Below, one piece after another: positions 1-64,000 of a stretch of DNA of 64,000 bases. Origin of the DNA: Mobula birostris. Its lineage: Eukaryota. Location of the stretch: positions 68,620,125-68,684,124 of the forward strand of contig NC_092382.1 in the NCBI RefSeq assembly GCF_030028105.1. Reading direction: 5' to 3'. A program made the position numbers and the translations under genes. Numbering within the stretch: position 1 is the first letter of the stretch; every line of letters starts with the position of its first letter. The notes under the pieces were generated by a model. The model was given only the letters and a program-made list of their open reading frames with translations, had not been told where the DNA came from and did no database searches.

Positions 1-330
1 GTAGGTTTGTCAGGCAGGATTTTCCTTTCAGGAAACCATGCCGCCTTTGGCCAATCTTGCCATTTGTCTCCAGGTACTCCGTCATCTCATCCCAAAAAAT
101 CGATTCCAAGAAGTTCCCTACTACTGATGTTAGGGTAATTGGTCTATTGTTTCCTTTCTGCTGCCTGACACCCTTCTTAAAAAGCGGAGTAACATTTGCA
201 ATTTTTCAGTAATCCAGTATAGCGCCAGAATCGATCAGTTCTTGAAAGATCATCGTTGATGACTCTGCAGTCTCTCCAGATACTTCATTCAGGACCCGAG
301 GGTGCATTCCATCATGTGCAGGAGATTTAT
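1..330 (-). mobile_element. CR1 LINE ORF2 (RT region) fragment, decayed; intronic to the NLR-like gene
   Basis: Reverse complement encodes GFLKGKSCLTNL and YRPITLTSVVGNFL-like RT motifs; similar to the CR1 at 61850-64000. Confidence 0.8.
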
Positions 331-634
331 CCACCCTCTATGTCCTATGTAAACCAACCTTCCAGCAAACATTTTCCATGCGTCTCACTGTGTCATGTTG
401 CCAACATTTACCTGGTCAAATGCACGTGTCTCAGCAACGATATGGCCCTACACAATATCAATCTGTGGTGGAAGCAGTGATTTCTTCACTTACCTTTCAG
501 CTCACTGGGAATATCCGGGACGGGTTGATGGATTGGAACACAACCTGTTCGGATTTAAACAATTTGGGGAATTGAAATTATTAAATATGTAGAGCCTGAA
601 TCCTAAATTAGATCAATCTCTGATATTAACTCAC

Positions 635-806
635 CATGTTCCTGAATTTCTTTCAGTATTTTGTCCAACTTTGGGACGACATTGCGCATTTTCACGAAGT
701 TTTCCCACATCGCCCTCCGGGCGCGGGAGCCTTTCTCCATCACCAGGCTCAGGAGGAGTTTAGAACTGTCCGCCCTCTTGCCATTATCAGCGAGATCAGA
801 GATTGT
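635..806 (-). CDS. Internal coding exon of a probable NLR/NACHT-family gene (C-terminal part of a death-fold/CARD-like domain); gene continues beyond the left edge
   Basis: Acceptor cttcacag (AG at 808-807) and donor gtgagt (634-629); 172-nt open exon, phase 0 to phase 1, encoding TISDLADNGKRADSSKLLLSLVMEKGSRARRAMWENFVKMRNVVPKLDKILKEIQEH. The LLLSLVMEKGSRA stretch resembles the CARD 'LLDxLxxKGxxA' helices. Family call rests on my recall of chondrichthyan 'NACHT, LRR and PYD domains-containing' protein N-termini; no NACHT exon is in the window. Confidence 0.75.
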
Positions 807-1723
807 CTGTGAAGAGTAACGGTGAACAAATTGGGAACGACAGATTCACACAGACAATGAGAAGTAAATGATGTGCGCAGTAACGGGATCATACTGAGCA
901 GTCACCCGGACGGGTGCAGACCTTGTCTGGACATGGACTGTATATTGTGAGTTCAGAGCACACGGAGGGACATGCACAGTGAAGCTGGTTTACCAGTCAA
1001 TGAGATCCTGGCTGGTCTGTGACGGCTTCATTGAAGTAACTTCAATTCCATAAATAATTCCTCATCAGGTTTGACGGTGTAAAAAAAAAAAATCGGAAAA
1101 TAACGATCACAGAGGAAGAAAGAAGTCAGGAGTTTTTTTTTTATATAGCAGAGTGAACATTCTCAGAGAAGTTGCAGAAAAAATAATGTGATTCATTTGC
1201 TCTGTCCGCCAGTGTCCAACATGACAGCGGATTGCCAGCTGACACCTGATGCCTTTCCATTGCCTTTTCCAGTGGAGGTGTATTCAGTGATTACACGTTA
1301 CAATATGACAGTATTCTCCGATTCACACTGTTTGCTACTACAAATTGTAACACAATCATCTCCGCCCAGAACAGAACACACTCGCGTTCCTGCGGCGCCC
1401 ACTGATGATGTCCGGGTTCTCACTGACATCCCGCCGTCACACTGTACAGCCTTCGCAAACTGAAACCTCCCGTCGTATTTCCATGTTATACTGTAAGCCT
1501 ACAGAACTGTTACTTGCTCAACTCACTCTGAACACTGAGCAGCCACTCATCAGTCCGCGGGGTGTTCTCAACCCTTTCTATCACTGGTTCAGATTCACAT
1601 TTCTGTGGTTGTATGTACAGTATTTATTTCCCAGTTGTTCTTTTATCTAATTTAATATCCAATGAGTCAGAGATCCGACAGCCATCAGTCCTCTGATGTG
1701 TGAAAATTCAAACCCAAACTCAC

Positions 1724-1966
1724 CCGATGTTCCTCTCCGCTGAACTGATTCTCATCCTTTAACGCCAGGCTCACTCCATACACTCCTCTTTCCATCGCCT
1801 GCTCCAGCCTGTCCCGGTAGAATTCCGTCAACTGCAGCAGCTGGGAGTCGTTCCAGCCTGCCAGGAGCTCGGTGATCACTGAGCTGGGACCTGTGAAGGA
1901 CATACCCGTGACCTTTCCTGATGTTGACGTCACTGGAACTCCTCCCCTGCCCGCCCGTTCAGCCAT
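1724..1966 (-). CDS. First coding exon(s) of the probable NLR/NACHT-family gene
   Basis: ATG at 1966 (gacATGG context), upstream acceptor ttcgttacag near 2000, donor gtgagt at 1723-1718 in phase 0 matching the 806 acceptor; encodes MAERAGRGGVPVTSTSGKVTG(MSFTG)PSSVITELLAGWNDSQLLQLTEFYRDRLEQAMERGVYGVSLALKDENQFSGEEHR. Confidence 0.7.
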
Positions 1967-3296
1967 GTCGAGGACAGTTGGGGTCAGATTTTGCTGCGCT
2001 GTAACGAACAAAATTAACAGTTGAGCGTCAGGCATTAATTGAAGTATAATGGAGAACACTGTTTTGTTTTTAAATACAACGACACACCTCCAAACATCTT
2101 GGGCCTTTCCACTGAAGACTTGATACGGCCTAAGATACCTGCGCCCATGCACCCACAGTCAGGCAATATCCATTTTTCCTCTATCCCTGGATTGTACACC
2201 TTTCCACGATTCCCCGGAGTATCTACTAGCTTTATCGCAGGCAACACCCTTTTAGGAACCAATCTTGTATCCTGGACTGGGAGTGATGTGTCAATAGGAA
2301 AGGCAAGGCAGGCTGAGCAGACAGCGTCCACTGCTTTTGTCCTCCTACCACTGGTGGCGCCATGGTGTGTAATGGACAATTGTTACAGCAGTCAGGGGTG
2401 GAACATTTCTGCTGACCAATGGGACATGTATTCCTCGCATCACTGAATTATACAGATTTCTTAGTCACACCTGATTCTCACGGTCCCCTTTCAGTTTAAC
2501 AGCTCCTGGCATTGACACCCATGGCAACATATGGTTTGAGTCTACATAGAAACACGCTGACGTCCTGAACAATGCAGTCCCACCCATGGTATCGCGGCAT
2601 CTTGTCCAGAACCACGACATCTTCTCCGGCAGGATTTTAAGATCATTATTATCTCCTAATCTCCGGTCATGATTAATTTACGCAATCATCTGGTTATTAT
2701 CAGAAATTTACATGGCACCTTGTTAAACACAATGTCGACCAACCATATATCAAAAACAGCAAGCTGGCAAAAGCAGATTTGCAATAACTAAACCAAAATG
2801 TTGGAATTATTGAACAAGACAGACAGTACGTTGATACATCAGATTGAAGACCGCGTAATCAAAGCTGAGCCTATCTGTAGCAGCCATGTATCTGCTCTCT
2901 ACCTGCACTGTATTCTGTGTTTCGTAGTTATGATTTTCTTATGCTCCGGAGTGGGGTGGTGGCGGGGTGAAAGTGAAGGGAATCAGTTTCATATTTGTGC
3001 TTTGTTCACAGCTGGGAACTGACGGATGTCATATATTTTATTATTATCCACTCAAATACACTGAACTTACACTTCGGTAGATTTCCGTTTCATTGCTAAC
3101 AGATTGTAGGTTTTCTGATTTCTAATAAGGGATCGAATACACCAACCTTTACCATCACCAACTTTTGTAATCAATATCGGAGCTGAGAGCACGTCATACA
3201 ACTATAACAAATCCGCGGGTGTCGCCAGCAATGACAATTTGGTTTGGCTACGTTCTCAACAAATGTTTATCAATCTGACTATTACTTTACATATAA

Positions 3297-5030
3297 GGTC
3301 ATAAGATATAGGAGCAGAAGTAGACCATTCGGCCCTTCCAGTCTGCTCTACCATTCAATCATAGACTGATCTAATTCTCCCAGTCAGTCCCACTCCCATG
3401 CCTTCTCTCCCATACCCTTTGTTGCCTTGGCTAATTAACTACCTCTCCTTCTCTGCCTTAAATACACCCAATGACTTGGCCTCCACAACCGCTCGTGGCA
3501 AAAAAAAAAAAATCACTAGATGTACCACCTTTTGGCTAAAGGAAGTTCTTCGCATCTCTGTTCTAAATGGACGTTCTCCAATCCTGAAGTTGTGCCCTCT
3601 TGTGCTAGAAGCCTCTACCATGGGAAATAACTTTGCCATATCTATCTGCTCAGGCCTCTGAAAATTCGGAATTTTACTATAACATCGCCCCTCATTCTCC
3701 TGAACTCGAGGAAATACAGCCCACGAACTGCCAGGCGTTCCTCATACCGCAACACTTTCATTCCTGGAATAATTCTCGTGAGTCTTCTCCGAACCCTCTC
3801 CAATGTCAGTATATCATTTCTAAAAGAAGGAGCCCAAAACTGCACACAATCTAAGTATCGTCTCACGAGTGTCTTCATCCCAGCTCTTATATTCTTCATT
3901 GACCCATATCATAAAAGGAAGCGGTCCAAAATCGACCCCCGTGGAGCTCCACTGGTAACCGTTATCCAGACGGAAAAGGATTATTTTATTCCCACTCTCT
4001 GCTTTCTGCCGATCAGCCTACGCACTCAAATTTCAATGTGAACTCGATCATATTGTGATCACTGTTCCCTAAGTTTTCCTTCAAATTAAGCTCTCTTATC
4101 ACCTCCGGATCATTGCAAGATACCCAATCCAGCTGTTCAACAAAACGTTGTTCTTAAAAACCATCCCTTTGACATCGGGCCAATACTCTCTCTTGAGGTC
4201 CAGTACTGACCTGGTTTTCCCAATCCACTTTCATGTTAGAATCCCCGACGATTATCATGAAATTGCCCTTCTGACTCGCCTTTTCCATCTCCTGCTGTAA
4301 TTTGTAATCCACATTCCAGCTGCTGTTTGGAGGAATGATACAACTGTTATTAGGGTAATTTTACCCTTTCCATTTCTTAACTCAACCCATACAGACTCTA
4401 CACCTTTCGATGGTATGTCAGCCCTTTCTAATGACTTAATATTATTTCTTATAGAGAGGGCCATATCACCCCCCATATCAGCCTTCTAACCTATCTTTCC
4501 GGTACACAGTATATCCTTGGACGTTGAGCTCCCAATGGCAGCCATCATTCAGCCAAGATTCAAAGATGGCCAAAAGGTCATACTTGCTAATCTGCAGCTG
4601 AAATTCAAGATTGTCTATTTTATTTCTTACGCTGCGTGCACTCAAATATAACATTTTCAGACCAGTATTTGTTGTTTCCACGCCTCTATTGCCCTTTAAA
4701 TCATACCATTAGCTGCTATTATGCCTCAAATCCCGCCTGTCCTTTCTATCATCTCTATTGCAGATTACATTCGATTTTTTCTGTTTTACCCTTCCTCAGT
4801 CCTAACACACCGGTCCCCACCCCACTGCCAAATAGTTTAAACTCTGCCTAACAGCTTATTAAACCTACGTACTCAGATATTTTAGGTTCAGTTGTAAGCC
4901 GTCCTTTTTTATTTTACAGGTCGTGCCTCCCACAGAAGGGGTCCCTGTGATCCAGGAACCCGAAGCCCTGCCGCTTCACCAGTTTCTCAGACACGTATTA
5001 ATATGCTTGATCATGGCATTGATGAAAACC
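3297..5030 (-). mobile_element. CR1 LINE, internally deleted (ORF1 esterase end, APE endonuclease, ORF2 C-terminus and 3'UTR)
   Basis: ORF-track pieces LYLSARSVRNK, ESVWVELRNGKG, CVQFWAP..LERVRRRLTR, TRGHNFRI; typical CR1 3'UTR at about 3300-3420. Confidence 0.85.
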
Positions 5031-5334
5031 CTATCAGGAGAACACTAATGGTAAACACTAATAGGAGATTTTAGAACACTATTAGGACTCGACACTGCGC
5101 CCGTTTCTATTTCTAAACTTTCAATTATGATCGTGTAGCAGTAAGTTTTCAAGATGTTCCCGGACTCATAAAAAAAAAACCTCGAAAATCATTAGATCTT
5201 ACTGTTTCTAAAATCAAACCTCATTGAAATTTGAACACCGCATGCAAATAGAATGATCTCAGTGAACAAACATATAATCATCTCTCACACCGCAACATCT
5301 GGAAGTGATAAGGACTTACCCTACTGTTCACAGT

Positions 5335-5555
5335 AAGACCATTAGAAAAACGAGTATAATAAAACTATATGGCCCATCCAGTCCGATCCAACCTTATTCT
5401 CCTGCATTGTCCCTTAAACCATCAATCTCCTTACAATCAAGAACATAATAGTCTCTGCTGTATCACAATGACAACATCCAACACCCCGTGTGGCAACAAA
5501 TTCCACAGATTAACCATTAGCTGAAGAAATTACTCTAATCACAGTTTTACAAGAA
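5335..5555 (-). mobile_element. Old CR1 3'-end fragment
   Basis: Degenerate match to the CR1 3' end (ggcaacaaattccacagatt, ctgaagaaatt). Confidence 0.55.
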
Positions 5556-5599
5556 CTATCGTAGGAAACTACGAGGAAAATACTATATAAGAATTATCA

Positions 5600-7780
5600 T
5601 AGGAAAGGTGGACAATAACGCTGAAGAAGGGGTTGCTGGTTTACAAACAGAGCCAATGCGTAGCGAGGGGAGGCTGTTGATAGGACAAAATTGCAGTCAA
5701 TAGGGTGAGATGCAATGTTAAAGGTGGACAAGATCGAAAAGGGCGAATGCAGATCAGAAGGTTTTAAATTTTTATGCGCGCTGTATAAGGAATAATATAG
5801 ATGAACTGACAACAAAGCTGCAGATTGGCTGATATAATGTTATAGGCATCACGGAATCATGGCTGAAAGATTATAGCTGGGAGATTATTAAGGGATTGCA
5901 CACGCTGGAGGCAGGAAGCACGTTCTCGCTGATGGGTGAGTTCAGAACTGGAGGCCACAGTTTAGGAATTAGGGGTAAGTCATTCAGAACGAAGTTGAGT
6001 AAAAACTTTTTCACCCAGAGAGTGGTGGATATGTGGAATGCTCTGCCCCAGAAGGCTGTGGGGGCCAAGTCTCTGGGTGCTTTCAGGATAGAGATGGATA
6101 GAGCTCTTAAAGATAGCGGAATCAAAGGTTATGGGGATAAGGCAGGAACCGGATACTGATTGTGGATGATCAGCCATGATCACAGTGAATGGGGATGCTG
6201 GCTCGAAGGCCGAATGGCCTACTCCTGCACCTATTGTCTATTGGCTATTGTCTATTAATGTCCAAGGATACGCATTGTATTGAAGGGACAGGCAGGGAGG
6301 CAGAGTGGGCTGCGTGGCTCCGTCGGTAAAAAATTAAATTAATTCATTAAAAAGAGGTGACATAGTGTTGGAATGTGCTGATTCATTGTTGTTAGAGCTA
6401 AGGTACTGTAAGGGTAAAAAGACCTTGATGGGAGTTAGACACAGACCTCCAAGCAGTAGTAAGAATGTGGTCTACAAATTACAAAGGGATATAGAAAATA
6501 CATGCCAAAAGTGCTAGGTTACAATAGCCATGGATGATTTCCATATGCAGGTAGATTAGAAAATTAGGTCGATGCTGGATCCCAAGAGGGGAATTTCTAG
6601 AATGCCTACGCGATAGAGCAGTTCGTGGTTAAGCCGAGTCGGGAATCAACTATTCTGTATTGGGTGTTGTGCAATGAACCAGAATTGATTAGAGATCTTC
6701 AGATATAAGAACCCTGAGGGGAAAGTAATTATAATATGAGCGAATTCGCCCTGAAATATGAGAAGGAGATGCTAAAGTCTGATGTATCAGTGTTACGGTG
6801 GAGTAAAGGGAATTACAGAGGCATGAGAGGGGAGTTGGCTAGCTAACACAAACGTGTCTAACAAGAGAACTCAAAGCTAACATAAAAGGCAAAAAGAGAG
6901 CATACAATAGAACAAACAGTTGTGGGAAGTTAGAGGATTGAGTTATTTTTAGAACCAACAGAAGGGCAACTGAAAAAAGATATGAAGAAAGTAAAGATGG
7001 AATATGAAATTTAGCTTGACAATAATATTACATAGGATACCAGAAGTTTCTTCAGATATATCAAGTGTAAAAGAGAGGCAACAGTGGATATCAGACCGCT
7101 GGAAAACGATGCTGGAGAAGTAGCAATGGGGAACAACACAACGGCGGAAGAACTGAATAGGTATTTTGCGCCTGTCTTCACTGTGGAAGATACTAGCAGT
7201 ATGGTGGATGTTCCAGCTGTCGGGGTCATGAATTGCGTAACTAGACAGAAGGCTCTTGGGAAATGGAAAGATCTGAAGGTAGATACGATACTCCGACCAG
7301 ATGGTGTACACCTCACAGTTCTGAAAGTGGAGGCTGAAGAGATTTTGGAGGCATTAAAGAGCTTTCAAAAATCGCAAGATTACAGACTGATTCCGGAAGA
7401 TTGGAAGATTGCAAATGACACTCCACTCTTCAAGTAGGGAGAGAGGCGGAAGAAAGGCAACTATAGGCCTGTCAGTCTGACCTCAATGATCGGGACGATG
7501 TTGGAGTTCATTATTAAGGATGAGGTCTCAGGGTACTTGGAGAAACATGGTGCGTCATAGTCAGCATGGTTTCCTCAAGGGAAAATTTTGTCTGACAGAT
7601 TTGTTGGAATTCTTTGAAGAACTATCAAGCAGGAGACAAAGGTGAATCGGTTGATGTTGTGTACTCGGATTTCCGAAAGGCCTTTGACATGGTTGCACAC
7701 TTGAGCCTGCTTAACAAACTACGAACCCACGATATTACAGGAAAGATTCTAAAATGGATAAATCAGTGCCTGATTGGCAG
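5600..7780 (+). mobile_element. Decayed CR1 LINE (APE to RT), interrupted by a nested CR1 3' end
   Basis: GITESWLKDYSWE..NVQGY split by an insertion; AEELNRYFA, PEDWKIAN, VDVVYSDFRKAFDMV motifs with stops. Confidence 0.85.
5890..6256 (+). mobile_element. 5'-truncated CR1 3' end nested in the older CR1
   Basis: FFTQRVVDMWNALP motif, 3'UTR and (tattgtc)n tail; host APE sequence resumes at aatgtccaagga. Confidence 0.85.
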
Positions 7781-8112
7781 GCGGTCGTATGGTGATGCAG
7801 CTTCCCTGGAGCGGGATGAAAAGGCACACCAAAAGGTGGAACCGGCTGTGGGAGGGTATGGTTTGTCAGCTCTGAGAACGAGTTGGATGTAATATAACCT
7901 TCTGACTGAATAAGAAAACCATTCTGAGTGTATTTGAAATGTCAGAAGCAGGTAAGATGTGATCGCATATGTTGAAGGCAGGGGTTGTGTCTCCATCAGA
8001 AGGGTGTGGAGTTTTGAAGTCAATGCCTTGTGGTGCCACCATCGTAATTTAGCACGTGCAGAGTAGTGGATCACACAGCATGGAAACAGGAATTTGGCCG
8101 GCCATGCTTGAT

Positions 8113-9838
8113 ACATAGAATATAGATAGAACAAAGAATAGTAGGGCACAGTACAGGCCCTTCGGTCCACATTGTTGTGCCGACTCTCAAACCCTGCCTC
8201 CTATATAACCCCCACCCAAAATTCCTCCATATACCTGTCTAGTAGTCTCTTAAACTTCACTAGTGTATCTGCCTCCACCACTGACTCAGACAGTGCATTC
8301 CACGCACCAACCACTCTCTGAGTAAAAAACCTTCCTCTAATATCCCCCTTGAACATCGCACCCGTTAGCTAAAAGCCATGTCCCTTTGTATTGAGCAGTG
8401 ATGACCTGGGGAAGAGGCGCTGGCTATCCACTCTATGTTTTCCTCTTAATATATTTTATACCTCTATCATGTCTCCTCTCATCCTCCTTCTCTCCAAAGA
8501 GTAAAGCCCTAGCTCCCTTAATCTCTGATCATAATCCTGTCATGGTCCGGATCGGAGTCCCTTTCAATTTAGCTTGTTTATGTTACGATCCGGACCGTTG
8601 ATTCCCTGTTTTCCCGCGTCCCTCGATTTAGGTGATTAGAGGCAATTAACACTCGGCTGAACCGATAGTTTATAGTCTCCACCTTCCAGCTGTTCGGGGA
8701 GGGAGCGTCTGCAAAGTCACGGTGGCCGGAGCAAGCCTAGTCTCTGCCGAAGCGACTGCCGGTAACTCGCCCTTCCTCATCGGAGCAACCCAGTCCAGTT
8801 ACCTCGCCGAAGTGATCCTGCAAAGTATTCCTCATCAAGGTGGAACCGTCAGTTAACCCGCCAGAGGGAATGAAGAACCGCTGTTTTCTGTTCCCGGGCC
8901 GAGTCGAGAGCTGGCCACTACCCGGAGGCTCCAAGTCAAGTCCTGGCTCTGGGCCTCGTTCAAATACCATGTCAAGTGCTGGCCCTGGCGGCGTTCAAAG
9001 TCCTGGCCCTGGCGGCGTTCAAGTACCATGTCCTGGCCCTGGCGGCTTCCCAGTTCTGAGTCATGCCCTGGCACTGGCGTTCTGTGATTCCTGTTCTACC
9101 CCCTTGTCAGAAATCCTTTTCTGCCCCTCTCGCCTCTAGCCCTCGTCTGCAGCCCCCGCCTGCACTTCGGTCTAGTTCCATCACCGGAGCTAGATAGGTA
9201 CTGTCTGGTGTCCATTCGTGTTGGTCTTGTCTTGTCTTGTCTTTTCCTCGCCTCCGTGGGGTAAGTCAGGCCGTCTTGCCGTTGCCCCACGGAGGGTCAG
9301 GAGTCCCGGGCCTATCCCCTGTACCCAAGGAGGGGTCCCGGCTCTCTGTTCTGTGTATGTGTCCAAGGTTTCAGGTACTTGCTCTCCCGAGACCGAGGCT
9401 CTGTTTTCCATGTTCCTCCTCTCCCTAGCCCATGTCATGTCCATGCCTGGTTCTGGGGTCCGAGCCCGAGGCTAGACCCAGGTAATGGGTCCTTGCCCAG
9501 TCTCGGGCTCGGAGTCCATACCCTAGCCTCTTCGTATCTCCTCTAGTTCTGGGAGCCGAATCAGAGTCCAAGCCCAGACCCTTGGTCCCAGCCCAGTCTC
9601 CGTCCCGAGTCCTTATCCTGTTCGATATTCCTGTTTCTGTCTTGCTCTCCTGGTATCGAACAATAAACTAAACCTAAGTAACCTCACAAGATGTGCCTTG
9701 CATTTGGGTCCACCATTGCTCCCCAATGCCCACGCCACTGTGACAAATCCATACACTCCAAACCAGGCAGCATCCTGGTAAATCTCCTCTGTACCCTTTC
9801 CAATGCTTCCACATCCTTCCTATTGTGAGGTGTTCTGA
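8113..9838 (-). mobile_element. Young-family CR1 3' end split by a solo LTR (8113-8537 and 9746-9838)
   Basis: Near-identical to the 3' end of the CR1 at 26740-30178; sequence rejoins across the LTR. Confidence 0.9.
8538..9745 (+). mobile_element. Solo LTR of an LTR retrotransposon (Gypsy or BEL/Pao type, not resolved), 1208 bp
   Basis: Termini TGTCA...TGACA; 5-bp TSD AATCC at 8533-8537 and 9746-9750; AATAAA at 9662; internal GC-rich tandem repeats; host CR1 rejoins cleanly. Confidence 0.88.
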
Positions 9839-9859
9839 CCATCCAGTCACTGTCTACAC

Positions 9860-10700
9860 TGGTCCCGTTTACCAGCACTGGTTCACAGCCGACTGTATCT
9901 CGGCAGCTTCAATGCTCATCAATGATCACGCCTTGAATGAGGAATCAACAGGAGGTACTCTTTCAGTTCTCCAGGAGTTTGCTTGTGGCTTGGCAGGGCA
10001 CAGGGATATTGATCAAGGCCCCAGTAATCCCTTCACTTGCCCCTCTCTGTAACTTGCGGTATAACCCATCAGGTCCTAGAGACATGTATGTCATAGTGCA
10101 TTTTAAGAGACCCAACAGTGTCTCCTCTTTTATTTCAAAATGCCCGAGTATACTGGTGCTCTCGGCACTGATCTCTCTATCCTCCATGTCCTTCCCCTTG
10201 GTAAATACTGATGTACGTTACTCATTAAGGTCCACACACACATCCGCTAGGGCCCTGTTTGATTCAACCTTCCTAAGCTTTACATACTTTTCATTTTCAT
10301 GCTTGACTAAATTCATCACTTCTGTTCACATTTAAGGTTTTCTTACGCTGCCAATCTCGTGATGTCTTCGTACAGGAATGTACCCATCCTGTACTTCCCG
10401 TGCAGATGGGCTATGAACACCCTCCGCATGTCAGATGTGGACTTGCCAGAAACAGTTGTTTCCCATTAGCTCTCACTAGATCCTCCGTTATGAATTCGTA
10501 ATTTACCTTGATCCAATTCATTACCCTCCCTCAAAGTTTACAATTTTATTCTCTATAGCTCCCTTAAAGTTGAGGAGTTCTGCACTAACTGTTCACCCAC
10601 CAAATGGTCGGGCATCTGGCTAGCATAATCACCCAACACCAGGTTCAGTACAGCTCCTGCTTTTGTTGGACTATCAACATACCGATTTAAGATGTTATCC
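9860..10700 (-). mobile_element. Decayed CR1 ORF2 fragments
   Basis: SLGPDGLY..EITGAL motif (ORF 9963-10187) and degenerate APE/linker sequence. Confidence 0.7.
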
Positions 10701-11397
10701 TAGAGAGCAAAAATAGTTGAAGCTAGAGAATTGGGGAGCTTTTTAATAATCAAAAGAAGGCAAATTAAAAAAGGAATAAGGAGAGAAAAGGTGAAATATA
10801 AAGGCAAGCCTGCGAATAATATAAAATAGGATAGCAAAATAAAATATCATAATGAAACACGATAATGTATCACATTCATTCGTGATTAATATGCATAAAA
10901 TCTAACCTGGTCCGGTCTTCAATGTTCCCACTGATTAGTATTTTTGCTGTTGCGTGGATCAACCATTGCTCTAAGCCGGAAGTTTTCACACGGCCTGTGA
11001 AACGCGCTGCATCTCTGTTATCTTGTTTTTTGGAATGTGCATCTATGAATATTTAGAATGGACTGACAAAAAAAAAAAAACTGTTGAGTTTATCTTTTAA
11101 TGGAAGAATATGATATAATACAGTACTGCAAAAGACAAGCTCTCCGGTTTCATGAGCCTTATACCAGCTGCATTCAAATCCATTGCGCTACAACAACGGC
11201 TCTGTGACGGAAGCATTTTAATTACAACGCAGCCGCACACCGGCGCGGCTCAGAGGGAACAGTGACTGTCTATCTCTCCGGGTTTCCTCAGACTTATAAC
11301 AGTCCACTGCTTTGTCAGCGACAACCTGTTGTTGGAAACAGGAAAATCGCAAAACTCAGCACCAAGTCTCACCTTTGTCCATAATCGAGATAGGTAA

Positions 11398-11803
11398 ACA
11401 TAGAACACAGAATAATACAGCACAGTACAGACCCTTCGGCCCACAATGTTGTGCCGACCCTCAAACTATGCCTCCCATATAAGCCCCCACCTTAAATTCC
11501 TCCATATACCTGCGAAGCAGTCTCTTAAATTTCACTAGTGTATCTGCTTCTACCACTGACTCAGGCAGTGCATTCCAGGCACCAATCACACTCTGAGTAA
11601 AAAACCTTCCTCTAATATCCCCCTGGAACTTCCCACCCCTTACCTTAAAGCCATGTCCTCTTGTATTGAGCAATGGTGCCCTGGGGAAGAGGCGCTGGCT
11701 GTCCACTCTATCTATTCCTCTTGTTATCTTGTACACATCTATCATGTCTCCTCTCATCCTCCTTCTCTCCAAAGAGTAAAGCCCTAGCTCCCTTAATCTC
11801 TGA
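11398..11803 (-). mobile_element. Young-family CR1 3' end
   Basis: ERRRMRGDMIDVYK..TRGHGFK..WNALP, plus (ttctatg) tail. Confidence 0.92.
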
Positions 11804-11825
11804 GGGCCTGTCTAAATGGTAAAAG

Positions 11826-12381
11826 AACTAAATGGCCACTTTATTAGGTACAACAGCACACCAGCTCATTAATGGGAATCTGTTAATCGCGTGGCAGCAA
11901 CTCAAAGGATAAAAACGTGCAGATATAGTTAAGGGATTCAGTTGTTGTTCAGGCAAACATCCAAATTTGGAATAAATGCGATCTAAGTGACCTTGACCGT
12001 GGAATGATGGCTGGTGTCAGACAGGGTGGAATGAGCATTACGGAAACTTATCATCTCCTGGGACTTTCCACGCACAAAAGTCTCGGTTTACAGAGAATGG
12101 TGCGAAAACAAAACAAAAGGAAATCCAGTGAGTAGCAGTTCTGAGGGTGAAAACGCCTTCTTAATGAGAGAGATCAAGGAGATTGGCCAGACTGATTAAA
12201 TGCGAGGGGAAGGCGACAGTAACTTAAACAACCATGCGCTCCAAAAGCGGGGTGCAGAAGAGCGTTACTGAACGCCGAACATTGGATTTGGACGGGGTAC
12301 CGTCGCAGTAAACCCCGAACATACACTCAGTGGCCACATTATTAGGTACAGGAGGTAGATAAAAATTGCCCACTGAGTGTA
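11826..12381 (+). mobile_element. Tc1/mariner-derived non-autonomous element with transposase HTH remnant
   Basis: TIR motif ggccactttattaggtac at the left; DLSDLDRGM..SITETYHLLGLS paired-like HTH remnant near 11980-12100; ends ccactgagtg-TA. Confidence 0.75.
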
Positions 12382-15350
12382 GACGTCCAGACTTTTATCA
12401 ACTGACTGTAAGATTTACTACAGGATTTTTTATTTTAAATACCACTGCCAGATATATAACGTCTTTGCGCACAAAAAAAAAATACACAGCATACAATAAA
12501 ACACCTGTACGTCAATCCACGCAATCTTCAGGACAATATTGAAATGGTAGAAACTCTAGAAATACTATCGTGACAAGCGGGGTAATAAAACACCATAACA
12601 TTTCTCTTTATGGCCCTGTTCTCGCCTTGTGTTGGACTCCGGAGTCTGTTTTCAGCGAATCTGAGCATCTGAATGTTATGGGCCCTAACAGTACGAGGAC
12701 ACACCCTGAGTAATGTTCAGTCGATAACACGCTCATAAATCTGAACTTCAGCTTATTCAGCACGTAACGCCGCACACTGTTCCACAACGCTTGTGTTAAA
12801 CCACACAAAGACTCATTTTGCTTGAATGTCTTTCTAAGGTAAGGTTAGAGTCTGATTTACTACTTCACTACGGAAGCAATGTTTATGTTTCTCTCGAAAG
12901 GTTCACCTGCTCCGGAAAGGAAGTCAACTCCAATCCTGGTCCGCTTCTGTTGCTGTCATCACTTTGATTTATGGTTCAGCTTGGAACCGGTTTATTATAA
13001 GATTATAAACTACAGCGACAGCTCAGGGCAAAGATCGCTGTGGATTTATTGCTCAGAGACAGCAGAAGAAAGGGCGCTGTGAACTCTGAGGAAATACGAT
13101 GCATTTGGAGTATTGTTTTCCCTGTCCCAGATCTAACTGCCCCTGCTGCTTCTCTTTCCCTTTAAGGAAGAGAATTCCAGAGACACACTAGCTCCACCTC
13201 ATAAAAATAACCTCATCTCTCTTCACCTCTTTCTGGTCTCGCTGCAACAGTAAACATCGTCTCCGCATTCCTGACAAGACACCGCCTGATGTTCACCGTC
13301 ACCGGCAATTAATTGATCTGAACACCACCGGATTCATTTATGTAAACGCCATCGGATAAAATCTCCCCTCATTCATCTAAATAACAGCCAATACAATCAG
13401 CCTCCTGTCTATATCTAATACCAGCGAATATAGTGAAATGCCCCCATTCATCCAGTACCAGAGGACAAAATCGTGTTCCCTCTAATTCTACTAAGTCAGC
13501 AAAAACAAGCTGACGTTGATAAACGAGGCGGCGCGGTCAGCATTGAAGCGGACGGGTAACAACAGCAGAAGCCCCTGGGCATGCACTCAGTTGCCACATT
13601 ACCAAGTACAGGAGGTACATGTTAAAGTGCCCACTGAGCGAAGAATTGCCTAATTTTGTCTGCGGCCAGTCAGAATTAATACAATATTTGTTAATATAAA
13701 TATCATTGCCACATCATCTAAAAAAATCACAACCAGAGCAATAAAGCAACAGATGGCAAATCCGCGCGATTTTAAAGACAATATTGATTTGGTAGCAATA
13801 GTGGAAATACTGCTGTGGCGAGCGGGGTTATTAAAACACCATGACACAGCCCAGTACCAACCCTGTGTTTACCTGGCGCTGGACTCCTGCGTCTGGTTTC
13901 AGCGAATCCGAGCATCTGAATTTTATGGGCCCTAACAGTAAGTGATCACACCCTGGGCAATGTTCAGTCGCTAACACGCTGATAAACCTGAATTTCAGTC
14001 TATCCAGCAGGTAGCCCCACACCCTGGGCAATGTTCAGTCGCTAACACGCTGATAAACCTGAATTTCAGTCTATCCAGCAGGTAGCCCCACACCCTGTTC
14101 CGCAACGCTTGTGTTAAACCACACAAAGACTCATCTTGCCTGAATGAGTCTTTCTAACCTGTGGTCCCAGCCAGAATTAATACCTCAGAGCACGATGCAA
14201 TGATTACCTTTCTCTGGATAATTTGATCTGCTCCAGAGAGGAAGCACAACCCCAATCCTGGTTCCGCTCGGTTGGATATATTGTTCACCTTGGGTCCAGT
14301 TTATTCTCAGAATATAAACCTCAGCGGCAGCTCAGGGCAAAGATCGCTGTGGGTTTGTTGCACAGAGACAGCAGAAGGAAGCGCGCCGTGAACTCTGATG
14401 AAATATTATGCGTTTGGATTAATGTTCTCTTTTCAACAGTGGAGATTTCCTTTCTCCAGCTTCAACTGTGCCCCCATTGTGTCGACTTCCATTGATTTTA
14501 ACTCCAACCCGCTTTGAAGCCAAGGTTCATAGTTGTTCTCAGTTGGAACATGAGGGTAGTGGTCCGATTGTGACTCGGCTGTGCCGAGATTACCATCTCC
14601 CGGAGATAACTACCAGTCAAAGTTGACAGCGAGGGAAGTAGACCCTTCTCCTTCAGTTTATTGTTCACTTACAGATCGCAGCAATCAGATGAAATTAAGA
14701 CGATCTCCCGCTGGTGAATTTGCCTGACATCGCATTTACTTGGCACATACATCAACCATTTCTCATCAGTGACTGATGGGAAAACTCTGGATATTAAATT
14801 CACCGGGTCTATTTGTCGGAAGTTTCTGCTGGCATATTAATTAGTAGCAGGACATTCGGCCTCTCAGTCCTGTTCTGCCAGTGTCTATGATTCTAGGATC
14901 ACGACTGAACTGTGATCTGAACGGCCCAAGCCTGCCACAGCCTGCAACACGTCACTCACTTGCCTGTCAAGAATCTGTCTTCTGTGGAATTAAACACACC
15001 AAAAAGACTCCGCTTTGGAAACTTTGAGGAAGAAGATCCCAAACACACACTATCCCACCTCCTAAAAGTAACCCTACCTATTTTCACCTGTTTCAGCCCC
15101 CCTTAAAGCAGCAAACATATTTTCCACATTGCTGTCAAGATGTTTCGTTATGTTGTATTTTTCCAGCAACAGCTCAACTCATTATCGAAACAAGCGGATA
15201 AAAATCCTCTCATTCATCTAAATAAAAGTGAATAGCGTCATCTCCTCATTTTTATCCAATACCCGCAAATAAAGTCAAATTCCCACATTCCTCCAGTAAC
15301 AGGGCAAAATATGGATTTAATTTTATTTCTACAAAGTCCACGAAAGCAAT
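12270..15350. repeat. Old local tandem duplication, unit A ~12270-13500 and unit B ~13500-15350
   Basis: Shared blocks in the same order: Tc1 end, ttcagcgaatc..gggccctaacagta, caacgcttgtgttaaaccacacaaagactcat, gctcagggcaaagatcgctgtgg, ctcattcatctaaataa. Confidence 0.8.
13947..14097. repeat. Exact 71-bp tandem duplication
   Basis: cacaccctg starts at 13947, 14018 and 14089; the two 71-bp units are identical. Confidence 0.95.
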
Positions 15351-15944
15351 GTTCATAGACAATTCCTCACCAGGGAATTCAAGTAAACCATCTATCGGAA
15401 AATCTAGAGTGGAACTCTTAAAGCGCTGGACGTAATGAATCATCTATCAGACAGCTCTTGCAGCCAAGCGTGTGCCAAACACATTGCTTCGCTTTCCATC
15501 GGACTACACTGATGAGGTCGGGACGGGGATCCTGACAACTTGGTATCCTAAGATTTCCTCACCTTGCGCCCAAGTTGTCACCCGGAGAGGTCGCTCCAAT
15601 GCCTCTGTTCGCATGTTCGCAGCGACAGGACCAACACGGGCGGCACAGCAGTTAATTAGGGGGTAGGTCGACCCCACAGACTGGCACGGTATTCACCTGC
15701 AGAAACTACAGCAAGCGCTGCTGCTTTAAAATTGAACTGGACAGTCATAGCAGTCGTCCCAGCTCTACAAGGGACTGACCCTTCGCGCATTACATTTCCA
15801 TTGTCCTTCAATACAGACGAATGCCCTCGTCATCTTATGGTCTTATTGCCCACTTATAAAGAAGGCACGGCAGCCGTTCTGCTTTGCTGGAAGATTGCAA
15901 AGATTGGGCACGTCTTCTAACCAAGTTCTGTTATACGCGCGGTG

Positions 15945-16315
15945 GGGTGTATAGGAGCCTCAGGTTTAGCAACAAGTTGTACCGCTCAAATATCAGGCTC
16001 TGGAATCAGAGTGGATAACTTCACTCACTCCAATACTGAGTTGATTCTACAATCTATGAATTCACTTTAAATAATTTATAACACATGTCCTATTTACTCC
16101 GATATTATTCTTATTATTGTTATTTATTTTTGCGTTTGCACAATTTGTTGCCGGTTGCACATTGTCTGTTTGCCTGCTGCGTGTAGTTCTTCATTGATTC
16201 TATTGCGTTTCTTTATATTTGCTGTGAATGCCCGCAATAAGATGAAACTCGGCAAGGTGTATGCTGTCATCTCTGTACTTTGATAATACATGCATTTTGA
16301 GCGTTTATCTTTGAA
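15945..16315 (+). mobile_element. LINE (Rex1/Babar-like) 3'UTR fragment
   Basis: Similar to 61050-61570 (aacttcactcac..tgtactttgataata tail). Confidence 0.55.
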
Positions 16316-17614
16316 CAGTAATATGGATTTTATTCAGCTTTCCGGTTCAGTTTTACGATGATCTTTACCTTTATGACTCAGCAACCATGTTCTCTATCGG
16401 CTGCCCACTAAGTTCTACCTGACCCTCAACACTTTAAATGGAAGTTTTGAACAAAAGACCCGCAATAAATATTGACAAGATTTCAATCGGGTAGACGTCA
16501 TCAAATTCTGGCGACGTATCATTTACTAAGTCTGAAATATATACAAGTGGGGGATGTTTTTTCAAGGAAAATCAGGAACAGCGTGGTCAGTGCAAGGATT
16601 CTCTTCAATCCGCAAGACCTCATTTTTAAACTTCTGACAACATACGTCGACACACATTTGCTTGCCATATCCACTGCCAGAGACTCAACTGAAGGCGAAT
16701 TACGAAAGGTACTGGTAATTGAAAACTGTTGCATCTCAAGGGGACAATAGTGTTATATGAAAGATACCGCACCCAAGCTTTGCAAAACCCTTATACCATC
16801 TATGATATGATGAAATGCCTTATTGAGATCCGGTGTACAAAATACAATGGCCCTTCCCCACCTACTCATTTCGTTACTGCTCTGAAACCTAAAAAGCACA
16901 GTCCAGAAAAAAAAACAACAAAACTCAGGCTGATGCTGGTTATCTCTAAAAGGTTTCCGAATTTCTGCGTGCAAACCCAGAGTGTCTGAAGCGTACTTTA
17001 TAATGATTTAACTTCTAATGACCCTGCCCTCCATTTAATTGTTCGTCATTCATGAGACTCCTCAAGAAATGAACAATATGGGAGATTCTACACTCTTTGG
17101 TTAAAGTGAGGCCTCAACTATGGAGAAAGACGGAGTACGGATCACAATCACAATCTATTTCTCATCTCATCTCATGCCTCCAACTCTCCGTCGGCCTCGG
17201 AAATTCCAGGCGGCCTTTTTCTCCTTTGGTGTAGTACGCCGGTGGTTCCACGATTTACAAAGAATGCGTCAGCAGGGCAAATAGTATTTGCAGAATTTTA
17301 ACATGGTTTTCGCCACGATTCTGAGTTTATTGCAAACTGAACTCTTAACACGTTTCCCTCAGATCGTATGCCGTCTCTATCGCCGGACAGACAATGGTTG
17401 GGACTGATGTTATTTGGCATGAACGTCCAATCGGCGCTAAATGTAGGAGTTATCTCAGCTCATATTTCTCATCGTAGCTACCCACTGCTGTAGACTCCGG
17501 TTGGGCTCTGATTATTTCCTGTTTGGACCCCAAGGTTCTACTGTTCCGCGCTCTCTGAAACGTGATATATTAACCTGATCAATACCAGATGCCGAATCAT
17601 GCAGAATCTCAGGA

Positions 17615-17935
17615 CAGTCATAGAGTCATAGAGAACTTTAGAACATAAACAGAGCATACGGCCCATTATTTCCTGCCAAAATCGCTTAAAATGTCAATTT
17701 CTATCGATATACCTTAGCCCTCCCTATCGCTACTATCCTTGTACCAATCCAAACTTCTCTTAAAAGTGGAAACCGAGCTCGCCTGCACTACCTGTTCTGG
17801 CGATTCATTCCACACTGTCAGGACCCTCGGGATGAGAAAGTTAATCCTCATGATCCCCTTAAATGTCTTACTTTTTTCCATTAATCCATGACCTCCGGTT
17901 GTAGTCCCGCCCAACCTCAGTGGAAAACGCCTAAT
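17615..17935 (-). mobile_element. Older CR1 3'-end fragment
   Basis: TGGHGL..PRVLTVWNESP motif and 3'UTR. Confidence 0.75.
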
Positions 17936-17937
17936 TG

Positions 17938-20018
17938 AACATAGAGCATATAGAATAATACAGCACAGTATAGGCCCTTCGGCCCACAATGTTGTGCCGA
18001 CCCTCAAACCCTGCTTCCCATATAAGCCTCCACTTTAAATTCCTCCATATACCTGTCTAGTAGTCCCTTAAACTTCACTAGTGTATTTGCCTCCACCACT
18101 GACTCAGGCAGTGCATTCCACGCACCAACCACTCTCTGAGTAAAAAAAAAACTTCCTCTAATATCCTCCTTGACCTTTCCACCCCTTACCTTAAAACCAT
18201 GCCCTCTGGTATTGAGCAGTGGTGCCCTGGGGAAGAGGCGCTGGCTATCCACTCTATCTATTCCTCTTGTTATCTTGTACACCTCTATCATGTCTCCTCT
18301 CATCTTCCTTCTCTCCAAAGTGTATAGCCCTAGCTCCCTTAATCTCCGATCATAATGCATACTCTCTAAACCAGGCAGCATTCTGGTAAATCTCCTCTGT
18401 ACTCTTTCCAATGCTTCCGCATCCTTCCTATAGTGAGGCGACCAGAAATGGACACAGTACTCGAAGTGTGGCCTAACCAGAGTTTTATGGAGCTGCATCA
18501 TTACGACCGTTGAACTCTATCCCTCGACTTATGAAAGCTAACACCCCATAAGCTTTGTTAATTACCCGATCCACCTTTGTGGCTACTTCCAGGGATCTGT
18601 GGGCATGTAACAGTAGATCCCTCTGCTCTCCCACACTACCAAGTATCCTGCCATTTACTTTGTACTCTGCCTTGGAGTTTGTCCTGCCAAAGTGTACCAT
18701 CTCACACTTCTCCGGGTTGAACTCCATCTGCCACTTCTCAGCCCACTTCTGCATCCTATCAATGTCCCTCTGCAATCTTTGACAATCTTCTACACTATCT
18801 ACAACACCACCAACCTTTGTGTCGTCTGCCAACTTGTCAACCCACTCTTTCTACCTCCACATCCAGGTCGTTAATAAAAGTCACGAAAAGTAGAGGTCCT
18901 AGAGCAGATCCTTGTGGGACACCACTAGTCACAATCCTCCAATCCAAATGTACTCCCTCCACCACGACCCTCTGCCTTCTGCAGGCAAGCCAATTTTTAA
19001 TCCACCTGGCCAAATTTCCTTGGATCCCATGCCTTCTGAACTTCTGAATAAGCCTACCGCGTGGAACCTTGTCAAATGCCTTACTAAAATCCATGTAGAT
19101 CACATCTACTGCACTATCCTCATCTATATGCCTGGTCACCTCCTCAAAGAACTGTATCAGACTTGTTAGACACGATCTGCCCTTCACAAAGCCATGCTGA
19201 CTGTCCCAGATCAGACCATGATTCTCTAAATGCCCAGAGATCCTATCTCTAAGAATCTTTTCCAACAGCTTTCCCACCACAGACGTAAGGCTCACTGGTC
19301 TATAATGACCCGGACTATCCCTACTACCTTTTTTGAACAAGGGGACAACATTCGCCTCCCTCCAATCCTCCGGTACCATTCCCGTGGACAAGCAGGACAT
19401 AATGATCCTAGCCAGAGGCTCAGCAATCTCTTCCGTCTCCTCGTGGAGCATCCTGGGAAATATTCCGTCAGGCCCCGGGGACTTATCTGTCCTAATGTAT
19501 TTTAACAACTCCAACACCTCCTCTTCCTTAATATCAACATGCTCCAGAAGATCAACCTCACTCATATTGTTCCCAACATCATCAAGTTCCCTCTCATTGG
19601 TGAATACCGAAGAGAAGTATTCATTGAGGACCTCGCTCACTTCCACAGCCTCCAGGCACATCTTCCCACCTTTATCTCTAATCTGTCCTACCTTCACTCC
19701 TGTCATCCTTTTGTTCTTCCCATAATTGAAGAATGCCTTGCTGTTTTCCTTTACCGTATTTGCCAAGGCCTCCTCACGCCCCCTTCTTGCTCTTCTCAGC
19801 CCCTTCTTAAGCTGCTTTCTTGCTTACCTCCATTCCTCAATAGGCCCACCTGATCAGTGCTTCCTAAACCTCATGTATGCTGACTTCTTCCACCTGACTA
19901 GATTTTCCACCTCACTAGTCACCCATGGTTCCTTCACCCTACTATTCTTTATCTTCCTCACCGGGACAAATGTATCCCTAACATCCTGCAAGAGATCCCT
20001 AAATATCGACCACATGTC
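17938..20018 (-). mobile_element. 5'-truncated young CR1 LINE (RT), frameshifted
   Basis: ORFs 18837-19766, 18485-18832 and 18004-18501 with [34 protein letters not shown] and ADDTK. Confidence 0.95.
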
Positions 20019-20019
20019 A

Positions 20020-20138
20020 AGTTCAACAGGGCTTCACAGGGAAAGAGGAAAGGTGCAGCTGACTCATATCGCCAAATCATATCGTTTCATCGCGGCCCGG
20101 TAGCACATGCTGTGCGACCCGGTGGCTGGGGACCACTG
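20020..20138 (-). mobile_element. One end of a hAT (Charlie/Buster-like) non-autonomous DNA transposon
   Basis: Terminus CAGTGGTCCCCA on the minus strand; adjacent 8-mer ctttactc has a central TA; the paralogous block at 37986 lacks the element. Confidence 0.55.
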
Positions 20139-20684
20139 CTTTACTCGAGTTAAACCGCACACAGTGTATAACTTTGCCTAATAGTAATGCTTCTTTACAA
20201 CTTCATTCCTATCAGGCTGGATGTATAATATTTCCTTCTTCATCGTTAAAATAAGGTTGGCCTGTTTGTTCCCCCTGCTTTTCCTTTCCCTGTGGGCGAT
20301 AAACAAAAAATCAAGGATACTTGTACATTCCGCCCCACCATACGGAGACCGATGCTATTCTACCCTCTATATGATAGGGCAATATGATTTGTCACTGGGG
20401 GCAATGGAAGTCATGAAACCTGTCATAAACGCACTTTTCGATCAGGAAGGTTTTGTATCAACCTGTAATCCCTGTAATTCTCTTATTTCACCAGTTCCGA
20501 AACCAGGTCGTGATAGTAAGTGACTTTTTATTTTTTTACAATACTTAAGGGCGATTAGCAAGATACCATCTCAAGGGTTCAGGAACGGCAATTTAACAGA
20601 ACGACATGGGGCCGCAGACAACCCATTGCAAAGTGTTCTGCACGACTACCAGCAGTTTTAATAGGATGCCTGGTTGTCCAACAC
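20139..20684 (+). repeat. Dispersed duplicated block, copy 1 (paralog 37986-38449)
   Basis: Long near-identical runs, e.g. caggctggatgtataatatttccttcttcatcgttaaaa and gggcgattagcaagataccatctcaagggttcag. Confidence 0.9.
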
Positions 20685-20712
20685 CTGTCGCCGACACTAC
20701 AATTTAAAAAAA

Positions 20713-21075
20713 AACATAGAACATATAAATCTACAGCACATTACAGGCCTTTCGGCCCATAAAGTTGTGCCTAGCATGTAACCTACTCTAAAAACTGCCT
20801 TGTATTTCCCTAGCCCATAAACCTCTAGTTTTCCTAGTCCCATGTACCTATCTAAGAGGCTCTTAAAAGACCCTATTGCATTCGCTTTCATCACCGCCGC
20901 CGGCAGTGTACTCCACGCACCCAACACTCTCTTTTTGAAATCTTAACTCTGACATTCTCTCGGTACCTATTTCCAAACACTTTAAAAGTATTCCTCACGT
21001 GTTAGCTATTTCGTCCCTGGGAAAGAAGCCTCTCGTGATCCACGTGATCAATGTCCCTCATCATTTTATATATAT
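20713..21075 (-). mobile_element. CR1 3'-end fragment
   Basis: LGAWSTLPAAV..SFKSLLDRYM motif and tail. Confidence 0.85.
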
Positions 21076-22308
21076 AGTAACGGTAGAAAGTTTCAATCCT
21101 ATTAAATTAGATATCCCTGATGAAGTGTGTAGGCCTGAAACATTGACTGTTTACTCTTTTGCATCAATTCTACCTGACTTGCTGAGTTCCTTGGGACTGT
21201 GTGGGAATTATTTTAGTTTCCAGCTTCTGCAGATGTTCTCTTCTTTGCGACTGGACTTGGACAAAGTCGATAACGTTAGAGCCCGCGCTGTAGACAGGAG
21301 ACAAAATTAACCCCAGTCAATACCAACTCCGGAACGCGATGGTCTTGTCATTTAATCTTGCCAGGCAATTTTGTTGCAGTCTTTAAGGCACTCAATCTGA
21401 TTGGGAGTTAAATTGGCCAAGACTAGAATGAAGTCGCTTGGGACTCACGCTGCCTTTGTGTTCACGGTGGTCGGAAATGGGACATAATCCTTACGTATCA
21501 CTGGAAACATTATTTATGATAAATCGTTTAGCTAGTAATAACAGACGCGAAGAGCATAAATTTATCGTGCGCTCGAAAAGATATCGGTCCTGTCAACTCT
21601 TACTTCCGTCAACCCCGGGCGAGGAGAATCACCGGTGTTGTATAACGCTGAGCGGTGGCAGGGAAGACATCAGCGAGACGGAACTGGAAATCCAGCAGAG
21701 TGAGTAACGTTCCGTCAGAAAGCGGTACAACATCATTTAAAGTAATTTTAATTCCGATTTCCAGTATCAGTCTTTTATTTTTCAAACATCGATAAACCTT
21801 CCAAGTAGAACTCAGTTAGTTCGAGAGAGAGAAAATAAAATGACTTTTTCCTGATGCTCTGGAAGTTTATTAAATTTCAGAGTACATTTATTATCAATAA
21901 AAATATATGTTCCATGCAATGAGATTTATTTTGTTCAGTACCGGACAGAAGGTGTGCTCAGAGAGAAACGGAGAGAGGACGGAGAAGGAAAGAAAGAACC
22001 TGTCACGAGGCCTCAGGACGTGAATACAGATAAAGCCAGAGATATGCAGGGACAACGAGGGAGCAGGTCGGAGATGCAGATGGAGTTGAAAAAAGAAGGG
22101 AAAGAAAAAACACGCTATGTTTCAGCGCGATCATGTTTCCCTCAGGGTTAAACTCACCAGTCTGCAATGAGATTAAATTTTGTTCAGGACGTGTGGACAG
22201 GGAGAAAGATTTTCACGGGACCTCAAGATGTGAACGGAGATAAAGTGGCAGATATGAAAGGACAAAGCGGAGCAGTCTGGAGATAGAAAAGGAGTTGGAC
22301 AAGGAAAG

Positions 22309-22310
<2 letters not shown>

Positions 22311-22380
<70 letters not shown>

Positions 22381-22391
22381 ACACACACACA
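22311..22391. repeat. (CA)n microsatellite
   Basis: Directly visible. Confidence 0.98.
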
Positions 22392-22784
22392 TGTTGCAGT
22401 CTGTTAACCTTTTCCTCACCGGTGTGGCTGAAGGAGCAAGCGAGGACAGCGAGTAAAGGGAGCGGATTCTTACTAACTGAACCAACCCAGAGCAAAACGC
22501 TGTCAGATATAATAGAGATTATTAAAATAAAACGGGCAGGACCTGACTATAGACCCTCCATCGGAGTGAATTACAGCTGAGGTGACCGTTACATATTGCA
22601 TATTTGATGAAGGACACATTTCACCTGTACGGGGTAAACAGCGAGTGAAATATATCATCACAAAATTCATGCATATTTCAGAGCGCTCAGTTGTTACCCG
22701 TGGTTCTACACATCAGCAAGTAGATAGATTATGAAGGAAACATGGTGTTTGACTTACATCTCCGGCAGAAAGCAACAAGGCGCT

Positions 22785-24487
22785 CTATGATTTAAGGAAT
22801 TTGGTTAACAGTTTCAATGGGTATATCACCGCGTTCTTCAGCTCCTCTCTGAACTTGCTCTGAGTCACGGCGTAAATACATGTGTTGGTGCAGGAGCTGG
22901 GGATCTGCAGCATTGTCGCCGTGGAGTCTGCGATATAAATCGGACCAGGGTCCGAAAAATGAGGGATGCTTGCAATCAGTACGTAGATGTCAAAAAACAG
23001 CAGTGTTAACCACAGAAATATAAAACTACCGGTTACACTGAATAGTATAACGACGGAGTTTCGTCGGTTCTCCATCTCCGGGTCCTTGTTATTCTTTCCG
23101 TTACTGCGGCCCCGGGGCCCCATCCGGACTTTACTGGCGGAAAAAAATCCGTCTAACTATCAGAGAATTGAACAATAAAATCAGAACAAACGGGAAACAA
23201 GGCATTAAAATACGATGAATCATCAGAAGTGCGGCCCACGAGTGGGACGTATAGAAGTTCCCTTTGGTCAAACAGCCATAGGAAACTCCATTAATTATCG
23301 CCAAAGGCTCCAATGTAAAGTAGAAAGTGACACTTTCTGAACAGCCCAAAACACTCACTGACCCGATCACCACAGCTGCCATTCTTTCAGTGCAATATTT
23401 TGTCTTTAGCTTTTCACAACAAATGGCCATAAACCTGTCACAGGTGAACGCGACTGTCAGCCACACAGAGACCCCGGTGCTTGCTACATGCAGGCAATGA
23501 ACGACCCTGCAAACGGGAGTCCTATGGAGGAAGGAAATCTAAAGTATATGTAAACAGTCCACTTCAGCAGAGGGTCAGAGATCACGACCAGGAGATCGGC
23601 CGCTGCCATTCCCAACAGGTAGAGAGTGATACATTTGGAGAGACCGCACTTTCCTCGGAACAGGATAACAATCGCCACCAGGTTAACTGCAAGAGGGAGG
23701 GAAAGAAGCAGTGGAATTACTGACCTGTCAGGGCAATAGAGAAAAAATATAGTAGCATTAGACTTGATCTTGTGTTTTTTTTTTCTGCTTCAAATGGTGG
23801 AAACCAGGCCACGGACATATGAAGCTACTGACAGTGTGCAATATCTGCGTGACGGAGAACTTGCCGCTAGATTTGTAAATGAGTTAAATCTGGGCGAATT
23901 TCCAACCCGACGAGAGGACAGCTGGTAAAATGCTTCCTCGGCAGCAGTAAGGAATGGGTATTAAATACCAACATTACTGCTCAGAGCAGCACAGGAATAA
24001 AATGAAATCCACTTCGGCAGTTCCCTCTGCTCATATTTCTAACATAAATGAGCCATTCGCGTTGTTCCATCACGCAGTCGCGCAATTCACGGGCGATTCA
24101 TACGGACAAAACAGAAGGTCTGCTGGCTCTCACGGATGCAGTGTCACCCGGTGTCTTCCTGTGCAGTCATTTCAATTCACTATTATTACATGATATCGAG
24201 ACAGCGGAGAGGATTTCAGTCAAAGGCAGCATCTCAGCTCCAATATGGAACTCTGCCTGCTACGAAAGCAATGAGAAGAATATTGTCAGCGCTTCCGCCT
24301 ATGACTGAAATGCAGGGACCGGGCAGGTGGTTGTCGAAACAAGTAGCGAGAGAAACACTTCAGACAATCGGAATTAACTATCAGTTCCTGCCGATTGCAG
24401 GCGTGACAGCGGCTTACCAGGAATTCCAACGGCTGAACTAACTGGGTAGTAAATGTCTTCTATCCGCCAGATTACTGGATATCCCAT
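22785..24487 (-). pseudogene. GPR139/GPR142-like class A GPCR, frameshifted; exon 1 24487-24418, exon 2 23686-22785
   Basis: Exon 1 MGYPVIWRIEDIYYPVSSAVGIP followed by gtaag; acceptor cttgcag; exon 2 NLVAIVILFRGKCGLSKC..AAADLL, WLTVAFTCDRF, DPEMENRRNS, SSCTNTCIY..KFREEL; frameshifts near 23540 and at the A-run near 23141-23147. Confidence 0.9.
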
Positions 24488-24569
24488 TTGAGTGACGCAG
24501 TGTCCGCTATTGCTCTGAATTCCACAGCTCGGCAAGTCACTCTGGGTTGACGTACTGCAACAGGAGCTG

Positions 24570-24576
24570 ATTTATA
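24570..24576 (-). promoter_or_regulatory. Putative TATA box of the 22785-24487 GPCR
   Basis: TATAAAT about 83 nt upstream of the ATG; both paralogs have a similarly placed TATA. Confidence 0.5.
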
Positions 24577-25267
24577 CAGGGGATCAGTCTCCAGTGACGA
24601 GGCCCCACCTCTGACCATTGTTATTGAACAAACACATTACATCACCACCAGTGTCTCCGGTGAAAATGTTGTGGGGATGTAACACCAATGCGTCAATTAC
24701 CATATTTCGATTCCTCTTTGTAATTCGAACAAAATGTGCAATGAGACCAGTGAACGGACAATGAGCGGCTGTATTTACAACTTTTCCACAGTGTATTGGC
24801 AGCCGTCACGATTGTTCCCATTTTTAAACCTGAAATTTTCACGGTGGTTCTGTTTTCACAAGCAATCCGGAATCGATGTTTCCAGCATTTTCGGCACTTT
24901 CCACTGACACGCCTGCTGTTTCATCTACAAATAGATCCGGTTTCCCCTCAGTGTGCTCTGGATCGAGGGACGCATGAAAACCCCTCTCAATCTCCTGCTG
25001 GAGACTTCAGTTCAACGTCTTCCACTTTTTATTAATTCAGCAGCTCCACATTGGCCGCTCAGTCACCAAACCCAACCCACCCGTCACACTATGTGCCACC
25101 AGGTCATACCCGCTGTGTGCACAGACACTCTGTCCAGTCCTCTGCCAGCCCTGGACGACATCGATGTTTACGTCATTTTGATTAGTCTCCCGTCTATAAT
25201 ATTTATTTTCGATGCATTGAATTCCAGAGCTGTTCACAGTTTCCTTCATCGCTTAAGCTATCTTCTT

Positions 25268-25659
25268 NNNNNNNNNNNNNNNNNNNNNNNNNNNNNNNNN
25301 NNNNNNNNNNNNNNNNNNNNNNNNNNNNNNNNNNNNNNNNNNNNNNNNNNNNNNNNNNNNNNNNNNNNNNNNNNNNNNNNNNNNNNNNNNNNNNNNNNNN
25401 NNNNNNNNNNNNNNNNNNNNNNNNNNNNNNNNNNNNNNNNNNNNNNNNNNNNNNNNNNNNNNNNNNNNNNNNNNNNNNNNNNNNNNNNNNNNNNNNNNNN
25501 NNNNNNNNNNNNNNNNNNNNNNNNNNNNNNNNNNNNNNNNNNNNNNNNNNNNNNNNNNNNNNNNNNNNNNNNNNNNNNNNNNNNNNNNNNNNNNNNNNNN
25601 NNNNNNNNNNNNNNNNNNNNNNNNNNNNNNNNNNNNNNNNNNNNNNNNNNNNNNNNNNN
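25268..25659. other. Assembly gap (392 N)
   Basis: Run of N next to GT-rich low-complexity sequence. Confidence 1.
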
Positions 25660-25850
25660 ATCTGTGTATGTATGTGTGAGCGTTTGTGTGTGTGGGGGGA
25701 GTGTATGGGTGTGTTTGTGTGTGTGTGTGGGGGGGGCTGTGTTTGTGTGTGTGGGGGGTGGATGGGTGTGGGTGTGTGTGCCTGTATGTGTGTGCTTAAT
25801 CGTGTATATATAGCTATGCGTGTATGTGTGACTATATGAGTGTTTGTGTG
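25660..25850. repeat. Degenerate (GT)n low-complexity tract
   Basis: Directly visible. Confidence 0.9.
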
Positions 25851-26271
25851 TAGTAGTACCGCTTATATATCTTTGATAGCATATGAATAAAATTTCCGAT
25901 TCTTGCCGTGGATTTTGAAACGGTAAGTTAACGGAGAAAGCCGCTGTTGAATCCACCTGACGAATAGTTTGATCCTGAAATACTGCGGCGTTCAATTGTC
26001 TATAGGAATACAATGGGCTGATAAGGCTATCATTCACTGTCCTGTGGGTTCCGAGCACAACCATCAACACGATTGTCTCTGGTGTAAATACTGGCATGAT
26101 ATATTCTGTCATTTAGAGGCTCAATTCCGTAAACAGATGTCTTCATCTCCTGCTTTATCATAAAATACGTGTGCAGTTGGTATTATCTCCGCACGGCCCT
26201 GGTGTAAATAGACGCTGAACACCAAACCAGGTCACACACGAAATAAAGTGAAATTAGAAACCATTATCACC

Positions 26272-26274
26272 ACA

Positions 26275-26331
<57 letters not shown>

Positions 26332-26482
26332 CTTTCATCTCCCTCTTTCTCTCACTAACTCCGTCTCTCTACAACTCACAGGTACTCACTTCCTCCATCT
26401 CTCTCTCTCTCTCGCTCTCTCTCTGTCTCTCTCTCTGTCTGTCTCTCTTTCTCTCTCTCCCCCACCCTCTTTCTCTCTCCCT
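26272..26482. repeat. (CA)n followed by (CT)n-rich microsatellite
   Basis: Directly visible. Confidence 0.95.
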
Positions 26483-26739
26483 CACGTGCTCGATCTCTTG
26501 CCAGTTCATGCACTAAACTATTTGCAAATGTCCCTGGTCATGCCGTTCTCTCCCGACACCGAAGGCATTAAACAAGATATTTTACGGTTGAGTCTGCAAA
26601 TCGATTAAGAGACAGAAAACAAACCCGAAACGACATTGAAACGGTCGCACGGCCATGTTGCGGAAAGAATGCAACGATAGCAGCATGAATGAAAAAAATA
26701 AAGTGAGTTGGGGGAACAGAGAGTATGTTTCAATTAGAA

Positions 26740-29700
26740 AATGAAGAGGAGGTTGATTTGTAATTCATATAAAAAGCAGATTAGTGGTAGAGAACAACAG
26801 CAGTGCAGAGACAATCAACAAATGGGAGACGTTCAATCGGATAAGTCAGAAGTTGTGATACCTTTTGGTACCAATGACATAGGCAGGAAGAGGGATGAGG
26901 TCCTGACATGTGAGTTTCGGGAACTATGCAGAAGACTGAAGAACAGGACCTCAAGGGTGGCGTGCTCAGGATTGCTGCCAGTGCTACGTGACAGTGATGG
27001 TAAGAATTGGAGGAGATGGCAGTTGAATGCGTGGCTGAGGAGTTGGTGCAGGGAGCAGGGTTTTAGATTTTTAGATCATTGGGATCTCTTCTGGGGAAGG
27101 TGGGACCTGTACAGATTGGATGGGTTGCACCTGAACTCGAGGGAGAGCAATATCCTTGTAGGTAGGTTTGCAAGCATGGTTCGGGAGGGTTTAAACTAAT
27201 TTGCGAGGGGGATGGGACCCAGAGCGATAGAGCAGTGAAAGAAGTGCATGGAGTAAAGCCAGAGATAACATACAGAGAGATTTTGAGGAAAGAGAAGCAG
27301 AATAAACGGTGTAAAGACAGTAAGGTAGAAGGGCTGAAATGTGTGTACCTCAATGCAAGAAGCATCAGGAACAAAGGTAATGAACTGAGAGCTTGGACAC
27401 ATACTTGGAATTATGATGTAGTGGTCATTACAGAGACTTGGCTGGCACCAGGGCAGGAATGGATTCTCAATATTCCTGGATTTCAGTGCTTTAAAAGGGA
27501 TAGAGAGGGCGGAAAAAGGGGAGGAGGGGTGGCATTACTGGTCAGGGATACTATTACAGCTACAGAAAGGGTGGGTAACGTAGCAGGATCCTCTTTTGAG
27601 TCAATATGGGTGGAAGTCAGGAACAGGAAGGGAGCAGTTACTCTATTGGGGGTATTCTATAGGCCCCCTTGTAGCAGCAGAGATACAGGGGAGCATATTG
27701 GGAAGCAGATTTTTGGAACGGTTGTTATCATGGGTGACTTTAACGTCCCTAATATTGATTGGCATGATTGGTTACAAGGGTTTAGATGGGGCAGAGTTTG
27801 TTAAGTGTGTCCAGGACAGATTCCTGTCAGGGTATGTGGACAGGCCTACTACGGGGAATGCTATACTAGATATGGTACTAGGTAATAAACCGGGTCAGGT
27901 CACAGATCTCTCAGTGGGTGAGCAGCTGGGGGGCAGTGATCACCGCTCCCTGGCCTTTAGTATTATAATGGAAGAGGATAGAAACAGAGAGGACAGGGAA
28001 ATTTTTAATTAGGGAAGGGCAAATTATGAGGCTATAAGGCTAGAACTTGTGGGTGTGAATTTTGATGATCTTTTTTGCAGGGAAACGTAATTTGGACATG
28101 TGGTCGATGTTTAGAGATTTCTTGCAGGATGTTAGGGATAAATTTGTCCCGGTGACGAAGATAAAGAATGGTAGGGTGAAGGAACCATGGGTGACAAGTG
28201 AGGTGGAAAATCTAGTCAGGTGGAAGAAGGCAGCATACATGAGGTTTAGGAAGCAATGATCATATGCGTCTATTGAGGAATATAGGGAAGCAAGAAAGGA
28301 GCTTAATAAGGGGCTGAGAAGAGCAAGAAGAGGGCCTGAGAAGGCCTTGGCGAGTAGGGTAAAGGAAAACCCCAAGGCATTCTTCAATTATGTGGAGAAA
28401 AAAAGGATGACAAGAGTGAAGGTAGGACCGATTAGAGATAAAGGTGGGAAGATGTGTCTGGAGGCTGTGGAAGTGACCGAGATCCTCAACGAATACTTCT
28501 CTTCGCTATTCAACAATCAGAAGGAAGTTGATGATGGTGAGGACAATATGAGTGAGATTGATGTTCTGGAGCATGTTGATATTAAGGGAGAGGAGATGTT
28601 GGAGTTGTTAAAATACATTAGGACAGATAAGTTCCCCGGACTTGGCGGAATATTCCCCAGGCTGCTCCACGAGGCCAGAGAAGAGATTGCTGAGCCTCTG
28701 GCTAGGATCTTTACGTCCATGTTGTCCACGGGAATGGTACCGGAGGATTGGAGGAAGGCGAATGTTGTCCCCATGTTCAAAAAAGGTAGTAGGGATAGTC
28801 CGGGTAATTATAGACCAGTGAGCCTTACGTCTGTGGTGGGAAAGCTGTTGGAAAAGATTCTTAGAGATAGAATCTATAGGCATTTCTAGAATCATGGTCT
28901 GATCAGGGACAGTCAGCATGGCTTTGTGAAGGGCAGATCGTGTCTAACAAGCCTGATAGAGTTCTTTGAGGAGGTGACTAGGCATATAGATGAGGGTAGT
29001 GCAGTGGATGTGATCTATATGGATTTCAGTAAGGCATTTGACAAGGTTCCAAAAGGTAGGCTTATTCAGAAAGTTAGAAAGCATGGAATCCAGGGAAGTT
29101 TGGCCAGGTGGATTCAGAATTGGCTTGGCTGCAGAAGGCAGAGGGTGGTGGTGGAGGGAGTACATTCAGATTGGAGGACTGTGACTAGTGGTGTCCCACA
29201 AGGATCTGTTCTGGGACCTCTACTTTTCGTGATTTTGATTAGCGACCTGATTGTGGGGGTAGAACGGTGGATTGGCAAGTTTGCAGACGACACAAAGGTT
29301 GGTGGTGTTGTAGATAGTGTAGGGGATTGTCAAAGATTGCAGAGAGTCATTGATAGGATGCAGAAGTGGGCTGAGAAGTGGCAGATGGATTTCAACCCGG
29401 AGAAGTGTGAGGTGGTACACTTTGGAAGGACAAACTCCATGGCAGAGTACAAAGTAAATAGCAGGATACTTGGTAGTGTGGAGGAGCAGAGGGATCTGGG
29501 GGTACATGTCCACAGATCCCCGAAAGTTGCCTCACAGGTGGATAGTGTAGTTAAGAAAGCTTATGGGGGGTTAGCTTTCATAAGTCGAAGGATAGAGTTT
29601 AAGAGTCGCGATGTAATGATGCAGCTCTATAGAACTTTAGTTAGGCCACACTTGGAGTACTGTGTCCAGTTCTGGTCACTTCACTATAGGAAGGATGTGG

Positions 29701-30178
29701 AAGCATTGGAAAGGGTACAGAGGAGATTTACTAGGATGCTGCCTGGTTTAGAAAGTATGCATTATGATCAGAGATTAAGGGAGCTAGGGCTTTACTCTTT
29801 GGAGAGAAGGAGGATGAGAGGGGACATGATAGAGGTGTACAAGGTAATAAGAGGAATAGATAGAGTGGATAGCCAGCGCCTCTTCCCCGGGGCACCACTG
29901 CTCAATACAAGAGGACATGGCTTCAAGGTAAGGGGTGGGAAGTTCAAGGGGGATATTAGAGGAAGGTTTTTTACTCAGAGAGTGATTGGTGCGTGGAATG
30001 CACTGCCTGAGTCAGTGGTGGAGGCAGATACACTAGTGACGTGTAAGAGACTACTAGACAGGTATATGGAGGAATTTCAGGTGGGGGCTTTATGGAATGC
30101 AGGGTTTGAGGGTCGGCACAACATTGCGGGCCGAAGGGCCTGTACTGTGCTGTACTATTCTATGTTCTATGTTCTATA
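26740..30178 (+). mobile_element. Long CR1 LINE: ORF1 SGNH-esterase domain plus ORF2 (APE + RT), disabled by stops and frameshifts
   Basis: ORF1 GTNDIGR..DGLHLN (SGNH blocks III and V); ORF2 YLNARSI, ITETWL, MGDFN, SDH, GVPQGSVLGP, FADDTK; tail ttctatgttctatgttcta. Confidence 0.96.
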
Positions 30179-31044
30179 AATTGAGAGTGTGCGTTTCAAT
30201 CTCCACGTGCTTGTCGCGGGAAGAGAGTGAAGAAGGTGGTTCATTCTCTACCCATCAGTCTCCGGTGCAACGTGAGAGTGTGGGGTACATTTTGTTTATA
30301 TAAGCCCCTGGTATAGACAGAGAGTGGAGTTCTGTAGGTGCCATTCTCTGGTTCAGTGAATTCATTCTTTAAAAAATAGTCTCTGCTAAAGTGCTGGGGC
30401 GGTGGTTTGTCTCTGCGTCTGTCGGTCTCCGCTACTGGGCGAGAGCGTGGGTTGATTCTGCATCCGTCAGTCTCTGCTGCAGTGCGAGATCGTGGGCTTC
30501 ATTTTGTGTTACTCAGGCTCTGTTCGGGCAGAGAGTGTGTCGTCTCTCTCCAGTACCTGCGAACCTCTGATTCAGTGTGAGCGGGAGTATAGTTTTTTTC
30601 ATCGTTTTCGCTCTTCCTCAAGTCAAATAAATATAGTAAATCTGGTAAAAATATACTCTATATTCCCGGAGCTGTTTTTAAGAAGAAGAGTCTTCTGCAG
30701 TTGGTTATGTTAAAATTGTGAGATGGACAGTTCACTTATGAATGATGACGTTTGATGTAACAGTACATCCTGTACAATGGAGTCATATGATAACAGACCG
30801 TTCGGCCCGCGTACATTCTGCACGCTATTCGTTGCTTAACCACATAGAGCCAATTGAGCAGCGCCTGATCTGAAACGTTATATGGCTTGCCAACACAACT
30901 TCTTAAATGTTGACTGAAAATAAACAAAATATTGAAATTAATTTATTCGAGCAATGTCCCATTCATAAATAATATAATATTCCTTTCGATTTTCTTCTGA
31001 CAGCTTCAGGCTGGTCTGTAATTTATCTTGCATATTTTGTTTCA

Positions 31045-31135
31045 TGGAGTTTGATGGGACGGTGCGGCAGGAGCTACACTCTGTCTCTGACCCCGGGAGA
31101 GTGTGTGATGGGACAGTGTCGAAGGAGTTTCACTG
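31045..31135 (+). repeat. Two degenerate units of a ~53-bp satellite-like repeat
   Basis: gagt(t/gtg)tgatgggac(g/a)gtg..ggag..cact occurs twice. Confidence 0.55.
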
Positions 31136-31544
31136 CTTTCCGACAGCCGTGATATACTGTATTTACTGAAGCAACTAATGCTGTCCAACCCCTGTCATGC
31201 TATCGCGATTGCATTACCGTGCTGGCCCTATGCCGGATCCTCGGAGGTATTATCGCCCGAGATTTTGACTCTGCTCTCCGTGTCCACAGCTGAGCCATCA
31301 GAGAGGGTTGCTGTTTTCTCCCGAATTCCTCTTCCGGAGTGCTGCCATCAGTCCGTCTGTCATTCTGATGTTGTTGTGCGGGATAAGCGTTTCCGCAGCA
31401 TTCAAGCGGCCGGGCTGATTGCGCTGAGAATCTCTAAAATGCTGATGGGTGTACTTTCCGTGTTAACCAAGGGAGCTGTAACGGGATATGGAACACATTC
31501 GCAGTGAAGGATGGGGATATGTATGATGCGTCATGACTGTGGAA

Positions 31545-31680
31545 AATAGAAACACCGAAAGACAGAAAACCTACAGTCCAATACAGGCCCTTCGGCCCGC
31601 AATACTGTGAAATTACCCCGGGTGACCCATAGCTCTATTATTCTAAGCTCTAAATACCTATCTAGGAGTCTCTTAAAATG
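31545..31680 (-). mobile_element. Short CR1 3' tail
   Basis: FKRLLDRYL motif plus ggcccttcggccc 3'UTR. Confidence 0.75.
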
Positions 31681-32319
31681 GTTTGGAATTAGTTTACATT
31701 TGGAGTAGATATTCCATTTACCCCTGAGGACCTCAGCGCAGTGTATGATTCCACGTACGTCATGCATCTGAGATGTTAACTTTGCTGGAGGGGTTTGAGT
31801 CCGGGATAGCGTTATGAAGATTTATGTTATGACCAAGATTTATTCTGTATAGTTAATTGTTTTGCGTGGTTAGAATTCCTGTCTCGTAACACTGGGTATG
31901 TTTGCTCAAGTCTTTCAGACCGAGTATTTGAGGTAATTGTGGATGCTTCAATATATTCGCTGCAATATCGGAAGGTTCTCGTTATTCCCATCTATTCTTG
32001 GCCTGTTCTGCTACCTTGGGAGAATTCCCTCATTCATTGTTTTGTATAGATCAGGCAGATCCACTATTTGAACTCATCTGGAAATGTTGAGGTGTGTTGT
32101 TCCTGGCTTATTCCAAGGACAGAAGGCTGAATGACGTGGACGTATCGGGAGATTACTTTACACATAGAAGCTGTTTTTGGCATTGTACGGTTCAATCATT
32201 CGGATAATTTTCACAGATAGACTATCAGCATTCGGCATTGTGTTACTGCAGAGATTTATCTCCGGTAGAAGTGTCAATATTAAATTTATATTCAATAGTT
32301 TGGCCGTTTAATATTTCCC

Positions 32320-33132
32320 GGCGCTTATCCTTTTAAGCGGAACAAGTGCTACACATGCCCTTACACTTCCTCCCTTACCACCCTTCAGGGCCCCAGACAG
32401 TTCTTCCAGGTGAGGCGACACTTCACCTGTGAGCCGGCTGGGGTGATATACTGTTTCCGGTGCTCCCGGTGCGGCCTTCTATATATTGGCGAGACCCGAC
32501 GCAGGCTGGGAGATCATTTCGCTGAACACCTACGCTCTGTCCGCCAGAAAAAGCAGGATTATCTAGTAGCCACACATTTTAATTCCACATCCCACTTCCA
32601 TTCTGACACGTCAATCCATGGCCGCCCCTACTGTCAAGATGACGTCACACTCAGGTTGGAGGAACAACACCTTATATTCTGTCTGGGTAGCCTCCAACCT
32701 GATGGCATGAGCATTGACTTCTCTAACTTTCATTAATGACCCGCGCCCCCTGCTTACCACATTCCTTATTTATGTATGTATTTATTTATTTATTTACTTA
32801 CTTGCTTGCTTACTTACTATTCCCCCCTTTTTTGTCTCACTTTTTTTTTCTCTCTGTCCCTCTCACAATCACTCGCTGCCTGCTCTCCATCTTCCTCTGA
32901 GCTCCCCTCCCTGGGCCTTTCTTTCTCACTAGGCCTTCCGTCCAATGATCCTTCCCCTTCTCCAGTTCTGTCTCCCTTTTGTCAATCAACCTTCCAGCTC
33001 GTAGCTTCATCACTCCCCCTCCTGTCTTCTCCTATCATTTCGCAAGTCCCGCTCACCCTCCCACTTTCAAATCTCTTATTATCTCTTTTTACCGTTAATC
33101 CTGACGAAGGGTCTCTGCCAGAAACGTCGACT
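32320..33132 (+). mobile_element. Penelope-like element 3' fragment (GIY-YIG endonuclease, 3'UTR, degenerate hammerhead)
   Basis: VIYCFRCSRCGLLYIGETRRRLGDHFAEH; close paralog of 42000-42780. Confidence 0.92.
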
Positions 33133-33149
33133 CTAAAGACTCTAAAGAC

Positions 33150-33775
33150 TGGGCGAGAGACACCCGGGCATGGAGAGAGAAACTGAAGGGGAAGAGGTAT
33201 AAAAGAGAGACTGCTGTGCACAAGTGATAAGAGAAAGGCTGGGAGAAGCGACATTCGGGCAGACAGAGACTGGGGAACGTGAGCTGACTGGCGTAGGAGA
33301 AAGAGAGCGCGGGAGGGAGAGAATGGGGTGAAAGACGGGGTAGTGAGGGTCTTGGAAGAGAGAGAGAGATGCTAAGAGAGACTGGGAGAGAGAAAGATAG
33401 GAGGAGCGAGAGACCGGGGAAAGAAATGGGTAGGGAGCGCCGGGGGGTTAGTGACACTGGACGGAGAAGGAAACACGGGGAGGGAGGCCGGGTGAGAGAG
33501 ACTGGAGGTTGAGAGAGGCAAGGCGTGAAACAGGTTCTGAACTAACAGTGGGACTGAGGGGTAAAGGGCAGATTTTGGAAAGAGATACTGGGCTAGGGAA
33601 AACGGGGAGAGAGTGACAAAGGAAGAAAGACATGGGAAGGGAGATTGGAGAGGGAGCGAGACAGGCGAGAAGAGGAGGGAACAGATAGAAGGCAACAGAA
33701 GACGGAGGGAGAGAGGAAGACGAAAGAAAGTTTGGGCGAGAGGCATGCCAGGGGGCGATACTGGGAGGGGGGGGG

Positions 33776-33808
<33 letters not shown>

Positions 33809-33991
33809 GAGACAGAGATGGATAGATAGATAGAGAGAAAGAGAGACGAGGTAGAAAGTGAAAGATGGGTGAGGGACTGGTCAGGATGGGAGGCTGGGGG
33901 AGAGAAAGAGACTGGGTAGAAATCCAGAGTGGAGAGAGAGGTATTTTTGGGTAGAAAGACTGGGTACAGGTAGAAACAGAGAGAAAGAGAG

Positions 33992-34066
<75 letters not shown>

Positions 34067-34480
34067 TTATAGGGCAGAGTGGCAAAGAGTGATGGCGGCA
34101 GAGGCTGGTGAGGTACGAGAGAGCAATGGGAAGAGAGAGATCGGGGGGGAGGGTCCTTGTGTGAAGATAGAGGCCGGGGTGATGGGAGAGGTTTCGATGG
34201 GTGTAGAGATCGGAGAGGGGACAGAACTAAGATAGCGCTGTGGAGAGACCGGTAAGTAGGGGGAAAGAGTGACAGAGTGAAACGGTATAGAGACGGGAAG
34301 AGAGAGAGATGGGGACGAGACTGTGAAGGGAGACAGCGCACTTAGTGTGCGGTGCGATGGTGCAGAATGAGCCTGGGTCAGAGCAGGACGGGGGTGTACG
34401 GAGACGACACGTAGAGAGCGAGAGACGGGGAGAAACTGGGGCGAAAATGAGAGCTGAGTTGGGCAGAGACGGGGGGGCAG
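33150..34480. repeat. GA-rich low-complexity region with (GA)n microsatellites
   Basis: Directly visible; pure (GA)n at about 33777-33802 and 33995-34061. Confidence 0.92.
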
Positions 34481-36839
34481 GTGGTGAGAAAGACTGTTGG
34501 GACGTGGTAAGTCTGGAATGAGGGTGTGTTTCGAAGAGTGAGTCAAAATTCGGAAAAAAAATGCATCGTGAGGGGTTAGAGGGCTTTCCGTCACGCATAG
34601 CATTCTGGGACTGCAGTGCCGGTATTGTAAAGTGCTTCCGAACCCTTCAACACCTGCCGAAACGCTGACCCCTTCCCTTGACCTCACTCCTTCCAACCCG
34701 CATGCACGGTCTCCCTCCCTCCAAACATTCTTCACTACCATCACCCTCCCTCTCTCTCTGACCTCCAACCTCCGTCCCTGCGCATGTAATTTCCGAGTAT
34801 AGAGTTTACAGGACTGTATCTTGCTTTAGCTTTATGACACTGGCGACGTCTGCGTTTTCCACTTAAGAATATCGTGCTTGTCACTACGACTCCACAGAAC
34901 GACAAGACAACTGCGCAAATGAGATGAACGTAAACGGATGGGCCACAAATCATGAAAACAATATTATGAACAAACTCCATTGTTGTGCTATGGTCTCACA
35001 CATATCTCTGCTACTAGATATAAAGACAAGGTTTTTACTTGTACCTCGGAGCTCCACACATGTGGATTCTCCATGATCCATGATCAAATAAATGATTAGC
35101 CAATTGAAATCCGGTACCGAAATTAATTTTAAAACAATCTCTGGCTAATTGCCGTAGACAAGCAGGATCCCGACAAAACGGCGTCGAACGATGGAGTAAC
35201 TGAGGGTCGCAAAGGCAATTTCGAGTTAGCGACCCGTTGCGTGAGCCTCCCTGATCATGGCCCACGACTGGGTAGAGCGGATGGAATCGACAAGGCCAAG
35301 TAGAAAAGACCGCAACATTATGTGAAGTATTGTGCGACGTAAGGAAGTCAGGATCCGGATCCAAGACGCACCCAAGATGTTCTCTAATTAGTAAATAAAC
35401 CCAATAGATATAAATAAGACTTCAACACCCTCCTCCTTCGTTTGCAGGACCAGGTAAGCAGATTGAAATAGGATGGGAAGTAGTAACAGTAAAGTTGATC
35501 AGGAATGCGGGGGAGAGATTGCCCTGTAAAGATAAAGATGAGAACCAGGTAAATAGATTGAAGGAGGATGGTAAGTAATGATACTAAAGTTGATGAGAGA
35601 AATGCCGGGTCAGTTTTCTCTTTAAAGATAAAGAATAAAACGAGAAAGAAGCGCCAGAAATTTGAGCGAGTAAAGATGTCGCTTGCAGAGCCGCTGGTGC
35701 CGCCAATCTCCTCTGCTGATCAGGTCTGGTTGGAAAGTGGATATAGTAGCTATGTGATTCCTTTTACTAGTGACTTATATGGCTGGACATAAGGAAGGTG
35801 GCGTATTGGGAGTCTCTCGAGAAAAAGAAAATTAAATAATTTAAACAGGAAAGTGGTAGCGGAGACGGAGAACCTACGTGGGATTTAATGAAAGGTTTTG
35901 ATATATGCACTTTACTCTGTTTGTTTGTGCCTGGTCCATCTGTGGATTTTGTGTGTGGTGTGTGCTGCTGTATTTTGCACCCTGGGTCGTAGAAACATTG
36001 TCTCGTTTGTCGGTGTGCATGTGTGCAATTAAATGACAATTATCCTGACTTGACTTGTCTTGAATAAGGGCTGGAGGTAGCTAAGCGACATCAATGTCGG
36101 AAGCAAAAAGAAAATGGACTGTCTGACCAAACGGTGTCAAATCAAAAGAAAGGGGAGGCGAATCAATGCTTATATCCTCATCTAGTCAGCTTGAGCCCAG
36201 GCTGGATTCAGGTCTGGAAAAAAAAATCAATGTTAGCAGAAGCTATACGACAGAATTAAACACCCCGACCCCGCCTTATAACGCTCAGGCAACCGAAGCC
36301 GCAGAGCAGAAGGGGGACAAACAGCAACACAAAGAACTATCCAAGGATAAATTAACGCATTGCATTGTCGCTTGTGCACTGGTGGAAGGGGCTGGAAAGA
36401 ACAGAACATGACTATAATTTGCTTCTTAAAAGAAAAAACGGAGAGAGAAAAGAAAGAACTGAAGTCAGAAATAAATCCTGTTACACAATATCCAAGTAAG
36501 TATAATTGACGCTGTCGCGGTAGTTCGGCCGTGGATCCTGTTCGAAGTTCGGGCTATGAGACAAATTTGTGAAATTTATAACCCTTGGCTGGATATGTTC
36601 ACATGTTATTGAAGGTGGTGTGCGGAACCCACCTGACCTGCAGTGCAAGGAAAGTCCCCAGCGGACAGAGGGAGAAACGATAATGACGGAGATAACGTTA
36701 TCAATGGGACGTGGTGAAAGGGGACCCTGTAAGGCTGCAATTGTCTGGCAACTTGTCAGCATAGTTATCTCCGAGAGGTTGCCAGGTACAGGCAAAAACC
36801 AGGCGGAAACATAACTGACTGTATTTCCTGTTCCTGACT

Positions 36840-37582
36840 GCATTAATGATAAGACTCTTGGCAGTGTGGAGGATCAGAGGGGCCTTGAGGTCCGAGTCCA
36901 TAGGACACTCAAAGCTGCTGTGCAGGTTGATTCTGTCGTTCAAAAGGCATACGGTGTATTGGACTTCTTCAATCGTGGGATTGAGTTTAAAAGCCGAGAG
37001 GTAATGTTGCAGCTATATAAGACGCTGGTCTGACCCCACTTGGAGTACTATGCTCAATTCTCGTCGCGTCACTACAGGAAGGATGTGGAAACCATAGAAA
37101 GGGTGATGAGGAGATTTACAAGTATGTTGCCTCGGTTGGGGAGCATGATTTACGAGACTAGGCTGAGTGAACCCGACCTTTTCTCCTTGGAGCGACGGAG
37201 GATGAGAGGTGAGCTGATAGATGTGTTTAAGATAATAAGAGGCAGTGATCGTGTGAATATTCAGAGGCTTTTTCCAAGGGCTGAAATGGCTAGCACGAGA
37301 GGGCATAGTTTTGAGGTGCTTAAAAGTAGGTACAGAGGAGATGTCAGGGGTAAGTTTTTTTATAGGCAGAGAGTGGTGAGTGCGTGGAATGGGCTGCCGG
37401 CGATGGTGGTGGAGGCGGATACAACTGGGTATTTTAAAAGACTCCTGCACAAGTACACGGAGCTCACAAAAATAGAGGGCTATGGGTTACACTAGGAAAT
37501 TTTTAAGGTAAGGAGATGTTCGACACGCTTTTTGGGCCGAAGGGCCTGTATTCTGCTGTAGGTTTTGTATGTGTCTATGTAT
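36840..37582 (+). mobile_element. CR1 3' fragment
   Basis: EYYAQF..HYRKDVETIERV..TRGHSF..WNGLP. Confidence 0.92.
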
Positions 37583-37985
37583 TTCCCGTTTCCCTGAGAG
37601 ATGGGAATCTTCTGCTGGAATAGTCTTGCAGGACAACTCTGCACTGCCTTATGGATGGAACGGACACTCTTAAACTGCCTAACGACCTTTATTATCTACA
37701 GCAGATTATTCTGAAATGACAACCTCTGATGCATTTACATTGCACCGCCCGATACACTGAAACACCTCAGTCGAGCTATCACCAAAAGGTTCTTTCCGTG
37801 CGTAACAGAGCAGAAACTCTTCCTTTAACCGAGCACATCTGTTGAGGTCCAGAGGGCATAGTGGCAGCAGCGTTTTTGAGTGAGCAACAGAATGAACGGT
37901 TTAAATTGCCAAACTGAACCTGTCATGTCACTCTAGTCATTAACCCCCCCCGCAACTCTTCAACTACTCGAAGCCGTGCTTAAGA

Positions 37986-38449
37986 CTTTACTCGAGTTAA
38001 ACCGCACTAGTGTATAACTCTGCCTAATACGAATGCCTCTCTACAACTATATTCCTCTCAGGCTGGATGTATAATATTTCCTTCTTCATCGTTAAAAGAA
38101 GGTTTGACCTGTTTGTTACCCCTTCTTTTTCCGAGTATGTCGAACTTCTATACGGCAATATGATTTGTCACTGGATGCAGTGGAACGCATGAATCCTGTC
38201 ATGAAAACACTTTTCGATCAGAAAGGGTTTGTAGTCCCTGTAATTATCTTATATTACCAGTTCCGAAACCAGGTCGTGATAATGAGTGACTTTTGTTTTT
38301 TTGCAATCTTTGAGGGCGATTAGCAAGATACCATCTCAAGGGTTCAGCAACGGCAATTTAACAGAACGACATGGGGCCGCAGACAACCCATTGCATAGTT
38401 TCCTGCAGAATTACCAGCAGTTGTAAGAGGATGCCTGGTTGTCCAACAC
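37986..38449 (+). repeat. Dispersed duplicated block, copy 2 (paralog 20139-20684)
   Basis: Matches copy 1 with an internal deletion near 38130-38150. Confidence 0.9.
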
Positions 38450-38451
38450 GA

Positions 38452-39500
38452 CAGAGGTGTACAGGATAACAAGAGGAATAGATAGAGTGGATAGCCAGCG
38501 CCTCTTCCCCAGGGCACCACTGCTCAATACAAAAGGACATGGCTTTAAGGTAAGGGATGGGAAGTTCAAGGGGGATATTAGAAGAAGGATTTTTACTCAG
38601 AGAGTGGTTGGTGCGTGGAATGCACTGCCTGAGTCAGTGGTGGAGGCAGATACACTAGTGAAGTTTAAGAGACTACTAGACAGGTATATGGAGGAATTTA
38701 AGGTGGGAGTTTATATGGGAGGCAGGGTTTGTGGGTCGGCACAACATTGTGGGCCGAAGGGTCTGTACTGTGCTGTACTATTCTATGTTCTATGTACTCT
38801 TAGCAATGTGGAGGTTCAGAGGGATCTTGGGGTCTGAGTTCATAGGACAGTCAAAGCTGCTACGCAGCCTGACTCTGTAGTTAAGAAGGCATACGGTGCA
38901 TAGGCCTTCAGCAACCGTGTATTTGAGTTGAAGAGCCGAAAGTTAATGTTGCAGCTATTTAAGACGCGGGTCAGATCCCACGTGGAGTACTGTGTTATAT
39001 TTATCGTCGCCTTACTGCAGGAAGGATGTCGAAAACATAGAAAGGGAGCGGAGCAGATTTACAAGGATGTTGCCAGGATGGAGGAGCATGCCTAAAGAGA
39101 ATAGGTTGAGTGAACTCGGCCTTTTCTCCTTAGATCGACGAAGGATGGGAGGTAACCTGGTAGAGGATAATGAGAGGCATTGATCATGTGGATACACAGA
39201 GGCTTTTTCTCAGGGCTGAAATGGGTAGCACGAGAGGGCCTATTGTTAAGGTGTTGGAAGAAGGTATAGCGAAGATGCCAGGGTTATGTATTTTACGCAG
39301 ACAGTGGTGAGTGTGCGGATTGAGCTTTCAGCGACGGTGGTGTAGACGGATACGACTGGATCATTTAATAGATTTCTGGATAGTTACAAGGAATTTAGGA
39401 CAATCGATGACGCTGGTAATTTCTAAGGTAAGGACACGTTCGACACAGCTTTGTTTGCCGAAGGGCCTGCATTCTGCTGTAGCGTTTCTATGTTTCTAAT
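38452..39500 (+). mobile_element. Two adjacent CR1 3' fragments (young 38452-38795; older 38796-39500)
   Basis: EVYRITRGIDRVDSQRLFP; RKDVENIER..RFTRMLPG; each has its own tail. Confidence 0.9.
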
Positions 39501-40044
39501 GTCTGCTTCGCGTCTGCAATCACATAACCAGTGTTTGTGATATGCACCCTCTGTTCATACAGCCGTCCTACACCAGCTGCAGTGGCTTCACGTAACATGG
39601 ATAAGGGTGCGAAGCAGGTACTACACGTTTCCCAGGACTGGCCAGCAGGTAAGTGCTGGGAAGGGACGCCTTACACCTTACTTTCTGGAGAGGATCTCCC
39701 ACCTACTCACTAATTACATTTTCCCAATATGGGCATTTTTAACCGTCTGCATCTCAATATGTGTCCATTCTTTAACTTAAACCTGGAATGTAATTGAGTA
39801 CCGGCACTGGCAGCTCCTTTCAGCTGACACCAACCTTCGCCTTGTATTAGTGAATGTTGTCGCGTTTACAGCAGCATATTCAAATGAGCCATATTTATTT
39901 TTAATATCGAAAGCAGGATTCAGTAATTCAATATATTTCTCCATGGAGCAATTTTATCAAGCTATGCCCACTCGCTGTGGATTTCCTAAATTCCCAGCGG
40001 ACTAATCCACCTCTCAATTGTTATATACTTGAAAACTTCTGAAA

Positions 40045-40545
40045 TGCCTGCTTCGCTGCCGCTGCTACTGTGTGGTAACCGGAAACTCCGGAGCTGAAGG
40101 CCCCGAAATCCTCAGCTTTGCGTGTTTCAGCGGCCGGGGAGAGGTCAAAGGCGCTCGGCAGAGGATGGCGCTCGGGAGGTTGTATCAGAGAGGCTGGTCG
40201 GAAGCTCGGAGTTTTCGGAGGATGGGCTCAGTGTCGGCTGGGGTCGGCTGCTTCCAAGGTATCGGCAAGTTGACGGTGCCTGGAGGTTTATGGCAGGGAG
40301 TTTCTCCCTTTTGCCGCCGCTATTGAGACTTTTTTTTTTACTGTGCCGATGGTCTGTTCTTTATCAAATTATGGTATTGCTTTGCAGTGCTGTAACTATA
40401 TGTTATAATTATGTGTTTCTGTCAGTGTCAGTCTTTGGTCTGTCTTGTTTTCTGTGATATCACTCCGGAGAAACATTGTATCATTTCTTAATGCATGTAT
40501 GCATTTTAAATGACAATAAAAGAGGACTGTGTGTTCTTATAATGT
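40045..40545 (+). repeat. Interspersed repeat of uncertain class (GC-rich head, LINE-like tail)
   Basis: Abrupt CpG-rich head, then cattgtatcatttc..tgacaataaa tail resembling 35990-36060. Confidence 0.4.
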
Positions 40546-41971
40546 AAAACCTGTTCTATCGATGACCCCTAAAATGATGTTCTGTAGACAATAACGAGAT
40601 TCCCGGATGTTATGTTAAAATTAAGCTGTCAGATTGCGGGGCATCGCGGTTCGAGTCGTCAGCATTCTTAAAATGAAGTGCAAACGTTCACAGGTTATAC
40701 TAACTTTGGGTAACAAAACTGGTTCAGAGGGTTAGGTGCTATGTTTATGAGCAAGTCTTCTAGGGTTGTCATCTTCAGGTTGCTGCCATGTGCTGGTCGA
40801 GCCTGAAATAGGAAGAATATACGGCTTTACACGGGATTAAGAAAATTGTGAAGGAGGGAGGGCGACACATTTTTGGATCATTCGGCTATCTTCCGAGGAA
40901 GCCGGGACATGTGCAGAGGAGAAGGTTTGCCCTTGAACTTCAGGGGTACGAATATCCGACTGGAAAGGATTTCGAGTGATGCACGGGGCGGGGTGTGAGG
41001 GTTGAAAAGAGTTGCATGGGATGGCAAACCGATACGAGAACAAATTTTGCAGAGGTGGTGAAGACAGAAAATGTTTAGACCTTAAAAAGAATTCAAATGT
41101 TTGACCATGGTGCGACTAATGTCCTTATTCCCTTACATGGGCTCCAGGATATTAAACTGAAGATTAAACCATCGATTATCTCCTGTCTCCATAGTCTTCT
41201 TGATGGTATAGTTGGAGTTCATCAATGCTGTACCACCCACTATACAGGGAATTGGCCTATACAGCTTCACCACAGTCCTTTTTGCCCGCGTTAACCGTTC
41301 TCAACTCTCACTGCAGGGACATAGAGTTGGTCCTTGACAGGCAAATGTGCATAGCAGTGTACATTCCAATGCAAGAAGTATCGTAGGAAAGACAGAAGAG
41401 ATCAGGTCATAAACCAAGCTATGATTTTATAGTATTCTGCAGATGAGTGAGACTTGGTTGCAAGAGATGTAGTAACTTTACGGAGCTCCATTACTTTAAA
41501 CGCCATAGTGCGGGAGGGATAAAAGGGGGAGGTGTGGCGTTGCTAGTCACGAAAAATGCCATCGCCCTACTCAGTCAGGACAGTCTGGATAACTCGTCTA
41601 GCGAGGAGCTAACGATGGAACTGTGGATTGAGTTAGACATGATCACTTTAATGGGGCTGTATTACAGAGCGTGTAACAGTCCGCGCTGTTTAGAGGAACA
41701 CATTCGCAGAAAGACTGTTGCAAGTAACATGAGATTGTCATAGTAGGCAAATTTGACTTTCCACATTTTGTATGGGACTATCATATGCTGATATCTATTT
41801 ATATTTGTACTCGTACAGTTTGTGTTCACTTATACTGTTTAGAGTTAATTTTCTATAGATTTTGCTCAGTATGTCCACAGGAAAAAGACTCTCACAGTTG
41901 TACAAGGTGACATGTATGTACTCTGAAATGTATATTTTACATTGAACTCTGACATTTATTAAAATGACTTG

Positions 41972-44900
41972 CAACACGCATCAAACTTGCTGGTGAACGG
42001 AGCAGGCTAGGCAGCATCTCTAGGAAGAGGTACAGTCGACGTTTCAGGCCGAGACCCTTCGTCAGGACTAACAGAAGGAAGAGCTAGTAAGAGATTTGGA
42101 AGTGGGAGGGGGAAGGGGTAACCAAAATGATAGGAGAAAACAGGAGGGAGAGGGATGGAGTCAAGAGCTGGACAGGAGATTGGCAACGGAGATATGAGAG
42201 GTTCTTGGGACAGGAGCACAAGGGAGAAAGAAATGTGGGGGGCGGGCAGGGGGAACCCAGAGGCTGGGCAAGGGGTATAGTGAGAGGGAGAGAGGGAGAA
42301 AAAGGGAAGTGAGAGAAAGAATGTGTGTATAAAAATAAATAACGGGTGGGGTACGAGGGTAGGTAGGGCATGAGCGGAAGTTAGAGAAGTCAATGTTCAT
42401 GCCATCAGGTTGGAGGCTACCCAGACAGAATATAAGGTGTTTTTCCTCCAACCTGAGTGTGGCTTCACCTTTACAGTAGAGGGGGCCGTAGATAGACATG
42501 TCAGAATGGGAATGGGATGTGGAATTAAAATGTGTGGCCACTGGGAGATCCTGCTTTCTCTGGCGAACAGAGCGTAGGTGTTCAGCAAAGCGGTCTCCCA
42601 GTCTGCGTCGGGTCTCGCCAATATATAGAAGGCCACATCGGGAGCACCGGACACAGTATATCACCCCAGCCGACTCACAGGTGAAGTGTCGCCTCACCTG
42701 GAAGGACTGTCTGGGGCCCTGAATGGTGGTGAGGGAGGAAGTGTAAGGGCATGTGTAGCACTTGTTCCGCTTACAAGGATAAGTGCCAGGAGGGAGATCA
42801 GTGGGGAGGGATGGGGGGGGGGGGGACGAATGGACAAGGGAGTCGCATAGGGAGTGATCCCTGTGGAAAGCAGAGAGAGGACGGGAGGGAAAGATGTGCT
42901 TAGTGGTGGGATCCAGTTGGAGGTAGCGGAAGTTACGGAGAATAATATGTTGGACGCGGAGGCTGGTGGGGTGGTAGGTGAGGACCAGGGGAACCCTATT
43001 CCTACTGGGGTGGCGGGAGGATGGAGCGAGAACAGATGTGCGTGAAATGGGGGAGATGCGTTTGAGAGCAGAGTTGATGGTGGAGGAAGGGAAGCCTCTT
43101 TCTTTAAAAAAAGGAGGACATCTCCCTCGTCCTGGATTTAAAAGCCTCATCCTGAGAGCAGATGCGGAGGAGACGGAGGAATTACCAGAAGGGGATGGCA
43201 TTTTTGCAAGAGACAGGGTGAGAAGAGGAATAGTCCAGATAGCTGTGAGAGTCCCTAGGCTTATAGCAGACATCAGTGGATAAGCTGTCTCCAGAGATAG
43301 AGACAGAAAGATCTAGAAAGGGGAGGAAGGTGTCGGAAATGGGCCAGGTAAACTTGAGGGCAGGGTGAAAGTTGGAGGCAAAGTTAATAAAGTCAACCAG
43401 CTCAGCATGCGTTCAGGAAGCAGCGCCAATGGAGTCGTCGATGTAGCGAAGGAAAAGTGGGGGACAGATACCAGAATAGGTTCGGAACATAGATTGTTCC
43501 ACAAAGCCAACAAAAAGGCAGGCATAGCTAGGACCCATACGGGTGCCCATAGCTACACATTTAGTCTGGAGGAAGTGGGAGGAGAAATTATTAAGAGTAA
43601 GGACTAATTCCGCTAGACGGAGCAGAGTGGTGGTAGAGGGGAACTGATTAGGTCTGGAATCCAAAAAGAAGCGTAGAGCTTTGAGACCTTCCTGATGGGG
43701 GATGGAAGTATATAGGGACTGGACATCCATGGTGAAAATAAAGCGGTGGGGGCCAGGGAACTTAAAATCATCGAAAGGTTTAAGAGCGTGAGAAGTGTTA
43801 CGAACATCGGTCGGAAGGGATTGAACAAGGGGGGATAAAACCGTGTCGAGGTATGCAGAAACATGTTTGGTGGGGCAGGAGCAAGCTGAGACAATAGGGC
43901 GGCCAGGATAGGCAGGTCTGTGGATCTTGGGTAGGAGGTAGAAACGAGAAGTGCGAGGTGAGGGAACTATAAGGTTGGTAGCAGTGGATGGGAGATCCCC
44001 TGAGTGGACAAAGTCAGTGATGGTGTGGGAGACAATGGCCTGGTGCTCCTTAGTTGGGTCACGATCGAGGGGTAAATAAGAGGAGGTATCCGCGAGTTGT
44101 CGCTGTGCCTCGGCAAGGTAGAGGTCAGTACGCCAGACTACAACAGCACCCCACTTATCGGCGGGTTTAATAGTAAGGTTAGGATTAGTGCAGAGAGAGT
44201 GGAGAGCAGAGCGTTCGGAAAGAGTGAGGTTGGAATAGGAACAAGGTGCGGTGAAGTCGAGACGGTTGATGTTCCGTCGGCAGTTAGCAATAAAGAAATC
44301 CAGAGCAGGCAGAAGACCAGAGTGGGGTGTCCATGAAGAAGAGGAGGCTTGAAGTCGGGAGAAGGGGTCATCGGTGGGGGTGGATGTAGGCTCGGAGACG
44401 GAGACGGCGGGAGAAAAGTTCCGCATCATGGCGAGCACGGAACTCGCTGAGGTGTGGGCGAAGGGGGACAAAGGTGAGGCCCTTACTGAGAACAGAACGT
44501 TCTGCCTCCGACAGTTGAAGGTCGGAGGGGATGGTAAAGACCCGGCACGGATGAGAGCTGGGATCAGAGGGGGAGGGGGAAGGCTGGGGATGTCAGTGGA
44601 CAGGGGAGGATTGGGGTGAGAGGAAGATGGAGCCTCTGAGTACTCAGGAGCTGACGATGGGATCTGAGGGAAACGAGATTGCAGAGTGGTGGTGGGGGAA
44701 GGGGAGACGGGAGTCACAATAGCGGCAGGTAAAGACCCGGCCTGGAGTTCAAGACTGACGTCGCAGTTGGTGGTTGCGCAATCGCTGTGAAGGTGTCCAT
44801 GGTCGTTGCTGGAGTCCGGGTTTTGAATATGCCCTGAGGTGTTGGAGCAGGCGAGATCAATGGCAGAGACAATTTGAAGTTCATGCCTGCTAGCTTCAGG

Positions 44901-45173
44901 GCCAGCAGGCTCTGTGGTCCGCAGATGTAGGATCTTGCGATCTTTGCCTAACATGACAAAGTCAAAAAAACGGCGATTGCAGGCATTGATCCGACTGACG
45001 ATGAAATAACGGGTAGGACCAATACAGACGGCGAAGATAGTGTCCCGAAAGAGTGGAAGGGTCTGGAATAGGGACACGAAATACCTCCTCATGGCGGAGA
45101 GTACCTGGGATCCTCAGAAATTCCAAAATGAGAGACTCGGAAGTACCTGGGATCCTCAGAAGGTCCAAATGAC
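41972..45173 (-). mobile_element. Penelope-like retroelement (Neptune-type RT + Cys linker + GIY-YIG), 5'-truncated, frameshifted
   Basis: RT motifs IKPADKWG, LPKIHR..PGRPIVS, TMDVQSLYTSIP, AMGTRMGPSYA, LRYIDD; CKRNKCYTC linker; VIYC..YIGETRR GIY-YIG; 15-bp TSD tattaaaatgacttg at 41957-41971 and 45174-45188. Confidence 0.96.
42033..42070 (-). ncRNA. Minimal type I hammerhead ribozyme in the PLE 3' terminal region
   Basis: UAGUC CUGACGA AGG-GUCUCGG-CCU GAAAC GUC GACUG: stem I UAGUC/GACUG, core CUGANGA, stem II AGG/CCU, GAAA, palindromic ACGU stem III, GUC cleavage triplet. Confidence 0.85.
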
Positions 45174-46507
45174 TATTAAAATGACTTGATCGGATACAGA
45201 CTGTCAATTATGTTCAGGAAAGTTCATTTCATTAATACGCAGAAGTTACAATAATAGAGAACGATACTTGACCTGCAAGTATAGAATGAGACCGGGCAGG
45301 TGACAGAAATTCCTGGAGGGGAACATATTGTATCAATTGATCAAAGTATTATTTGCATCAAATTAAATACAAGAGAACGATATTTCTGGTATGGGGGTTG
45401 AGATTCTAACTTGAAGAAAGTCGAATTTGGCCGGTATGAGAAAAGATCTGGAAAATGTAGATTAGGGCAGGGTGTTTTCTCGTTCACTTGGTAAGTGGGA
45501 GGATTTCAGAAGTAACACTTTGAGAGTAGAAAGCGTCTATGTGCCTGTCGGCATGAGATGTGATGATAACCGGTTTAGAAAATCAAGGGATTTTGACGAG
45601 CAGATTGAGAAGAAAATGTTGTATATAGCAGTTATAGGCAGGTAGGAACATATGCGGTGCTTATGAGTATAAGAAGTGCAGGGGAACACCAGGGTAAAAA
45701 AAAATCAAGAGGGAAAATGCATGAGGTTGCTCTAGCAGACAAGGTGAAGGAGAATACAAAAGGATTGTACAGATATTTTAGGAAGGAGACGATTGCAGTA
45801 CAGAACAGGTCCTCTGGAAGATGAGATCCACAATCCGTGCGTGGAAACAAAAGAGATAGGTTGATCGATAATAGACTTCTTGCGTCTGTATCAGCCTGAA
45901 GTATCAGACGACGAAATAGCAAATATTATTGCTAACTAAATAAAATAATCCAGCACCCCGAAATATATACAGGTTCCGGAGCCAATATAGTAAAACAACA
46001 AACTGGTTCACATCTTCGTGATTAATTAATAAATAGGGGATATTATTTGTAAGGAAATGTCAGCTAAACTATTTGGCGTAAAAGTCGGAAATTATTTAGG
46101 AATAAATGCGGCTGCGCCATACAGAATGAAGTCTGGAATACCAGATTCCCTATCATTTTTATTTGAAAATTAATTATTTAAATAGCACAATTTGATGACG
46201 ACAGACAATGCATCGTAGAGTAGTACAATTTGCATTGCGAGCGTTAATTTTGCCAGCAGGGATGTCTTGCTTATTCATAACCCATTCCCAGTGAGTAATG
46301 TTGGTTACTGCCAAAGTTATCAATGCGATCATTGACTAGCTAGTGCAATGAACCTATATATTCCATTTGCCCAGAGTGTTTCGTCTTCAAAAAAGAAACG
46401 AATTCTCTTTATCTACATTCCGAGATTTACCGAATGCTGACAAAAACAATAAAGCTTTCGAATATTTATTTGCAATTTCAAACAAGTTCTAGCGGATGGT
46501 ATTTCTG

Positions 46508-48084
46508 TTATTTACACCGCAACGCATTTATTGTCAAAACAAATCTCATCCCATTTTTTAGCACCTTTCTGAACTTCTTCTGCGTCAGGCCATAGATGCA
46601 CGTGTTGGTGCAGGTACTGATAGAGACGTTAGCATAGTACCACACTATTGAAAGATGTACATCGGTGTATTCAAGTATTTGTCTGTGAAAGAATAGTTCT
46701 CTGCTTGCCAGTTTATAGAGTGTATTATATAGGGCATCCATAGTAAAATGAAATTGCCTGAGAAAGCGAACAATAAAATAATAGACTTCCTCCGGTTCTC
46801 TACTTCAGGGTCTTTTTGATATTCACTGTTACTCCGGAGTCCCTTGCGGGCTCTATCTGCCGCTATAATGTGTTTCGCTGTTAAACCGTTACACAGAAGG
46901 ATTGGTAATAACGGAGATTTGATGCTGTCAAATAACTCGTAGGCCTTCCACACTGATGAAGTGAAGTATTCAGGTATTAGTACACAACGCCAAGGAACAT
47001 TGTTAATTGTTACATAAGGCTCCACAACAAAGTAGAACGGAATACACCTGACAAAGCTCAGAGTCCCCACTATTACTATGACTGCGGTCGCCACTCTCTC
47101 CGTGCAGTACCGTTTCCGAAGATTCTGACAGCAAATCGCAACGTAGCGATCGATTGTGAAAGTAACTGTTAGCCAAACGGAACAGTCAAAACTTGCAATT
47201 TTAAGCAGGAGGGTCAGAGCCCAAATCGGAGTAATGTGCTAGAATCTGGCGTACAAATACAGATTATTAATATCCTCAACAATAATAGCAATGACAACGG
47301 CAATGAGATCTGCCGCAACCATTCCCACCAGGTAGCGAGTGATATAGTTGGAGAGTCCACATTTTCCACGGGACAGAATCGCCATCGTCGTTACATTGAC
47401 TGCAATGTAAAAAGAAAACATGAAGTTCAATTCACAGAATTTTAAACGAATCGATTTCCCCCATGATTTGCAAATCGGTAAGATGCTGAGCACACTGAAC
47501 ACATGCAAAAATCTGCAATTGTCGCTTGTATTTCTAGCGTAGTTGCCCTTACGATGTCAGGGTGCAAATATCTGACGTGACTAATGCTGCCTAGTGTGGA
47601 GATGATTTATTCCAGAAGCCTGGTAATAAATAATTTATGATATCTGTGGAAGCAAATGGTTAATGATACAGGTAGATAATCCTTCAGGAAAATTAGAAAT
47701 GAAAGGAAATCAGCTGTTTTTGTGTGACAGTTGGACAGATAGAGCAAACGGACCGTGGCTGATAATGTAAAACCAGCGTTGCAGTCGGAATAAATAGTTT
47801 CATCTGGCGGATTCAGTAGAACTGTCAATATGATCCTCTGAATGAACTGCTTTCTTCCCAAATTCGTTAAAATGCTAGGAAAATAGAGATAGTGAGAGGA
47901 GTCGGGAAAAGGTCAACATTACTACGAAGTAAAATGGTTAAATTGACGATTTTACGAGTCATGAGCAATAGGAAGACGAATCAATTCATATAGCAATCAG
48001 ATGTAGTGTCCAACCTGGAATGCTGACCGCGGCAAGGATGGGATAATAGATGCGTGCTACGTGGTAAATAGTTACATACGACAT
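46508..48084 (-). pseudogene. GPR139/GPR142-like GPCR pseudogene; exon 1 48084-48015, exon 2 47399-46508
   Basis: Close paralog of 57952-60148; TAG at 47241-47239, TAG at 46647-46645, frameshift near 46620, 9-nt in-frame deletion in TM5, weak donor gttgga. Confidence 0.93.
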
Positions 48085-48149
48085 TATCTCAGAGCTGTCG
48101 TTCAATGTTTCTCCAGATACTCCATGTACTGGCAAAGTGCTTATACAGT

Positions 48150-48156
48150 TTTTATA
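48150..48156 (-). promoter_or_regulatory. Putative TATA box
   Basis: TATAAAA 65 nt upstream of the ATG, conserved with 57883-57889. Confidence 0.55.
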
Positions 48157-48964
48157 TTGTAGAAGGGAGGTCCACTGGGACAATCCGCGAACGACTCATC
48201 ACTCCAGTCAGCCACAACCCGCTGAGCAAACACAATTGACTTTGTTTTTGCCAGTTGTACCATTGTGATTTACATTTCATTCCTCGATGAGTATGGAGAC
48301 TTTTTTGTGCAACTTATTCTTATATGTTGCAAGGTTTATCCTCGACATGAGGTTTCTGCTGTTTGAATACAATTTATTCTCTTTTTCAATGTTACTTATA
48401 AATCGCCCCATGTGACGATTATCATTATGGTGGGCGCTGAATGTGGTCTTATAAAAAATGAGGGAACGGCTTTAATTTAGAACCTGGCCAGTTCACGTCA
48501 CGGACTCACTTCACAGACAATTTTCGCGGAGAATGTTTCGTAACAAAGCAACTTCCGCCACGAACATACTTACCTTTAATGGCGTAACCTCCCAACCGTT
48601 AATTTGAATGACTTGTAAGTACACGAACAGGCATTCGGCTCTCGGGCAGCCCTGTGGACGTTGTAGTCAAGTGAAATGCATTGTATCCCAGCACACAAAG
48701 AAATTATTCCGTCGGAACGATCGGATATCTGACGCTGAAATGATGACTCATCGAGGCCCTATTGATCTTCTGATACATTCGCTTGTATTTTTAATTTTCA
48801 AAATTTATCTGCATTGCCTTTGCAGCACCTCCACTACTGTTTCCCCTGCAATACCTGAGCGGATCCTTCCTAAAGTAAGATGATCCTATTCCCCTCCATA
48901 GCGAACTGTTCTCCACCGAGTAGAAAACCCATCGTGTCTTGTTTTCATATTTTCAGGACATATT

Positions 48965-50325
48965 CAGAATCAGAATCAGAATCAGGTTTATTATCACCGA
49001 CATGGACGTGAAATTTCGCAACTTAGTAGCAGCAGTTCTATGCAATACATATTATAGANNNNNNNNNNNNNNNNNNNNNNNNNNNNNNNNNNNNNNNNNN
49101 NNNNNNNNNNNNNNNNNNNNNNNNNNNNNNNNNNNNNNNNNNNNNNNNNNNNNNNNNNNNNNNNNNNNNNNNNNNNNNNNNNNNNNNNNNNTGCTACCTA
49201 TATTGAATAGATTAAGATGGTGCAAAAACATCAATGCTGCATGTTAAAATGAAGTAAGCTATTGTTGAAAGGTTCAATGACCGTTTCAGAATCGGATGAC
49301 AGTGGGAAAGAAGCTGTTCCTGAATCACTGTGTGTGTGCCTTCAGGCTTCTGTACCACCTACCTGATGGTAGAAATGACAGAAGGGCATGCCCTGTGTGC
49401 TGGAAGTCCTTAATAAGGTACAATGCCTTCCTGAGGTACCTCTCCTTGAAGATGTCCTGGCTAGTACTCAAAATGGAGCTAACTAAATTATTAAACCTTT
49501 CGACCCTGTGTAGTAGACACCACCACCACCACCATATCAGACAGTGTTGCAGCCTGTCAGAATGCTCTGCACCGTACATCTATAGGTTTTTAAGAGTATT
49601 TGTTGACTTACTAAATCTCCTCAAACTCTTAATAACATATATCCGCTGTCTCATCTTCTTGAAAACAGCATTAATACGTTGAGAAAAGGTTAGATCCTCA
49701 GAGATCATGACACCCAGGAACTTGAGATTGTTCACTTTCACCACGTCGAATCTCTCTTTAAGGATACGTATGTGTTCCTTCGTCTTACCATTCCGGAAGT
49801 CCACAATCATCTCTTTCGTCTTACTGACGTTGACTGCCATGTTGTTGCTGCGATAATACTCCCCTAGTTGACATATCTCACTCTTGTACGCCCTGAGATT
49901 CTACGAACAATGCTTGTATCGTCAGCAAATTTATCGATGGGATTTGAGCTATTACTAGCCACACAGTCATGGGTATACAGAGAGTAGAGCAGTGGGCTAA
50001 GCACACACCCCTGAGGTGCACCAATGCTGATTGTCAGCGAGGAGGATATGTTATTACCAATCGTCACAGATCGTGGTCTTCCGTTTAGAAAGTCGAGGAT
50101 CCAACGGCAGAGGGAGGTACAGAGGACAGAATTCTGCAACTTCTCAATCAGGATTGTGGGAATGATGGTATTAAATGCTGAGCTATGGTCGATCAATCGT
50201 CCGCATCTTCACATAGAGGTTTGTGTTGTCCAGGTGGTCTAAATCCGTGTGAAGAGCCACTAATGTTGCATCTGGCGTTAACCGATTGTAGCGCTAGGCA
50301 AAATGCAACTGGTCAAGGTCCTTGG
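48965..50325 (-). mobile_element. Rex1/Babar-like LINE, 5'-truncated (contains the 49059-49191 gap)
   Basis: [55 protein letters not shown]; (attctg)n tail at about 48965-48985. Confidence 0.9.
49059..49191. other. Assembly gap (133 N)
   Basis: Run of N. Confidence 1.
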
Positions 50326-53300
50326 TGAGCAGGATTTATTTTTAAAGGTACACAAAAATATTCGTTCAGAAATTCTGACACTTACAAGAGGGAGATATAC
50401 TCTCCCAATGCAACTAACTGCTGAATAGAAATGTACATTTTTCACTGTTATTATCCCAGTACATTTTTATTAGATCATCCTGGATACACTGTAGAAGAGA
50501 TCACAATGTGATTTTAAAACACCAGACAGAGAAATGTATCGATTGTGTTCATATACTTCTAGCGGAATGGACCAACGACAATTATCCTTTATGCCTCTTT
50601 CTGATTTAGTTTTATTTCTTTGCTCAGTAATTATCCTAGATCTGAAAGTTCAAATTCTTTCTGCAGATCCTGCGCGACTTTTATTTGCATTAATCCATGA
50701 GAGGGAATTTGGTGAAAGTGTAATGTTGGACAACTTCATTGATGAGCATTATCCTGTGAAACTACCGTGGCGATAGAATTGTCAGCTATCAACTACGCCC
50801 AAGAAAAATATATAGATGAATTATTTCAATGATCTCTCTCTAACCACCACTGCTCTGAGGCTCACAAATCTATTGCTTCCGGGATTATTCCTCTCTCACT
50901 TCTTGAAAGATCGAACGACTTTAGCTGCTCGCCAGTCCTCCAGGAAGGATTCTGCGCAAGACACAATACAGCCTACTACTCCTTAATGAATTACTTATTT
51001 CTTCTGCTAAATCATAGCTGTTGTTGGACTTAGTATTGCAATGATCTCCGTCAACAATGATGTTACTCAGATCCGAACCATCGATTCAAAACTGCAGCCT
51101 TTGATTTTCTGGACTGCTGCAGCACAGAAGGGTTTCTGCCTTTCTCCAGACTTTGGCTCTGTAGTGGAGTACTACTACAGCTAACCCTCCTCTCCGCCGT
51201 CCGTTTCAATGAAAATTAAATAATTTCATCCAGTTTCAACTCATAGCTGAAGCACACCACCCTACATAACGTAGAGGAGAACATTGGCTGTACATTCGGT
51301 TGATCAATCACGTACAATCTGTATTGTTGCGACCAAATCTACATGAAATATCACAGTGATGGCCTAATCACAATTTACTAACGCCTTTTGCTTAAATCCA
51401 CACCCTTGGAAACAAGGTGCTCCCAATAACGAGGGTAAGCGCAAGGAATGAATTTTCAGAACCCTCTTGTTGCTTCCTTCGAAATTTCACTAATTTCGCA
51501 CACAGTCCACTCTATTGCTGGTGCTTTCTACGTCCTACTGTTCATGGGATATGTTTTGATCCATATTAAATGCTACAAGATATATTGCATTTACGTACTG
51601 ATGTTAAATTGTTACTCTTATTCCTCCCTGAACATTTAGAGCTAATCAAAACTATACCACACTCCATACTTCCCTTCGCATGATCAAGAACACCATTATT
51701 CTAGGCGTCATCTGCAATGCCGATGTTTATATAATCTTCATTTATCTCTACGAACTACTGACATTCAGAATAAATGAGGCTGGAGCACCAAAATCTGAGT
51801 AGTCGCTTTGTTGCAGGCTTCCAGTCACAGAAGACAGTCTCGACTATCAACATCTGCATCTTGTTATCAGTCAGCTTTTGGATTCAATTTCAAAACATAT
51901 CGTGCATGAAATATGTCCGTTATGGACCTTTGCAGAATACAATGCGACACGGAATTCCAGAACGCATAAGTCCCAATGACCACTACCTTATATCGTCAAT
52001 TGGCAAGCCAATTCCGACTTCCAACGGCGAATTCAAGATAGATCTCATGAACATTAATGTTTTTGAAAGACCTGGTACATTATCATATTTATTTCAGAAA
52101 TACTTGAAGACAATGTCCACAGTTCTATCTTCATAATTACTCTGCTCAGCTCTCAGAGAAAAAAACAATATCAATCTAGTTAGTTGCACACAAGTGGCCC
52201 AATACAAAGTGATATTTACCACCTCAATTTCGCTATAGTTTTCCAAATGTTTTTAAATCCTAGTTCCAATCATACTCTCCAGTAAACTCCCCATCCTCCA
52301 AGCACATGCTTCTTTCTTTATCCTTTTGTGATTCACTCGCTTCGTGGTTATGTCTTTGATCTCGATGTATGTACAGAACTTTCTTTTGGATTCTCTTTAA
52401 TTCGACTCTCGTAATCCGTTTCTGGACTTCCTTTCACGCAGATATATAATCCTATAGGGCCAAGTTTTATCCAAACTTCCTAAATCTTTCATACGTTTTT
52501 TTTTGTTCTTTTGACTAAGTTCATCAGCCCAAAACAGCAAACTGCGGGGAGTCGCTGCTTTATGGACACATTCGCTGAACCTGAGTTTTATCACGAAAAG
52601 GATCTCCAAATGGCCGCTGCTCAAAACGCTCCGAAATTGATTTATTGCATTGTATAACGTTTGCACTCATCTGCATGCATGCCCATAACTTCCATAGTTT
52701 CATGGATTTAAACTGTAAAAGTAGGGCTTTCGGCACACCGTGCATATACAGTATTGACTTTTGCCGATCTACATGAAAGTCGTTTTCACAATTTGTAAAT
52801 ACATACTTGTGGGCTTGGATTATTAAATTGTTTGTTTGCATAACTTTTAGTGGCACTTCGAAACTCCTACCTCACATTTTTTATTCTCTACCATCTTTCT
52901 TGTGAACCTCTCTATTTGGCAACTCTGCTTCCTGGACCACATTGGATCTAATACTTTGTTGTGCTCTACACATTTCTTAGAACTGACAGAAGTATGACTC
53001 TTGGCGCGAAAAAATCGCATTTTCCTCAAGTTCATTGCAAGTGTCACGTGCTACATGACCCAATACAAACCACTGCAATAGGAAGACATGAGCAAAATTA
53101 ATATGTTACCACCTTAATACACACCGTATTTAATTCCTTGCAAAGCCCACCAGTCTAGGAAGAGCTCTGTGGTACCATTGAGCAGCGTATGTTCTATATC
53201 CAATGGATACTCAGAGACGAAGAAAACACAAAGCATAGCCAGTACCACCGGAACATTGTTTTGCGAACCCCGCCCTGCCTTCGGACTCGTGCACAAATCT

Positions 53301-53789
53301 GTACCACCACAAATGGCGATGAAGCATTTTGTAGGGAGCTATGTGCGTTTGGCTCCTTAAGCTATCTGCGTCAATGTTATTTTAACTGATTGCCAGATAT
53401 CAGTGTGAAGTACCAGGGCGTTATAGGACTTTGTCTGTCGCTGACCTGTACTGCTTTGCACATTCAAATAATCCCATCACAAAGAGCTGCACTATAACTG
53501 CCACTATGTCTATGTTTCCCTTGGTCGTTGTTTTATTTGTGATTAAGCCATGGTTTGATCGGTGGGTTGCTAGGCTGCGCTGCATGGTAGACCGGAAGGG
53601 CCTGTTATGCGATGTATCGTAAAAAATAATAAAAATAAGTAGATGGCATCATGAACAGGAGATTCCTCTAACTTTAGGTCCTCTAGTTTACTCAACAGTA
53701 GGTTTCAAGTACTCCTCTACTTTGTAATCTATTGCCACTTTCCATGTGACTTGCTCAGTTATTCTTGCAGACGTTGAAAGATTTTTTTT

Positions 53790-54110
53790 AATCAATATCC
53801 CGGTGTGCTATTATGCTTGGCGACTCGCCATGCAAAAATTCCTCTGCACTGCCTCCAAAGCCAGTATATCCTTCCTGAAGTATGGAGAGCAGAACTGCAC
53901 ACAGTACTCCAGATGAGGCCTCCCCAGTGCACTATATTGTTAAAGCATGACCTCCCGACTCTTGAATTCAATCCCTCTAGCAAGGAAGGTCAGCATTCTG
54001 TTTGCCATCTGAATACCCTATTGTACCTGCAAGCCAACTTTCGGGGATTCATTAACAAGCACTCCCGAGCCCCTCTGCACAACAGCATGCTGCAATATTT
54101 CACCATTTTA
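53790..54110 (-). mobile_element. CR1 ORF2 C-terminal fragment
   Basis: Minus strand gives [23 protein letters not shown]. Confidence 0.8.
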
Positions 54111-55324
54111 TGTTTTTTGTTGAAGTTAATATCGATCAAAAAGAAATCCCATGAACAGAGGATTTAGAAAGCACAAGCAACAAATTGGAATTTGTGCATC
54201 AATTATTGAAATTCCGAAGGATGCATGAACAGGGTTCTGGTGTATAATATGTTTAGCCTTATCATACGGAGCATAATCTGTGTGTTCCCCGAAAGACGTT
54301 ATTCTCAAATTGTGGTGTACAATCACTGACACATTTTGCGTAGTTTTTATCACAACAATACCAAGGACGTGATTACACAGCAGAAGGAGCAGCGCACTTT
54401 CTCCAAGATGTTTTCTCGGATGCTGCGCTTTTAACAGGAGTGGTAACTGTGTGAAATTATTTAATTTTCATTGATACACGCGGTGACGAGGAGCATTAGT
54501 TGTAGCTATCCTCAATTAACCGATACGGAGAGTGTAGAAGGAAAGAGACCTTTCGGGACAGCTTAACTGGCTAATATCAAATTTTATAGTTCTGCAGAGA
54601 AGTGTAAGGGAAGCTTCGGATTTGAGTAAAGTCATTGTTGCCAGAGATGATTGCAATATGGAATGGAATGCCTCTGTAGGACGATGGTTTGGTTATTCAA
54701 CAATAGTTATGAATCAACCGAAGAAAGAAATGCATCGTTAAGACAGAATATGGTACACCTTTTCACACGCACGTGTGTTACCGGAGGGCTGGTGAATAGC
54801 CAATGCTGTTCGATTATTCGAGGAGCGAGCGAGGAATAATCATGGAAGACATAGACTGGTGAGCCTCAGATCAGTGGTGGTTTGCCATAGTTTTCGTGGG
54901 TGGAGCTGACTGACAATCCTCACCCCACAACAGTTTAACAGAATGATGTCCTTCAATAAAACTTTTGAAGCACGCACTTTCACCGAATATCCTCTCATGC
55001 ATTAATGCAGATGCTGCTGCAAATTCCATCAGCATCTGCAGAAAGAACTTTAACCTCAAGACATAAGTTACTTTACTAACAGAGAGAAATAAACGAAGAA
55101 CAAAAAGTGGCATAAAGGATCATTTTCCTTTGTCTATTCCAGTAGGAATAAACAAAAACCGTCGATACTTTTTCAGAAGTTTTCAAACATCGATTGGTGA
55201 TTGAAATATACATGATGATCTCTTCAACAGTATGTCAGGATTGTCTAATGCATGATGGTAAGATAACAACAGTGACACAAATATATATTATGTTCAGCAG
55301 TTATTTTGAATACGAGAGGATATT

Positions 55325-56635
55325 AGCATAAGATTAGATAAAATGAGATACATTCAACCGTTATTTATCCCGAAGGAAATTATTGCTGCAAAATTGCTCA
55401 TATAATTTAAAATATGAGCATTAAAAAGTAATACTGCAAAGCACAGATGTGCAACAAAACCATAAAATTATATACGTAAGGGGAAGGAGTTGTAGAGTCG
55501 TCTAACCACAAGGAGAAAGGATCTCCTGTTGCGTTCAGTGGTGCAGCTCGGTGGAATCATTCTGCTACTAAAGATGCTCCCCTGTTTGTCATGGAGAGGC
55601 TGAGGGGAGTTGTTCATAATGCCCCGGTAGCTTCTGCACCATCCTCCGCTCTGACACAACCACCAGAGATCAAACTCCACCCTCTTAACAGGGACAGCAT
55701 TCCTTACGAGCTTTTTAATCTTCTTGGCGTCAGATGATCTCAACCGCCACCCTAGAAGAATACAATGTAAATCTTCTGGCCACCACCGAGTCGGAGAACT
55801 TCTGCAGCATAGGACTCCGGGTGTTGAATGACCGGCGCCTCCTCAGGAATTACAGGCAGCTCTGTGCCTTCTTGTACAGAGACTTTGATTTTCAGTGCAG
55901 TCCAGATAATTCTCCAGGTGAGTTCCCAGGTGTCTCTAGCCCCCAACACAAATTCCTTCGTCTTCAGGATGTTCAGCAGTAAAGCTCAATAAAGTTTTCC
56001 ACCACTCATCTGTACTCAGCCTGTTGACCCCGCCTGATACAGCCCACAACGGCCGAATCTGCAGGTGGCAGGACTCCGAGTTTTATAGGGATGTCCGCGG
56101 TAGGCGGTGAACAGGAAGAAGGACTGGACAGTCCACTGAGGTACCCCCTGTGCCTGTAAGCACAGTAACTCATGCACAGCTCTGCAATCTCACATACTGA
56201 GGCCATTTGGACCGGTAGTCTGTAAACCAGGAGAATAATGAAGTATCCACCTGCATTTCCGTGAGCTTATATCCTAGTAAAGCAGGCTGAATAATATTAA
56301 AACACTGGAAAAATCCAGGAACATGATTCGCAGTGTTGCCTGGTTCGTCTAGATCGGTCCCGTTGAAGCAGGGAGAAAATTGTGTACTTGATTCCAATAT
56401 GTGATTGGTAAGTAAATCTTAAATGGATTTACGATGGTCTGGTTGTATGTTGGGAGCATTCTTCCTCTTAATTTCATAACAAGTGAAATCAGTGCCACTG
56501 GTCTGTAGTCTCTGGGCGTGGTAGGACATGTCTTCTTGGGTCCTGGAACTAGGCAGGGTGTTTTCCAAGGCGGTGGGACTCTCTCCAGGCTCAGGGTCAA
56601 ATTAAATATGAATTGAAAGACTGCACCCTTCATCT
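55325..56635 (-). mobile_element. Decayed Rex1/Babar-like LINE
   Basis: WKTPCLVPGPKK..DYRPVALISLVMK, SWFTDY..RPQYVRL-like and TERNRRSFL motifs. Confidence 0.8.
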
Positions 56636-56639
56636 CCTT

Positions 56640-56985
56640 CTGCTGTCCATCGATTTCGAGGTTGGCTGTGCTGAGAGTTTAGTCGCTGCAGACACGTTTA
56701 TGTGCCACAAAACCAGCGTTGCATCGGCACTGTCTCCCACATCTGTTTCATTTGTGATTTGACTGATCCAGAACCGAATGTTTGCGTGAATGACCTGCTT
56801 CATGTCTCTTCTGCCTTTTCTCCTCGATAGGTGGGATTGACTTCTTGACAATGCAGTGCCAACTTCTTCTGTCCAAAGCATCTTTCTCCCAGGTGTTGAC
56901 ACTCATGTCAGTGTTCTTCATACGGCGCTTGGGCATGTCTTCGCAGCGCAGTGTGACGTAGGAGGGACGCTGGCCGAACATCAGC
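56640..56985 (-). mobile_element. RTE-type LINE C-terminal fragment
   Basis: LRCEDMPKRRMK..VNTWEKDALDRRSW resembles the RTE/BovB ORF end. Confidence 0.55.
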
Positions 56986-57882
56986 GAAGTAGGGCGGAGA
57001 TTCTTTCTAACCTGGCCGTGAAGGTGATGTCCCATCGCTATACTACCAGACTAGCTCTAGTAGTAGGATCGTGGCTAGCTAAGTCAGGGAGATAAGCTTG
57101 CATGTGCTACTTTGTAGGTTGTTGCTCTTCAGGCAAAGGCCGCACCCAACGAGGACGCCGGGGCAGCGTGTCTGATGGTGGCTGTGACAGTTGAATCCAA
57201 AAGACTGCACCCAGATGAGGAGCAAACACGTTCCTACCCTCCGGCCGATGCCGTCCAGATTGACCGCCTTGCCCCTGTGAAGTCTGCTAATCTCTCTCCT
57301 TAACTCCCTTGTTTAGCAGTGACAGTCCGTGTGTCTGTGTTCGTTGGCTCTACCGTGCGGGGATATAATGCATTTCATCTTATTATGAGTTACATATCAC
57401 TCCACGCATGCGTGTCGTTAAAGTCATTCAAATTAGCCATTTGACTGGATTTATGCCAGCAGCGATGGGTAATTGCTGGAGAAATGTTTCTATGCTACAC
57501 AACATTTGCGGTAATAGCATTCAGGACTGAAATAGCCCGTGAAGAGAGTCCGTGGCGTGAATCGGCCAGATTATGTATTAAACCTGTTCGCTCATTTTAC
57601 AAGTCTACGAACTGCTCTGCTGTAATGATTCTGGCCACAAAGGGCGATTTCCAAGTGACATTGATGAAAAAAAAACTTTATTCAAGAACAGAAACCACAT
57701 GTCAAGGAAAAAAATATTGAACAAGTTGCATAAAGAAATGTCCATTCTCATCGAGGATTAAAATTTATTTCATAATGACTGAACGAGCAAAAACAAAATG
57801 AATTTTGTTTCCTCAGTGGGTTGTATCTGATTGGAGTGTTGATTCGCTCGCCGGGTTTCCCCAGTGGATCTGCCTTCTACTA

Positions 57883-57889
57883 TATAAAA
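57883..57889 (+). promoter_or_regulatory. Putative TATA box of the intact GPCR
   Basis: TATAAAA 62 nt upstream of the ATG; position conserved in the inverted paralog. Confidence 0.6.
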
Positions 57890-57951
57890 TCTGGATAAAC
57901 ACTTTGCCAGCACGTGGGGCATTTGTAACAACTTAGAACAACTTACGGAAA

Positions 57952-58021
57952 ATGCCGTATGTAACTATTTACGATGTGGCACGCATCTATTATCCGATCC
58001 TTGCAGCGGCCGGCATTCCAG
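57952..58021 (+). CDS. GPR139/GPR142-like GPCR, coding exon 1
   Basis: aaaATG start; MPYVTIYDVARIYYPILAAAGIP plus G, then gtaggg donor; 70 nt, as in both paralogs. Confidence 0.88.
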
Positions 58022-59252
58022 GTAGGGCACTACGTCTGGTTGCTGTTTGTGTGTATTCGTCTTCCTACTGCACGTGGCGCTAACAGCAAACTAATCTGGT
58101 TGCTGTCCAGTCCTCAATTTTAATACTTTTGTTCCTGGTAATTCTGATATTTTTCTTTCCGACTGCTTGGGATCGTAAACTCTGCATCATCACTGGTCAA
58201 GTGAGAAACTTGCTTCCCGGAGGTAAAGATATATCAAATTGTATATCTGCATTCGGGAAACACCAGGGTGACTGGAAGTGAGGCTATATACTGACTGAGT
58301 GAGTGTCACGGATAGATTACTGTACTGGTCATTACAACAGATGGAGAATGGAAAAAAGAAAACTTGCTGCAGAGTAGTGACTAAAGAACATTGGATGAGC
58401 GTTTCGAGAAGAAGCTCGATAGTAATAACCTTTTCGGTATTACATTCGGTCCCATTCCATTTCTGATAATCTGTCTGTTTAAACGAAGTTCAGCGCAAAC
58501 TTGGACCACAGCTGCTCTTCCGCACCAGGAACACGACAGTCTTCAAGAATGAATATCTAATCTCTAATTTAGTGTATCTCTCACTCCCGCTTGTAGCGCC
58601 CTACCCCGTTCGTTCGATGACATTGAACCCGTTTTTCTTTATCTACTGCCGCAATCTCAGCAACAGGTGAGTTGGCAGATCTGCGCCCTGAGGCTCTGGC
58701 AGTCTGCTTTTTTTAAAATATTGTTTTCACAGGATTTCAACGCAACTTGTTTTAGGATCAAATTGACAGTCGATTGTATACACCAGACAACTCTGTCTAT
58801 AGCTACTACACTGGAGGAGTTACGGTGTCGAACACAGCCTATTTCTTCTCTCCATCTCACTCCAGTCCCGCTGCAATACAACAGCAGCAGATTTTCCTTT
58901 ATTATTAATTTTGCTTAAGAATTCATTGGCCTGAAACATTAACCATTTGTTTCGACATCTGTCTCCTGACCAGTAGAACTTTTTGCATTATTTTTCTCTC
59001 TCTCTCATCGGACGTCTGCAACATTTTCGGGAGGCATATTCCTCTCAGTGATTTCATCTTACTTTATGAAACACTGTCAAGTCTATTATTTACAACCTGG
59101 CTTTTTAAGCGCAAGTACGCCGCTAACACAGATGACTGTAGCCTTACCGGTGTATGCTCATTGCAATCGGCATTATTCTCATTGGTTAACCGGGGGAAAT
59201 GATTCGATTGAACTTCTTTAAAGTTAACCTCTATTTTCTCTTTATATTGCAG

Positions 59253-60148
59253 TGAATTTAACGGCGATTGTGATCCTGTCCCGAGGAAAATGTGGACTCT
59301 CCAAATGTATCACTCGCTACCTGGTGGGAATGGCTACGGCAGATCTCATTGTCGTTGCCATTGTAGTTATAGTTGAGGATATCAATAATCTCTACATGTA
59401 CGCAACCTTCTTGCACATCAATCCGGTTTGCGCTTTGACATTTGTGCTTAAAATTGCAGGCTTCGACTGCTCCGTTTGGCTCACAGTTGCTTTCACAATC
59501 GATCGGTACGTTGCGATTTGCTGTCAGAATCTTCGGAAACGCTACTGCACCGAGAGAGTGGCGACCGTGATGATAGTAACAGTGAGCATCGTGGGCTTTG
59601 TCAGGTGCATCCCGTTTTACTTTGTAGTGGAGCCTCATGTAGTAATCAACAAAGTACCGTGGCGTTGCGTCTTCATACCAGAGTACTTCACTTCACCAGT
59701 GTGGAAGGCCTACGAGCTATTTGACAGCATCAAAACACCTTTATTACCAATTGGTTTAATCCTTTTATGTAACGGTTTAACAGCGAGACACATTATAGCG
59801 GCAAATAGAGTCCGTAAGGGACTCCGGAGCAACACTGAAAATCAAAAAGACCCTGAAGTGGAGAACCGGAAAAAGTCTATTATTTTGTTGTTCGCTCTGT
59901 CAGGCAATTTCATTGTACTGTGGATGCCTTATATAATACACTCTATGAACTGGCAAACGGTGAATCATTCCTTCACTGACAAACATTTGAATACTACGAT
60001 ATACATCTTTCAAAAGTGTTCTATTATGCTAATGTATCTGAGTACCTGCACCAACACTTGCATCTATGGGCTGACGCAAAGGAAGTTCAGAGAGGAGCTC
60101 AAAAATGGGATGAAGTATGTGTTGACGTTAAATAGATTGCAGAAGTAA
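59253..60148 (+). CDS. GPR139/GPR142-like class A GPCR, coding exon 2 (intact; spliced CDS 966 nt, 321 aa)
   Basis: Polypyrimidine tract plus ttgcag acceptor, phase 1; TM1 GIPVN, TM2 MATADL, TM3 IDRYVAIC, TM6 FIVLWMP, TM7 STCTNTCIY, helix 8 KFREEL; YYPILAAAGIPVNLTAIVILS resembles GPR139 TM1 ([21 protein letters not shown], from recall). Confidence 0.93.
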
Positions 60149-61044
60149 TATCCGACTAGAACTTGGTTGAAATTGCAAACAAATATTCCGAAGGTTTCAT
60201 TAATGTCGTCACATTTCATAAACTCAAGACTGTGGTTTGAGCGAATTCGAAGTATTGAAGAAGAAACACTCTAAGCAAATGGAATTAATTGGTTCGTTGC
60301 TGTACCGGCTCAGTAGTGATATTAATAAGTTTGGTAGTCAGCAACATCAGTCACGGGGAATGGGTTATGAATAAGAAAAGTTTTCATGCTCGCAACATTA
60401 GCGCCCGCAGTCAGTTCTGCGGTGCATTTACTTTGGTCATCAAATTGTGTGTTTTTATTAATTAATTTTATAATAACGACAATAGCGAATTTGGGAGCCC
60501 AGACTTCGCCCCGCACTGCACAGCTGCAATTATTCCTAAATAAATCACGTCTTTTAAGCCAAATAGTTTAAACAGAAATTCTTCGTAAACAAAATCTCCA
60601 GATTATTAATTAATTACTTAGAAGTGAAGCAGTTTGCAGCAGTTCCGCATTGATTCGGGAACTTGCTTATTTGCCTCGTTATTTTGTTTAGTCGTCGAAA
60701 TATTTGTTGGTTTCGTCCTGTGATATTTCGTCCTCAGCTGAGGAAGCTGCAACACTTCTCCTATCAATTCTTAACTTCTCATTATCCATGGACCGAAACT
60801 GTCATTACAGATCATTCAGACATTGGTTACACTTCACCCAGCCATGGTGTTCATTGTCTTTGTCCGAAACAAAGGAGGTGACGAATCGGCATAATGGAAA
60901 GAGACTGATTATCTGGCTGAGTTTTGCCCCAGCAGCACCCTCTCACTCAGTGTCAGCAAGACCAAGAAGCGGTTTACGGTATTATGAGGAGAATACCGGT
61001 GGTCCTTTACCCAGTTCTCATCCTCAGATCAGGAATGGAGATGG

Positions 61045-61570
61045 CCTGCAACTTTATTTTCCTCGGTCTTATTATTTCAGAGGATTTGTCCTGGGCAGCG
61101 CATGTTAGTGTCATTAGAAACAAAACACGACAGCCACCCAGGTCATGCTTTATTCTCACTGTTGCCATCAAGCAGAAGGTACAGAAGCCCAAGACTCACA
61201 CCACCATATTCGAGTATTTATTCACTCAACTTCCCTCTCCCCATCACTGAATTATTCCCGCGACATATGGACTCGCTTTCAAGGACTCTACATCTCACGT
61301 ACTCAATATTTATTGCTTATTCCTTAATGGTGATGATGGTGAAGATAATTATAATTAATATTTTTTTTCTGTTTTGTATTTGCATGGCTTGCTGCTTTTT
61401 GCACATTGTGTGTGTGTGTGTGTGTGTGTGTTTTGTCCTGTTCAGTGAAGGATTCCAGTGATTTTGTCGTGTTTCTTGTATTTACTGTGCATGCCCACAC
61501 GAAAACAAATCTCACCGTTGTATATGGTGACATATATGTACTTGGATAAAATTTCTTTGACCTTTAAACT
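61045..61570 (+). mobile_element. Rex1/Babar-like 3' fragment with an internal (GT)n
   Basis: FIFLGLIISEDLSWAAH and HPGHALFSLLPSSRRYRS motifs, plus 3'UTR tail. Confidence 0.8.
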
Positions 61571-61579
61571 TGCAAAGTT

Positions 61580-61815
61580 ATACACTGCGTTCTGTTCACT
61601 ACTTTGCCTCCTCTATATAGGAGAAGTCAAACACAGATCCACAGATCTCTTTGTGAATAGCCTGCGCCTGATGCATGTGGATCGCCCCAGTGTTCATTTT
61701 GAATGTCATCTGATTTCAACAATTTACTCCCATCCCAGCCTCTCCCTCTGCAGTCTTGTACTTTTACATCAACACCGAACGCATCCTCAATTGGAGTGTC
61801 CCATTTTTCAAGCCG
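61580..61815 (+). mobile_element. Highly decayed Penelope-like GIY-YIG fragment
   Basis: CSLLCLLYIGEVKHRSTDLFVNSLR aligns with CSRCGLLYIGETRRRLGDRFAEHLR. Confidence 0.7.
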
Positions 61816-61849
61816 AAGACTCATTTTGATTTTCAATTGTTGCATTCTT

Positions 61850-64000
61850 TATAAGACCATAAGGCAAAGGAGCAGAAGTCAGCCATTCGGCCCATCGAGT
61901 CTGCTCCGCCATTTTATCATGAGCTGATCCATTCTCCCATTTAGTCCCAGTCCCCGCCTTCTCACCATAACCTTTGATGCCCTGGCTACTCAGATACCTA
62001 TCAATCTCTGCCTTAAATACATCCAATGACTTGGCCTCCACTGCCGCATGGGGCAACGAATTCCACAGATTCACCACCCTCTGACTAAAAAAATTTCTTC
62101 GCATTTCTGTTCTGAAAGGGCACCCTTCAATCCTTAAGTCATGCCCTCTCGTACTAGACTCCCCCATCATGGGAAACAACTTTGCCACATCCACTCTGTC
62201 CATGCCTTTTAACATTCGAAATGTTTCTGAGGTCTCTCCTCATTCTTCTAAACTCCAAGGAATACAGTCCAAGAGCGGACAAACGTTCCTCATATGTTAA
62301 CCCTCTCATTCCCGGAATCATTCTAGTGAATCTTCTCTGTACCCTCTCCAATGTCAGCACATCCTTTCTTGAATAAGGAGACCAAAGCTGCACATAGTAC
62401 TCCAAATGAGGTCTTCCCCGTGCCTCATACACCCTCAACATCACATCCCTGTTCCTGTACCATATTCCTCTAGAAATGAATGCCAACATTGCATTCGCCT
62501 TCTTCACTACCGACTCAACCTGGAGGTTAACTTTAAGGGTATCCTGTACGAGGACTCCCAACTCCTGTTGCATCTCAGAACTTTGAATTCTTTCCCCATT
62601 TGAATAATAGTCTGCCCGTTTATTTCTTCTGCAAAAGTGCATAACCATACACTTCCCAACACTGTACTTCATTTGCCACTTCTTTGCCCATTCTCCCAAT
62701 CTACGACTCTCTGCAGACTCTCTGTTTCCTCCGCACTACCGGTCCCTCCACCTATCTTTGTATCATCAGTAAACTTAGCCACAAAGCTATCTATTCCATA
62801 ATTCAAATCTTTGATGTACAACGTAAAAAGAAGCAGACCCATCATGGACCACTGTGGAACACCACTGGTAACCGGCAGCCAAGAAGAATGGGATCCCTTT
62901 ATTCCCACTCTCTATTTCCTGCCAATCAGCCAACCTCCATACACGTATGTAACTTTCCTGTAATTCCATGGGCTCTTATCTTGTTAACCAGCCTCATGTG
63001 TGGCACCTTGTCAAAAGCCTTCTGAAACTCTAAAATATCCAACATCCACTGCATCTCCCTTGTCCAGACTACTTGTAATTTCCTCAAAAAATTGCAATAG
63101 GTTTGTCAAACAGGATTTTCCTTTAAGGAAACCACGTTGAGATCTGCCTATCTTTTGATATGCCTCCAGGTACTCCGTAACGTCGTACTTAACAATCGAC
63201 TCCAACAACTTCCCAAGCACTGATGTCAAGCTAACAGGTCTATAATTTCCTTTTTTTGCCTCCTTTCCCCCTTCTTAAATAGCGGAGTGATATTTGTAAT
63301 CTTCCAGTCCTCCTGACCATGTCAGAATCTATTGACTTTTGAAAGATCATTGCTAATATCTCCGCAATCTCCACAGCTACATCCTTCAGAACATGAAGGT
63401 GCATTCCATCTGGTCCGGGAGGTTTGCCTACCTTGAGACTATTCAGCTTCCTGAGTACTTTCTCTGCCGTAATTGTGATGCGCACACTTCTCTTCCCTGC
63501 CACCCTTAAGTGTCCGGTATACTGCTGTCTTCCTCAGTGAAGACTGATGGAAAATACTTGTTCAGTTCGTCTGCCATCTCCTGATCTCCCATTACAATTT
63601 CTCCAGCATCATTTTCTATCGGTCCTATATCTACTCTCACCTGCATTTTACTCTTTATATACTTGAAAAAGCTTTCAGTATCCTCTTTGATATTATTTGT
63701 TAGCCTCCTTTCATTGTTAATCTTTTCCCTCTTAATGACTTCTTAGTTTCCTTTTTTAAGGATTTAAAAACTTCCCAGTCCTCTGTCTTCCCACTAATTT
63801 TTGCTTCCTTGTATGCCCTCTCCTTTGCTTTAACTTTGGCTTTGACTTCTCTTGTCAACCACGATTGCATCCTTTTTCCATTCGAAAATGTCTTCTTTTT
63901 TTGGAATATACCTGTCTTGCACATTCCTCACTTCTCGCATAAACTCCAGCCACTGCTGCTCTGCCGTCTTTCCAGGCAGTGTCCCTTTCCAGTCAACTTT
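61850..64000 (-). mobile_element. CR1 LINE ORF2 (RT) and 3'UTR, continues beyond the right edge
   Basis: KPPGPDG, QRGFLKGKSCLTNL, GVPQWS, KFTDDTK, RPHLEY, TRGH motifs with frameshifts. Confidence 0.95.

What the first reader, a model, noticed from the sequence alone, without database searches (positions are those of the whole stretch)
22785..60148. Birth-and-death cluster of GPR139/142-like receptors: candidate uncharacterised chemosensory or metabolite-sensing family
Seen: three paralogs in 37 kb, one intact and two disabled. All have a TATA box, a 70-nt coding exon 1, a phase-1 intron inside TM1 (GIP|VN), almost no extracellular N-terminus, an ICL1 signature RGKCGLS, DPExENRxxS before TM6, and NTCIY in place of NPxxY. 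Extracellular loops differ strongly between the two subfamilies while intracellular motifs are conserved. Established: mammalian GPR139 and GPR142 are single-copy receptors activated by aromatic amino acids (Trp/Phe). Inference: clustering, frequent pseudogenes, a short N-terminus and variable outer loops mirror OR/TAAR/V1R repertoires. This may be a chondrichthyan-expanded receptor system for amino acids or peptides, sensory or immune. Automated annotation probably labels such genes 'GPR139-like'; I know of no established function.
Basis: partly seen in the sequence, partly recalled or inferred. Interest (0 to 1): 0.75.

Follow-up and report, generated by a model that had tools for sequence, protein, structure and literature searches.

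The report
Hidden receptor repertoire of sharks, rays
Three neighbouring receptor genes (one intact, two broken) belong to a family with dozens of copies in some sharks and rays whose predicted ligand pockets differ from copy to copy, while amphibians appear to keep one almost unchanging sister gene, so this is likely an overlooked set of chemical sensors, though where it is expressed and what it binds are untested.

Summary
The window carries three two-exon class A GPCR genes: C intact (321 aa), B a clear pseudogene, A probably one. B and C are a head-to-head inverted duplicate. They belong to a large chondrichthyan family auto-named 'GPR139' (at least 63, 46 and 35 distinct proteins in three species, from partial lists). 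They are not GPR139 orthologues: identity is 21-22% by structure alignment, and none of 292 members keeps GPR139's five Trp/Phe-site residues. New here: the closest relative is an apparently single-copy orphan gene of amphibians and sturgeon (support 99.6/100). At matched divergence its pocket is 97% identical, against 60% among same-species shark/ray paralogues. Within the family, pockets tend to be kept between orthologues and changed between paralogues, as in odorant receptors. Best reading: a diversified ligand-sensing repertoire, probably chemosensory and for peptide-like cues; immune or barrier sensing is the main rival. I found no expression evidence. Short N-terminus and missing NPxxY are clade-wide, not chemosensory hallmarks. 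Low-copy 'GPR139-like/GPR210' orphans are in print; my searches found no paper on the expansion. The scan noted this family before in another ray genome (e1-7813824).

The parts
24570..24576 (-). Gene A TATA-like box (TATAAAT), 89 nt before the ATG
24418..24487 (-). Gene A coding exon 1 (70 nt, 23 codons + 1 base; ends GIP)
23687..24417 (-). Gene A phase-1 intron, 731 nt, GT..AG, inside TM1
22785..23686 (-). Gene A exon 2 (TM1 to C-terminus); -1 frameshift near 23541, +1 frameshift in T7 run 23141-23147; probable pseudogene; 47% identical to C
48150..48156 (-). Gene B TATA-like box (TATAAAA), 72 nt before the ATG
48015..48084 (-). Gene B coding exon 1 (70 nt; ends SIP)
47400..48014 (-). Gene B phase-1 intron, 615 nt
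46508..47399 (-). Gene B exon 2; stops at 47239-47241 and 46645-46647, 9-nt deletion in TM5, +2 frameshift near 46620, C3.25W; pseudogene; 77-78% identical to C
57881..57889 (+). Gene C TATA-like box (TATATAAAA), 71 nt before the ATG
57952..58021 (+). Gene C coding exon 1 (70 nt; ends GIP)
   Evidence: near-identical N-terminus in database protein P0004
58022..59252 (+). Gene C phase-1 intron, 1231 nt
59253..60148 (+). Gene C exon 2; open frame, spliced product 321 aa, Pfam 7tm_1 E 6e-26, seven-helix model with ECL2 beta-hairpin
45898..51578 (-). B-side arm of the inverted B/C duplication (3' flank, gene, promoter 47965-48523, and a 64% match at 50395-51578)
54117..60729 (+). C-side arm of the inverted B/C duplication (64% match 54117-55323, promoter 57530-58071, gene and 3' flank to 60729)

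Best explanation
These three genes are members of a large, rapidly duplicating and decaying family of short-N-terminus class A G-protein-coupled receptors in sharks, rays and chimaeras that likely works as a chemosensory repertoire, each copy predicted to bind a different, probably peptide-like, outside cue and to pass it to a shared G protein. Shown: the gene anatomy; the local inverted duplication and decay; dozens of divergent copies per species; a sister relationship to an amphibian/sturgeon orphan gene rather than to GPR139; loss of the GPR139 Trp/Phe site; a pocket that is nearly frozen in the sister gene but is the most variable transmembrane class in the family, beside a conserved cytoplasmic half. 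Inferred: different ligands per copy (about 0.8); peptide-like ligands (about 0.5, from the C3.25-ECL2 cysteine pair, the ECL2 hairpin and the Wamide/RFamide-receptor ancestry); a common G protein; expression in smell, taste or skin chemosensory cells (about 0.45).
For: Family size: 113 of 120 listed hits for C are named elasmobranch proteins and 7 are unnamed; 119 of 120 for A are named chondrichthyan proteins; the lists overlap by 1. There are 105 clusters at 50% identity with E<=1e-30; of 20 identified, 17 are chondrichthyan, 1 salamander, 2 without taxon. Lower bounds: Heterodontus 63, Heptranchias 46, Mobula hypostoma 35 of 240 named rows, against 20-62 olfactory receptor genes of all four families per cartilaginous fish (PMC10869828 passage). 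Sister gene: 20 amphibian clusters, each from a different species, plus one sturgeon; clade support 99.6/100. Pocket: 279 of 292 distinct 17-site signatures in the family versus 2 of 22 in amphibians, and the sturgeon shares 14 of 17 with them. At 66-80% overall identity, pocket / other outer-half / inner-half identity is 0.60/0.70/0.85 in 976 same-species family pairs and 0.97/0.79/0.72 in 98 amphibian pairs; 0 of 20000 random outer-half site sets reach that drop. Same-species sister pairs (52): pocket 0.79 versus 0.83, p=0.015; cross-species sister pairs (18): 0.86 versus 0.80, p=0.067. B versus C dN/dS is 0.28 over 311 codons. C3.25 is present in 98% and the ECL2 cysteine in 288 of 292; hairpin in the model. 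Protostome relatives of the GPR139/142 group bind aromatic-ended peptides (PMC8557429 passages).
Against: There is no evidence of expression in any organ. Catshark olfactory neurons are nearly all Go/TRPC2-positive microvillous cells, which fits V2Rs (PMC10116579 passages). The top-50 olfactory list of the catshark held no GPCR at all (PMC11979771 section 11; this does not discriminate, since V2Rs are absent too). By tree-based counts the pocket is only modestly more variable than other outer-half sites (residues 1.42 vs 1.21, p=0.11; chemical class 1.61 vs 1.18, p=0.026). In Narcine (17 pairs) and Rhinoraja (21 pairs) the pocket is better kept than other outer sites, and B versus C shows no pocket excess (0.78 vs 0.77). 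Pairs are not independent, the sample is biased to relatives of A and C, database models may include repaired pseudogenes or isoforms, the pocket list is a recalled generic class A set, and no site-wise dN/dS was possible. Foldseek ranks peptide receptors first but does not discriminate.
Confidence: 0.45

Rival explanations
1. The family is an immune or barrier sensor repertoire (working like FPRs or MRGPRs) on leukocytes, gill, gut or skin cells, detecting microbial or damage-derived peptides.
For: The same signature (tandem birth-and-death, variable pocket, conserved cytoplasmic face) is expected under pathogen-driven selection. Peptide-receptor architecture. Three exon-like pieces at 636-2000 resemble, from recall only, the N-terminus of shark NLR-type genes.
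Against: No expression data. The NLR resemblance was not confirmed (Pfam, PDB, Atlas and folding gave nothing usable). The ancestry is neuropeptide-receptor, not chemoattractant-receptor. Pockets kept between distant orthologues, e.g. Heptranchias-Mobula 0.94 at 0.80 overall, suggest stable ligands for some copies.
Confidence: 0.25
2. The family reads an expanded set of the animal's own peptides (neuroendocrine, reproductive or pheromonal), as the protostome MIP/FMRFamide/proctolin receptor group did.
For: The protostome sister group expanded together with peptide precursors (PMC8557429 passages). The frozen pocket of the amphibian/sturgeon gene implies one conserved endogenous ligand at the root.
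Against: Lineage-specific turnover and frequent pseudogenes (2 of 3 here; species-specific blooms) are unusual for hormone receptors; no matching peptide-precursor expansion was looked for or is known to me.
Confidence: 0.15
3. Copies multiply passively in repeat-rich regions and diverge under relaxed selection; only a few matter and most pocket change is neutral.
For: Two of three copies here are broken; the region is full of LINE and Penelope-like elements; pocket versus other outer sites is not significant at residue level (p=0.11).
Against: Hundreds of full-length open frames across lineages, with invariant DRY, C3.25 and W6.48; inner half 85% identical in paralogues; dN/dS 0.28 for B/C; pockets change faster than neighbouring sites in paralogue pairs and slower in orthologue pairs.
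Confidence: 0.1
4. They are amplified GPR139-like sensors of tryptophan and phenylalanine.
For: Human GPR139 is the best solved-structure match by sequence (profile E 7e-22, the only receptor under 1e-18).
Against: F3.33, H5.42, W6.48, R6.51, N7.39 (PMC5430874 passages): 0 of 292 have all five, 7 have four, 171 have at most one. Identity is 21-22%, where true fish orthologues keep 70% (PMC7318219 passage).
Confidence: 0.05

Closest known systems
GPR139 / GPR142 (class A orphans activated by L-Trp and L-Phe)
   Same: Best solved-structure match by sequence; no P7.50; short N-terminus; GPR139 also has two exons (PMC7318219 passage; a shared intron position is recalled, not tested).
   Different: Only 21-22% identical; Trp/Phe site not kept; the family has C3.25, an ECL2 cysteine and a hairpin where the aligned human GPR139 shows no cysteine and a shorter loop; dozens of copies against one.
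Non-mammalian 'GPR139-like' orphans: GPR210A/B of Rinne et al. 2019 (PMC6504862) and 'Orphan 139-like' in PMC5207463
   Same: Coelacanth, teleost and bichir proteins P0357, P0361, P0380, P0394 branch just outside the family and share the short N-terminus and both cysteines; that they are the GPR210 sets is my inference, since the paper's IDs could not be matched.
   Different: Described as low-copy genes in bony fishes; the passages searched hold no shark or cartilaginous fish. They are not the immediate sister group.
Unnamed amphibian/sturgeon orphan (P0335, P0417-P0436; auto-named GPR139)
   Same: Sister clade, 99.6/100; shares an ICL1 G..LSK-type motif (20 of 22), DPE..RR (19 of 22) and CIY (21 of 22); N1.50 at residue 25-27.
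   Different: Apparently one copy per species with a near-invariant pocket; 28-34% identical to C; N2.50 instead of D2.50.
Vertebrate chemoreceptor repertoires (OR, TAAR, V1R, T2R) and FPR/MRGPR expansions
   Same: Works like them in genome behaviour: clusters, pseudogenes, lineage blooms, pocket variable among paralogues and tending to be kept among orthologues.
   Different: Separate origin within the peptide-receptor-like GPR139 group; an intron inside TM1; no match to their Pfam families; sensory expression not shown.

Membership tests
Class A (rhodopsin-like) GPCR | 7tm_1 profile above cut-off and seven-helix fold | tested here: met
   PF00001 91.8 bits vs cut-off 30.5; model pLDDT 84.8 with seven helices; TM-score 0.7-0.8 to class A structures
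Class A (rhodopsin-like) GPCR | N1.50, D2.50, DRY, W6.48, C3.25-ECL2 cysteine pair | tested here: met
   All present in C and in 88-100% of 292 members; P7.50 is replaced by T in 85%
GPR139/GPR142/GPR210 supergroup | Closest characterised receptor is GPR139 | tested here: met
   Family profile E 7e-22, the only receptor under 1e-18; single-sequence margin over TRHR is small (41.4 vs 35.4 bits)
GPR139/GPR142/GPR210 supergroup | Nests with chordate GPR139-like receptors to the exclusion of invertebrate peptide receptors | tested here: inconclusive
   Nested among amphioxus, coelacanth and teleost GPR139-like proteins, 94.8/99, but no true GPR139 or GPR142 sequence could be fetched for the tree
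GPR139 orthologues | High identity to human GPR139 (zebrafish 70%) | tested here: not met
   21-22% in structure alignment; amphioxus and coelacanth relatives score higher against GPR139 (100.8, 70.4 bits) than C (41.4)
GPR139 orthologues | Trp/Phe site F3.33, H5.42, W6.48, R6.51, N7.39 | tested here: not met
   0 of 292 with all five; C has I, D, W, Y, I
GPR139 orthologues | Single-copy gene in conserved synteny | tested here: not met
   Three copies in the window and dozens per species; synteny not testable, no genome held
Chemosensory receptor repertoire (functional class) | Clustered multigene family with birth-and-death turnover | tested here: met
Chemosensory receptor repertoire (functional class) | Pocket variable among paralogues, conserved among orthologues | tested here: met
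   modest effect, the orthologue half has p=0.067, and two species go the other way
Chemosensory receptor repertoire (functional class) | Positive selection on pocket codons | not testable with these tools
   No coding DNA for database proteins; only B vs C (dN/dS 0.28)
Chemosensory receptor repertoire (functional class) | Sparse expression in sensory neurons or cells | not testable with these tools
   No RNA holder listed; catshark expression supplement unreadable
Chemosensory receptor repertoire (functional class) | Activation by external chemical cues | not testable with these tools
   Needs heterologous assay
OR / TAAR / V1R / T2R gene families | Sequence match to these families | tested here: not met
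   Only 7tm_1 and a sub-threshold Srx hit; nearest relatives are GPR139-like

The most novel reading that the evidence does not exclude
A fifth vertebrate olfactory/chemosensory receptor family, recruited from a single neuropeptide-type orphan receptor and expanded only in cartilaginous fishes, outnumbers their OR, TAAR, V1R and V2R genes together and explains how sharks and rays discriminate many cues with a supposedly tiny repertoire.
Probability: 0.3. Interest if true: 0.92.

Novelty: new variant of a known kind. Interest (0 to 1): 0.72.

Why it matters
Cartilaginous fishes are described as GPCR-poor (PMC8455134 passage) with only 20-62 olfactory receptor genes, and this is explained as sensitivity traded for discrimination. 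A family that reaches or exceeds that number in some species, hidden under one automatic name, would be missing from those counts. If it is sensory, it changes that account and adds an independent origin of a chemoreceptor family. If it is immune, it is a new innate receptor repertoire. Either way it is directly testable with existing catshark and skate tissue RNA. The frozen-pocket sister gene in Xenopus and axolotl gives a laboratory route to the ancestral ligand.

Tried and rejected
Genome-wide count in this species: no genome held. Expression: no RNA holder listed. Three same-species runs of uncertain kind gave 13, 24 and 13 contigs at 80-95% likeness, none at 95% or more; the listed pieces run into the intron ends and no exon1-exon2 joint is listed, so they say nothing on expression. 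The seven unnamed Logan proteins examined show no exon-1 start, so they are not evidence of spliced transcripts. True GPR139/GPR142 for the tree: not returned, so placement relative to them rests on scores against the PDB chain. Matching P0357 to the GPR210 IDs failed. Fold search did not separate GPR139 (ranks 36 and 41) from other class A receptors. Identity of the exon-like pieces at 636-2000: Pfam, Atlas, PDB and a single-sequence fold were uninformative. Rejected: short N-terminus and NTCIY as chemosensory hallmarks (clade-wide); 'family only in chondrichthyans' (sister gene in amphibians and sturgeon); reading 1450 hits as the family size (only 120 were seen, and the rest may include other GPCRs); reading contig depth as copy number. 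No complex prediction was sent, as no protein partner is claimed. Literature searches with no paper on the expansion: (open-access library only).


Full report
1. What is in the window. tblastn with gene C finds three related genes and nothing else above noise. Gene A (- strand): exon 1 24487-24418, intron 731 nt, exon 2 23686-22785. Gene B (-): exon 1 48084-48015, intron 615 nt, exon 2 47399-46508. Gene C (+): exon 1 57952-58021, intron 1231 nt, exon 2 59253-60148, a complete 321-aa frame. All three have a 70-nt coding exon 1, a phase-1 GT-AG intron just before N1.50, and a TATA-like box 71-89 nt upstream. B has two in-frame stops, a +2 frameshift, a 9-nt deletion and has lost C3.25. A has a -1 and a +1 frameshift that cancel, with stops between them; the second lies in a T run, so assembly error is possible, but A also has two Leu-to-Pro changes at nearly invariant columns. 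I take it as a probable pseudogene. B and C face away from each other 9.9 kb apart and match over promoter, exons and 3' flank (75-78%): an inverted local duplication. dN/dS between them is 0.28 over 311 codons, so both were constrained for most of their history. A is 47% identical to C and belongs to another subfamily. Between the genes lie LINE and Penelope-like elements. Both A and B/C group with skate and ray genes, so the window likely comes from a batoid.

2. The family. No genome is held, so size comes from protein collections. C: 1450 of 2133 candidates pass E 1e-3; of the 120 listed, 113 are named elasmobranch 'GPR139' proteins and 7 unnamed. The other 1330 were not seen and may include other receptors. 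A fragment: 184 of 450 pass; of 120 listed, 119 are named chondrichthyan proteins, one from Callorhinchus. Among 50%-identity representatives, 105 reach E<=1e-30; I identified 20 of them: 17 chondrichthyan, 1 salamander, 2 without taxon. From 240 named rows, lower bounds are 63 (Heterodontus francisci), 46 (Heptranchias perlo), 35 (Mobula hypostoma), 17, 16, 15 and 10 for four more species, with median within-species identity 49-62% in the five species checked. Some rows may be isoforms or repaired models. In three same-species runs, 5-10 distinct contigs per run cover one conserved position of exon 2, none 95% or more like C, and only 16 and 13 of 40 listed differences match B and A, which points to further paralogues in this species.

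3. What it is related to. Human GPR139 is the best solved-structure match (profile E 7e-22), but identity is 21-22%, whereas zebrafish GPR139 is 70% identical to human (PMC7318219, passages). The nearest non-chondrichthyan hit is a salamander orphan (31%, E 3e-35). Searching with it returned 25 of 1675 candidates: 20 amphibian clusters, each named from a different species (66-74% to the query), one sturgeon (46%) and four chondrichthyan proteins. Single-copy status is inferred, since the word-based search can miss divergent paralogues. FastTree on 347 of 442 sequences (95 dropped as short or partial) and IQ-TREE on 47 agree: family plus amphibian/sturgeon gene form a clade (99.6/100); 29 of 30 family sequences form a clade (96/87), with one divergent catshark protein (P0308) unresolved. 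Coelacanth/teleost, bichir/anchovy and amphioxus GPR139-like proteins branch outside, then invertebrate receptors. True GPR139 and GPR142 are missing from the trees. Low-copy relatives are in print as GPR210A/B (PMC6504862, passages and one supplement row) and 'Orphan 139-like' (PMC5207463, table passage). The whole group is sister to protostome MIP, proctolin, FMRFamide and myosuppressin receptors (PMC8557429 passages; PMC12208981 passages).

4. The pocket. Positions were numbered from helix anchors; the list of pocket-facing positions is a recalled generic class A set. GPR139 binds Trp/Phe through F109, H187, W241, N271 and, by modelling, R244 (PMC5430874 passages). Of 292 family sequences none has all five, 7 have four and 171 have at most one; C has only the Trp. 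The amphibian gene shows 2 pocket signatures in 22 sequences and the sturgeon shares 14 of 17 sites; the family shows 279 in 292. At equal overall divergence, pocket identity is 0.97 among amphibians and 0.60 among same-species family pairs, while the cytoplasmic half goes the other way (0.72 vs 0.85). No random outer-half site set reaches this drop (0 of 20000). Sister pairs within a species have pockets less alike than neighbouring sites (0.79 vs 0.83, n=52, p=0.015); sister pairs across species more alike (0.86 vs 0.80, n=18, p=0.067). Against: tree-based residue changes at pocket versus other outer sites are not significant (p=0.11; class changes p=0.026); Narcine and Rhinoraja pairs and B versus C show no pocket excess; pairs are not independent. 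The model of C has seven helices and an ECL2 hairpin. Both disulphide cysteines are kept in the family and its non-mammalian relatives but are not seen in the aligned human GPR139, which looks like the derived member. Foldseek lists CCK, neurotensin and TRH receptors first, with little separation.

5. How it most likely works. One ancestral orphan receptor with a fixed ligand was released in the chondrichthyan line, copied by tandem and inverted duplication, and diversified on its ligand side while its G-protein side stayed conserved (sequence pattern shown; function inferred). I put 0.8 on different ligands for different copies. For the site of use: 0.45 external chemosensation, 0.25 immune or barrier sensing, 0.15 endogenous peptides, 0.10 mostly passive expansion, 0.05 GPR139-like amino-acid sensing. 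Nothing here shows expression: no RNA holder was listed, and the contigs laid appear unspliced. Catshark olfactory neurons are nearly all microvillous and V2R-type (PMC10116579 passages), and the catshark top-50 olfactory list has no GPCR (PMC11979771 section 11). That paper's supplement could not be read and may hold expression data on this family.

6. Novelty. Clustered class A expansions are a known kind, and low-copy GPR139-like orphans are known, but nine searches of the open-access library found no paper on this expansion; subscription journals and most supplements were not searched. Passages from papers on shark GPCRs stress paucity (PMC8455134; PMC10869828). PMC12294341 (passages) held nothing relevant. 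The scan noted the same family in another ray genome (e1-7813824). My results agree on the expansion, do not verify its figure of about a thousand genes, and qualify 'only in sharks, rays and chimaeras' with the amphibian/sturgeon sister gene. Verdict: real, a new variant of a known kind, interest 0.72.

Noticed in passing
window 636-806, 1724-1888 and about 1913-1998, - strand: Three small exon-like pieces with clean splice signals, running out of the left end of the window; from recall they resemble the helical N-terminus of shark/ray NLR (NACHT) proteins. Pfam, Atlas, PDB and folding did not confirm this.
   Followed up: partly
window 26738-30179 (+) and 17934-20018 (-): Near full-length LINE with GDSL-esterase ORF1, endonuclease and reverse transcriptase frames (CR1-type by recall), and a 91% identical partial copy in opposite orientation, flanking gene A; many further 3' fragments.
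   Followed up: partly
window 42164-45113 (-) and 32299-33135: Reverse transcriptase plus GIY-YIG endonuclease frames (weak Pfam hits), a Penelope-like element, with a 78% partial copy.
   Followed up: partly
runs X1-X3 laid on window 59247-59913: Contigs of other paralogues have depth 597/363/92 and 1243/763/65 where others have 2-9: possibly a high-copy near-identical array of one paralogue, or library enrichment; depth is not a copy number.
   Followed up: no
proteins P0335, P0417-P0436: An unnamed orphan GPCR conserved across frogs, salamanders, a caecilian and sturgeon with a near-invariant pocket and N2.50 in place of D2.50; mis-named GPR139 in databases and a deorphanisation target of its own.
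   Followed up: partly
protein P0308 (Scyliorhinus torazame): Most divergent chondrichthyan member; its position between the expansion and the amphibian gene is unresolved (14/49), so it may be a conserved orthologue.
   Followed up: no
window 12320-15349: Non-coding direct repeats of 300-460 nt (67-78% alike) and a perfect 71-nt tandem at 13947-14097.
   Followed up: no
window 25268-25659 and 49059-49191: Two assembly gaps (N runs), 0.8 kb upstream of gene A and 1 kb upstream of gene B.
   Followed up: no
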